From: Paramecium tetraurelia
Lineage: Eukaryota
Assembly (NCBI GenBank): GCA_000165425.1
Contig: CT867992.1
Span: forward strand, 186,001 to 250,000
Direction of reading: 5' to 3'
DNA: 64,000 nucleotides
In this document: one piece after another, positions 1-64,000 of the stretch
Layout: every line of letters begins with the position of its first letter
Position numbering within the stretch: position 1 is the stretch's first letter
The notes under the pieces: model-generated
Seen by the model: only the letters and a program-made list of their open reading frames with translations
Databases searched by the model: none
What the model was told of the DNA's origin: nothing
Made by a program: the position numbers and the translations under genes

Positions 1-298
1 TAAATGTAGTAGTGTATATAATAATAAATTTTGTTTTTTCAAACAATAGTCCACACCTATATGGAACAAATGAAAGAATTATACAAGAATAATAATAACT
101 AGTATGTATTATATAAATTTAAAATGTAAATTTTCTTATAATTTCTGTGGAATACATGTTAAGTATTAATAATCAATCGGTTTGTGATTCAGATTTGATC
201 ATATTAATTATAATTGTATAGTATATTTTTATGGGATTTAAAGTTGAGTGAGTGTAATGAATTCTGATTTAATAAAAATATTAAATAAATCATCAAAC

Positions 299-970
<672 letters not shown>

Positions 971-992
971 AATTAAGATAAATTATTAAATA

Positions 993-3032
993 ATGGGATT
1001 TAAGGAAGCTTTCACGAGACAAGGCGATGGAGAGAATCTGCTCTTCGATGATGATGCATTCATCTATTTCGCTATTTCCATTCTTACTTTGGTTATTCTT
1101 CCTCTGGTCTACTCAGTTATCAAGCCACTGTTCACAACATACGTGTTGGGTGAAAATAAAAGAAAATTAGCACGTGTTCCCAAAAGCGGCAATGATCAAC
1201 TCAATCTACAATTGGCTAAATAGGAATTGAAATTGAAATGGCTTACAACAGGTTATGTGTTTAAGGTAAAAAGCTGATTCTTATCTTAGATCATAATACT
1301 TGTGGCTCTATTGCTAATGCTCAATGCATCCATTTAATCTTTGCCAAATGCAGAAAAAATCAAAGGGTTTGATCCTTATGAGATTTTAGAAATCGATCCA
1401 ACTGCTACAGAATAGGAAATTCGTAAAGCATATAGAAAAATTTCATTAAAATTGCATCCAGATAAAAATCCTGATGATCCTTAAGCAAATCAAAAATTTA
1501 TCCTTCTCACCAAAGCATATGAATGTTTAACAGATGAAGACAAAAAATCCTTATGCATGAAATATGGAAATCCAGATGGACAATAAAGTTTATCTGTTGG
1601 TATAGCAATGCCATCATTTCTATTAAAAAAAGAAAATAGGGCTGCCTTTTTAGCTGTAATTTTCCTTTTGCTTTTGGTTGTTGTACCAATAATTGTTTTG
1701 TACGAGTTGAGATCAATAGGAAAATATGATTAAAATGGAGTCATGCTTAGTAATCAGGAGAAATTTGAACGAGGGTTGGAAGAGAACTTATTAATCAAGA
1801 AAGGAGTAGAATTATCTAGTTGCAGTGATGAATTATGTAGATTAAGATTGAAATCCGAATAATAAGCTATTGACTTAGAGAAATTAGTTAATGAATTGAA
1901 AGAAGAAGCTGAATTGAGAAAAATCTAAAAATTTGAAATAACCGAAGCACTTGAATAGTCGAAAAAATAAAAGAATAAAAAAAGAAGAGTGACCATCTCT
2001 GTTGCCATGATTCTAATCTATGCCCATTTATTTGGTAAACCCATTCCTTAAAGTGTTATATCTTTATATAGATCTACTATTAAGATAATTCCAAAATTAG
2101 TCAACTCAATGGTAAGATTGGCATTTGAATTCTCTATGAAATACAAAGTAATCCAATGGAGACAAAGAGGAAGATTTTAAACTAAATTTATGGGTGCAAG
2201 ATGCATTAATAACATATTACAATTCTCTCAATGCATAGTCTAAGGCATATATGAAACAGATAATCCAATTAATTAAATTGAGTTTTTTGCTACAAAAGCC
2301 AAAGATTATATTAAAAAAGGAAAGATGCCAGTGTTTCAAGAATTAGTTCAAAAATAAGTGGATTAGAGAGTGGTAATCAATTTAAATGATGAATTAGTTA
2401 CCAAGTTGGGTGCCAGAGGAATTCAAAGATGAAATTATGAAGGAAATCAATATGTTCCCATAATTAGATATCAAACCTGAAGTGACAGTTGATGATGAAT
2501 CTATTGTGGAATAATGTAATGAAGATATCTTTAGTGTAATCATTATTTAATATGCAGATTAAAATAACTTTAACAAGAATGAACACTCCCGAAGGAGAAG
2601 ACATTCCATTTGCTCATTCCAATAGATTTACTTATGTAAAGGAGGAGGGATGGCATATTTTAATAACATTTTAAAACGAAGTGTTTTATTATGCTTTTTT
2701 GAATGGTTCGAATAGAGAACAATCAACAGAATTCAAATTCTAACCAAAAATGTATTTTGGAGATATAGTTGAATTTGAATTCGTTCTATTCGTCATATCT
2801 GATTGTTACAGAGGATTGGATTCTGAAATACCAATTAAATTTAAAGCCAAAAAAGCTAGCTAAATAAGCAGAGTAAAAATTTAGAATATTTCAGGCTGTT
2901 GAATACCATAAGGAAGATTAAGAATTGGATAAGTCACTTCCATTTATTCAATCGATGTTATTCCCCATGTAAAATAAAGTCGAGGATAGTGATTCAGAAG
3001 ATGAAGATCAATCAAAGAAAGATGATGAATGA
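993..3032 (+). CDS. SEC63: Sec63-like ER translocon J-domain membrane protein
   Basis: N-terminal TM segment; J domain FDPYEILEI..IRKAYRKISLKLHPDKN..YGNPDGQQSLSVGIAMPSFL; a further TM segment; Sec63/Brl-like region (..ISDCYRGLD); acidic tail. Several ~25-nt introns. Confidence 0.9.
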
Positions 3033-3149
3033 GATTGAGTATTAGAATATTATCCATATATTGTATATTAATACGTTGTTTAATATTAAATGTTACCAAA
3101 ATGATTTTAATTTAATTCTAGACTCACAAAATATTCTAAAAATATGACA

Positions 3150-4185
3150 TATGATAAATTAAATAAATGATAAAAACTCCTAAAAGCTGTTTATTCTACT
3201 TTTTCTCATTTTAACAACAGTAATTACTACCTCTTCTCTCCTCTACAGAAAAAAACATAAAAAATTCATTTTTCAATATATGGACATTATTTAGTACAAG
3301 AATTTAAAACAAATCTATTAAATATTCATCTCTAAATATCGAGTCTAAAAGTTAAAGAAAGAACTGATTATATCTAGCAAGAATGCTTAAAGCCAATGAT
3401 GAATGATGATAATCATGAATAACTTCAAAGGCAATATAGTATAGTTTGAATTAAAAATGAATTAATAAAGTTTGTGCTTAAGATTTCAAGCATTGCATCA
3501 ACATAGACATCTCTCCCATCCAATTTATCATACACCCAAATCTAAATAACAACGAAGCTATAGTTTGCCTAAACTATTTGTCTTTAATACTAGGAAACAA
3601 TTTCATGAGATTCCTTAAAAAATGAGAAGAAAAAGTTGTGACTGTCAGGAATGTGGAAAAATGACAAGCTTCCAATATAAAAATATGAATATCCCATTCA
3701 TTCTCAAGCCATGTAGAATAAGAAAGCAACCATCTCTCAAAAATAATCGATTATTGACTGCATAAAATACAAGTATACGTTTGCACTAGCAATATCATAG
3801 AAAAACTATTTCGCAAATTCTCTGCCTCAAAATAAGATTCTTTAATTAGTACTTCATCTTCTCAATTAATGCTTACTTCTCTCCGTAGAGCATCAGCAAG
3901 AACTACAGAAAAACTTATTGAAGATACCCAAATTCGCATACTTGAGCCTCTTAAAACTTGTAAAAGCCATTTCTAATAAAATTCTTAAAAACAAGAAATA
4001 AAAAAGATTACATTATAAATTCCAAAATCATCAAGAATTATCAAAACACAACCTTCTGATCACTAAAAGATAAAGTTACCATAGACGCTTAAAAGTATGA
4101 AGTAAATTCAAACTAGAAACTTTCTTTGCTCGTACTTAACTAAATATAAGAAATCGAAAACATTTATGGTTTAATAAAAGATATG
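3150..4185 (+). CDS. hypothetical protein (start and exon structure uncertain)
   Basis: Long TGA-free stretches in table 6 ending ..KSKTFMVQQKI* at 4183-4185; no motif recognised. Confidence 0.35.
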
Positions 4186-5970
4186 AAATCTTTATAAAAT
4201 ATTAATCATTATAGAGATAGTTTTAAATATATATAATAAATTTATATCAACTTCTCAGACTTTAAGTTACGGGTAGATACATAACAGAGTTGGTTTCATC
4301 ATTCTCCATAATTTTAAGTTTGAGGCAAAAAGTATAAAATAATTGGAGATTTTATTTTAAATAAAATAATTTGGTTGTAAAAGAATAGGCAATATGCATA
4401 ATGAAATTAATTTATCCATTATGATGTTTGGCGATAAATGCAAATTTCATATGCTTTACTTTTCTTACTACTATTATCGCCTTCATATATTGGAATATTT
4501 TATTTTAGATAAATTTAATCAAAAAAACTTAATATATCTTCTTAAATTAATATTTTTTTGATATATTATATTATTCTAAATTTTTAGTTTTCTTCTTCGA
4601 TAACTATAGATTAAAAGATTGTGAATAAAAACCCCTATATTCTATTATGGGTTCTCATTCTCTAACTCCAATAAATTTATCGACAAATCTGAAGATATTT
4701 TATTACAGAATTTAATTTCTTTTGTGTGAGAGAACTCAAATTTGCGGTCTGTGAGAAGTAATTAACAATACCGACTTGCTTCTCTAAACCATATTTTATA
4801 CAAAAGTACTAGGAGATTATTAATAATCAAACTAATTGTTTCTAAGCCAAGGAAATTCCTCAGAAATTTATTTTGTTCTTATTCTTGATTAAAATTCAAA
4901 TAATTTAAGCCAAAAAAAACTAATCTCCAATTTCCAGAAAAATTTATTCTATTTGATTGGCTTGAATTCCTTTTTTTAAAATTTAAATTTTTGAAAACAA
5001 ATCCATTAGCTACAACCAAATAAAAAGATCATTACTTGATTAAATGATATATCTTAAACAGAAAAGCATTAATATTTAATTTTGTTCTTTCTTAATTATG
5101 CTCATCTTAATTTCTTTGCATTCAAATTAATTACAATTATCAGATTCGTTCAAATTAAAATTTCTAGAGTTTTACGGAAAAATAATGAAAAAAACAGTAT
5201 TTTATTAAAGAAATACAAATTAATCAATTCACTAACCAGTTGAAGAAGATGAGTCTCAAAAGAGAATAATATTTGTTTAAAATTGAGAATTAATTTTATT
5301 AAATTAAAGGAATTTTTTTCATTCTTCCTCTTTTTATTGAAAAATAGATTAATAAAAATCCAGAACCATAACGTTACATGTAAGATCTTATCAATTTATA
5401 TTGTACTCTATAGGCTAGTTTAAAGTAAAAATCGAAATAAACTTTATATAAATGCTTATTCTAATAATTATTGTTATACCCCTACGCTCATCATCCTTAA
5501 AGATTTAAGTATTTCAAAAGACACTTACAATATGATACAGTCATTTTAGACGCAGATTTGCTCTTTTAGTCTCTTGATTAATTTCAATTAAGATCTTATA
5601 ATATTTTGAATCAACATGATTGAATAAGCTCTAGGAGAGTTATCACCAGTGCGTTAATGATTAAAAATAAATAGTTATAAAATGGGGGCAACTTTGAATG
5701 CAAGGAAGAATATTATTAAGGTTAGATAATGGTTTACAATTTATATACAAGTACTTGAGTTGAGAAGAAGTAGGGAAGCCTTGGAATTGTCAATGGGAAG
5801 GGGTCTGATTTATCTTAAAGATATATATATTAATGCGTGATATAAATTTACGTATAATGTGAGGATGACTATAAAAAAAATTTGATTTTATAAAAACCAA
5901 AAAGTTGAAAAACGCATAGTTTGTGTAATTTAAGCAAAATAAGAGAGGCGAGAAAACATTAATATTAATA

Positions 5971-7035
5971 ATGAAAGCTTTATTGATCTTAGGATTAGTG
6001 ATTTTCACACAAGCCGTCTTCGTTAAGCATGCTTCTGAACCACATGCTGCCGTCTTCGCTTAACTCGAAGCACTTGAAGACCATCCATTGGGAAAGAAAA
6101 TTTTGGACACAATCGCCTTGTAAATGAAGAACAAGTCACCACTTTCTGACATTGCCAAGATGCTCTAAGACTTGAGAGAAAACTTAGTCCTCTAATAACA
6201 AGATGCTGAATTAGTCCACGTCGCTTAAGAAGCTGACTGTGAAGCTGAAATCTATGGATATGACAGAAGAATCGACTTCGCTTCCAACGAAATCACTGAA
6301 GCCACCATCGATATCAACAAGTACACCGCTGATATTGAACTCTTGGAAACAGATATTGCCAACAAGGAATAATAATTAGAAATCTTAGCCAACTAAGAAG
6401 AATAACTCAGATAAAAGAGAGCTGAAGACCACGCTTCATTCGAAGAAAGATAAATCACAACCCCAAAGGTCGTTGAAGCCCTCGACGTCATCGCCGCCAA
6501 ATTGAGTGCTATCCAACCAGAAGCCGATGCTGAAGCAGTCCTTGCTGAATTAGAAAGAGTCGGTGGAAACAATCCCATCCTCGCCCTCGTCCAATTGGCC
6601 TCCACATTCTCAGCTGAAAAATTATAAAACGTCTAAGACAAGATCGCTGAATTGAGAGCCTCATTGGAATAATCCATCATCGATGACTAAGAAGAAGAAG
6701 TCTAAGCTTAACTTAACTTCGAAGCTTAAATCGTTGAAATCAATGAATAAAGAGCTGCCCTCTAATCCGAAAAGGCTGACTCCGAAACCAAATTAGGATA
6801 AGCTTAAGTCCAATTGGCTGCTGCTAAGAAGAGAAAGTATGATGCTGGAAGAGAACTCGACTCAGCCACCAGAGGAAAGGTTGCCAAGGAAGCTGAATGT
6901 GACGCTTGGAGAACTTAATATGCCAGAGACACCGAATAAAGAACCGTCGAAATCGGTATCATCAGATAAGTCGAATAAATCCTCGCCACCAAGTTGGAAG
7001 GTGCCTCCTCATACATCAAAGGAAGAATCAACTGA
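5971..7035 (+). CDS. Trichocyst matrix protein (TMP/GRL-family) precursor
   Basis: Intronless 354-aa ORF with signal peptide MKALLILGLVIFTQA and acidic coiled coils (HPLGKKILDTIALQM..SPLSDIAKMLQDL..NPILALVQLAS..C..W..Y). Strongly biased codon usage typical of highly expressed TMPs. Confidence 0.85.
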
Positions 7036-7581
7036 TCTTGATGTCTATAAACCATTTAATCAAATTTCTAAATTTTTTTTCATCATTAGGATTGTAATTA
7101 AGGGTTAATACTTAACTTTTTAAGAGTAAAACCCAATTCATCCATCTGTTTATTAAAGTTCTCATATGATGACTAGATTTTGAATTAGGATTTACTCATA
7201 TCAATAAATTCATTAAGAAATCTAGCCTATTCTTATTTACCTAATTAACAAGTTTAGTATTAATAAATAAAAAATATCATAAGAAAACTTAGATATTCAT
7301 CTTAATTGTTATCTTTGAATTTTGTTAAATTATTCTAACCTTGTAAAAGTAATCTCTATAGGAAAGTAGTGCAAGTAATTAAGCAATATATATTGATGAT
7401 TATAAACCATTTTAGCAGGAAAATATATAAACAAACTAAAAATAAGATTTTGATTTAATATAAATTAATTTTAATATTTCTTTATTTAAAAATCCTGATA
7501 TTGTTAGATTTATACTTCGTTTATCTATGAAATAAATAAAACAAATCATTGCTCTACTTAACTATTAACATATTTCGACTT

Positions 7582-7968
7582 TCAATCTCTGAATTAGACC
7601 TTTTTGCATTGTTTTTCTTTTTAATTAAGAGAACTACAAGATGATTCTGGATATTAGTCATATGTTCGTGCACTTATAATCCCTTTAATTCCATCCTGCT
7701 AAAATTTGACTTCTTCTTCTGCCACTATTTTTGGTTCTAAATAGATTATCACATGCTATGAACGAGGAGAATTAGGGCGAGAAGATAACAATACATCTCC
7801 ATTTTAGAATGCGTACAATTAGCTGTGATCCTATATCAATTCCTCAAAGTTAGCTATTTGAAGTGAGTCTCCCTATGATTTTATGATGCTGTCTTATTTA
7901 TTAGAAGTAATTATTTCTTCTTCAATTTTTGTCGCATCAGTGGTTGTAAAAGAACAATAATTACCCAT
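7582..7968 (-). CDS. small hypothetical protein with N-terminal MGNYC acylation motif and C-terminal KKVQF
   Basis: Intronless 128-aa ORF MGNYCSFTTTDATKIEEE...SSLNQKEKQCKKVQFRD*. Confidence 0.6.
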
Positions 7969-8208
7969 TATATATATTAATAATAATGTATTCTGAAACT
8001 TCACTCTCTCTAAATCCCATAATTAAGAAAATAAGTTAGTTTATTTCAGATGCATTTTTTTTCCTTAGTAATCCCAAGAATTGATTCTATAATGAGAACA
8101 ACAACTATAACTAATCAGACATAAAACTGTGTATAAATTTGATATGAAATTAATTTATTTTAGATTTTAATATTAGAGCTTAAAATACATTTTAGTATGA
8201 CAAAGTTA

Positions 8209-9603
8209 TCAGTGCTTGGCATTAGGCATTTTTGGCTTATATGATTACAAATGGCTAAAATCATAGATAGAAGTGTTGTCCTTCTTTTAATTGACATCGG
8301 AATTGATTGATGTTAAATAATTCTTAGTCAATTTTAAATTAGCCTGAGAGGATGATTGAAGTCCCTTAAATTCCAAAGCCTTAGCACTCTATATTGTTTA
8401 TTTCGGGATCACAGGTTTGTTTTCAGTTGTGATAAAGTCTAATATATCATCCAAATCGTTGCTATCTGTTTTTTGAATTTTTTATTAATTCCCAAATTGA
8501 AGTGATAAATCATCCTTTACACCTTAAGTTGTGACCTTCTGTTTTTTATCTATGTTTGTATCTTTAATCTCCTTATTCCAAAGCTTATCTTAATCCTCAA
8601 ATACTAATGTTGGAGCAATCTTCTAGATATTGTAAAAGTAAGGGTGTGTTAGAATTTATTAAGCAGTAATTCTCTTATTCGGATCCCATTTGATCATTTG
8701 AGATAGTAAGTTCAGAGCTTCAATGCTTGCATTTGGAATTAATTGCTATAACTGAAGAGGCTAACATTGTGCCAATCCCATTCCTAATTATGATACTAAG
8801 CGACAGCCCTCTGGCCAATCTGTTTAAGTAAATGTACTTAAAATAGATTACTAGAATAATACCCTAGAGTGGACAGTATTTTATTGAATTACTCCAACTC
8901 AGTATTACCCTAAAACAGGGGTCTATTAAGAAATAACTCAGCCATAATACAGCCCAAGGCAAAAATATCAACTGGACTATTGTAATTGATTTGTTTCAAT
9001 AATATTTCTGGAGCCTAAATACATAAAGGGTCTACTTACCCGATACCATCTTGTAGCCACATAGTCGGTATATGGTGGTCGTGACCTTATTTCTCTTGCT
9101 AAACCAAAATCGATAATCTTCACAACTCCATTTTCGGTCATGAGCATATTCTCTGGTTTAAGATCTCTATGAAAGTAACCATGCTTATGCATGTAGCTTA
9201 AACCATTTGCAACCTAATAGATGATTGATTTGATTTGATCATCTGACATTGTTTTACCCTAATATTAAGTTTAGATTATATTCTACTTATTCTCTATGTT
9301 AGGCGTATATTTAATATATGCTCTTTTCTACAAACTCAAAAACTAAACAAAGAGTATCAGCATCAAGAAAAACTAAGATAGATCTAATTAAAAGTTACTT
9401 TCTTTCAGTTTTACAATGTTGGGATGATTTTGAAGTTTCATTAAGGCTTTCACCTCTCTCAAATTTGTACATTCTTCAAAATTATGATATTTTTATTTCA
9501 TTTTTTTGATGGCTACTAATTCAAAACTTTCTGTGTTTTCGGCCTTCATCACCACGCCAAATGTGCCATCTCCACTTTTTTTAATCTCTTTGAATTTTTT
9601 CAT
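8209..9603 (-). CDS. MAK/ICK-family CMGC Ser/Thr kinase
   Basis: [47 protein letters not shown] (TDY activation motif); short introns. Confidence 0.92.
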
Positions 9604-10024
9604 TGAAATTTATATTTTTATTAATATTAACAATTATAATCACAATCAGACTATAAAGATGAACTGACTAACATAATTAATATATTAAAATTCAATAATC
9701 AGCACGAACCGTATTTAGAGTTCTCAATTTAATGTACTGTTTCTAATTGCATCTAATTTTATATATAAATGTATAATAATTAGTGTGATATGGTACTGAA
9801 AAAATAATATATATTTATCATTATAATTAAGTTGATAATCCATTTAATAATCAATTCAAATCAAATTGTTGAATGTCTACATTGTATACTAGTAAGAATA
9901 CTTAGAATTTAAATTTGAAGCCTCCTTTTTATTATTATTAAATAGTTGATACAATTTATATTTAAATCTTTTGGGTCCTTTATTTCATGAATTAATTGAT
10001 TTGATCTAATTATATTTTTAAAAT

Positions 10025-11051
10025 ATGGGAGGAATATGTATTAATTACAAATAGATTTCAGAATGTATTTTTGAGTCTATTTCGTATATTAATCAGGTGG
10101 TGTTCAATCATGATTTCTCAATAGTATTTATGATTTAGATAACTTAAAATAAATTAGATTCTTAAATTGGGTTATAACATTAAAATGGAAAATAAATTCT
10201 AGTCATGTATTTTAAATAAGGGGCTATTAAAACAATTTCAAGTAATAAATTCTAAGGAAAGTAATAGCCAGCATTATTACCTTTTAGAAATAGTCGTCTT
10301 TTTCTATAAACTTATAAACAAGGAGAACGATATCTTTTAACTCCTGTTACTGCTTCAAATAATAACAAATATTTAGGTAGATTTTAGAATGAGGAGATAC
10401 CTCGTATTTTTTAACCGTAATTTTCACACTTAAATTGCTTAGTAATGAATAAAAAAGAGAGTTTAATAGTAAGTGGAGGTCAATATTTATAGTTTTGGAC
10501 CTACTAAAATGAATGGAGAGTCACCTAATGGTTTCTTCTTGAATTTGTTTATTAAAAAGAAATGAAATAAATATGTTTTAATTAATCAGAAACTAAAATT
10601 ATAATTTCTCTAGGAACATCAATATTAATTCTGGGTCCTGTAAGTTAAATTACAAATTCAGAGCTTAAAATCTCACCAGTTCATTAATGATGATATTTTG
10701 GTTGTCAGAACAGCAAAACGCTATAACTTGCGTGTGGGTCAATTTATCATGAAATTGGCTATTGAATCATATGTTCTGAATAAATAAAATGGATAAATTG
10801 ATTCAAAGATGGTAATAAGCGACAAATATGATTCTTTTAGGACATTATATTATTGCCCAAAGAAGAAAATTCTAGTGAATATAAGAAAAAACTTTGAGAT
10901 TCATAAATATAAGGGATGATGGTAGAATGTCTAATTAAAAAAAATTTAATTAGACTTAATATATCATTATATTACAATTAGTGAGGATCTAAGATATTTT
11001 GTGGCTTGCAAAGGTAATTTGATTAGGGTGTTTTAGCTAAAATCAAAATGA
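10025..11051 (+). pseudogene. WD40-like beta-propeller gene with an in-frame TGA at 10917-10919
   Basis: Open frame containing LNCLVMNKKESLIVSGGQYLQFW; predicted 22-nt intron from 10640; after the TGA the frame continues to ITISEDLRYFVACKGNLIRVFQLKSK*. Confidence 0.5.
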
Positions 11052-11094
11052 TAAATATAAATGAATGATGAGAACTTATTGTCATACTATTATA

Positions 11095-14000
11095 TCACAA
11101 ATCAGTTCTAACTTGCTTAGACATAGAAATTCTTTGAGATAATTGGGTTTGTCCAGTGTATAACGGTTTCTTTTAAAATAATGAAGAGAAGTCATCTCCA
11201 AAACCCTATGAATTTCTTTTACTTCCAACTCTTGATCTAGCAGTTTTATTAAGAGTATACATCAATTTCTTATCTCTCTTTTCATCCATAAGGGGGTCCT
11301 CTCTAAAATAGATAAATTAAATTACAATAATTTGAGTTTTTTCTTTATCCTTATGATTTGATTGATTGCTACAGCACTGAATGTATAGGAGGAAAACGAA
11401 TGAACAATATTTCGTTTGCGTTCTAAATATTTTGTTAAAATTCGAATTGCTTTGGATATCACAACCTTTGGGTTATTCCAAGTATAGTAACATTCATAGT
11501 TTTTCATATTTTCGAAACCTTCTAATTCCATTGAAGTCGATTGTTTTTCAAATATTGGTATAGATATTTCTTAAGAGGGATTTTCTGACAGTAATTTCGT
11601 AGTTTTATGTGTTTTAGCCGTTCTGCTTCTATTCGTTTATGTTTTTGTAGTTTTTCTCTTTAATTCATTCTTATCTTCTCTTGTATCAATGGAATCTCTT
11701 TTATAATCGACTGACTAAACTGAGGACATATGAATAATTTCTCCTTAAGTATCTTTAAATTTTGATTTTCTTTTAACTGGTCTTTCTTTTTCTTAATTAT
11801 GATCTACTTGTGTTTGAGTTGAGAATGGTTAATAAGACTCTTCTCTATTCTATTTTCGAATGTTTGTTGTTTGCTTTTTATTAATTCTATTAGGTATATC
11901 TACGGGACTAAGCAATCTATCATTTTTTAAAGAGTGTCTTTTATCATCCTTGACATTAGTGCTTAGATATCCTTGGTTGATATTTATGATATTGATATCA
12001 TGATCTTCTACTTTTAGTTTATTTTGGAAAGAATCTTGCCCTCCAAAACCAGCAGTTTGTATTGTGTTTTTGGCAGCAGAATTTCTCTTTTTATTAGGAC
12101 TAACACTATGATCAGAATCTTCACTCTCTTAAATAGGTTATAAATTTCTAGTGTTGTTATGGTTGGTTTCATTCTAAGTATTTTAGCGACTTTAGGATTA
12201 TTTTATGGAGATTTTGGATTAGCTTTTATTTTAATAGGCTATGAATAAATGCGAAATCTTACAATATTCATATGGATAATCATCATTATCATCATAGGAA
12301 ACATCTGAGTTCTCTTCAACAATAGAAGGGTTTTCATTGTAAAGTTGGTTAGTTTAATATTCTCTGGCAATTGTAAGTGTCTTCTTCATTTCTAATAAGG
12401 TTGCATAGTAACTTCTATCGGATCTCTACCTAACATAAGTTACATTTCTCTGCTATTGAATAGGGAAGTACTCCTTTTTAATCACCTTCTCCTTGTCTGG
12501 AACAAAATGGAGTATAGGGCAATCCTTGATGAGATGATCAAATTTTCTGCATGAATAGCATTATAACTAAGCTGGCTGATAATTCTCGCTTTGCAAAATT
12601 TAATCTCTTACTTCACAAAAGCGTTCCTAAAAATTACATAATGACAATTACTAAATCAGTTTCATTGGTTTGGAGCACATTTAACAGTTTTTGTCTAGTG
12701 ATTTTGTAAGCCCTCGAAAACCCAATGCTTTTGGCAGAAGCAGTACGGTTTAGACCAGTAAAAAATGAGTACTCTCCAAATGTTTACCCTTTTTCCAAAA
12801 AAGAGAGCACTCTAGTAATTCTACCCTAAGGATCATTTTGAAAAAGAATGGAAACCTTTCCTTTGGTAATTAGATAAAGTGAACAATCATCTGGAGTTCC
12901 TTATTGTATAATTTAGTCTTCAGGAGAGAATCTGACTTCTTCAATAAGTAACGATAACTCTCTTAAGGTTTTTTAAGAGAATTTCGTTAAGACTTTATTT
13001 GTTTTCATCACATTTAGTCTAATTTCAAAAGTGAGTTCCTCTTATAAAGAACTAGATAGTTTAGTAGTAATTTGAGAAACTTCTTCATCATTAATTTCTT
13101 ATTCTTCTTAAAAGATATAATCATAATAATTTCTAATTCTTGATTAGAGTTCAACTTTAATTTAATTCTTAGTCAGATATTGATTCAGTAGATTAGTGCT
13201 TCTCTTATAGAGTACTTATCTTGAATTCAGATTGCTGAGCATGAGACCTATACTATTGAAAGAGAAGGCGAACACTCCACAAGCCAAGAACATACTCAGA
13301 TTTGCACATAACCTTTCGTAATCGTTTTATGGAGTCAAATCACCATAACCAACCGTGATCATAGTTTAAACAGCCCAATAGAATGCATAATTGTATTTAG
13401 TGAATATATTTGCATCAGCTATGTGATAGATCTCCAACCAAGTTTTGTTGTATCCAATTTGATAAAAAGCAACACTATGCCAAAGACAAGCAAATAGATG
13501 GCCAACATAGACTACCATAAACAGGAGTTTTATTAACTCAATGACATCCTGGACCCATCCTGAGAAATTGAAAAATCTATGATTCATAAATTAAGTTTTA
13601 CTCTTCCAATTTATGCACTCTGCCCTGCAATTTGAATATTCTACTACAATAATAGATTGCATAAGGTAGCATTTGCCAACCAGGATGTTCCTGAGAATCA
13701 CCAATACTGGTATATTGAGCAATTAGCAATGAGACAATGGAGCACTTCAATATATAACAAATATGATTACCAAATCATATATGGCTTGTGTGTTGAGATA
13801 ATTAGTGAATATCTTGCCCCTAGTTCTAATGATTATGCCTTTCTTGATGTACGATGTATTTATCACAATGAATCCATCGATTATGATGGAAAAGAGGAAG
13901 TAGAGTTCCACATCTTTCACAATCATACTCCCAAATACTACTTAATTTAATGTAATTCCGAAAGATATGTTGAAGGGGGTCCAAAAGAAAATTATAATAA

Positions 14001-14622
14001 TTGTGAGAATGTACAACAATTGCCAGCCAATAACTAAGTAGCTGCTTTGATCTAAAATGGGAACAAATCTTAATTTCTTACAAAACTTCTCAACTAAATT
14101 TTTATTAGCATGACGTTTTGAATCCACGTATCTTAAATCATCGAGCATAGTATTTTGATAAATGCTAAATTGTGAAAGCTTTTTCACATAGGCTCTTTAA
14201 AGTAAAAGATCTATAAAATGATGATAACGACTTTTGGCAATCACTAATTTAAGGAAGTTATTTACTCCCTCTTTAGGAAGATTGTTATAACTGCTTTAAG
14301 CAGGCTCTCTAATTTATTCCTTATTCGAATTGCTTCCCAGTATTTTCTCCTCCATTAAGGAGGTTTTAGGTGTAAATTAAATGAGTCCTGAATGAGGAGA
14401 TTAAGATGGATTAATCTATTCAGTTGCTTTTTGTAAACTTATATTTGAAGGTGGTTTGATTGAACAATCTGCCACATCTTAAAGGGGGTCAACTTTGGTT
14501 GCAAGTTTAGCAGGACCTCTGAACTATTGTTTCATTTGCTCTTCACTATAACTGGGAGGAATCATGGCAAATTAAGAATTGCAATTATCACCATTATCCT
14601 GCAGCAGATCACATAAACTCAT
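11095..14622 (-). CDS. Cyclic-nucleotide-binding-domain K+ channel (EAG/HCN/KAT-like)
   Basis: FFWTPFNISF, GHLFACLW, pore YAFYWAVQTMITVGYGDLTP, C-linker, cNMP domain (FGEYSFFTGLNRTASAKS), long low-complexity tail. Confidence 0.92.
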
Positions 14623-15224
14623 TAATTTAATAATGACATATATTCCCTCCAGGTTAATGCTAAGTCAATTTATCAAACAAGAAATGTCCAGTCCTCTGCA
14701 AAATGAAAAACCATCACAGCAAAGATTCCATTAATTTTTGAAGGAACCAAAGAGGTGATCACAAATAACTCTCTACTCTTTTCGCTTTCAAGAGTAATTC
14801 AAATACTTTATGATGTTGCTAATCAAATTTAAAGGAATTTCAAAGAACTGGAAAACAAATCTTTCAAATATTAAACGCATCTGAGGGTTACATTCATTAA
14901 TAAAAAACATTAATCAACTTCTATGTTACTTAATGTGATAATAATCTCTAAATAAGTAAAATCATATTTTAAAATAAAAATAAAATATTTTCATTATTGT
15001 AAAAGTTTGCCAATAGTAAATTAATAGAAGTAAAGCTGATATTCTCTTAAATAACCCTGCTAATACTGGGATTTAAAATATTTGTATAAACAGCGGAACA
15101 TCCATATTCAATAAAAGAATCAAGATAATCTGTTTTAAGAATTTCCAAATAAGATAATATAATTCGATTAATATTCTTATTTAAATTCTAGAATTTTAGT
15201 CAAATACACGTAATAATTAAAATT

Positions 15225-16624
15225 ATGAAATAGCTTCTCTTGCTCTCCTTACTTGCTTTTGCTGCCATTGCTGATTATGAATATGATGGTGATGTCATGG
15301 TACTCACAGAAGAAACATTTGATTAAGCCTTCAATGAATTCGATTATTTGATGTTTGAATTCTATGCTCCTTGGTGTGGACATTGCAAAGAACTCGCACC
15401 TAAATATGCTGAGGCTGCTACTGCTCTTAGACCTGAAGGAATAGTTTTGGCCAAGATCGATGCAACAGTCCAAAAGAAATTGGCTGAAAAGTATGGAGTC
15501 AAAGGATATCCAACAATCAAATTCAGTGCCAAATAATCTGTTAAGGATTTTGAAGGTGGTAGAACTGCTGATGGTATTAAGAATTGGATTTACAGTAATC
15601 TTAATCCAGAGAGTGAATTAATTGAGACTCTTGAATAACTCAATGAGGCAATCGCTCAAAATAAAGTTCAATTTGTCTATTTTGCAGAGGAATAAAGTGA
15701 AAAGGATAGAGAATTGAGAAAATACAAGGAATTCTCATTCACTATGAAATAGCATTTTGCCCATACAACAAGCAAAACAATCAGAGAAGCACTCAACGTA
15801 CCAAAAGGAACTTACTTTGTTGGATTTAGAGATCAAAAGCCTTATTACTATTAAGGAAAGCTATCGTTCCCAATCATGAAAACCTTTGTAGAAAATGTTG
15901 CTAACGAAAGAGTTCAAGCATACTCTGAGAAGAAGGAATTATTAGAAGAAAGAATGACAAAGAGCAAGCCTTTTGTTGTTGTCTTCACTGACGAATCTGA
16001 AGTCTAAGTTGCTGCCTAAGCATGGTCCTTCCAAGACGAATTACTCTTCATCAAGAATGTTGATGAAGAATTCGCTAGAAAAATCTAAGTCAGACCACAA
16101 GATCAAAAGGGAGTTTTCATCATTAAGGGAGATCAAAGATACAAGAGAGTTGAAGGTTAAAGTGTTGGTGATTTCTTGGAAGCCTTCCAATCTGGAAAAG
16201 CTCACAAATATCTCAAATCCTAAGCTGCTCCACAATAACAAGGATTGGTCAGAACCCTCATCGGAGATACTTATGATGATACAAAAGCTGTTAATGATTC
16301 AGTAATCTTATACTTTGACTCTCAAAACGAAGAACAGTAATTTATTAATTTTAATAATTTAGCAATGCAGTGCAAGAGCAATTCTTGAAGGTGGCTGAAA
16401 GACTCCAATAAAATAAACAATTGACTTTCAATAAAATCGATTTGTCCTAAAATGAAGTTAGTGATTTAACAGAATCCGTTGAAATCGTTAAAATTAGATT
16501 ATACAAAAATAACTAGCCAATTAAATTCGTAATCAGAGCAAACAAAATTCAAGAGGAAAGATTTATTAAATGGATTGTAGATAACGCAGCTAGTAAGGTT
16601 GTTGATCCAAAAGCTGAATTATGA
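15225..16624 (+). CDS. Protein disulfide isomerase
   Basis: Signal peptide, [22 protein letters not shown]-terminal KAEL* (KDEL-like); one short intron near 16337. Confidence 0.9.
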
Positions 16625-16726
16625 TTTTGTGTAAAATAACATAATATAATTATTCCATATAGAAAATTCTAGATTGTTTACGTAATTTATATCCAAATTT
16701 AATTCGTCATTGATGAATAAATTAAA

Positions 16727-17420
16727 ATGGCAGATCAACTTGTTTTGGGTTATTGGGGAATCAGAGGATTAGCTCAACCATGTAAGAATTCATTTCATCC
16801 TTCTAGTGAGATATTTGGTGGAATACTTGGGATTACCATATGAAGAAAAAAGATACCTCAAGCCTGAAGAGTGGTTCGGTGGACTTTGTTAAGCTCCATT
16901 CAACACTCACGTTCTTGTCAACCTCCCATACATCAAGGATGGCGAGAAGTACGTCTATGAGAGTGCTGCCCTTTATGTCTATTTGGCTCACAAGGCAAAT
17001 AGACCTGATCTCTTGGGATCCACACCAGACGAATAAGTAGCTGTGGCTTAAGTGAGAGGTGTTATCTAAGATGCCTTGAAAGGTTTCTTCCACCTTATCA
17101 CCCTCCCTGAGGATCAATATGCAGCCAAGAAAGAGGAAGTCTACGCCAATGAAGTTGCTTGGTTGATTGAAAGATTAGACAAATTCATCGATGGAAAGAC
17201 ATGGGCAGCTGGAGCCAATCTTACATACATTGACTTTGGACTCTTCGAATTAGAAGAAACTTTGAAAGCTTTCCATCCAGAATCATGGGCCAAGTTTGCC
17301 AACCTCTAAAAGCATCACTAGGAATTCTCAAACATTCCTTAGATCAAGGAATATTAGGCTTCAGGAAGATTCCTTGCTGGTCCCTTCTATCCACCAGGAA
17401 GATTTAGATGGGGATTCTGA
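16727..17420 (+). CDS. Glutathione S-transferase, mu-class-like
   Basis: LVLGYWGIRGLAQP..LEYLGLPYEEKRY..NLPYIKDG..ESAAL..LTYIDF; one short intron. Confidence 0.9.
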
Positions 17421-18177
17421 TTGTTACATTATGCATTTAATATAAATATATTAAATAGAACCACCAATATATTCAAAATAAAAAAATTATTCCTCATGTC
17501 TAATTTATTTAATTATATTTATTTTAATAATTAAAAATTGTAAAACACTTGTTTTAAGACAAATTTTATTAAATTAATCTGCAATAATCGCTAAAATGGT
17601 TTTATCATTTCACTTATTTTGTTCTCATCTTGCTAAATTCCATAATCAAATCTTACCTCTATAATGAATTCTCTATAGCATAAAGATATTTTTGAACTAA
17701 CATAAAAGGATTGTTATTTTTAGGCTAACTCTTATTTATCACCTATCCTAAGCTTACTTATTTACAATTATAAAATCTTCTTATATCCATTATATGATAA
17801 ATTAATTTTTATTTTTATTCTGATTTATTCTTATATAATACATTTTTAAATAAATTATAAATAATATACTATTATAACAAAAATAATTAATTACAAAATT
17901 TTCAATTTTATTGATGAATAATCATATTTAATGAACATGGAAAGAAAGTAACAAAGCTCAATTAAATATATCTATCTTAAGTGTTAAATATTAAATAAGA
18001 ATATACTAGTCAATTGGATTTAGAAAATATCAATTCATATATATAGATAAGAATTAATCAATTAAATACACATTTAATATGATATGTATGTATTTATTAA
18101 AATGCAAGGATTTTAACGGCATGCAATTAAAATTAAGATGAATAAATAATAATTTTATGTAATTTAGATTCATCTCA

Positions 18178-18593
18178 TCAAAATTCCAAGTATCCTTTTA
18201 AGTATTTCCCTGTTTCTCTAGTCAAATTTTCAATCATATTATGTTGGTCTTTAACACTTTTCCATTAATCTGCCTGCTCATCATAATAATATTAGAATAA
18301 ATTAAATGGTGTTTAGAGATATAATCTCCTTTCTTTCACATTAGTCGTAAAATTATATTCCCCTAAATTTTTCACAGACACACATAGGCTTAGAGGATCT
18401 GATCTGATTTCAATTCTATTTTCATATTCTTTCAGTTTATTAAATGATTATTCAACTTTGTGCAAAAGATAACCTATTTCTCCTAAGAATTGTTCTTAGG
18501 GTATGAATGCTCTAATATAGAATATCAATTGTACATCTTGGGTTAAGTAGCGAATCGATAAAAACTAATCAAATTACTCCTCAAATAAAACAT
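18178..18593 (-). CDS. Divergent frataxin/CyaY-fold-like protein with putative mitochondrial presequence
   Basis: 130 aa after removing a 23-nt intron (18512-18534): MFYLRSNLISFYRFATQ..EQFLGEIGYLLHKVEQSF..YNFTTNVKERRLYLQTPFNLFQYYYDEQADQWKSVKDQHNMIENLTRE. The pattern resembles the frataxin C-terminal half. Confidence 0.55.
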
Positions 18594-18598
18594 AATTA

Positions 18599-19554
18599 AT
18601 GATTTTAGAATAAATTTAAGACTATCCTATATTTCAATCACTTCTATATGTTTTGGGACTACTGGTATTCCTAAAGTCATTGAATCTTTTAAACTTCATA
18701 TGGAGACTGATTCGTCCAAGCTCTAATCTGTCAAGGTATGGAATTGGGTCGTGGATTTTAATAACTGGGGCATCAGATGGAATAGGAAAGCAATTGGCAA
18801 TTCAATTTTCCTAATACGGATTCAAGATAATTCTGGTAGCTCGTAACAAATAGAAGTTGGAGGCAGTATCCAAATAACTAAAAACCGAATCACTAATCAT
18901 TGTGACAGACTTCTCCTAATCAACAGATAAAAATATATTTGATCAAATTTTAAATTAAGTTGGAGAGAGGGATGTAAGTGTATTAATTAACAATGTTGGA
19001 GTTGATGTACTTAATAGATTCCATTTGCTTTCAGATGAAGAGATTTATAACACAATAACAGTCAATTGTTTCCCAATTACTATCCTTTGTAAGAGGTTTA
19101 TCCCAAGATTTTTGAAAAGAAATCAACATAAATCCGCAATTGTTAACGTAACATCTTTAGCTGGAAAGATCCCAACACCATATTTCAATGTATACAGTGC
19201 TACCAAAGCATTTGGAGAATTCTTAACATCTACACTAAGTGCTGAATATCCAGAATTGGAAGTTTTTTCTTTAAGTCCAGGTGAAGTCTCAACCAATTTG
19301 ACTTAAAATAGACAACCAAGTTTTCTAACAATTAGTGCTTTCGATTGCGCTAATGGTTTGATAAAGAGGATGGGGTAAAATACAAGTGGCCATTGGAATC
19401 ATGAAATATAGGCAGCAATTCAGAAATTGGTTCCTTCTTGCTTCTATAATTTTGTCTTGGGCAAGGTTCAATATACATTTATATATTGTAGATTCTGGCA
19501 CCAAAATGGCTTAAGGAAAGATCTTAACACTAGAATGATAAAAAAATTAAATGA
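18599..19554 (+). CDS. Short-chain dehydrogenase, 3-ketoacyl-CoA reductase/17beta-HSD12-like
   Basis: N-terminal TM segment, WILITGASDGIGK, LINNVG, YSATK catalytic motif, PGEVSTNL. Confidence 0.9.
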
Positions 19555-19602
19555 CCTATCAATTATAAATATTGTTTATAGATATTCATTCTTACTTAAT
19601 AC

Positions 19603-20134
19603 ATGGCTATTGTAACTTAATCGACTGACAACTCTTCTACATCGCCCCATGGCTTTGTTCCTTAGTCAAAGGAAAAAGAATCTGATACCTTCAATCTCAG
19701 TTGGAAGGCCTTATTAAGAAAAAAAAATTAGACTAAACGTCCCATTTTCAAAACTGCTCCAAGACTAACAGAATCAAAAAAGTCGAAGAATGTCCCTAAA
19801 AATGTTTCCAAAGCCATTATTCAGTAAATTCTGAATAAAAATGTCATGAATCAGATAACGGATCAAGACGAGTTCCTCAAATTCATTATTAGACATAAAA
19901 AAATCTAAAATCTAGCTAATCTCATCAAAATAACAAGACCTCATAAAGTAGAAAAACTAAATAAATTGTAGAAATAATTTAGATAGATCTGGTATATTAA
20001 TCATTTAAATTTTTAGTTGGAATTTTCTAAAAAAGGAGTACATACCTTACGTGTTCAATTCCAAAATCAAAAACCCTGAAGGTCATTTAAAATATAGAAT
20101 TCAGTTTATGAAAGTATTTGCCTAATAATAATGA
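19603..20134 (+). CDS. hypothetical basic protein
   Basis: Open frame with one short intron: ..SKNVPKNVSKAII..WNFLKKEYIPYVFNSKIKNPEGHLKYR..; no function assignable. Confidence 0.6.
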
Positions 20135-20660
20135 TTAATCGTATTTATGTATATAATAAATCATTGCTAAATTGACTTACTACTTTTGTCAAACACATAA
20201 ATGGTTTTAAGCCTTTCAAATAGTTTGTTTTAGTGCTTACAATATATTAAAATATCAGGATACTATTTAATAAGTATTTTATAAACGAGAAATATTAAAA
20301 TAGCATAATTTTCATAAATAAAAAATAAATCAAAATTTGGAAAATTATGTTTTGCAAATTTATCATGAAGGTTGGGATTCAGACAATGAGATATCAAATT
20401 AGACCCTGTATTGCTTATAGAATTATTGCAAATAACCACTTGAACTTGCATAATTTGAATGCCTTTTAGATTAACTAATTAACACGTTTCGCAGAAGAAG
20501 AGGAGGATGATTAAAACGAACTGAATCTGATTAATTGTTTGTCGGAGGTGAGATCTACAAAAGGATATTGAGTATATGATATAATGATAATATTTACATT
20601 CTTTATTGGATGTAAATAAAATGTATAAGAAAAATATTTCTTAATCGAAAAAAAATCAAA

Positions 20661-21561
20661 TCAATATTTTCTCCCTACTGATTTTTTGCGATTCATATCC
20701 TTTTTATCTTTTTAATCTTTATCATTCATTTTCTTTGATTCACCTTTGCCTTCATCTTTGGCATTTTTGGTTCCTTTTTTACTATTAATCTTTTATATAT
20801 AAAATACTTGTCTTTATCATCCTTCTTTTTGTCCTCCTTCTTCATTTAATCTTGCTTTTCATCCTTTTCTGGCTTCTATTAAGCAGTTTCTTCATCATCT
20901 TTCATTTTTCTGGGCCCTCTTTTATAAGGCGGCAATTCTTAATATTACAAATCTTGTCTTGTAGCTGATCTCTTAAACTTCTCCTCTATCAATTGGTCAA
21001 ATTGTTCTCTTTTTTCTGAATACTTTCTAATATGTTATTTATCAGTGTTTACTTTGTCCAATCATCCATTTATTTGTGATATAGTTCTAATTTCTTCTCA
21101 AACTCATCATCATACTTCTTTCTTTCTTTATTTGAAAGTCTGTTATATTGATCCACTAATGCCTTCGTTACTTAACCAAAGGATGAATCAGGGTTTTCTT
21201 CAGAATATGCCCTTCTGTTCTCTGCTATGTACACTAAGCATCCTGACACTGGCTTCTTTGGCTTCTCAGGTACTTCCATTAAAGCTTTGTACTTTTTCAA
21301 ATCTTATGCAGACCCTCCATAATATAATAGTAAATCCTCTTTGTATTTAGCCTCCATTTTTTCAAAATCATCTTCATACTTTTCCTTTTCCTCCTCATCC
21401 ATTTGCTTCCACATATCCCTGATCTTGCTTTGGATTTCTTTACCTTTCATTTTCCCATCTTTTTTCATTTAAGCAGCTTTTTCAGCATAATAAGCCTGAT
21501 AGGAATTCACACATATCCTAGTAGGGGGCTTCTTGAGTGTTCCACTTCTGAGTTACATCAT
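20661..21561 (-). CDS. HMG-box protein (two HMG boxes, charged tail)
   Basis: KKPPTR..SYQAYYAE..IRDMWKQMDEEEKEKYE and KPEKPKKPVSGCLVYIAENR..LVDQYNRLSNKEKKKY. Confidence 0.8.
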
Positions 21562-23057
21562 TTGAGAGGGATTTTCAAATTTAAATTTTATATATATATA
21601 AATTTTGTATAGGATTTACAAAAATTAATACATAAAATGAGTGCATTTCTGATGATATTATATTGATTTCAATTTTTTCAAAAATATTTCAATTAATTAG
21701 ACAGATTTTATAAAAGTAAAATATAATGTATGAATGTATATGATGATATGTTTAAATAATATTTTCGAAAGTATCGAGTATTGAATAAATCTGATTATCC
21801 AATATAATTTTGACTTTAATCTCTATTCGAGCCTATTCGAGTCTAATTTCAGAAAGTTTAATTATTTCTTATAAATATTGGAAATGGGAATTATTTTCAA
21901 TACTTTTGTCAAAATAATTTTTGTTTTATTATCTAAAAAAAATTTTATTTAAACTTTTCATCTTAATTTTGTTTCTCATACTCTGACTTCATATCAATAT
22001 ATATTAAAGAATAATATCTTCAGTCTATACGCTCAATAATTTGATGCAAAAGAGTTCAAACAAGGTTCAAATATTTGATTACTTAAATAAGAATAGAAAA
22101 TTCTTAAAAAGAGCAAAGGTCAATTACTTTGAGTCAGATAGCTTATAAGGTATTGAAATAGGCTTGAATAGATAACCCAACTGTGATGCAAATGCTGGGT
22201 GACTAAATTTGAAGATGAAAATAAGAATATATATATAAGTAATCACATCATTTGATTTGTTTCTAGTATTTCAAGTTTGGAAATATAAATTTTGTTGGAC
22301 TAAAGATAGGTATTGATAAGTGAGGAGAAGTGGGAGAATTTAGATCATCGATTTCTTCATCCTTATTCAATATTATTAAAAGGGGACTTGTAGATATTTC
22401 CTTTTTTTATTGCTTCTCTTATGCTTTCTTCATGAATCTGTTCTTTTAAATATTCAAGGAGCTCATTCTGATATTCTAATTATTAAAAAAATGAATACCA
22501 AATTTAGATTGTTAAACAGTATATCTATAGATTACTTAGATATAGAAAATAAGATTGAACAACGAAGAATCAAAACCTTTACTTACTTAAATTGGGAATT
22601 GAATGGATATAAAAGATCATTTCAATCAAAAAAGGAAAAAAGATTTGATCTTCGTTTATATTACAAAATTTTTATATTTTCAGATTCGTATTATTAAATA
22701 ACTTATTCTTATATTAAATAAATTAATTAATACTTAATTCTAGAGCTAACTATTATATTAAGATATGAGGTTAATTATAAAATTCATGAAATGAACTATA
22801 TATAAAATATTATTCTCAAGTCGATACATATTGAATGTATTGAAAATGCGAATAAGCTTCGGATAATGTAAGGATATTTTCAAAAAGATCAAATAATTTC
22901 TTAGCATTCTGTTGTTGATAACATGATTTAATAGGCCAGTTAACTATAGTAAAGTATAATCGTAAATATAAAGATATATATAGAATGAAAAATGTAAAGC
23001 ATCTTTAGAATGGATTCAAACAAAAATGAATAAAACTGAAATATAATTAATTAATAA

Positions 23058-23611
23058 ATGATTAGAAATCCATAGAATCCAATAGTATTTTTTGATGTGG
23101 CTATTGCAGGTCAAAAAGTAGGTAGGATTAGAATGGAATTGTATGCTGATGTAGTTCCAAAAACAGCTGAAAATTTCAGACAATTGTGCACAGGAGAATA
23201 TAAGAAATTTGATAAGCCTTCTGGTTTCAAGGGTTGTTAATTCCATAGAGTAATAAAGGATTTCATGATTTAAGGAGGCGATTTTGTGATGGTATCTATT
23301 GTTTATTATAATAGGGAGATGGCACTGGATGTGTTTCAATTTACGGGGATAAATTTGAAGATGAGAATTTTTAATTGAGACATGATGAACCTGGATTATT
23401 GTCAATGGCAAATTCTGGTCCAAATAGTAATGGTTGTTAGTTTTTCATTACTTGTACCAAATGCGATTGGTTAGATGGCAAACATGTTGTATTTGGTAAA
23501 GTAATTGATGCAGGATCAATGTAAGTGATAAGAAGAATTGAAACTACTCCAGTTGGTCCTCAAAATAAACCAAAATAAATAATCATTATTGAAGAATGTG
23601 GAGAGTTGTGA
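23058..23611 (+). CDS. Cyclophilin, PPIH/CypH-like
   Basis: [80 protein letters not shown]; one intron. Confidence 0.9.
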
Positions 23612-23737
23612 ATAATATAGATGTGTATTCTCAAAAGAAATAATTAATCATGTTATCAAATTTCTATTCAAATGGAAAATTTATTTTAATGTTATTTAAT
23701 GCATATTGAAAATTTCAAAATTTGCCTTAGTTTGATA

Positions 23738-25246
23738 TCAAACTAAGAAGTTCATCACCACAGTGTTCATCATATTTTTTCTCTATTTTAATTGCTGCTA
23801 AGGCTGATGTAAGTTAAATAATTTATTATTCATTGAGTTTCAGTTGTTTAATTTCCTGATCTCCCATTTACATCAACTTATATTCAGGTATTTTTAATCC
23901 TTGTAAGATTTTATAAATACATTCTCCCTAGAAATATATATTTTATTATTACCTCGTTTAATTTAAGAATTTCTTCATAAAGTTTTTTTGAGTAAGAAAG
24001 ATAAGAATTACTTTATACATTTTGTTAGGCCTTAATAGTGTAATTGTTGCCCATGATATGTAATTATTTTTGATCTGGAGTAGTGGGGGCAGTTCGATGT
24101 TTTTTCTAGGGTTAAAACTGTTATTGTATATTATGCTTTTTTTTTTGCATTTTCGAGCCATCCGAAAAATCAGAGCCTCTTCTTGAATGAGAATCAGACG
24201 TCTTAGTATTAGTGATGGATTATTAACAAAATGGTTGCCCAATTTCCATTTTCTCTTTGCTCATATAATCTTGGGGAATATAATTGGGGATTATTGGACC
24301 AAGATAATTTGATGTTGGTTTATATGGTTGTCTTTTTGCCTCAACATGTATGTTAGGTTCTTCTATAATCCATTAATTATCTGCTAATTATTTACGAACT
24401 CTAATAAAGTTTAACTGAAAGTTGTACCTTTTCTCTTAATCTGAGTGATAGAATGCACATTCGGCTAATTTCTTGTTGCAATTGGTTTAAGTGCATGGTT
24501 TGGTCTTGTAGATTAGTGGATGATATTCGAATTCTTTCCAACCATGACAATATTGACATTCTTCTTAATCTGGACATCCTCCTTTATCGTAATTCAATAT
24601 CTAATTGGTTTTGTTCCAATGTGGACACTCCTTTGGTTGCAACTTCTTTGGATCTCTTCTAAAGTCTTAGGCATTATGGGCATAGACGCAGGATGCTCTA
24701 TCATGACTAAGTTTAATATTAGTTGATAATCTTACTTGGTTGTTAGGGGACACCAAACAGTTTTATATTGATACATCCAGAAGTTTTTGTCTTGCACCAT
24801 CCCATCTAATTTAATCGGAATGATTAATTCCTAATCATTATGAGCAAATGAACAATAGACTCCATAATCACAATCCTTAATGTGAGTGCAATATTTAGTC
24901 TTGTATCTATTGGGATGGTACACTTGCTCCACTTTATTGTGAGCAAATTGACATTCATCCCCTTATGGACAATTATCAGCTTGCGGGCATAATTGGCATC
25001 TGAAATAAATATTCCAGATTTTATTTACTTGTATGAATGAGATTTGAGATCTCTTCTACGATCAGTTTCGTCATGGAAAAATGGACAAAACTTTTTTTGG
25101 TTAATTTGATGTTGAATCTAGCATTTTTAAGTTTTAAATTGATGAGGATCAATATATTGTTGAATCCTAACTGGTGAATTAGGATTGTAAGCGTCTAAAT
25201 TAGTAAGTGATGATTCGTGTGAACGAACTCTTCTACTTCCTAGCAT
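23738..25246 (-). CDS. Unkempt-like tandem CCCH zinc-finger protein
   Basis: FKTQKC..CPFFHDETDRRR, CPQGDECQFAHNKVEQVYHPNRYKTKYC, CDYGVYCSFAH, YKTVWCP, CVYAHNAQDFRR, C..SHSSNIIH. Confidence 0.85.
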
Positions 25247-25410
25247 TCGTTAATAAACTATTTTTTATATTAACTATTTAATCAACTCATCATCATCATA
25301 AAACTTATAAAAAATACTAGTTATAACGAAATTTGAATTCTCACAAAATACAATTATGTAACCATGTAATTTAAAGATGATAATGAACAAATATTAAATA
25401 TTTTAAATTT

Positions 25411-25910
25411 TCATAACTTAATTGAGTTTATTGAATTCAAATTAATGCTACCCATACCTTAAAATTATCTATTCTTTAATTTTCCCTTCTCTTTCTTAAA
25501 GTTGTCTCCCCTTGTGAACTTCAACTTCTCATTTCCAAACTCCCCATATTAATCCCCCTCTCCAAACTTCTTTTTGGCCTCAAAAGTGTTGTCTCTCAAA
25601 TGATCAGGCAATTTCTCATACACTGTCTCATCACATTTCTGGAAAAATCTCTTCTTCTCCTTTTTCTCCTCAACCTCCTCAGTAATTGGTATGTCTTATA
25701 TTTAACATCTCAATATTACTCATTTGAATGAATGTTCTCTTATCTGTCAATTACTTTGCAGATTACTTGTTGTTCTTCGCCTCCTCCTTTGGTTAATCAG
25801 TTTCCTCCTCCTCTTGTTCTTCTTATTCGTCATGTTCAGCCTCAGCAACAAATTTGGCAGCGAGCTTACTAATCAATATGTGATTGCGAATTACGGATGT
25901 CCTTCGACAT
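25411..25910 (-). CDS. SRP40/Nopp140 C-terminal domain protein
   Basis: ..LRDNTFEAK..YGEFGNEKLKFTRGDNFKKEKGKLKNRQFQGMGSINLNSINSIKL*; 5' exon structure uncertain. Confidence 0.75.
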
Positions 25911-26005
25911 AATATTTTATTATTTTTTATAAATCCTTGTTCGTCATTGGAGTTTCATCGTGTTCGTACAAAGAATCAATTTGCTTTGCAGATTTCTTCA
26001 ATCCA

Positions 26006-26675
26006 ATGGATCTCAAGTATTCTACTATCAAGGGTAACACATCTTATGGAGTCAAGTCTCTTTGCATCAAAATAATAAATGGAATTTATTTTAATCACAC
26101 AAAAATCTCTATTAAAATTTTTATGCAATAATAACAAATATAAAAACAGAATTAAGCCGCATTAAATTAAGAACAAGAACTCAAACTCAAACAACAACAA
26201 TAAGAAATCCTGAGCAACATGTACTAAATAAATCAATAATCTGCCAATTCACTCGTGACTGTATGCATTTAATCATTTATATTAGCTTCACAATCAAGGC
26301 GAAAAAATTGATCAATTTGAACAAAACTTAGATCAAAATCAATAGAAATTACATAAGATCGATTACATTTTGGATGTCATCAAATCTCCCTGGGGCTAAT
26401 TTAAAGCACTCTTCACTAAACCTAAAGAAGAGAAGGTCGAAGATAAAAAGAAAGATGATTAAAAACAACAAATACAATAACCACCCTAAAGGTAGGTCGA
26501 TGATATCTATGATGAGATGATTAATTAAACAAATTAAATGAAATACTAATAGCTCTTAACAAATCAAGCCATAACTAATCAGAATACCTAATTAGATAGA
26601 ATAAACTAAAAGGCTGACAAGCAAACTGTCTAAATGTCCAAGTAGAATGAAAAAACAAAAAAAATCATTAAATGA
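26006..26675 (+). CDS. SNAP-25-like Qbc SNARE
   Basis: Two heptad SNARE-like helices (..LHNQGEKIDQFEQNLDQNQQKL.. and ..ITNQNTQLDRINQKADKQ..) with central Gln and no TM segment. Alternative ATG at 26123. Confidence 0.7.
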
Positions 26676-27035
26676 ATGTATTTAAATATTAGAATATAGA
26701 AATGATTTTTATTATTTTTATATTTATAATTATATAAACAACATTAAAAATATCAATCTATATTCATCAATTTTTAGCAAATTACTATTAACTCATTAAT
26801 TTATATAGTTTTCATTCATATTTTATATAGACATCTTATAAATTCTTAAACATAATAGAGATGGTGAATTTCTGTTTTATTTTAATTATTTAAAAGAGTT
26901 TAAAGGAAATGTTTGTAATCTGAATCAACTTAAAAATATAAATAAAACATAAGACTTCCTACAAATAGAAATTATTTCTCAACGCTAATATAAACTGGAT
27001 CTTCAATTTTAAATTATAAATAGTTAATTTATTAA

Positions 27036-28461
27036 TCAGATTTCAAAATCAGGTATAATAATATGCACCTACCTATTTGACCAATAGGGTAATTCTTCAG
27101 CAATCTACTAGGCCTTAATGATCAGTTCTAAAGAATAAATAATAATTTACATTCTCCTTCACTGCTCCTATTAGGCATCTTCTTCAACATACTTCCAAGC
27201 AATTGCATACACAGCACTTTATTGTATGAATCTGAATTTTCAAGCATTTATAAAACTATCCTATACATGCTCTCTGCTCTATCAAACTAAAAAACTCTTC
27301 ATTGATATTTTACATATTTATTTGTACTGCAAGTCCATGCCAAAAATAAGAGGGATCTGTCCATATTGGTTGGATCTTACTCTTCGTAAAAATTGATCGT
27401 AGTTTTCAACCAAAATTATAATTCAGTTCTTTTAGAGGGTGCTTTATTTAGAACAAATTCACTTAAATTGAGCAATGGTTTTCCTACATGTATACTTTTG
27501 AATTAGGTTTTTGTTAGATTAGTTTTATCCTATGGTAGAAGATCATCATTCAGTAACCATTCCAATCCAGTTTTAATTTGATTGTTTGAATGCTCAATGT
27601 AATAAATTGACTTCTTAAAAAGAGGTATCACATTTTCGAAATCAGCATCTATATTTTCAACAGGAATATCACTTTGTAGAGGTCCTGTTTCTTCTTCATC
27701 ATCACTTACAAATTCTCTAAGACTTGGAAATTTATGCCACCATGAAGCCACAGCCAAAACTATTATAAGCCCATCCTTTCAATTGATTAGATGGATCTGA
27801 AGCCAGACACTCTCTCATTCTTGACTTGGCATCAGTATAGTTTTCCTTTAATAAATAAGCAGTCTTGCAATAGGATATAAATTTGATACTCCCAAAAAAT
27901 ACAGATATTGTTTCTAATAACCTAAGGGCACATTTTCTCTCTGCATTTCACTTAATAAAGCTTTGCCCAAGAGGATGGCCTTATTTAAATTGTACTTCAA
28001 ACAATGAGTTAAGAGATCACTGTATGCAGAATAGACGAGGGCGTAATTAGCTTTTTGTCTTAAAAATTGCCTGATTATTTCTTCTAGTTGAGCTTCTGCA
28101 TCCTCATATCTTCTTAGTTATAGATTAGAATAGACAATTCTATTAATTTAGATGTGCAGATGTACCTTCTTGAAACATCAACCCATTCCTTTTCTTTTAG
28201 GTTGTTGGTTTCTAAGAAATTCTTAAATCTTCCAAAGAATTGAAGGGCCACTCTATATTTACCATGTTGCATTTGTTCAAGACCATATCAACCACAAATA
28301 TAATTAAGTTTGTACTTGTATTGTTCTGTAGCTAACACTGTTGAATACATTTCATCCTGCTGTGATTGCTATTGTTTTGGCTCAATAGTCTGATTGAAAT
28401 AAAATCTGGGAGTGGATTTTTGAAATGTGATTAAAGCATTCCGAACTATTTTAAAGAGCAT
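27036..28461 (-). CDS. TPR-like helical repeat protein with putative mitochondrial presequence
   Basis: MLFKIVRNALITFQKSTPRFYF.. followed by TPR-like helices (GKYRVALQFFGRFK, RRYEDAEAQLEE); short introns; ends IIPDFEI*. Confidence 0.6.
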
Positions 28462-28812
28462 TAGAGTTGATAATAATATTTATTGATGTGAGTGTATAAA
28501 ATCGAAGAGGATTATTATTATATATAAATCAGTAGTCTTATGTAAACAAGATCAATAATGGGTAATTGATTCGATACATAATAAAAATAATTTTTAACAA
28601 AGAGCAATGATGACAGAGGAAGACTTTTTAAACGGGTATATGTCTAGGAATCATAGGATTTCTGAGGGATATGCCTATGCCATATCTACAAATTGGTATT
28701 AATGGATGTCAATATTAGGTATAGACAATTTGAGAGATTCTTATAAAATCCATCAGGTGTTGATGTTTCAAGATTTAACAAAATTCAAAATGCTAATATA
28801 GTATAGAGATCC

Positions 28813-29589
28813 ATGAATAAGTCAGTCTCCTTAAAATAATATTCTCTCCCTACTTATTAGCAAATAAACTATTCGCATGTTTATGGGTTGAAACCAGATG
28901 CTTAACATCTTGTGGATTTCCGCGTTGTCTCTATCGATGTGTGGCACTTTTTTAAACAGTATTACGGTGCAGGTATTTCTACTGATAGAGATTAATTTAG
29001 ACTACGACGTGATTGTTTTTGTCACTAAACTGCATCCTCAAATCAACAACTATATCCAATGCGACAATTTAGATGAAGGGTTGTGTGTTTGCAAAGAAAT
29101 CATCAATATCATCTTTGTCATTATATTTCCAAGAAACATCTCAGTAATGCAAGCCATCTTAACGCCCATAAGTCCTTGGATGGATTTAATGAAACTTCGC
29201 ACTTTTCTCTTTGCCATGTACAATTTGGGAACTGATACAATCTAGTTCACCAATGAAGCTTACATTTATTTCAACAATAAAAAGGTACCCTTTAAAGGCA
29301 ATCGAATACTACACGACATTGGCATCAACCACGATCTTTAGATTGTTATGGCGTGCCAAAACTTGTTGATGCAAGACATAGAGGAAGAGTTAGAGACAGA
29401 TGGAGAAGAACAGTAACTGGAATAAAGTAATTAATTCTCATTCTATTCTTCTAAGATTTACATGACAAACAAGAATTCTTAGATATTTTAGAAAAAGCAC
29501 TTGATCAATAGTCTACTTTGCAGCTGAGTATAAAATCGATTGAAAACATTCAATAAACTATAGAGCAAAATGACTTCTTTTAAATTTGA
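28813..29589 (+). CDS. hypothetical protein, possible ubiquitin-like domain
   Basis: ..LMKLRTFLFAMY..YIYFNNKKVPFKGNRILHDIGINHDLQIVM resembles a Ubl C-terminal half; short introns. Confidence 0.5.
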
Positions 29590-29709
29590 ATTTAATATTA
29601 TATAAATATAAAATATATATTAGAGTGAAAAAGGAGAATATTTTACTAACAATCGACCAAAACTACTAAAATTTAGGATTTGACAACTTTTCAGTTTAAT
29701 TTACAAAAA

Positions 29710-30957
29710 ATGTTTGCTCGTCGAAATGGTTCCAGATTAAAATTGAATGATACTTAGAAGAACTTTGTAATCAAGGTAAATCATTTTGATTAATGTATTA
29801 ATAGAGAGCATGCTCTACCAATAAATCCTCTATTTCTAGTTTAAATACCAGTAATTCCTCCAAATTTTTTGTAAAACAAATCTCCTATTATAATAGTAAT
29901 TTGAAGATAAGACACATCCAGAAGACGGAAAACTCTTAGATCTGTTATCAGAAAATGAAAACCTATAGAAATCTCAGATTTATCATCTCCAAATGAGTTC
30001 ATTTTAAATTCATAATGATGAGTCTGTCTAGTAAAGATGTATATATCTCATACCTTAAATTGATATAGATGCCCTCTCAGATGATGTCAACAACCCCTAA
30101 TTGAGAAGAAACATCACTTATAATTGGCATTATCATAATGACCATCAACAACATCTATGTTAAGATACAGTTTCCTTTAGTTTCTCAATTAAGAAGCATG
30201 GAATCAAAGAGATGTTGAGAGCCAAGATGATCGATTGGATGATTGAAGTATTTGGAAACTACCCTACTACTACCACATCATAGACCTACTTCAGAGCTGT
30301 TGGTCTATTAGATGCTTTTCTCAAAAAAACTTCGATGTATTATTACGATGGAGATGTGCATCTTATGGGCATCAGTTGCATGTTCATAGCATCGAAACTT
30401 GAAGATATCTATCACATTCCATTAAGTGACATTGTTACTAGAGTTGGACATAATAAATTCAATACTCTTAAGGTTAAAAATATGGAATAAACCATTTTGG
30501 AAACTTTATAATTCAATGTCTATTTTCCAACTCCTTTAGATTATTTATAAAATCTATTTTACAAGTGCTTTAGTCTAAATGATAAGTAATATTTCGAAAT
30601 TTATCTATAGTTAGACATTGTAGAACATCTATGAGACATGCATATATATATTAAAAATGTGTATGCATGATTTACACATGCTCAACTTTACACCGAATCT
30701 CCTATCTGCAGCTATTGTAGGTTATGCAGTTAGAGAATACATCGATACAAAATAAGAAAATAAAAAGGCCGATAATTTAAAATTAAATAAATAATCTGTA
30801 ATAATTTTGTACTTATTTGTTTTAGCAAGATTCGATTGTTAAAATTGCCAAAATAGACTTTAATACGTACAATGAATGCTAGAAGCAAATTGCTGAGTTG
30901 ATTAACACATTCAAATCCAAATATCCAGATCTTAATAATTTAGAAAAGTTTTCTTGA
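29710..30957 (+). CDS. Cyclin (A/B-type cyclin box)
   Basis: MLRAKMIDWMIEV..TYFRAVGLLDAFL..LMGISCMFIASKLEDIY..MEQTILETLQFNVYFPTPLDYL. Confidence 0.9.
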
Positions 30958-31337
30958 TAATTATTTTTGAATTAATTAACTAATTTAATTATTATGCAAA
31001 CATGGACTAACTAACTAGATAGGTTGACTGTCAAGGGTTTAGTCAGATGAAATAATACAATTTATTAATATATATAAACTTAAATGAGTTTATCGTACTT
31101 CTTCAATCAATTTTTTAATTTCTAACATGTTTAAACGATTATGTATATAATATATAATTTTAAAAGACATTCCAATAATTCTGTATAGCTTTAATAAATA
31201 ATAGTAATATATATATAAAATTTATACTTTATTGCTACATTAATATTAAATTTTTATATATTAATATACTACTAATTTATAATGTACTGATGGTTTCTGA
31301 TAATGTAAGATCTGATTTTACATTGTCTTTTATTTTC

Positions 31338-31446
31338 ATTGGTTGATTCTATGTTAAAGTGATTTAATCACTTGGAATTCGACGTGAGATTATTTCGATT
31401 TTATTAAAATTTACTATTTTGAACCAATATTCTTAATCAACCAATC
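31338..31446. promoter_or_regulatory. Cluster of CCAAT boxes upstream of histone H3
   Basis: ATTGGTT at 31338-31344 and AACCAAT at about 31422 and 31439, within 200 bp of the H3 ATG. Confidence 0.4.
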
Positions 31447-31526
31447 ATAATACAGAATTACTTATTTTAATAAACTTAAAACCCCCTAAATATAAATTCA
31501 AAAATTAAATTAAATAATCAATAAAA

Positions 31527-31949
<423 letters not shown>

Positions 31950-32099
31950 TCAATTAATATTATATTCAATTAAATGTGTTTCATCTCTTTTAATGCAAAA
32001 TATTTTCTTAAAATTTTCATTTTTATGGAAAAAATAAATTTAGAAATCTACAATTTATTATAACACATTTTAAATTATAGTAATAATAAATTATCCAAT

Positions 32100-32215
32100 A
32101 TCATTGATTTCAATAAAAATCTATTAAATTAGTATCTGGTAGTAAGGATAACTCTATCCATTTATGGGATATTAAGACAAGATAATAAAAACCAAATTAG
32201 ATTAATCTTCATATC
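32100..32215 (+). pseudogene. isolated WD40-repeat relic
   Basis: LVSGSKDNSIHLWDIKTRQQ is a typical WD40 repeat; no intact surrounding ORF found. Confidence 0.5.
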
Positions 32216-33625
32216 TTCAATTTTACTTTAAGTAGGTATTTGTAAATAATTCTATCAATGGGTATAAATGTTCTTTAATTGGATATAAATTCAATATTTT
32301 TTGCTTCAATATATTTTTAATAAAATATTAATTGAAAATCAAAATGCTCTTGACAGAATTGGTAAAAATAACATCCATTAGAATACTGCATGACTTTTGA
32401 TAATTAATAATACCAAATTATCATAAAAATATTAAGTAATCCTCGGACTAATTTTATTGATTTGGTCCAGCCTTTAAATTAGATATCAGTATTAAATTAT
32501 TCAATATATATTTGTAAATTAATTAAAAATTACAAAGAAATGGGAAACTATAATATTGAAGCCTCAATAAAAAGATATAATCATTAAATTTTATTATTAT
32601 TATTAAGAGCTCTTGGTGTTCAAAAATAATTATGATTCAATAAATTATTGTGATACTAAGCCATTCTATATTTCTTTTATTAAATAAACATCATTATAAT
32701 TTATGATTATTCATAAAATAATACTCTCTACCATATCAACAATAAAATAATTAATCTATTATTGATTTTTTGGAAATGTTTTATAATATAAAGTAAATTT
32801 TTATATGAATTCAAAAAATAAGCAAGAGGTTTATTATTGCTAGAAAAGTATATCAAATCTGTAATAAAAAAACCTTTTAGTAATAAAAGTGATTGAAAAG
32901 AATATAATTCTTATTTAGAAAATGAATGTCGCAAATGCATCTTCATTTTTCGAGAATATTCATCAAAGTTAGGGTAAAACGCAAATTTATTATTATTTTA
33001 CTACAGAAGTCTTAACTTAAGCATTATATAAGTTAAATGTTGCTAATATTCTTTCTTGCATTAAATGTTGTTTCGAGAATCACCCAATAATTGTTTTCTT
33101 TATTTTGATGTCATATTAATAAATTAAATATGTGCAACTCCATCTCATTTTAGAATGTTAGCATAATAGCAAAAAAAACCATTTTGAGTGTATTTGAATA
33201 TTAAGTTGAAAATTCATCGAATTGAAGAAAATAAGAATAATTTATTTTCTGGTTTCTTCTGATCAGGGAATAATTATAAATAAATCTCTAGAGAATGGAA
33301 TAAATCATGAGAAAACAAGCCAGATAAGTAGATAAAGACTGATGAAATTGTGTTACTGATGGTTCTATAATTATCTGAAGTAATTGAATGTAGAAATATG
33401 TTTACTACTTCAGAGCTGATAAAATGTATTTGATTTATTATATATGATTGCATATATGATTACTCAATTAGCAGAAAATCATAGATTGTGTGAATAGATT
33501 TTAAGTTGATTCTGAGAGTTTTGAGATAAAATTCAATTTGTTATTATTATATTCATTTATGTTAATATCTTATCAAGATATATTGTTGATTGAGAGTTAA
33601 TTAATCGAAAAGCAGAAAAATAAAA

Positions 33626-33696
33626 AGGGGTCGGAAAGAGTTGAACTTTCTTTTTTATTCTTTGGACTAATAAATGCCACCACTGGCACAACCCCT
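33626..33696 (-). tRNA. non-canonical tRNA-like element (Trp CCA-like; possibly a pseudo-tRNA)
   Basis: Minus strand reads (A)GGGGTTG T GCCA-GTGG-TGGC A TTTATT-AGTCCAAAG-AATAAA AAA GAAAG-TTCAACT-CTTTC CGACCCC, then TTTTT: four paired stems, a B-box-like GTTCAACTC and a Pol III-type T run. Confidence 0.5.
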
Positions 33697-34230
33697 CCTT
33701 ATCCTATTCAAGAAACAAGAAATTCGTATAAATAGTGTTGTTGTTATGTTATAATTCATAGTAACTAATAAGAAGGTAGAAAGTAAAGAAGAAGTTGAGG
33801 ATGGTATCAGATTCTTAAGAGGTCATAATAATATTTTAATTTTAAAAAAAATCATAATCATAAGATTTTGATTTAAAGGGTTTAAGCAAAATTCAGTTCA
33901 AATAGAATAATAAATTAAGTAAGGAAGATGGTATGTGAAAAAGGTTGAATAACTCATAATTTAAATGAATTGAACTATTAAACATGAAAATGAAGGAATA
34001 GGAGAATATTTCAGCTTAACAAGGTCTGATTTTAATGTGAATTTAATAGAGTAGTCATGCATATTGATTAGGAGAACAAACTTTTGACGATGCATTCATA
34101 AATGAATAGTATTAAGGAATAAGAAAATGGTTGAATGTTAGAAATTCGAGTTTTTACAAGTCAAAGATGAAATAAAAGAAAACTTGAAGCTTGCTCAAAA
34201 ATAATTTTTCTGAGAAACCTTGAATAAGAA

Positions 34231-34344
34231 AGTATAAAAAGTCAGGTGATCTCATTAATATAACTAAATCATTTTCTGAAACTTAATCATTTAAAGGACT
34301 GTCTCCAAATATAGAGAAATTAAAACTAATCAAGTTGTTGTTGA
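34231..34344 (+). pseudogene. 3'-terminal fragment of the Rab gene at 49081-49852
   Basis: Matches the reverse complement of about 49081-49195 and ends ..NQSSCC*; upstream sequence is unrelated to Rab. Confidence 0.85.
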
Positions 34345-34573
34345 TCATTATTTTTAAGTTTAATTTAGTTATTTTATAAAATTTTAACAAACATATTTTC
34401 TGTAAACTCTGTAATTAACAATTAAATTGATTGAATATATTATTTAACATGTTTTCAAAATTTCTCAAATTAATTATTTTTTGTCATTAAATATCATCAA
34501 ATTATTAAATGTAATAGAATTACAAATACTCTGGTGATATTAATTAAAATAACTAAAAAATTGAAAAAATCCA

Positions 34574-37288
34574 ATGGAGTAACACGAGGGATTCTTCAAG
34601 GAATTGAAACAAATCTACGATATTAAAATACCGATTCCAGAACCATCTGTCTTTTAATAAAATCATATTTAAAAGTTAATATTTTATTTCGATCTAACAA
34701 ATACTCAAAAATACTATGATTTAATGTCAAACTTATCGATTATTCATAGGTAAGAAAGAATATGGAATGGTGGATAATTATGTTAATTTTAATTTAATAA
34801 TAAAAAAAAAGAATAATAATCTATTTTCTGCTATTACTTCAATAAGTTACTATAAGATGATGAACAAATCAACATCTAAAATTTATTTAGATTTAGAATA
34901 TTTTTGTAAGAATTCATAAAAACTTAATAAAACTATTAGATAAAATTTGTGTTTCACTTTCTACAAAAGAACTAAAATGATAAGGAATTTTAGGATCTTA
35001 TAATAAATTATATTTATTAAATTCTCGATGGGTCTTTCGACGAGCTATAAGATATGATATGTGTGTATAGTACATAAAATAATGAGGAAATGAACTATCG
35101 TAAGATTTCATCTAAAAAAATACACTTTAATAAAAATAATTAATAGTAGAAATTTGACATTTCTTATATTATTTTATTGGATGAATTTTTGGATTACGTT
35201 TAATAAAAATAGGATGATTTTAATTAGATAGGGTTTATATGCTATCAGTATTTATAATCTTAAGTTGATGTAGTATTAAAAGAATTTGAGAAAGAACTTT
35301 TACAACTTTAAGATGACATTAAGCAAATGATTGAATTCCCTGTCAATCTGAATAATGAAATAGAAGTTAAATAAAATGTTTCATAATATTTAGAAAGTTT
35401 GAAGACTCTTATTTCTGAAATTTGCACAGTAGTTAATGTCGATGAAAGTTTGGATAAAATGGTAATAGGATTATTAAAAGCTTTAAATGATTAAAGATAG
35501 AAAATGTTAAAATGTTTAAATCAAATTTTTGAAGAAAATAGTTAATTTGAACACTATTTAAAAATAAATTATAAAGGTAAATTACCTAATGAAGTAGTTT
35601 AATAATTGCTTCAATTTTAATTTAAATTAGATGAATCTGATTTTAAAGTTTTGCAAGAAATAAGCAAATATTAATACAATTATGATGTAATAAAGAAAAC
35701 TATGCTTATAATGTCTATTAACTTAAAATAATGGTTTGAGTAATTTGATTTGTATCTTCCATAAAGCTTAGCATATTTCGGAAGAATACATCATCAAAAA
35801 GACAATATAAATTTAAATAAACATTATGTTATTGTTTTAGGTATGACAAAAGTTGGGAAAAGTACATTACTCAATATATTAAATAATCCAGAGAATATTA
35901 TTATTACTTAGGATAAGAAGTTCGATGTAAAATAAAAGAATAGTAAAATTCTATTATCTCATAAAAATACTAGTTAAACATTTTACACAGAAAATGTGGA
36001 TATTGGTCAATTTATATTTGTTGATACTCCTGGCTTACGTGATACTCATGGTGATAATAGAGTTTTCAATCATTTAAATATCTTTAATTAGATAAATTAA
36101 GTAAGAGACTAGTTTTTTCTATTTATGATTGATGGAGAACTGCTCTCAACAAATAAAAACGATTTAATCGATTCAATAGTTCAAATTAATTTGATTTTAG
36201 GAGATTAATTAGATGATTAATATCTTGAAAATATTATCATTCCTACTTTCACTAAAATAAGAGATGATTTTACTATGGAATAAATAATTACAAAATGGCA
36301 AACCGAGACAATGAAAGATATTACAGATTAGAAATAACTAAAAATATTGAATATAATTAAAAAAGCAATTGATGAATAACATTATGTTAAAATTTATTAG
36401 GCAGAACACTACGAAGTACATCAAGAACTAAATAAATTGGAATTAGAAATTTAATAGTTAAAAGATGAAATTTGTGAGTTGGTTGAAAAAGGAGAAGAAA
36501 GCAAGGAACAATAGGCAAAATTAAGACAAAAAAAAAAAGAGTTAGAATAATTAAACAAAGCTAGTTTATTCGAAGATAAAATGATTTAAATTAAATAGGA
36601 TATTTTGGGGAAATGCGAAAATATCTTAGAGAGGAAAAAAATAGCATTGCAAGGAAAATCAGATATTAATTAGAAGTTTGAATTCAAGTTATCTGATGAA
36701 GAGTAGCCACTATTAAATAAGTTATTAGCACATCGAGACAAATTTTATCAACAAATCGTAAACATAATAACAAATGAATTTATTGCTAAGATGCTTTTTG
36801 ATAATTCAATGAGTATAGATGAAAAGTTTAGTGTAAGATATCAAATAGATGATATAAATTTGGAAAGAATAGAAGATATACCTAAAGTACTAATTAGTGA
36901 GAAAATATAAAGTTAGATTGAGAAGCTTGATCGTTTTAATAATAATATAAAGGAGCATGATAAAAATGAGGATCCAACAAAAGTTGATTTTATGGAATTT
37001 AAGAAAAAATTCTAATTCATATGTGAAGCTTTTAAAAATGCTGCTTCTAAGCATCAAATTTTAATATATAAGTGGAATGAAGTAATTTAATTCCATAAAA
37101 TCTCCTTAAGCATACCCAATATATTAATTACAGTACCTTTAGTTCTTCTTATGGCGATATCTGCAGGGAATGAATTATTTAAAAATAGCCTTTTTGTGAA
37201 ATAGACAGAAAAAGAAAAAGAAGAGAAACTATAGTTAATCAAGATTCAGCAAACGTATTTCACATAATTTGAGAATAAAAGTAAATGA
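34574..37288 (+). CDS. Large AIG1/GIMAP-like TRAFAC P-loop GTPase, copy 1 (904 aa)
   Basis: Intronless ORF MEQHEGFFKELKQIY..; G1 GMTKVGKST, G2 SQT, G3 FVDTPGLRDT, G4-like FTKI; then coiled coil and a hydrophobic C-terminal segment. Confidence 0.85.
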
Positions 37289-37652
37289 ATAGTTATTTAT
37301 TTAAAATTATACAACATTTCTGTATAAAGGCTCTACTTTAATTCTTATTTTTAAGTTTTTTAAATTTTATTAAGATTTATAAATCAATATATAAATTCTT
37401 CCAGAAAAATTATTTTTGAAATTAGTTCTAGATTTCATTTTTTAGATTACCTATTGATTAGAATAGTTTTAGTATTTTTGTGATAACTTATTTTTGGATA
37501 TTTTCAAGATTATGATGTTTATATATATAAAATTTATAAATGATAAAGAAAGTCAAATTAAACTTAAAAAATAGATCTTAAAAGGATATTGAAATAAATG
37601 TTATCAGACATTAATAATTTAAATATTATATATTTGATAGGAGATGAAATAC

Positions 37653-40600
37653 TCATTTTTGTGCACTATTTTCATATTATTCTAAATCTTTAACAAATTA
37701 AAAGTGATTCATATCATCAAAATCTTGATTGCTATCATTTTTGATTGGATCAATAAAATATCCTTTAGTTTTTCGATTAATGGACTTAAATTCTACTTCT
37801 TTATTGAATGTAAACAAAAACTGATCTGGATATGATTGTTCTAGTAATTATTTAGTTTCTTCAGAGACTTACACTTTTCCTCTTTCTCCATTAGATTCCA
37901 TTTTATTAGAAATCATAACATCAGCCCCATAAACATCATATCTAACAATTTCAGTTCCCAAGATTCCTCCAATGACTTTACCCTATGATATAATATAATA
38001 ATTACTGTATGTATTCCAATTCTCATATCTAATCCATCAAATCCAATAATTGATCTAACTTATCTAATAATATCTATCATTTTAAATCCTAATTCAACAA
38101 CATTTTTAGCTTCTTAAGCTGGATTTCTTTATGTAACATCTACAATACCAAATGCAACATAACAATCTCCAATTGTATATAATTTATAAGCATTTTATGT
38201 TAAACATATTTTATCAAACTCAGTAAACAAATTCCTTAACATATTCACAACTTATTCTGGTTCTACTCTACTTGAATATTCAGTAAAACCAGCTATATCT
38301 GCAAATAATAGAGTAGCATCTTCAAATTAATCTACTAAAACCATTCTTTAATTACTATTAGATAAGAATTGCTTTAATATATGAGTAGGTAATAGATATT
38401 TAACTAAATTTTAAGTTTATAGTTTTTTTAATTCTAAAGATCTTTTATTATTGAATGTACCTAAATCCTAAAAAAATAAATGATATTGAACTATAAATGT
38501 CATACAACTCTAAAAAATAGTATAATATGCAATTGCACCATCCTTATAATGAATCAATACTATCAATAATTATGAGATAAAGAGGCAAAGGTTAAAATAA
38601 ACCTTGTACTTAATCTTAATAATTGAAAGTGAGCAGAAGAAACAAATTAATAAAATTCCTTCTGCTGCTTATAATTCCACTGATTTTTCAGGCATCAAAA
38701 GGAATTCTACAAGAATACTTATTAATATGCCAAAGTAAGTTATTAAGAAGTATTAATATTTGTAAAATGTATGCTTTAATTTTTTGTGTTACAAAATAGC
38801 CAAGATCAATAGCAAGATGGAAACTATAAATCGAATTACAAAGACTAGAAGCCAATTCTATAAATGTTACAAATACAATAGTGTAATAGTCTTTGATATG
38901 AACTAAATGAAATGTAAAGAAAGCATAAATACAATATTTATACCCTCCTTCTAATCCATGAATTCTTATGCTAATTCTTTTTAACTATCTTTGAAATCCA
39001 AATAGAATTTAGTCCTCTCTAACTATAAATCTTCACTTTTAAATTGTTCATCTTCATCAAATGATATTTTTTCTATTTCAATTTCATAATCTGGTGCTTC
39101 ATCTAATATTTCTATATAAAGATCTCTTCTTAATTTTTAGGATAAATCATGAAGAAGATTTGTTTAAATTTTCTCAAAAAATGATTCATCTTTTAAATTA
39201 TTAGAATGAACGCTTTCTTCTGCTTAATAAACAACAATAGGTGGTAAATTTCTATTGCTTTAATTTTGAATATTATTTTGACTACCAGAGTGTTATAATT
39301 GTATTGCACCTGCAATCTTTTAACCATCTTAAGCTTTCATAATCAATGTAGGTCCTCTTTGACCCCTTTTTCTTAAAGGTTGAATATCCTTTGATTACAT
39401 AGATTCTTTAAGTAAACTGAAACTAGTTGTATTATTCTCTACATTCTATTCTTTTTCCATTTTTACATTCTATTCTTTTTCCATTTTTACATTGTTCTCT
39501 TTAGGATATACATCAAATTGTTTAATCTATTAAGGGACTTTCAATTATCTGAAATCAGTTTTAGGAGTGACAGGATCCATTTTGGTTAGAGTGGGCATAT
39601 CTTATTAAGAAGCATCAAATTTTGGAACAAGCCCTTTCTTTTTTTTTACTTTTTTATCAGTGTTTCGTTTTATGGAGGTTACAATTTGCCAAGTAATCAA
39701 TTCTCCTTTTCCCTTCGCATTTACTTTAAGCTAGTTGAATTACAAATCTGGCATATTTAGTTCCATGTAAGCTTCATTAGAGAGGGTAATTTCTCCATCT
39801 TAACCAGTTGAACACACTCTACTTGTTGTATTAACAGTGTCACCTATTAATGAAAATTGTGGTTTATGATGACCAATCACACCAGCAATGACACGGCCAT
39901 AATGAACTCCAATTTTGATTTTGACGTTGCCAGATTATCCAAACTTGAATTTTTTAGCATATTCCATCATTTCTAAAGATAATTAAACAGCCTTTAAATA
40001 TTACATATTTATACTCTCTTTACTGCACTTTGATTGATGAATTTAGTTCCCTAATCGACGGCCTTTAAACCTCCAGCTGCCATAAATGTCTTTCCAACTG
40101 TTTCTATTTTTTGCATTCCATTTGAGACACATAAGCCATCAAATCCTCTAAATAAGCTATCTAATAAATTAACAATGTTTTCTTTTTCGACAGCAATGAG
40201 ATCATCAAATCCACAAATGTCACAAAATAAAATTGAAACTTCCCCTTAATTTTCTTATATCTCAAACACTCCCTCTAAAATTAATTAGAACTATAAATAT
40301 ACTTGCATTGATTCTATCTCTAATAAATTTCGGTAATAAAATTGATAACACATTAGTCATTGACGTAGTTTCTTGATTAAGAGTTGCAGCCAACATAAAA
40401 TCTTACTTTTCCATCATATGCAATTTATACTAAAGTGATATAAATAAGATCAATGTGACTAAAACTATTAAATCTCCGTTTATTATTTTGTAGTAATCAG
40501 TTCCAAAACTAAACTTTCTTAGGAACCCGACAACAGACAAAGTAGCTATGATAAAATTTAATAGTGGGATGTGCAACCTTGAGAATATAATGATTAAGAT

Positions 40601-43600
40601 ATAACATTAACTTAATAGGATATCATAGTTTCCTTCTTATTAAAAGTCTGAAATCATCTTTGTAAGCAATCTGATGCATGCAATGATTAGATTAATTTAA
40701 AAAAAATGTTTCAAGTAAATTCCTGAACAGATTATTATTTGCATTATTACTTAACTGCTTATACTTAAAATGTAGATTATAAAATAGGTTTAAGATTGAA
40801 TTTCATATCTATAAGTGAGTGAATAGATCATCAAAGCAAAGACTTCCAAAAATATAAGAGACAATCCTAGTTTGATTCTTTCAAATTGAATCCAAATTAA
40901 TTTTGATAGTCTTTTAAACTTCATTTCAGTATCTTTATTTAAGAATCTTAAAGTAAATTTATTGATTCTATCTTGATTTACTTTCAACTCACAAATTATG
41001 TCTTATATAGATATATCCATTTCATCTTTGTTTTTCTTAAATACTTTCCCAGCCAACTAAGCGAATCTTTTTATAAGATTGTGATATCTCTTTGCTCCAT
41101 TTTTCTATGCCTTTTACAGATAGATCTACACTTCTTAAAATTAAGCCTTATCAATTAGAGATGAACAAAATAATGGTTGAATGTATTCAATTACATTGCT
41201 TAGGCAAAATTAAGTAAAACCATAATAAATGAAAGCCAACCATGTTGAAGACACTGTAAACAATTCTAAAAAGCTCTCCATATTTTGAAAATAAGCAGAT
41301 AAGATTGAAGTCATCAACCAACATATTAAGTAAGTTGCAATAAAAGTTATCCATGTATATTTGGAATAAGCCGTAGATACCACTAATTTTACAATGTCAC
41401 TTAAGATCAAGAGTATTAATACCATTTATTTCAAGGTGTCAAATTAGATTTCATCTACTATTTGTAATGATTAATAGAATAATGCAGCATCCAACATGGC
41501 ATTTCCATTAATTTTCAAGATGAATGACAAAATTTTCTTCTTTTTGAAAATCTTAATATTGTGTTTGAATTGTTCTATATAAGTGATTGAATCCTTGTCA
41601 TATTATCGATCTAACTTTGATTTTAGACTCACTATTTATTAGATAAACAGTAAAATACTCTAATAAACAGTCAACCAAGCCCCTGTAAATATAGTTTGAT
41701 TCTAACTACAATAAGTTGCATATAGAAAAAATAAAATGTAAATTATGAGCAAGGATCTATAGAAAGAAAAGACTAATAAATCATCGTAGACTTCTGCGAA
41801 AATTCGACTTTCAAAGAACATCAAGCCACTCAAATCTAGATAATCTTTGAGACAAATATCTGATGTAGGAACAACCCACATTTCATTTAATAGGAATTTT
41901 CGATTCAAAGGATTATCCAGTGATTTATTTGAAGTAACTTTACGATTGAGTTTCAACTTGGTACTTCCTCTTTGATATTATTGGATTTAAATTGGATAGT
42001 GACAATATTGAACTCCTATATTTGATTAGCAGAACATATAGTTATCATTGTATGAATCACCAACAGCCAGAACTCTTTTATTGCCTATGAATTGAGTCTA
42101 TATGATTTGAATGATAGTAGCTTTTTACTTTTAATCCATTTTATAAGCTATTAAAGAGTTGCTAAAATAAAGAAGAAATTAGAAATGACTTAATAAGGAA
42201 CTGTCCTATAAAATAGTGTTGAAATATTCTCCACTCAATATGATACTATATGATTTGACTTCAGGATAGACAGCTTACTTTTCCTCCAAGGTTAGTGTTC
42301 GATGATGTCTATCAAGAGTACTCATTCTCATTGGTCTTGAACCCCATGATTCATCTAATTTTAAGGACTGTGAAAGGATGGTTAAATGATTCTTGATAAC
42401 CACTCTAGCATTCTCATTGTCTAGATATAACAGAATATCGTTTTGATTGAGTATTTTGGATTTGAATGCTACTGGTAAGACTCTTGTTAATTCATCTCCA
42501 CTCAACATATAAAGACTGAGTTCGGCAGATTTCATTTGATTTATTAACATTTTGGTGTCTTTTCTTATTAATTCTTTGACTCCAATGACTTAAACAATTT
42601 GCATATCTTTTGAGATTTATTGAAATGCAGACATTCCTTCTTCACCTTAGAATCGAGACATAAAAATGCTAGCATCCTTCTCCTTCAGATACACCTTTGA
42701 GTAAATGACTGATCTCATTCCACTCATATGCAACTTTTGGAATACTTTATCCCAGTATTCTCTGCTGGATTTATCCACATCAATATTTACAGGTAATTGG
42801 TTTGTTTCTTCTCTCAAAATAAATATATATTAAAGACTTTCCATTGGATCCTGCTCATTTATTAACATGAACTTCTCTTATAGTTTATCTGGATAGAGCA
42901 CCAGTATTCCTAACTAATTGCTTCCATTATGATATACAGCCATAACTTAAAATTCCAATACTTCTCCAAAGAAATCCACAATGTAAATAACCTTCCCATT
43001 GTATTCATTACAACATAAAAACTTAATATCTAGCAGACCTACAAATCTCAGTACTTCTTAATCAAATGAGTATGATGATGAATCATGCATAAATTAATCT
43101 TCACTAGGAGAATATCTTGATACTATTTCTTAACAAAGTAAAAGCGACAAAACGGATTCTTAATACATTAACTTATTCTATCCGTGAATAAGATGCTTAT
43201 AGAATTCATTCTCTCCATGATAAACTATTTCGACCTCTTCTTCAATGGCTTTGTCCAATTAAAATGATTTTTTTGCACTATATTATCTTTTCATATCGGA
43301 TTAAGAATGCTCTAAAAATTTCTTACTCCTAATTGATCTGCTGTTTTCAAAAGATTTCTGGTCTTCCTTATAAGATTGCTGTTTAATCAGTAATTCTTCC
43401 TCCTATGACTAACTTATCCCTCCTTAACTAACTCCAACCACTTGTACAGGTGCTGTTACGATAGCCTTCTTATTGAAAAAAGGTCTTGGTTTTACATTGC
43501 ATAATTCAGGTGTAACTTTATAATGAGTGTCATCAAACTCTTCTACTCTCATATTTTCTATTTCTACCTCCATCTCATCTAATGGATTTGCTATGCTCCT

Positions 43601-45171
43601 ACTTGATGCTAGTTCTGATTTATTAAAATCACAACTAGACATCTTCTTAGAATTCCAGTGCTACAACGTTAATTTAAATATTCCAGTATGTCTTACCTTT
43701 TTCGATTGTACATCTGCATCTGATTCATCTATTTCTTCAATCTAAAAGTTCGGATCATTTTTTATTTAATTCTACAATTGATCCTTAAATGTATTCCACT
43801 GATTCTTAATCATGTTATTGTGATTAAACTTATACATCGTATCTTCAACTATTATTGCATGAATCCTCTACTCCCCATTAGTAATTGTGCCTGTCTTATC
43901 AAAACATACAAACTCTGTCATTACCATGTCTCCTACAGACACAGGATTTAGTTATAAATAATCTATATTAGTACTCTTGTACCCTGTGTAATTTGTATAT
44001 TTTATGTGAGCATTAATAACTTCAATCAAATCTATACAGTTATAGAAATAGATTGGTGTTGTTTTTAAATACTGCAATAGATAGAATATTAGAGTTGGAG
44101 TATTAAAATCCGCTTAATTATAAGGTAAACAAGCAGCAAACGATGCCAAAAACCAACTGATCAGAGAAACTATTAATGAAATGCCCAGAGTCAGGGCAAA
44201 GAACATACTAGACTTTTAAACAAAAAATGATTTCTTCTCAGATTTCTTCATGTTCAAATAACAAAAACAGTTATTCCCTGTTTACAAGACTATTCCAATT
44301 ACATATTAACAGGTTCTGATTTGTTCCTCTCTGAAAATAATGTTTTTGTTATCAAAATATTCCCCCTTAGGATCCTTTTTTAATTTTATAAATCCATTTA
44401 TCTATGATTCAGTAATATTATATTAAATTGATCCTGTGAGCAACTTTTTGTAATCGAAGCCCTGAATTCTGTTTCTCCCATTTTTTAACATAGTTAATTA
44501 CGTTGGTTATCTGGTTTAATCTAAAGTTAGTCCCTAGAAGTTTTGGGTTTGTACTTATAGAATTTCGTCTGAAACATCAAGCAAAAGCATATCTGCTGGA
44601 CACACTTCGTTGCGTTTTAGATATATTATATCACCTTGTTCGACGCATCCCCAAAAACAATTCTCATATAATGATATTTTAGGTTTTTTAAATGAAGATT
44701 ACTGCTGTTATTATTATGTTACTAGGTATTTCGGTTTATCTTTTCTTAGTTTACGAAAGCGCGTGACTCTTCTATTATTAACTACATCATCTTGTGTCCT
44801 CTTTATATGGTCAAAGTAGAGTGCTTTTGATATCTATAGGACGAAATGCATTGTTAGCGGAAGCACGTAAACAACAACATCTTCTTCGGTTGCCCCAAAA
44901 ACTGCGTAATGAAGTATCATGACTATGAAATAAATAACAACGCCAATTCTCTCAAATTACTTGAGAAACAAGCTCAGGATTGTAAAATTGATCAAAGTAC
45001 TTTTAACTTTGTTGTCACTTTTATTTAGCATGTTCACGCATTCCCCTTGTTCCATTTCTAACTGTGATATGTACTCTTATTTACATGGTATTTGTACTTA
45101 ATCTGCTTGGTTGTCACATTTTAGTATTTGCTTTTCAAATATTCAAAAATTAAAAGTGAAAGAGATTTCAT
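37653..45171 (-). CDS. Alveolate P-type-ATPase-like/guanylyl cyclase fusion protein
   Basis: P4-ATPase-like N-terminal half (DNKVKST..LFLKQFER, CPADMLLL, CFDKTGTIT), TM blocks, then two cyclase domains (ILFCDICGFD..KIETVG..QFSLIGDTVNTTSR and LLFADIAGFTEY..KLYTIGDCY..RYDVYGADV..MESNG). Start taken at 45171 via a predicted 23-nt intron; alternative ATG at 45055. Confidence 0.93.
39441..39493. repeat. in-frame 24-nt tandem duplication within the guanylyl cyclase gene
   Basis: ACATTCTATTCTTTTTCCATTTTT x2 plus a partial unit; encodes a repeated NVKMEKEQ on the minus strand. Confidence 0.8.
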
Positions 45172-45787
45172 AATATTTTATTGGTATTTTCAAACTTAAA
45201 TTGCACACTTTAAATGACAAGAGACAAATTAATTAAAGAAATGTAATCAAATATACTCTAAACGATGACAACTTTCAAGAATTTATATCAATACAATATT
45301 ATCTACATTTAATTTAGATATAACATAAGAAAATATATAATTATAATAATTGGATGTTTAAAATTTTGATATATTAACTAATTTTATTAGTTTATGGATC
45401 ATCAAACAATTGAAATTAAGTATAAAATCAGAGACAAAAGCATTTTATTACTTCCGTAAAAGAGATTATGTCTCCTTCTTGTTGACTAGGGTAAAATTCT
45501 AATTTAAATAAGATGTAGGTACTATAATATTTCGAACATATTACAATTTATCTTAGTTTTGGTTTTGATGAGATTAGATATTTTCTGGTTTTGATATGCT
45601 CATTACATCACCAGGTATTCTGAATATATATAGACTATTCTTACTATTGACATTTATTGATTTCAATTTTCAGATCCTTAGATATTTAAATTCAATTTTA
45701 GTTGCTTTACAATAATTATAATAATAAACATTTAATCTATTTTTCTTCTCAATCACTTTCTATATATTATTTACTCATGTACAGTGA

Positions 45788-45965
45788 CAATCGCATATTA
45801 TACTATCTTTTAAAGTTGCATGACATTTATAGTTCAATATCATTTATTTTTTTAGGATTAGGTACATTCAATAATAGAAGATCTTTAGAATTAAAAAAAC
45901 TATAAACTTAAAATCTAGTAAAGTATCTATTACCTACTCATATATTAAAGCAATTCTTATCTAAT
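45788..45965 (+). pseudogene. inverted fragment of guanylyl cyclase coding sequence
   Basis: Reverse complement matches about 38358-38537 (ATAAGAATTGCTTTAATATATGAGTAGGTAATAGAT..). Confidence 0.85.
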
Positions 45966-46124
45966 AAAAGAAAAATCAACAAATTTTTTTTAAATTATTT
46001 ATTGTATTTAATTCTCTTTTTAAAGACTAATTGCAAGTTTAAAAATTATATAGAAAGAATTGTCATTAAATCTCTTTATATTTTATAAATAATAATTGTA
46101 TTATTTTTATATTGTTATTAAAAC

Positions 46125-48836
46125 TCACTTTCTTGTTTTCTCTAAAAATGATATATAGTTTTGCTGAACCTTTAATAAATTAATTGTCGCTTATTTTTAA
46201 ATTTCTTTTTATGTCACTAAAACGCTATTAATAAAAATTTTTTCACACACTTTAGATATTATAATAGCATTATATAACATATTTAATTTTTTTTGAAATG
46301 TAAAAGGTAAGTCAAATTTTTCATTACATAAGGCTATTCCGTTAATAAGAGTAGAAGTTTATTCTCTAAAAAGGTTAAGAAGGATTTTTAATTGAAATTA
46401 AAAATTTTCAAAGTTAACCTTTTAAGGATCCTAATTTTAATCGTCAAATTTAGATATAATGTTATTAACATGATTAAGTTCATTAATCTAATCTTATATC
46501 TATTGATTAATTAGGTATTATGATATATCAGAAAATGTGTTCATTTTTTTATTTTTTATCTTGTATAAAATGAGAAATTTTTCGTTTATACTTATGGAAC
46601 CATCAAAAAGCATCTTAGCAATAAAATTATTTGTTATAAGATTTGAAAGATGTTAATAAAAATTATTTCGATGAGGTAATAACTTTTCTATATGATGCTT
46701 CAATTCAGGAGTTAATTAGAGTTCAAAATTCAAAGATTAATTAATATCTGAATTTTCTAGCTATGTTTTTTCCTTCATTTTTAATATATTTTCACATTTC
46801 CTTAAAACATCCTCTTTAATTTATTTTATTTTTTGTTAGAATAATCCCTCACAATCTACTAATTTTTATTCCTAAATTTTTGTTTTTAAACATGCCTATA
46901 ATGCCATGAATTCATCCACTCTTTCTATATCAAATTCACAGATTTAATCTTTTAATGATTTAATTTCTAATTTCAGCTACTACACTTTTTCATGGATTTC
47001 ATAGCGTTCTGCCGAATAAATTTTGATATAATTTTCTTGATCTATTGCATTTTTAATGATTTTCAAAATGTTTAATTACTTTTGATCTGTAATATCTTTC
47101 ATGGTCTCTGTTTACCATTTTCTAATTATTTATTCCATAGTAGAAGCATTTCTAATTTTAGTGAATACAGGAATGATAAAATTTTCAAGATATTTATCGT
47201 CATTTTAATCTCCTAGCATATTATTAATTAGAGTTATTGAATCGATTAAATCGTTTTTCGTTGTCTAAAGCTGTTCTCCATCAATCATCAACAATAAAAT
47301 TTGTTAACTTACTCTAGTTATTGAATTAAAGATATTGAAATGATTAATACCTCGATTAATATCATAAGTATCACGTATCCCAGGAGTATCAACAAATAAA
47401 AAATTACCAATCTCCAAATTTTCTGTCTAAAATGTTGAACTACTATTTTTATGAGACAACAGAATTTTATTATTCTTTTATTTTACATCGAACTTCTTAT
47501 CCTAAGTAATAATAATATTCTCTGGATTATTTAATATGTTGAGTAATGTACTTTTCCCCACTTTTGTCATACCTAACACAAAAACATAAGGTTTATCTAA
47601 ATTGGCATTTTATTGTTGAGGGATTATTCTCTTAACATATGCTAAACTTTATGGAAGATATAAGTCAAACTACTTAAACTATTAATTTATATCCAAAATA
47701 ATCATGTACAAAGTTTTCTTTATAACATCTTCATTGTATTAATACATTTTTAATTTTTCTAAAATTTCAATATCAGATTCATGTAATTGAAATTTAAATT
47801 GAAGTAGTTAATTGAATACTTCATTATGTGGTTTATCTTTTGACTTTATTCTCAAATAAATTTCAAATTCGGTATTTTCTTAAACAATATTGTTTAAACA
47901 TTATATCATTTTCTATCTATTTTTATATATGATCTATTTAAATTATTCTGCCATTTTGTAGAAATCCTTTTCACTTAAGATTATGCATATATCAGCAATA
48001 AAAGTCTTCAAACTTTCTAAATATAATGAAACATTTTAATTAACTTCTATTTCATTATTCAGATTGATTGGGAATTCAATCATTAGCAATATGTCTTTAT
48101 AAAGTTGTAAAAGTTCCTTCTCAAATTCTATTAATACTACATCAACCTAATATTATACATACTGATAGCATATAAATCCTATCTAATTAGGAACATCCTA
48201 ATTAAATTAAACGTAATTCAAAAATTCATCCAATTTCTCAATAAATGAAATGTCAAATTTATTCTATTAATTAATTTTTTTCATATGTATTTTTTTAGAT
48301 GAAATCTTACAATAATTCATTTCTTCTTTATTCTATATATTTTACACACATATGATATCTTATAGCTTTTTGAAAGACCCCTCAAGAATTTAATAAATAC
48401 AATTTATTATATTTTCTAAAAATTCCAAACAATTTTAGTTCTTTTGTAGAAAGTGAAACACAAATTTTATCTAAAAGTTTTATTAAGTTTATATGAATTC
48501 CTTGAAAAATATTCTAAATCTAAATAAATTTTAGATATTGATTTGTTCATCATCCTATATTAACTTATTGAAGTGATAGCAGAAAATAGATTATTATTCT
48601 TTTTTTTTATTATTAAATTAAAATTAACATAATTATCCACCATTCCATATTCTTTCTTACCTATGAATAATCGATAAGTTTGACATTAAATCATAGTATT
48701 TTTGAGTATTTGTTAGATCGAAATAAAATATAAACTTTTGGATATGATTTTATTAAATGACTGATGGTTCTGGAATTGGTATTTTAATATCGTAGATTTG
48801 TTTAAATTCCTCGAAGAATCCCTCGTGCTACTCCAT
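46125..48836 (-). CDS. Large AIG1/GIMAP-like P-loop GTPase, copy 2 (903 aa)
   Basis: Intronless ORF MEQHEGFFEEFKQIY..GMTKVGKST..FVDTPGIRDT..FTKI..FLEKTRK*; length divisible by 3; inverted paralogue of copies 1 and 3. Confidence 0.85.
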
Positions 48837-49080
48837 TAGATTTTGTCAATTTTTAGTTAATTTTATTAATATCATTAGAGTTTTTGTAATTCTATTACAT
48901 TTAAAAACTTGAATACGAAAAAAATAATTAATTCAGAAGTTTTTGGAAACATATAAAATATATTGAATCTATGTAATTTTTTAATTATATATATAGTTTA
49001 TCTTAAACGATATGACTTTTAAGAATATAAGTTTGTTAAAAATTATATAAAAATAACTAAATTTAACTTAAAAATAATGA

Positions 49081-49852
49081 TCAACAACAACTTGATTAGT
49101 TTTAATTTTTATCTATATTTGGAGAGTGTCCTTCAAATGATTAAGTTTCAGAAAATGATTTAATTATATTAATTGGATCACCTGACTTTTTATTTACTCT
49201 TGTAGCTTATCTAAATGATTCACTACTAAAATACTTTAGTAGTACTAACTTAGCTGATTATACAAATGCCTAAAGAAGCAATATGGTTTATATATACTTC
49301 CTCTACATTTTCCCCAGTTTTTGCAGATGTTTCAAAAAATAAACTAAATTTATTATTATTCATAAAAGACTCACCCTCTTCTATTTAAACTTCTCTTGTT
49401 AAATCGCATTTGTTCCCTACTAAAACTTTTATAATCTCAGGATGTGCATGTTATTCTATTTCATTCATCCAAATTGACAATTAATCAAATGATTCTTTTT
49501 AGTTGACACTATATACAATGAAGACGGCGGGCCGATCCACGATAAAATCCTCTAATCACGCTACGAAATTATTCCTAACCAGCCTAATGAAAACAATGAG
49601 ATTTGAATATATACTGTATCCCATATTTAGAGTTCCACCAAACCTTTATCAACCTAAACCAATTTTTTGATGAATTCCACCCCTATTGTTGCCTTTATGT
49701 TATGCTTAAACTCCTCATTTTGATAGCGTTACACAATACAGCTTTTTCCAACAGCTAAGTTGAAAATTCTTAATACATTAATCTCCAATGAGAATGAATT
49801 TGAATAAAGGGACTTTCTCTTTACTCAATTCTAATTGTTAATTTTGATTCAT
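49081..49852 (-). CDS. Rab-family small GTPase with an apparent +1 frameshift near 49530 (pseudogene or sequence error)
   Basis: LFKFILIGD..VGKS..ATIGVEF..WDTAGQEQFRSVIRGFYRGSA[extra C]AVFIVYSV..GNKCDL..ETSAK..SSCC*; three short introns. Confidence 0.85.
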
Positions 49853-49995
49853 TAGAAAATCTATATTATTAATTAACTCAATATACACTCTAAAAGAGTA
49901 GCAAAAATTGATAAGATATCAAAATTTAAAACTTAAAGTTTATCAGACAAGTGAGAAAATAATTTTTATTGTTAAATTAAAAGTATATATTTATA

Positions 49996-51198
49996 ATGCA
50001 ATTTCATTTACAACATTCTTCTTTAATTGAGAGCTTTCTCACTCAATTTGGTCTATAGAAACAAAATTAGGTGGTTGAATTCTTGATAACTATGGGAATA
50101 GATTTGGCAAATAAGATAGGAGCTAGAAACCCAAAAGAATTATACTATTAATTAAAACAACTATCAAGTATCAATATTACATTATAAATCACAGAAAATA
50201 TTAAGGAACAAACTTCAGGGGATATAAAAAATGAAATAAAAACAATTCAAAAACAAATCAGAGACTTAAATGATCTAATCTAAATTTCTTAAAGAGAAAA
50301 TAAAAATGCTTAAGGAACACTCAAAAAATACATTCAACCTACCTAGATTAATTCAAATCGATACGAATAATATGAATAGTGTGAGGATAATTATGTTCAT
50401 CGGCATCATTACCAAAATAAACATTAAACATATAACACACAGAGATCGCAATCAAAGTCTCCAGTCCACTTAAGTGATCGTACTCCTCATCAATTAAAGC
50501 ATTCCAGATCTCAATCCTAAAGAAATCTAACTCCAAAAATTACTGAATCACCTCCTCCCCCTTAAATCGTATACATCAACAATATGCATAACAAATTCGA
50601 TATCAAACCATAATTTGATGATCGATAGATGTAATCATTACTTCCATCATATTCTAGCAAAAAATTGATGTATGGAGATTCCAAAAACTCAGACAGAGGT
50701 CGATACTTTGGTAAAGGTCCTTCTCCTTAATAATTAGTTTACTCCTCTCAAACTAGTGGTGGTCTTTCTTATAGGCAATATCCTGGGTAAGTCATTCATC
50801 ATTAAACGGATAAATAGAAATAGAATACTTCACCTAAGAAATTGCCTGCCTATCTATAGAATGTGGAATCTAAAATCAAACCGCTGGTTGATTAAGATAA
50901 GCTCTAATATAGGGAGACCTAAAGAGATCGGGAAAGTAATAAATAACAATAGGGCACTGTAAAAAAATTTAATAATAATTCCTTACAATAGTAGAATAGC
51001 GCTGAAACGGACACCTTCTTTGATATCCAGTAATATATTTAGGATTAGAAAAAATGTTAGTTTTCTCCAGTGTAGGAAATTAATGACGATGAGAGAAATG
51101 AAGATATCGAAGCCAGTGATACTTTCTCTAATTTCAGTCCACCGAATGAGGAAGTAAAGGAATTCTTTCAGCAAGAATATCTTTAATAGCGTAGATGA
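49996..51198 (+). CDS. hypothetical low-complexity protein
   Basis: Open frame with a short intron near 50168; ends ..FSPPNEEVKEFFQQEYLQQRR*. Confidence 0.6.
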
Positions 51199-51227
51199 TA
51201 TAAGATTATTGAATTTCTAATTATTAT

Positions 51228-51840
51228 TCATTAATTAGTCGCTCTGGATAAAACATCGTAAAATTAATCCTTCGTCACATACCCTTAACTAACAAATGTA
51301 TTTCAATAATTTACCTTGGGTTTTTGCTATTAGCCTCCTAAATCATCAGCTTTAATTCATCATCTGACATTGTCTCTCCTAATTCAAGAGCTACCTTTTT
51401 TAAGTTTTCAAAAGTGATGAAATTATCATTACCTTAAGAAAATAAATGAAAAGCCCTTTCTATTTCTTCCTGTGATTCTTTTGCATTCTAATTATCAGTC
51501 AACATAAATGTATACCATTTTCTCTGTCATGATTTGAAGAAACTCATTGAAATCAATTGTATTTTTATTTTCCTTTGAATCGTTGTTATTATTAAGATTT
51601 TATTTTAAGTTTTAAATCTCTTCTTTTCCTGGTTCAAAGCCTAATGCACGTAAAGCAACTTTTAATTCTTTTTCATCAATCGTACCTATAAATAATTAAA
51701 TTTTCGTAACAACCTGATCCATCCACATCGAATAAGTCAAAAGCTTCTTTGATATCCTTCTTTTACTTTTCACTAAGCTCTTAACGGAATGAATGACCTG
51801 CTTTTGCTTTCCTTTATCCTTTTTTGGCTTTTCCTTGCAT
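51228..51840 (-). CDS. Centrin (EF-hand)
   Basis: [77 protein letters not shown]; three introns. Confidence 0.9.
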
Positions 51841-52360
51841 TTAACTTATTATTGTTTAATAAAAATATAAAATAAGTTGGCATATTCAATCTAAGTTATT
51901 GAATAACTCAAAACTCCATTAATCAATGAAATATAATTTCTAAGATTAAAACATAGATTATGATAGATAATTATTGACCTTATCTTAGTGATAAGGTTGT
52001 CAATATCATTGAATTCATAATGTTTTAGATGCAGTTTATTAGAAATTATTTTTAATTGTTACATGATCAATCATCTAAATTAAAATGATTCTGTCTATCT
52101 AACAATTATTGTTTTCACTATTGATTATGCTCACTCTCATTATAAGATGTAAAATTTAAGTCTTTGAACTAGAAAATTAGCTTATATAATATAATATTGA
52201 TGTCAAAAAAATAAATTATAAACCACGATTCAATGTTGATACAAAGAAATATTAAAAAATAAAAACAATGTGGATGAATGCTTCGAAAAGAATACAAAAA
52301 TTATTCAAAACTAATTATCATGATTCTGATCTATAATATTCTAATTTATTATTATTTTTA

Positions 52361-52861
52361 TCAACAAACCCCTGCTGTTAGTATTTGAACTAGTTCTTTA
52401 GGATCTCCTCCATAAGTAGATATTTCAGATATCTAATCTAAAATTTCAAAACCAGAGATTATTTCTCCAAATGCAACATGTTTGCCATCAAGTTATGGAC
52501 AAGCAGTTAAAGTAAAGAAGAATTATGATCCATTTGTATTAGCCCCTCTATTTGCCATTGAAACAATTCCTCTTTTATCATGTCTAATATTAAAGTTTTC
52601 ATCCTTGAAATAATTTCCCCATATACTAGTACCTCCTGTTCCATCTCCTCTTTCATAATCTCCTCCTTGAGCAATGAAATTTTCAGAACATCTATGAAAG
52701 TTTGTTCCCCCGTATTTAGTTTAACACAATTTTCTGAAATTTTCACAAGTTTTTGGACATTATTAATCGAATAATCTTATTATCACTTAAACAGGCTATC
52801 TTTTTCCAACTTACATAGTCATGAAACAGTCTTTCTTGCTTTTAGATGATTTATTCCCCAT
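52361..52861 (-). CDS. Cyclophilin with N-terminal myristoylation-like motif
   Basis: Intronless 166 aa: [63 protein letters not shown]. Confidence 0.9.
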
Positions 52862-53551
52862 TTGATTTAATTATTTTGATAATAATTATTAGTAAATTAT
52901 AAAAAGCACACATGGCAAAAATATCATTGAATATGTGAGACTTTCTGATTTTCTTCATTGAAAATTACTTTCTACTTTATTTTCGTATTCCTTAACCACC
53001 TTTCTTAAATGATAAATTTTGATTTCCGCCTATATTAGAAAATTGACCTTAATATTACAGATAAGATTGATAATAATAATATTATGTTGGAATCCATATT
53101 TTTTAGTTAAATTCAAATTATGGAAGTTATGGTTTTAATAAGAATATATAATATTTAATTTTAAGGTTAAAAGGCGGGATATAAATAAGATTATTTTGTA
53201 ATAAGAACCAATTAATAAAATTAAAATTAGTATCAATATTTCACTATTTAGATTTTTGAAATATTAAGCAAAACTTTTTTAATTCTTCATCCTTTTAATC
53301 AATATGAGTGGTGAATGTTAATTTTCCAAATTATATTAAATAATAGACATTAGAATTATTTATCCCTTATTAATCAAGAGATTAAATCTAATGATGATTT
53401 GAAAAAAGCCATTTTTTTGTAGAAATTTCTAATCTTCCTAGCCCCAGAAACTCTCATCAATTCATTTTCCATTTATTCTTCTAATCACAAATTAAAAATA
53501 TTATTCTTTCATTTTTGCTTGTTATAATTGAAAAATATATATAGGCTATTG

Positions 53552-53738
53552 TAGCAAGATGGAAACTTTAAATCGAATTACAAACACTAGAACCAAATAC
53601 AATTAATGTTGCAAATACAATAGAGTAATAGTCTTTGATATGAACTAAATGAAATGTAGAGAAAGCATAAATACCATGTTTATACCCTCCATCTAATCAA
53701 TGAATTCTTATGCCAATACTTTTTATCTGTCTTTAAAA
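53552..53738 (-). pseudogene. fragment of guanylyl cyclase coding sequence
   Basis: Diverged direct copy of about 38810-38996 (TAGCAAGATGGAAAC..GTCTTTGATATGAACTAAATGAAATG..). Confidence 0.9.
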
Positions 53739-53752
53739 ATACTATATATTAT

Positions 53753-54182
53753 AATGTCAACTAAAAAGAATCATTTGATTAATTGTCAATTTGGATGAAT
53801 GAAATAGAATAACATGCACATCCTGAGATTATAAAAGTTTTAGTAGGGAACAAATGCGATTTAACAAGAGAAGTTTAAATAGAGGAGGGTGAGTCTTTTA
53901 TGAATAATAATAAATTTAGTTTATTTTTTGAAACATCTGCAAAAACTGGGGAAAATGTAGAGGAAGTATATATAAACCATATTGCTTCTTTAGGCATTTG
54001 TATAATCAGCTAAGTTAGTACTACTAAAGTATTTTAGTAGTGAATCATTTAGATAAGCTACAAGAGTAAATAAAAAGTCAGGTGATCCAATTAATATAAT
54101 TAAATCATTTTCTGAAACTTAATCATTTGAAGGACACTCTCCAAATATAGATAAAAATTAAAACTAATCAAGTTGTTGTTGA
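53753..54182 (+). pseudogene. 5'-truncated copy of the Rab gene
   Basis: Near-identical to the reverse complement of about 49081-49510 (VNQKESFDQL..SSCC*); lacks G1-G3. Confidence 0.9.
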
Positions 54183-54426
54183 TCATTATTTTTAAGTTAA
54201 ATTTAGTTATTTTATAGAATTTTTAACAAACTTATATTCTTAAAAGTCATATCGTTTAAGATAAACTATATATATAATTAAAAAATTACATAGATTCAAT
54301 ATATTTTATATGTTTCCAATAACTTTTGAATGAATTATTTTTTTCATATTCAAATTATTAAATGTAATAGAATTATAAAAATACTTATGATATTAATAAA
54401 ATTAACTAAAAAATTGAAACAATCTA

Positions 54427-57072
54427 ATGGAGTAACACGAGGGATTCTTCTAAGAATTGAAACAAATCTACGATATTAAAATACCGATTCCAAAACCATC
54501 AGTCATTTAATAAAATCATATCCAAAAGTTTATATTTTATTTCGATCTAACAAATACTCAAAAATACTATGATTTAATGTCAAACTTATCGATTAATAAT
54601 AGCAAAGAAAGATAATGGCAAGGTGGGTAAATATTCTAGTTTTAATTTAATAATAAAAAAAGAGAATAATAATCTATTTTCTGCTATTACTTCAATAATT
54701 TAATATAAGATGATGAACAAATCAACATTTAAAATTTATTTAGATTTAGAATATTTTTGTAAGAATTCATAAAAACTTAAAAAAACTTTTAGATAAAATT
54801 TGTGTTTCACTTTCTAAGAAAGAACTAAAATGATAAGGAATTTGAAGAACTTATAATAAATTTTATTTATTAAATTCTTGATGGAACTTTCGATAAGTTA
54901 TCAGATATCATATGTGTGTATAATATATAGAATAAAGAAGAAATGAACTATTGTAAGATTTCATCTAAAAAAATACACTTTAATAAAAATAATTAATAGT
55001 AGAAATTTGACATTTCTTATATTATTTTATTGGATGAATTTTTGAATTACGTTTAATATAAATAGGATGTTCCTAATTAGATAGGATTTATATGCTATCA
55101 GTATTTATAATCTTAAGTTGATATAGTATTAAAAGAATTTGAGAAAGAACTTTTACAACTTTATAAAGACATATTGTAAATAATTGAATTCCCAGTCAAT
55201 CTGAATAATGAAATAGAATCTATTTAAAATGTTTCACAATATTTAAAAAGTTTGAAGGCTCTTATTTCTGAGATATGCATAATATTAAGTGAAAAGGATT
55301 TTTACAAAATGGCAATAGAATTTTAAAAACTCATATTTAAAAATAGAGAGAAAATGATATAATATTTAAACAATATTGTTTAAGAAAATAGCTAATTTGA
55401 AATTTATTTGAAAATAAATTCAAAAGATAAACCACCTAATGAAGTATTCAATTAACTACTTCAATTTCAATTTAAATTTGATGAATCTGACATTTAAATT
55501 ATAGAAAAATTAAAAATGTATTAATACAATGAAGATGTTATAAAGAAAACTTTGTAAATGATTATTTCGGATATAAATTAATAGTTTAAGTAGTTTGACT
55601 TATATCTTCCATAAAGTTTAGCATATGTTAAGAGAATAATCCCTCAACAATAAAATGTCAATTTAGATAAACCTTATGTTTTTGTATTAGGTATGACAAG
55701 AGTTGGAAAAAGTACATTACTCAACATTTTAAATAATCCAGAGAATATTATTATTAATTAGGATAAGAAGTTTGATGTAAAATAAAAGAATAATAAAATT
55801 CTGTTGTCTCATTCAAATAGTAGTTCAACTTTTTAGATGGAATATTTGGAGATTGGTAATTTTATATTTGTTGATTCTCCTGGATTACACGATACTGATG
55901 ATACTAATAGATGTATTAATCATATCAATATCTTTAATTCAATAACTAGAGTAAGTTAACAAATTTTATTGTTGATGATTGATGGAGAACAGCTTTAGAC
56001 AACGAAAAACGATTTAATCGATTCAATAACTCTAATTAATAATATGCTAGGAGATTAACAAGACGATAAATATCTTGAAAATTTTATCATTCCTGTATTC
56101 ACTAAAATTAGAAATGCTTCTACTATGGAATAAATAATTAAAAAATGGTAAACTGAGACCATGAAAGATATTACAGATCAAAAGTAATTAAATATTTTGA
56201 AAATCATTAAAAATGCAATAGATCAAGAAAATTATATCAAAATTTATTCTGCAGAACGCTATGAAATCCATGAAGAAATGCAGTAACTGGAATCAGAAAT
56301 TTAAAGGATGTAAACATAATATTTTAAGAAAAAAAAGGATGATAAAGAACGCTAGGTGTTAGAGGAGTAGATTTAACTTAAATAAGAGGAGTTAGATAAG
56401 TTGAATTAGGAAGGTTTATTCTAAAAAAAAATACAAAATATTAAGGAAGATGTTTTAGGGAAATGTAAAAATTTATTAGAAAGGAAGGAAAAAATATTGA
56501 AAGAAAAATAAGATATTGTTTTGAATTTTGAACTCAAGCTAACTCCTGAATTGAAGTATCATATAGAAAAGTTATTAACTTATCGATAAAAATTTTATCA
56601 ACATCTCTTAAACAATATAACAAATGAATTTATTACTAAAATGCTTTTTGATAATTCAATAAGTTTAAACGATAAAGAGAGTGAAATATTTCAAACATTA
56701 AAGATAAAAATGAACAGACTTTCAGATATACCAAAAGAACTAATTAATCAGAATATATAAGATTAGATTAATGAACTTAATCAATTTAATAATATCATAC
56801 TAAAATATGATCATTGGGATTAGGATCCTTAAAAAGTTGATTTTTAATATTTTCAAATTTAGTTAAGAGTCCTTAAAAGCCTTTTTATAGGCATAGATTA
56901 TACTAGTATCTTTTAATACACTATTTTACCATTTATATTAATAACAACAATTAATTACCTATTTAATAACAGCATTTTTGTGACATAAAAAGAAAAAGAA
57001 AAATAAGAGAAAATGAAAATGTTAAACATTCAGCAAAAATATATATCAATTTTAGAGAAAACAAGAAAGTGA
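54427..57072 (+). CDS. Large AIG1/GIMAP-like P-loop GTPase, copy 3 (881 aa)
   Basis: Intronless ORF MEQHEGFFQELKQIY..GMTRVGKST..FVDSPGLHDT..FTKI..ILEKTRK*; length divisible by 3. Confidence 0.85.
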
Positions 57073-57309
57073 GTTTTAATAACAATATAAAAATAATATC
57101 ATTATTATTTGTAAAATATAAAGAGATTTACTGACAATTCTTTCTATATAATTTTTAAACTTGCAATTAGTCTTTAAAAGAGAAGTAAATACAATAAATA
57201 ATTAAAAAAAAAAATTTGTTGATTTTTCTTTTATTATTTCAGGTAAGAATTTTTAGATTAAGTTAACGTTGTATCAGCTTGAATCTTTTTTTTTAATTAC
57301 TTATAATAT

Positions 57310-57970
57310 TTATTAATTAGAATTGTTTTAGTATTTTTGTGATAAATTATTTCTGGATATTTTCAAGATTATTTTTATATATATATAATTTTTATAAGTG
57401 ATAAAGAAAGTCAAAATAATCTTAAAAAATAGATCTTAAAATAATATTCAAATAAATCTTATAAGACATTAATAAATTTATATTAAATATTTGATAAGAG
57501 ATGATCTGGATATGATTTTTCTAGTAATTACTTAGTTTCTTCAGAGACTTATACATTTCCTCTTCCTCCATTAGACTCCAATTTATTAGAAATCATGTCA
57601 TCAACAAAATTTTTAGCTTCTTAAGCTGGATTTCTTTATGTAACATCTACAATACCAAATGCAACATAACAATCTCTAATTATATATAATTTATAAGCGT
57701 TTTATAATACCTAAATCCTAGCAAAAAAAATGATATTGAACTATAAATGTCATGCAACTCTAAAAAATAGTATAATATGCAATTGCACCATCCTTATAAT
57801 GAATCAATAATATCAATAATTATGAGATAAAGAGGCCAAGGTTAAAATAAACCTTGTACTTAATCTTAATAATTGAAAGTGAGCAGAAGAAACAAATTAA
57901 TAAAATTCCTTCTGCTTATAACTCCACTGATTTTTCAGACATCAAAAGGAATTTTACAAGAATACTAATT
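57310..57970 (-). pseudogene. internally deleted copy of the guanylyl cyclase 3' end and 3' flank
   Basis: Successive direct matches to about 37452-37647, 37822-37923, 38094-38198 and 38458-38723. Confidence 0.9.
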
Positions 57971-58083
57971 ATATTCAGAAAAATAATGAATATTTTATGC
58001 CAGAGACTAATAAAATAAAATTGATTATATTTTTATCCTATTTAATTTCTTGGCTGCGTATCTAGATTAATTAATTAAAAATA

Positions 58084-59740
58084 ATGTAATAAAATCCTCC
58101 GTTTGATTCGAAATAAAATTTGTTTTGTTCTAATCACAGAGAAGAGTATGTGCGATTTTTTTGTCACAATAAAAATTGCTCTGATAATAGAGTGTGTTGT
58201 CAGAAATGTTTATCGGAATAATACCATTAATATCATCTAAATGAGATACTAAGCTTAGATACATTGTAAGAATTTATTTTTATTTCTTCAAAAAATGTAA
58301 AAGGTGTGATCTCAAGTGCTAAACAACAATTTGAAAGCATAAAATCCGCTTTAGATATCTTCCTTTCTAAAATAGAAATAAGATATCTAGTATAGAGTTA
58401 GCACTTAAAACTATGAGCACACTTTAATTAGAGTAACTTATTAATTACTCTTTCAAATATGATGAACTCGAGAAATTATTAAAAACCTCGATTGATGGAT
58501 TTGCAAGTAACATTTAGAAAACCCTTGATGGAATTTATAATAATTACTCCTTATATGATAAAATAAATGTTGATGAATATTTGTTGCCTTAAATGGGTAT
58601 AGTTTTAAATTTTAATCATTTTTCAGGAGATGAATTATTTAAAAAAGGGGATTTTATAAGAGCCATAGATTTTTATGATTAGACACTCTAAATTAATCCA
58701 GAAAACATTTAAGCAATTTTGGGAAAGGGTATTTCTTATTAATAATTTAGCCAACTCCTTAAGGGCTACTCAAAAATATATGGAAGCAGAGTAGATTTAC
58801 ATAAAAGCAAAATAATACAATAAAAATGATAAAGTCCTTTTATTTGATTTTGGTAAATAAATAAAATATTCAAGGCGAATGTTTAAGATAACAGATGAGA
58901 ATTGATAAAGCAATAATTGAATACGATTTAGCAGTATAAATTGACGAAAACTATGATGAAGCTGCATTTTATTTAGGTTAATACAAATAATATCTTAAGG
59001 GATTTGTCACATTTACTAAGGAATATGGAAAGTATAATTTAATGGGGAAGATGGAGAACCAATACAAAAAGAACTTTTTTCATATTTTAAACGAATTTCT
59101 ACATTAGGCTATGATGGTACTTATAAAACTTTATCCAATGGTAAACCCTCTAAATAATTTAGCTTTGTTCTTAAGTCTAGACGGTTACTTTGAGGATGCT
59201 ATGAAAATGATTGAAGAGGTCGTAAAAACTTCACCATAAAATTATGAAGCCCTTTTGTTAAAAAGTTTATTTATACGAATATGTTAGGTTTCTTGTTATT
59301 TGGTAAAGAGAAATATAATTTATCACTGGAATTCCTTGAATAGATATAAACCTAGGATTTATTCATAGGATTTTTTAGGAGTATAATATTTGATCTGATT
59401 TAGGTTTATGTTTACTGAGTTTAGAATAATATAATAGTGCAATCAAATTATTAGATAAGATTCTAGATTCTACACCTGAAAATTAATATGCCCAAATTTT
59501 TAAGGGTAAGTTTGCATAATAATTAGGCGTTTGCTTACTGAAAATTAAATAACCAAAGGAAGCTTTGACGATATTTAATACTATTTTAGAAGCTGATCCC
59601 CATCACAAAGCTGCTTAGAGTTACAAAGGTAGAATTAAGTCATAATTTTAAGATTAATGTCTAGAAGAAATTGGAGATTAAAATGAAACAAATTAAGATT
59701 AGGAGTAAATCATTTTATATATTATAGATTAAAGATTTGA
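58084..59740 (+). CDS. B-box-like Zn finger, coiled coil and TPR repeat protein
   Basis: CSNH..C.NKNC..CCQKC...H..H, then TPR units (GDELFKKGDFIRAIDFYDQTLQINPEN..GECL..AIIEYDLAVQIDENY) separated by many short introns. Confidence 0.8.
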
Positions 59741-60116
59741 TATATAAATCTAAAAAAAGAAATATAAATCTTAACTAATTTATTTTATCATTAATGAATT
59801 TCAATTTAATTATTGGCTGTTATATAAATCTAGCTCTTGCATGGGTAGTTTCAACATTTGAAGCGTGATTATTATGAATTCTTGATCAGCCTTTTCATTA
59901 GATTTAAAATTTTGGGATCATAAATTATAAGGATTTCATACAAATATCATTATATTTACAAATTGATCTATCTTTATTAAATGCCCCAATAGTTTATATC
60001 TATTAGTTTATCATTTATATGATGTCTATGATTAAAAGAGTTAAGTGATCAATTCTTTTTGATTATCATTCTCTAAAGAAAAATTTATCAGAATTTTTGA
60101 CTTTACATAAAATATT

Positions 60117-60560
60117 ATGGGTAATATCATTAACCCGAGAATAACAGGTATATTATTTAATGTTAGAGACATGTGAAGTTTTAACATTGAAGAAACAGTT
60201 AATTTCATATTTGACTATTTAAAAGAAAAACTCTAACAGACAAAACAAACGATTGATGGTTTTTAATATATTTTTTGTCTTTCATTTTGTAATAGTATTA
60301 TGGGGCAAGCTATGGCGGTACTTGTAGAACTAGAACAGTCTTGCTTATTTGGGTTATTATGTATCGTTATTTATAGAGTCCAAGGAGTGGGTTTGCTACA
60401 GAATGTTTGATGACGAGTGTGGATTTGATTATGTTATTACTTTTGTAATCAAATGAATGAACTGTAAAGCCTACTCAGCCCAAATGTCAATGGATTAGTG
60501 TTAAACATAAATATTGCATCTAGCTTTGTAATTATTAATCATTAATTGTAATTATTATCG
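60117..60560 (+). CDS. possible small hypothetical gene
   Basis: ATG followed by GT..AG micro-introns and an open segment LWGKLWRYLQ..EWVCYRMFDDECGFDYVITF; model uncertain. Confidence 0.3.
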
Positions 60561-60694
60561 AGAATTCTCATTAATTTATAATATATATTAATGTATATAA
60601 ATTACCGGAAGAAGAAGATTCTTGAATTTAAAAATCGAATAGCAACATATCTCAAGATTAATAATTTATTTCACAATTTACATTTTGCTTATTT

Positions 60695-62278
60695 ATGTCA
60701 TAAAGCCAAGAATAAATGGTGCGATCTAAAGCTTAAACCTTAATGATCAGCTTAAATATTGCTTTAGGATCATTAAATATCGGGTATGTAGTTACATACT
60801 TAACATTATCAATTGATACCCTTTTCGCAGTGCTGTAAGAATGTTATCTATCCATCTAGGGGTATAGGTGAAGAGGAAAAGACAGAGAGATTAAGTTTAC
60901 TTGCTGGAATCCTTCCATTAGGAAATGTAGTTGGAGTATTTGTTGGTTACTTGTTGAAATAAAAATTTACAAACAAATAGTGCCTTCACATAGCTGATCT
61001 AATAGGAATAACTAGTCTGTTAGCTGTTATAGCTGACTATTATCTAATTGTTGTTGTCAGATTCTTTCTCGGAGTTTCCAATGGAATATCCAGTTATTTG
61101 ATGCCAGTGTATATAAAATCGATCTGTCCACAATAATATTTCGGTTAATTTAGTATGTTCGTTGGATATGGAATAAATACAGGCTATGCAATTGGATAGT
61201 TGATGGGAATAGGATATATAGAGTATTAACTGAAATATTCTTTATAGTTATTCTGGGCCATCTTCTAATTGGTGGAGAGTGGTGTTCTTGTTCCCAACAG
61301 TCATCTGCATTCTACGTTCATGTATAATGCAGTTTGTATTTAATTATGACAGTCCTGAATAATTGATACAAAGGGGAAACATGGAAAAGGCAAAATATGT
61401 ATTAAAACAGCTAATCATTTAGGTCATTTGCTCAATTTATAAAGATCAATATGTTGATGAACAATTTGAAAGGTACCAGAAAATGGCCACTGATTAATAG
61501 AAATAAAGTAATAAATCATTCTTGAGTGTTTTTGAAAGAAAGAAACTTGTTACTTTATAGACTGGAATAATATCGGTATTCAATAATTTAACAATTAGAT
61601 GTTAGTATAAATATGGTGTGGAGTGTTTGCAGTATTTTATTATAGTGCTTAAATATTCTCTGATATGGCTGATGATGATGTTGTTTAGAAGACTATATAT
61701 ACTTTCTGTTTAGGATTGTCAGGATTCGTTTCTCAGTTTTTTACAATCTATATGGTCAATAAATTGGGAAACAAATACATTTTAAGTATTTAATTTTAAT
61801 ATTAATAAAGTGATTGGATCTTTTTTAATTGGATCACTTAATTTAGCTGTTTCAATTATTTCTAGACAGGTAACAGCTGGAAATGAATTTGCTATTTTTA
61901 TTTTGTTACTACTTTTGGTGATGACATTTGGATCCACTTTAGGTCCAGCTGCTTGGGTATGAATAATCAATTTATATCTTTTTAGAGTATTGTACCATAA
62001 CTAAATGATAGTGATGGAACCTTTATCGCTACAGAATTTAGATGGGCATTTTAAGCCATTGTTGTATTCTGTTTTCCTTTTATGGAAAAGAATCTTAAAA
62101 TATTTGGTGCCTTTTTATTCTTTGCTATAATTGACTTTTTATATTTTATCTATTGTCACTTCTTTTTGATCGATGGCAGAGGAAAAACAACGGAATAATT
62201 AATTGCAGCTTATCATAATAAATTCGGTTATTCAGTCGTTCCAGTAACCAATTAATAGCTATCAAACATATAAACTGA
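60695..62278 (+). CDS. MFS sugar-porter-family transporter
   Basis: IALGSLNIG, VRFFLGVSNGISSYLMPVYIKSICP..G, WWRVVFLFP, DSPEQL, VFYYSAQIF, FGSTLGPAAW; multiple TM segments; short introns. Confidence 0.88.
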
Positions 62279-62426
62279 TTTATAATAGCCTTAGGAGTAG
62301 CAATTGATAACTCAATAATAAGGAAATCCAAAGAATGAAAATGAAAAGTGATTACCAAGGAATATCCAAATTCAATTTTGACTTTATTATAATTGTAAAA
62401 ATCATAGATATATATACAAAATCATT

Positions 62427-63613
62427 TCATATTATATATTATTTGATATTTTCAAAACCCTTCTCTTAATATTCAGCCTTAGTAAAGCAAGCATTCTAAA
62501 ATTCAGTACTTCTATTGAAATGCAACGATCCTTAAAACACAGAGTCAATATCATCAAGATGTGTCAAATTAACATTCCAATCAACTGAACAATTCTGCCT
62601 TATTTCATTAGATAGTCTATTATGAAAAGAACTAAAAAAGCTGTTTCCTCCACTTATATAAATATTCTCTGCAAAATATCCTTGTATATCTTTGTGTATG
62701 GTTGACAAACTATCAAAGAATGTTTCAGTAGGCCCTTTTTAAGCCAAACCGATTTCAGTTGGTCTAAATAAAATCTCAGGTATAGTGATCCTTTCTTTGT
62801 CAAGAGTTAATTTCTCATCTAGAAATCCAACATTCAATAGATCGACTGCATATCCTTCCCTTCTAATCTCAAAATCAGGCAAAATATAGTATTTACGAAA
62901 ATGATTTTTTGGCTTTTTCATATCTTGAAAGTAATTCATGGAAACAAAACATAAAAGTTCTTTGATTTTACTGCTTAATAGGAAATAGTTTTTTAAATCA
63001 AACTATTTGAAGGAGATGTTATCCTTCAATTAGTTTGTTAGCAATCTCCCACCAATGTCGATTCTTCTCAAACCACTATACATGATTTCACCATCAAATA
63101 TCGGTACCAGATAAGTAGCACTGTGACTTGAGTCAATTATATATGTGAATTGTTTTCTGGATACTCCTTCTCTGGCCAAAACGTTATAATAGAGCATTTT
63201 CTAAGTGTTTATCGGGCAAAATGCATCAACATTATAATACTCGAACATCACATCGAAAAGTTTGTTAACTACTTAATCGGGAGTAAAAGGTTAAAATGGA
63301 TAAGTGATTGAGCAATCCTTAAGAAGCTTTGGATTCAGAAATTTATCCCTATAATCGATTGAGCAGTTTAATACCATATATTGATTTATTTATCAAAATC
63401 TACGAGGACTCCTCTTACGTGAGGCTTGTAATATGTCATCACTTGAGATTCATCAAATAATGAATCAAATTCATAGATCATTTACCCAGTCTTTTTTAGA
63501 TGAGCTATTAGATTCAATTGCTTGTGTTTCTAAACATCATTTCCATATCTAATTTAATATGAGCCATTATCAAGAACAAAGCGCCTTTAATTATTTTACC
63601 TCCAATTATCCAT
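62427..63613 (-). CDS. ARP6: Actin-related protein, ARP6-like
   Basis: FVLDNGSYQIRYG..PHVRGVLVDFD..IDSSHSATYLVP..RIDIGGRLLTNQLK..YYILPDF..ERITIPEILFRPTEIG..SGGNSFF. Confidence 0.8.
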
Positions 63614-63654
63614 TATTATAATTATAGTATAATTATTTATAATACAAAATATAA

Positions 63655-64000
63655 TCATTTATTGTATTTCTTTATTATTACCAACACCATCACTGCAATC
63701 TCAAAAACACTCACACTCAATATTGTGTCCCAGTCCAGTTCCAAGAAATCTTTAAAATGCAAAGTAGGTAGTATTGCTACAAATACCATTGCGAATTCCT
63801 TAAATTTCTTTTTATAAAATGCTAAATAGATTGAGTAGACTGGTAGAATTATAAGCAAAGGACATGTAATACAAATAAGCAAATAGTGCACTATGAAGCC
63901 AAATATTTAAGTGAAAATATCGAAAAATCCCATTGTATATAGTAATTAGAGTCCCCAACTGAGAAATATCATTATGTGAAATGATTTTATTAACATGCAG
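63655..64000 (-). CDS. 3' part of a multi-pass membrane protein (runs off the window end)
   Basis: Hydrophobic ORF ..HYLLICITCPLLIILPVYSIYLAFY..VFEIAVMVLVIIKKYNK*. Confidence 0.5.

Follow-up and report, generated by a model that had tools for sequence, protein, structure and literature searches.

Septin, Toc34/159, and AIG1 GTPases constitute the "paraseptin" group (Leipe et al. 2002 as cited in PMC11238149). In the accounts of this group in PMC8857920 and PMC11238149, its members are activated by pairing of their G domains. The true septins of Paramecium are a separate family according to the septin account in PMC11238149, and up to 16 GBP paralogues are reported for P. tetraurelia in the relevant part of PMC6400534.

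The window, a 64,000-nucleotide stretch of the P. tetraurelia contig CT867992.1, includes three open reading frames. They are functional paralogues of a ~900-residue GTPase family, observed so far only in the aurelia species of Paramecium. An earlier note on this DNA regarded them as AIG1/GIMAP-like.

G domain and flanking regions compared with known GTPases

A conserved G domain of the TRAFAC type is present in each copy and is clearly under purifying selection. The motifs listed in the earlier note (GxxxxGKST, D[TS]PG, and TK) were found as G[ML]T[KR]VGKST, D[TS]PG..DT, and FTK, together with a conserved switch-I Thr. The G4 Asp is not conserved across members (TKIR[DN], TKVN, TKLE, and so on), so even the guanine specificity is only putative. 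Pfam MMR_HSR1 matches 16 of the 18 members, and Pfam AIG1 matches none of them at E<=5. Because of this latter result, the family is not an AIG1 member by the usual criterion, as it is worded in the membership passage of PMC8857920.

The label AIG1/GIMAP-like holds only in part, as a remote profile similarity. The family shares with AIG1/GIMAP (IAN) proteins the TRAFAC G domain, GxxxxGKST, a DTPGxxDT-type G3, and clustered genes with birth and death. The similarity extends past the P-loop: GIMAP4 (PDB 3lxx) was aligned at 150 of 214 profile positions (E 3.9e-5), and hhalign of the G domain against a protein passing the Pfam AIG1 cut-off gave 96.8%. In contrast to AIG1/GIMAP proteins, the Paramecium family has neither a Pfam AIG1 match nor a conserved G4 Asp, and it adds 410 unrelated N-terminal residues. 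Typical GIMAPs are about one third the size of the Paramecium GTPases. Some GIMAPs have a hydrophobic segment near the C-terminus, which is also seen in the Paramecium family. The feature look-alikes in the ESM Atlas were AIG1/MMR_HSR1 clusters at 0.90, a lead only.

The best PDB profile matches past the P-loop were septin-9 (E 0.0016), septin-3, and Cdc10. The septin matches cover ~80 positions that begin at G1 and end shortly after G3 (E 0.0016 with A3 and 7.9e-6 with A4), and Pfam Septin is absent among the 25 listed of the 31 families matched by the 18 members. Dynamin_N shows weak matches in 11 of the 18 members (best E 0.023, none above threshold), and the bacterial dynamin-like LeoBC of the PADLOC defence library matches four of the five proteins tested (E 1.6e-5 to 9e-3). 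However, none of the dynamin-like matches reaches its family cut-off, and they span 70-115 residues (G1-G3); the Paramecium G domain has ~190 residues, not ~300, and the proteins show no stalk or paddle homology. The order of a G domain, a long helical-looking region, a hydrophobic segment, and a short tail recalls mitofusin- or atlastin-type membrane-fusion GTPases. The likeness to the IRG/GBP cell-autonomous immunity clusters is at the system level only (local multi-copy clusters, fast change, and lineage-specific expansion). By sequence, the family belongs to neither group, as GBP and IIGP are both missing from the Pfam matches listed for the three copies and the 18 members. Overall, profile comparisons give the G domain weak links to GTPases of the septin, GIMAP, and dynamin-like types.

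The N-terminal region, described earlier as ~420 aa of unknown fold, is ~410 aa long and has no detectable relatives. The C-terminal third (~300 residues) is the most variable and the fastest-changing part of the protein, in agreement with the variable tail of the earlier note. The claimed coiled coil was not confirmed: a heptad-like stretch at residues 601-647 recurs in four of six proteins and is no better than in shuffled sequences. In most members, the hydrophobic segment lies 40-60 residues before the C-terminus. It is the top 19-residue hydropathy peak (1.74-2.51) in nine of the 18 alignment rows, including seven of the eight full-length core-clade proteins. Its Kyte-Doolittle peak is 2.11 in copy 1, 1.52 in copy 2, and 1.53 in copy 3, where there is a deletion at the segment. 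With such weak segments, copies 2 and 3 may have lost the putative membrane anchor. The tails of these two copies look degenerate.

Open frames, constraint, and transcripts of the three copies

Under table 6 (ciliate code), in which TGA is the single stop, the three open paralogues of the earlier note were read from ATG to TGA at exactly the positions it had given. Copy 1 (34574..37288, +) encodes 904 aa with MMR_HSR1 (E 5.3e-8) at residues 419-534. It consists of an N-terminal region of unknown kind (1-~410), the G domain (~415-600), and the variable C-terminal third with the hydrophobic segment at 845-863. Copy 2 (46125..48836, -) encodes 903 aa (MMR_HSR1 E 2.7e-8), and copy 3 (54427..57072, +) encodes 881 aa (E 8.2e-8) with a deletion in the C-terminal tail. 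The public gene models include only residues 161-904 of copy 1, an N-truncated 678-aa version of copy 2, and only 518 aa of copy 3. The three proteins are 62-76% identical. There is no TGA in the coding frames, versus 7-53 in each of the other five frames of the same stretches. In the three pairwise ORF alignments, each of the 14 gaps has a length divisible by 3, as the earlier note had proposed from the indels, versus 0 of 14 gaps in the 340-bp upstream flank and 7 of 22 downstream. GTA..TAG intron candidates showed no coincidence with gaps in the protein models of the orthologues.

In a pairwise ML codon model with LRT against 1, whole-gene omega was 0.47-0.64 (p 8.7e-8 to 0.004). G-domain omega was 0.21-0.29 (p 4.5e-9 to 0.005), including the youngest pair, copies 2 and 3 (0.29, p 0.005). 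A dN/dS near 1 throughout, which the earlier note had linked to neutral decay, is not observed. The N-terminal part showed omega of 0.58-0.87, indistinguishable from 1 in five of six comparisons, and residues 1-285 were not significantly below 1. The C-terminal part showed 0.50-0.61. No region reached omega above 1 in this model, and NG86 counts agree with it. Weak constraint alone could account for the values of the N-terminal and C-terminal parts. The three copies have all been held open by selection, with constraint on their G domains.

Sense-strand reads from three poly(A) (oligo-dT) runs indicate that transcripts of the GTPases are present at a very low level; the earlier note had counted a lack of expression against its reading. 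The depth is 0-0.78 per bin in copy 2 and 0-1.06 per bin in copy 3, and for copy 1 two of the runs have only about one read each, at the 3' end. The GTPase depth of 0-1 compares with 10-14 for the adjacent Rab gene in the same runs.

A very improbable reading, already disfavoured, is that of young pseudogenes which are slowly decaying under neutrality and seem intact because the code has one stop. Such decay would agree with TGA as the only stop, the truncated public models of all three copies, the omega of residues 1-285, and the degenerate-looking tails. However, when the 363-588 observed substitutions were placed at random in a neutral simulation, 5.2-8.8 in-frame stops were expected and none is present (P of no stop 0-0.006 per pair). 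The in-frame gaps, the G-domain omega, the sense transcripts, and the split of copy 1 from copies 2 and 3, which is older than a speciation with all copies still open, also argue against decay.

The family could otherwise be an ordinary GTPase under weak constraint that serves a membrane or organelle, for example, in membrane remodelling or only in the sexual cycle (autogamy, conjugation). The extra copies would be tolerated, and the fast change would come from low expression and relaxed constraint, not conflict. This is quite possible, if somewhat improbable. The very low RNA depth in three runs, the overall omega with no region above 1, the low G+C content of the ORFs (0.21-0.22, below 0.27-0.31 in neighbouring genes), the weak Dynamin_N and LeoBC matches, and the layout reminiscent of membrane-fusion GTPases are all in its favour, and sexual-cycle genes are also fast-evolving. 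On the other hand, the G domain is constrained in all three copies, even in the youngest pair. A core remodelling GTPase is expected beyond the aurelia complex, yet none came up in the searches that covered Tetrahymena, P. bursaria, Stentor, and others. Single-gene duplicates are almost never kept in Paramecium in the data presented in PMC10195154, yet arrays are present in several species.

Guanylyl cyclase and Rab pieces and the history of the cluster

An intact guanylyl cyclase (GC) gene (A0BG69 / GSPATT00028571001) is located at 37656..45171 (-), convergent with copy 1. It contains a P-type-ATPase-like part and two cyclase domains (Pfam Guanylate_cyc, E 5.9e-50, and Hydrolase), and the deposited 2473-aa protein covers 45171-37656 in tblastn. 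An intact Rab gene is located at about 49084..49852 (-; ends from frame reading), immediately upstream of copy 2 and oriented like it. Its exons match Pfam Ras (E 2.5e-22 and 1.2e-12), and its 31-nt intron (49583-49613) is supported by 11-13 reads per RNA run. The one frameshift in this Rab gene, an extra base at 49529, is missing from 10 of 11, 11 of 12, and 11 of 11 RNA reads and from a DNA contig. The GC fragments derive from the intact GC gene beside copy 1, and the Rab fragments from the intact, spliced, and expressed Rab gene by copy 2.

Upstream of copy 1, a fragment of the last Rab exon is found at 34234..34344 (+; BLASTN, 34234-36991 to 49193-46410). Its frame ends with ..NQNQSSCC, matching the Rab C-terminus. 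Upstream of copy 3, a 5'-truncated Rab fragment (3' half) is found at 53750..~54180 (+; BLASTN, 45962-49513 to 57236-53750, 88% identity), and the 676-bp upstream flanks of copies 2 and 3 differ by 2.2%. It is abutted by a GC fragment at 53489..53746 (-; aa 2032-2114, 65% in tblastn; 38810-38996 to 53552-53738, 89.8% in BLASTN). Another GC fragment is downstream of copy 2 at 45654..45965 (+; aa 2149-2247 of 2473, 53% identity in tblastn; 38356-38535 to 45966-45788, 95% in BLASTN). Those downstream of copy 3 at 57468..57972 (-) are internally deleted, with aa 2125-2213 at 91% and aa 2294-2433 at 46% in tblastn, and pieces of 86-96% in BLASTN. The GC pieces at the three sites represent 86-140 aa out of 2473. 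The decay of duplicated Rab and GC sequences suggested by the earlier note applies to these flanking pieces, which are truncated or fragmentary in self-BLASTN and tblastn, but not to the intact GC gene by copy 1 or the intact Rab gene by copy 2. Its view that selection retained the extra GTPase copies agrees with their open frames and G-domain constraint, versus the fragmentary state of the co-duplicated pieces.

In the tree, copy 1 groups with P. octaurelia CAD8202983 (support 100/100). The split between copy 1 and copies 2 and 3 is older than the split between P. tetraurelia and P. octaurelia. Over residues 1-140, copy 1 shares 91% identity with copy 2 and 74% with its P. octaurelia orthologue; gene conversion within P. 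tetraurelia has homogenised the 5' 850 nt and the upstream flank. At least three species (P. tetraurelia, P. octaurelia, P. sonneborni) have local multi-copy arrays, and P. primaurelia and P. pentaurelia each have two copies on the same contig. Same-contig neighbours in P. octaurelia, P. primaurelia, and P. pentaurelia were taken by accession. GC fragments also adjoin a P. octaurelia GTPase copy, and broken relatives are seen in other records (the decayed P0020 and P0024 fragments). Next to a conserved GC gene, the locus forms a birth-and-death cluster that is old and still active. Recent single-gene duplications are very rare in Paramecium (median 28 per genome) and biased to genes without a whole-genome-duplication partner, in the figures given in PMC10195154.

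Range, rate of change, and possible role

Searched with a profile, 1.84 billion representatives yielded 59 matches at E<=1e-3. All eight longer matches looked up (615-949 aa) are from Paramecium aurelia species, and the remaining matches examined are the G domain only or short fragments. The protein collection queried includes Tetrahymena, P. bursaria, Stentor, and others, and no family member turned up in them. From these searches, the uncharacterised family appears so far to be confined to the aurelia species.

The GC protein is 96.7, 94.1, 94.4, and 89.6% identical to those of P. octaurelia, P. primaurelia, P. pentaurelia, and P. sonneborni, respectively, while the values for copy 1 and its closest relatives in these species are 72, 52, 52, and 34%. 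When P. primaurelia is compared with P. pentaurelia, GC differs at 17 of 2447 aa. Per 100 aa, the GTPase orthologues differ at 2-8 sites within the G domain and at 14-30 within the final 300 aa. The family changes about 10 times faster than the neighbouring GC, and the genes are clustered in several species, as in the fast-evolving local clusters of other GTPases to which the earlier note pointed. The orthologue differences in the C-terminal third could partly stem from conversion by diverged paralogues, not point substitution.

These rates bear on a conserved housekeeping GTPase with one-to-one orthologues, for example, in ribosome assembly as the MMR_HSR1 name might suggest, which the earlier note had set against its own reading. 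The best Pfam match is indeed MMR_HSR1, "50S ribosome-binding GTPase", and weak profile matches to Era, Der, and RsgA exist. However, matches of this type reach little past the P-loop (for Era, Der, and HflX among the matches listed, mostly ~30 positions around it), ~700 extra residues have no relatives, and copy number differs among species. The aurelia-only range in the searches made, the tree, and the 72% versus 96.7% identity in the sister species already disfavour a housekeeping GTPase, which is extremely improbable.

We favour functional paralogues of a lineage-restricted GTPase. It is highly probable that the G domain, the N-terminal and C-terminal regions, the cluster, the age of the split, the conversion, and the broken relatives are jointly as described. 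The hydrophobic segment would anchor the GTPase in an internal membrane, on which the G domains may pair or assemble nucleotide-dependently, like septin, AIG1/GIMAP, and dynamin-like GTPases. The arguments for and against such anchoring and assembly are evenly balanced. The variable C-terminal third may set the membrane or partner engaged. Because of the fast protein change, the lineage restriction, and the local duplicates kept in a genus rarely keeping them, a conflict or recognition role would fit best. One form would be action on vacuoles or membranes holding intracellular bacteria. Defence or recognition is itself a tentative and rather unlikely proposal, and the whole explanation falls slightly short of an even balance. 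The rare local duplication and the fast change of this family are, short of proof, consistent with a defence or recognition role.

Three GTPase genes and their duplicated neighbours

The window is macronuclear DNA of Paramecium tetraurelia. Under translation table 6, it contains three large GTPase open reading frames, exactly where an earlier note had placed them: copy 1 (34574-37288, plus strand, 904 aa), copy 2 (46125-48836, minus strand, 903 aa), and copy 3 (54427-57072, plus strand, 881 aa). There is no in-frame TGA in the coding frames, compared with 7-53 in each of the five remaining reading frames of these stretches. No further copies or fragments of the family were found in the 64-kb window with tblastn. 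Each copy contains 5-9 candidate in-frame introns (GTA..TAG), none of which matches a gap in at least three of the 13 other family rows. The public P. tetraurelia models are truncated at the N-terminus in all three copies (744, 678, and 518 aa). They lack 160 to 363 residues, which are conserved in the sister species. The full frames are backed by the N-terminus MEQHEGFF.. common to copies 1, 2, and 3, as well as by the sister-species models of 901-932 aa. The public models of all three copies thus need correction.

Self-comparison with BLASTN aligned 34234-36991 with 54070-56844 (81% identity) and with 49193-46410 (80% identity), and 45962-49513 with 57236-53750 (88% identity). The duplicated unit consists of the 3' end of a Rab gene, the GTPase gene, and, in convergent orientation, the 3' end of a guanylyl cyclase (GC) gene. 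One full GC gene and one full Rab gene are present, and the remaining positions are occupied by fragments. The full GC gene (A0BG69 / GSPATT00028571001; 37656-45171, minus strand) adjoins copy 1, and the full Rab gene (about 49084-49852, minus strand) adjoins copy 2. Pieces of GC, covering 86-140 of its 2473 residues, were detected with tblastn at 45654-45965, 53489-53746, and 57468-57972. Pieces of the Rab 3' end lie at 34234-34344 and about 53750-54180.

It had been proposed that the GTPase genes stay intact while their co-duplicated neighbours decay. This holds for the GTPases and for the Rab and GC fragments, but not for the full Rab gene. The latter looks frameshifted because of an extra base at 49529 in the window sequence, its sole frameshift, and this base is missing from 10 of 11, 11 of 12, and 11 of 11 RNA reads and from one DNA contig. 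The Rab gene is spliced, with a 31-nt intron at 49583-49613, and is expressed. At position 53442, the window has one base more than a DNA contig, seen in the DNA contig only. The extra bases at both positions are probably assembly errors or strain differences.

Some other features were observed around these genes. Inside GC, a 24-bp tandem repeat (2.2-2.6 copies, 39440-39502) encodes a repeated NVKMEKEQ stretch. Upstream of the GC start codon, a 28-bp insertion after 45448 was seen in a DNA run covering all 30 bins, including intergenic ones; it begins with TACAG, resembling the end of an internal eliminated sequence. Between Rab and an EF-hand gene, a Q-rich ORF of 400 aa (49996-51198) shows plus-strand transcription at a depth of 0.2-3.3 and no Pfam match above cut-off. 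Rfam and tRNA scans found nothing.

Three oligo-dT stranded RNA runs with the same species label were mapped to 37080-57079 at a likeness of at least 97%. The depth per bin was 0-0.78 for copy 2 sense, 0-1.06 for copy 3 sense, 0-0.09 for the last 209 bp and 3' flank of copy 1, 0-1.15 for GC, and 10-14 for Rab. The GTPase copies are thus transcribed, very weakly, in the three runs; a lack of expression had been named beforehand as speaking against the proposed defence system, and weak sense reads were found instead. Plus-strand reads (depth 0.8-2.3) were also observed on the Rab fragment upstream of copy 3 (53755-54421). They may be misplaced reads of the real Rab, as the flanks differ by 2.2%, or may belong to a 5' leader of copy 3. 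None of the identifiers, those of the copies being guessed from gene order, occurs in the supplements of PMC5485702 or in the legible ones of PMC3091696. In a study of Caedibacter (PMC5814942), Table S2 contains no GSPATT000285xx or CAK5753x/5754x; it appears to list only genes with enriched GO terms and is thus uninformative.

Selection on the three copies

In the three pairwise ORF alignments, all 14 gaps (3 to 51 nt) are multiples of three, as had been noticed before on the traced indels. Outside the ORFs, this is true for 0 of 14 gaps in the 340-bp upstream flank and 7 of 22 downstream. When the observed 363-588 substitutions were placed randomly with the observed spectrum (2000 trials per direction), 5.2-8.8 in-frame TGA codons were expected on average, and zero stops occurred in 0-0.6% of trials. 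The Nei-Gojobori dN/dS is 0.59-0.70, with pS higher than pN (p 1.3e-6 to 0.006). Under a pairwise maximum likelihood codon model (F3x4, kappa free), omega for the whole gene is 0.47-0.64, different from 1 at p 8.7e-8 to 0.004.

The constraint is uneven along the gene. It is strongest in the G domain (residues 401-600), where omega is 0.21-0.29 (p 4.5e-9 to 0.005), also in the youngest pair, copies 2 and 3. Omega is 0.58-0.81 in residues 1-285 (not significant), 0.22-0.87 in residues 286-400 (significant in one of three pairs, p 0.014), and 0.50-0.61 from residue 601 to the end (p 0.004-0.049). In no region or pair did the pairwise omega, ranging from 0.21 to 0.87, exceed 1.

Neutral decay, for which a dN/dS near 1 throughout had been named as the sign, is excluded by the in-frame gaps, the missing stops, dN/dS, and the codon-model omega. 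The four results agree that copies 1, 2, and 3 are under selection.

G-domain kinship and protein architecture

The G domain lies at about residues 415-600 of copy 1. MMR_HSR1 of Pfam matches residues about 419-534 of copies 1-3 with 32.8-34.3 bits (cut-off 21.9, E about 5e-8), and it was found in 16 of the 18 members of the family alignment. The P-loop, the switch-I Thr, DxxG, and the Pfam score above the gathering score together identify a generic TRAFAC G domain. G423, G428, K429, D484, P486, and G487 are near-invariant, and the motifs are G[ML]T[KR]VGKST, a near-invariant switch-I Thr, D[TS]PG[LIF]xDT, and FTK. The G4 motif [NT]KxD is the determinant of guanine specificity. The family does not keep the Asp of the classical NKxD; T/N-K/R is present as FTK, but the Asp position is occupied by R, N, E, K, or G depending on the member.

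The earlier note had called these proteins AIG1/GIMAP-like. In the excerpt of PMC8857920, AIG1/GIMAP proteins are defined by the AIG1 domain (pfam04548/cd01852) at E<=1e-4, and the traditional definition includes a coiled coil after the G domain. By this definition, the window family differs from AIG1/GIMAP, as AIG1 (PF04548) matched none of the 18 members at E<=5 and none of copies 1-3 at E<=1. What was observed is a remote profile likeness of the G domain, which may extend beyond the P-loop. The family profile aligned with an AIG1-domain protein (34.6 bits, cut-off 27) over 146 columns at 96.8% in hhalign. With a broader G-domain profile, GIMAP4 (3lxx) aligned at positions 43-192 of 214 (E 3.9e-5), where matches to the P-loop only score as well or better. 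ESM Atlas placed a P. octaurelia homologue near AIG1/MMR_HSR1 clusters at 0.90, which is borderline and a lead only; residues 1-400 of this homologue gave 0.85, also borderline. As judged from such profile comparisons, the label is a reasonable pointer to the kind of G domain and does not make the proteins members of AIG1/GIMAP.

Other GTPase groups show similarly partial likeness. Septin-9 was the first match of the family profile against PDB sequences (E 0.0016, G1-G3), and septins aligned with the broader G-domain profile over about 80 positions. Septins are defined by similarity through G4 and by the septin unique element, while these alignments begin at G1 and end shortly after G3, a length of about 80 residues. 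Among the matches listed, those to Era, Der, and HflX are mostly confined to ~30 positions around the P-loop, with similar or better E-values. Septin, GBP (PF02263), and IIGP (PF05049) were absent among the 25 of 31 Pfam families listed for the 18 members. Dynamin_N matched 11 of 18 members weakly (best E 0.023), below the gathering score, and LeoBC, a dynamin-like profile of PADLOC, matched four of five proteins weakly over 70-115 residues (E 1.6e-5 to 9e-3). The dynamin superfamily is recognised by Dynamin_N above the gathering score together with a large G domain and a stalk, a combination that the family does not show. NCBIfam yielded nothing above threshold, with sub-threshold matches to small_GTP and Era.

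The N-terminal 410 residues and the C-terminal 300 residues have no match in Pfam or PDB, in line with the N-terminal region of unassigned fold noted before. A second, degenerate G domain or an internal repeat was rejected, with hhalign probabilities of 0.1-0.3% among the N, G, and C parts. The heptad score picks residues 601-647 as a candidate coiled coil in four of six proteins; the maxima (0.66-0.75) are not above the 95th percentile of shuffled sequences (0.70-0.75). In 9 of 18 alignment rows, the top hydropathy peak is a hydrophobic stretch that lies 40-60 residues from the C-terminal end; this stretch is weaker in copies 2 and 3. AIG1/GIMAP, septin, and dynamin-like GTPases are all activated by dimerisation. 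The window GTPases may be anchored to a membrane and may assemble through their G domains.

Distribution, history, and possible role

The profile search against 1.84 billion representatives yielded 59 proteins at E<=1e-3. The eight longer family matches looked up (615-949 aa) are all from Paramecium aurelia species, and the remaining matches examined are G domain only or short fragments. For example, an 831-aa protein shares only the G domain with the family (hhalign 98.3%, columns 409-557). A conserved housekeeping GTPase with one-to-one orthologues had been named as the finding that would speak against a special role; the local copies and the fact that the full-length relatives found are all from aurelia species indicate the contrary. 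Scans for the relatives' DNA gave 127 pattern hits in metagenomes and 142 in viruses, with no relatives in either. Literature searches on GIMAP, AIG1, or cell-autonomous immunity in Paramecium turned up nothing on this family, and no paper text with the six gene identifiers (GC and A0BEE2 confirmed, four neighbours guessed).

A partial protein (L001 3001-4560) from a metagenome-assembled genome of Pseudomonadota has a RickCE-like catalytic domain (Pfam E 2.9e-16) and a G domain of the same type as the family (hhalign 96.4%, 125 columns). Mimicry of a host could account for it, as could exchange with an intracellular bacterium. The prokaryote scan with this protein returned its own record only.

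A maximum likelihood tree was built from 17 family proteins; P0204, the fragment P0014 (335 aa), and the truncated models of the three window copies were excluded. Copy 1 pairs with CAD8202983 of P. octaurelia (support 100/100), and copies 2 and 3 group with two P. octaurelia proteins (100/98). The clade of P. primaurelia and P. pentaurelia is the sister to these tetraurelia-octaurelia groups. P. sonneborni proteins and A0BEE2, a second P. tetraurelia paralogue on another scaffold, branch deeper. Judged by accession order on shared contigs, the GTPase gene adjoins the GC orthologue in P. octaurelia, P. primaurelia, and P. pentaurelia, and a second P. octaurelia contig carries a GTPase accompanied by fragments of GC, which resembles the situation at copy 3. 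The GTPase-GC arrangement therefore predates the tetraurelia-octaurelia split. P. sonneborni has three family members with consecutive accessions.

Divergence along the GTPase gene is mosaic, with dS from 0.03 to 0.8. Between copies 2 and 3, the 676-bp upstream flank differs by 2.2% and the ORFs by 13.7%. Over residues 1-140, copy 1 shows 91% identity to copy 2 and only 74% to the P. octaurelia orthologue; from residue 286 onward the orthologue is the closest. This pattern reflects homogenisation of the 5' part by gene conversion within P. tetraurelia. In the P. octaurelia annotation, the orthologue of copy 1 appears as two proteins on the same contig, of 554 aa (N part) and 335 aa (C part); the gene may be broken, or the annotation may have split it. 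Together with two short, decayed-looking relatives (P0020 and P0024), this record suggests loss as well as gain in the family.

The GTPase changes 10-40 times faster than the neighbouring GC, with the G domain kept. The GC of P. tetraurelia is 96.7, 94.1, 94.4, and 89.6% identical to those of P. octaurelia, P. primaurelia, P. pentaurelia, and P. sonneborni. For copy 1, the identity is 72% (N part) and 62% (C part) against its P. octaurelia relative, and 52, 52, and 34% against its closest relatives in the other three species. When P. primaurelia was compared with P. pentaurelia, GC differed at 17 of 2447 residues. For the two pairs of GTPase orthologues, the number of differences per 100 residues was 2-8 within the G domain and 14-30 across the last 300 residues. 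Among eight full-length family proteins, conservation is lowest at residues 631-660 and 811-870. Should GC have a low omega, as is typical of conserved enzymes, the C-terminal third of the GTPase would change at a rate close to or above the neutral one between P. primaurelia and P. pentaurelia. This divergence could also be inflated by conversion from diverged paralogues.

The family is thus a GTPase that is restricted to one lineage, changes fast, and has multiplied locally; its engine is under constraint and its C-terminal third is variable. It shows the trait of clustered defence GTPases, namely local clusters undergoing birth and death together with faster protein change, and it may have a role in conflict or recognition. 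The main rival explanation is a GTPase of membranes or of the sexual cycle that is under weak constraint. Counted against defence are the failure of omega to exceed 1, the low expression, and the weak putative anchors of copies 2 and 3. The excerpt of PMC10195154 reports a median of only 28 single-gene duplications of recent origin in each Paramecium genome, biased to genes without a whole-genome-duplication partner; because such duplicates are so rare, the argument from retention of the copies gains weight. The GC neighbour retains its whole-genome-duplication partner A0BHR5; database and profile searches found no near-identical partner of the GTPase.

We consider it unlikely, at perhaps one step above a long shot, that Paramecium aurelia has its own family of membrane-anchored defence or recognition GTPases, with an architecture unrelated to GIMAP, IRG, and GBP. 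Such a family would couple the conserved G-domain engine with the N-terminal domain of 410 residues and with a hypervariable module for targeting at the C-terminus. It would diversify by local duplication, loss, and gene conversion, among the very few families escaping the genus-wide ban on single-gene duplicates. If this were true, the bacterial G domain with a RickCE-like effector-type domain would hint at mimicry or exchange between the host and intracellular bacteria.

In animals and plants, there are good descriptions of cell-autonomous defence that relies on large GTPases with fast evolution. To our knowledge, such defence is hardly explored in free-living protists, though they constantly live with intracellular bacteria. 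These bacteria have a classical host in Paramecium, which is readily manipulated by microinjection, GFP fusions, and feeding-based RNAi. Given the rarity of duplicates in the genus according to the excerpt of PMC10195154, the retention of several local copies makes this family of one lineage a concrete candidate that can be tested. Even if the role is not defence, the 410-residue N-terminal domain is new and useful, and the locus is a clear ciliate case of gene conversion and birth and death.
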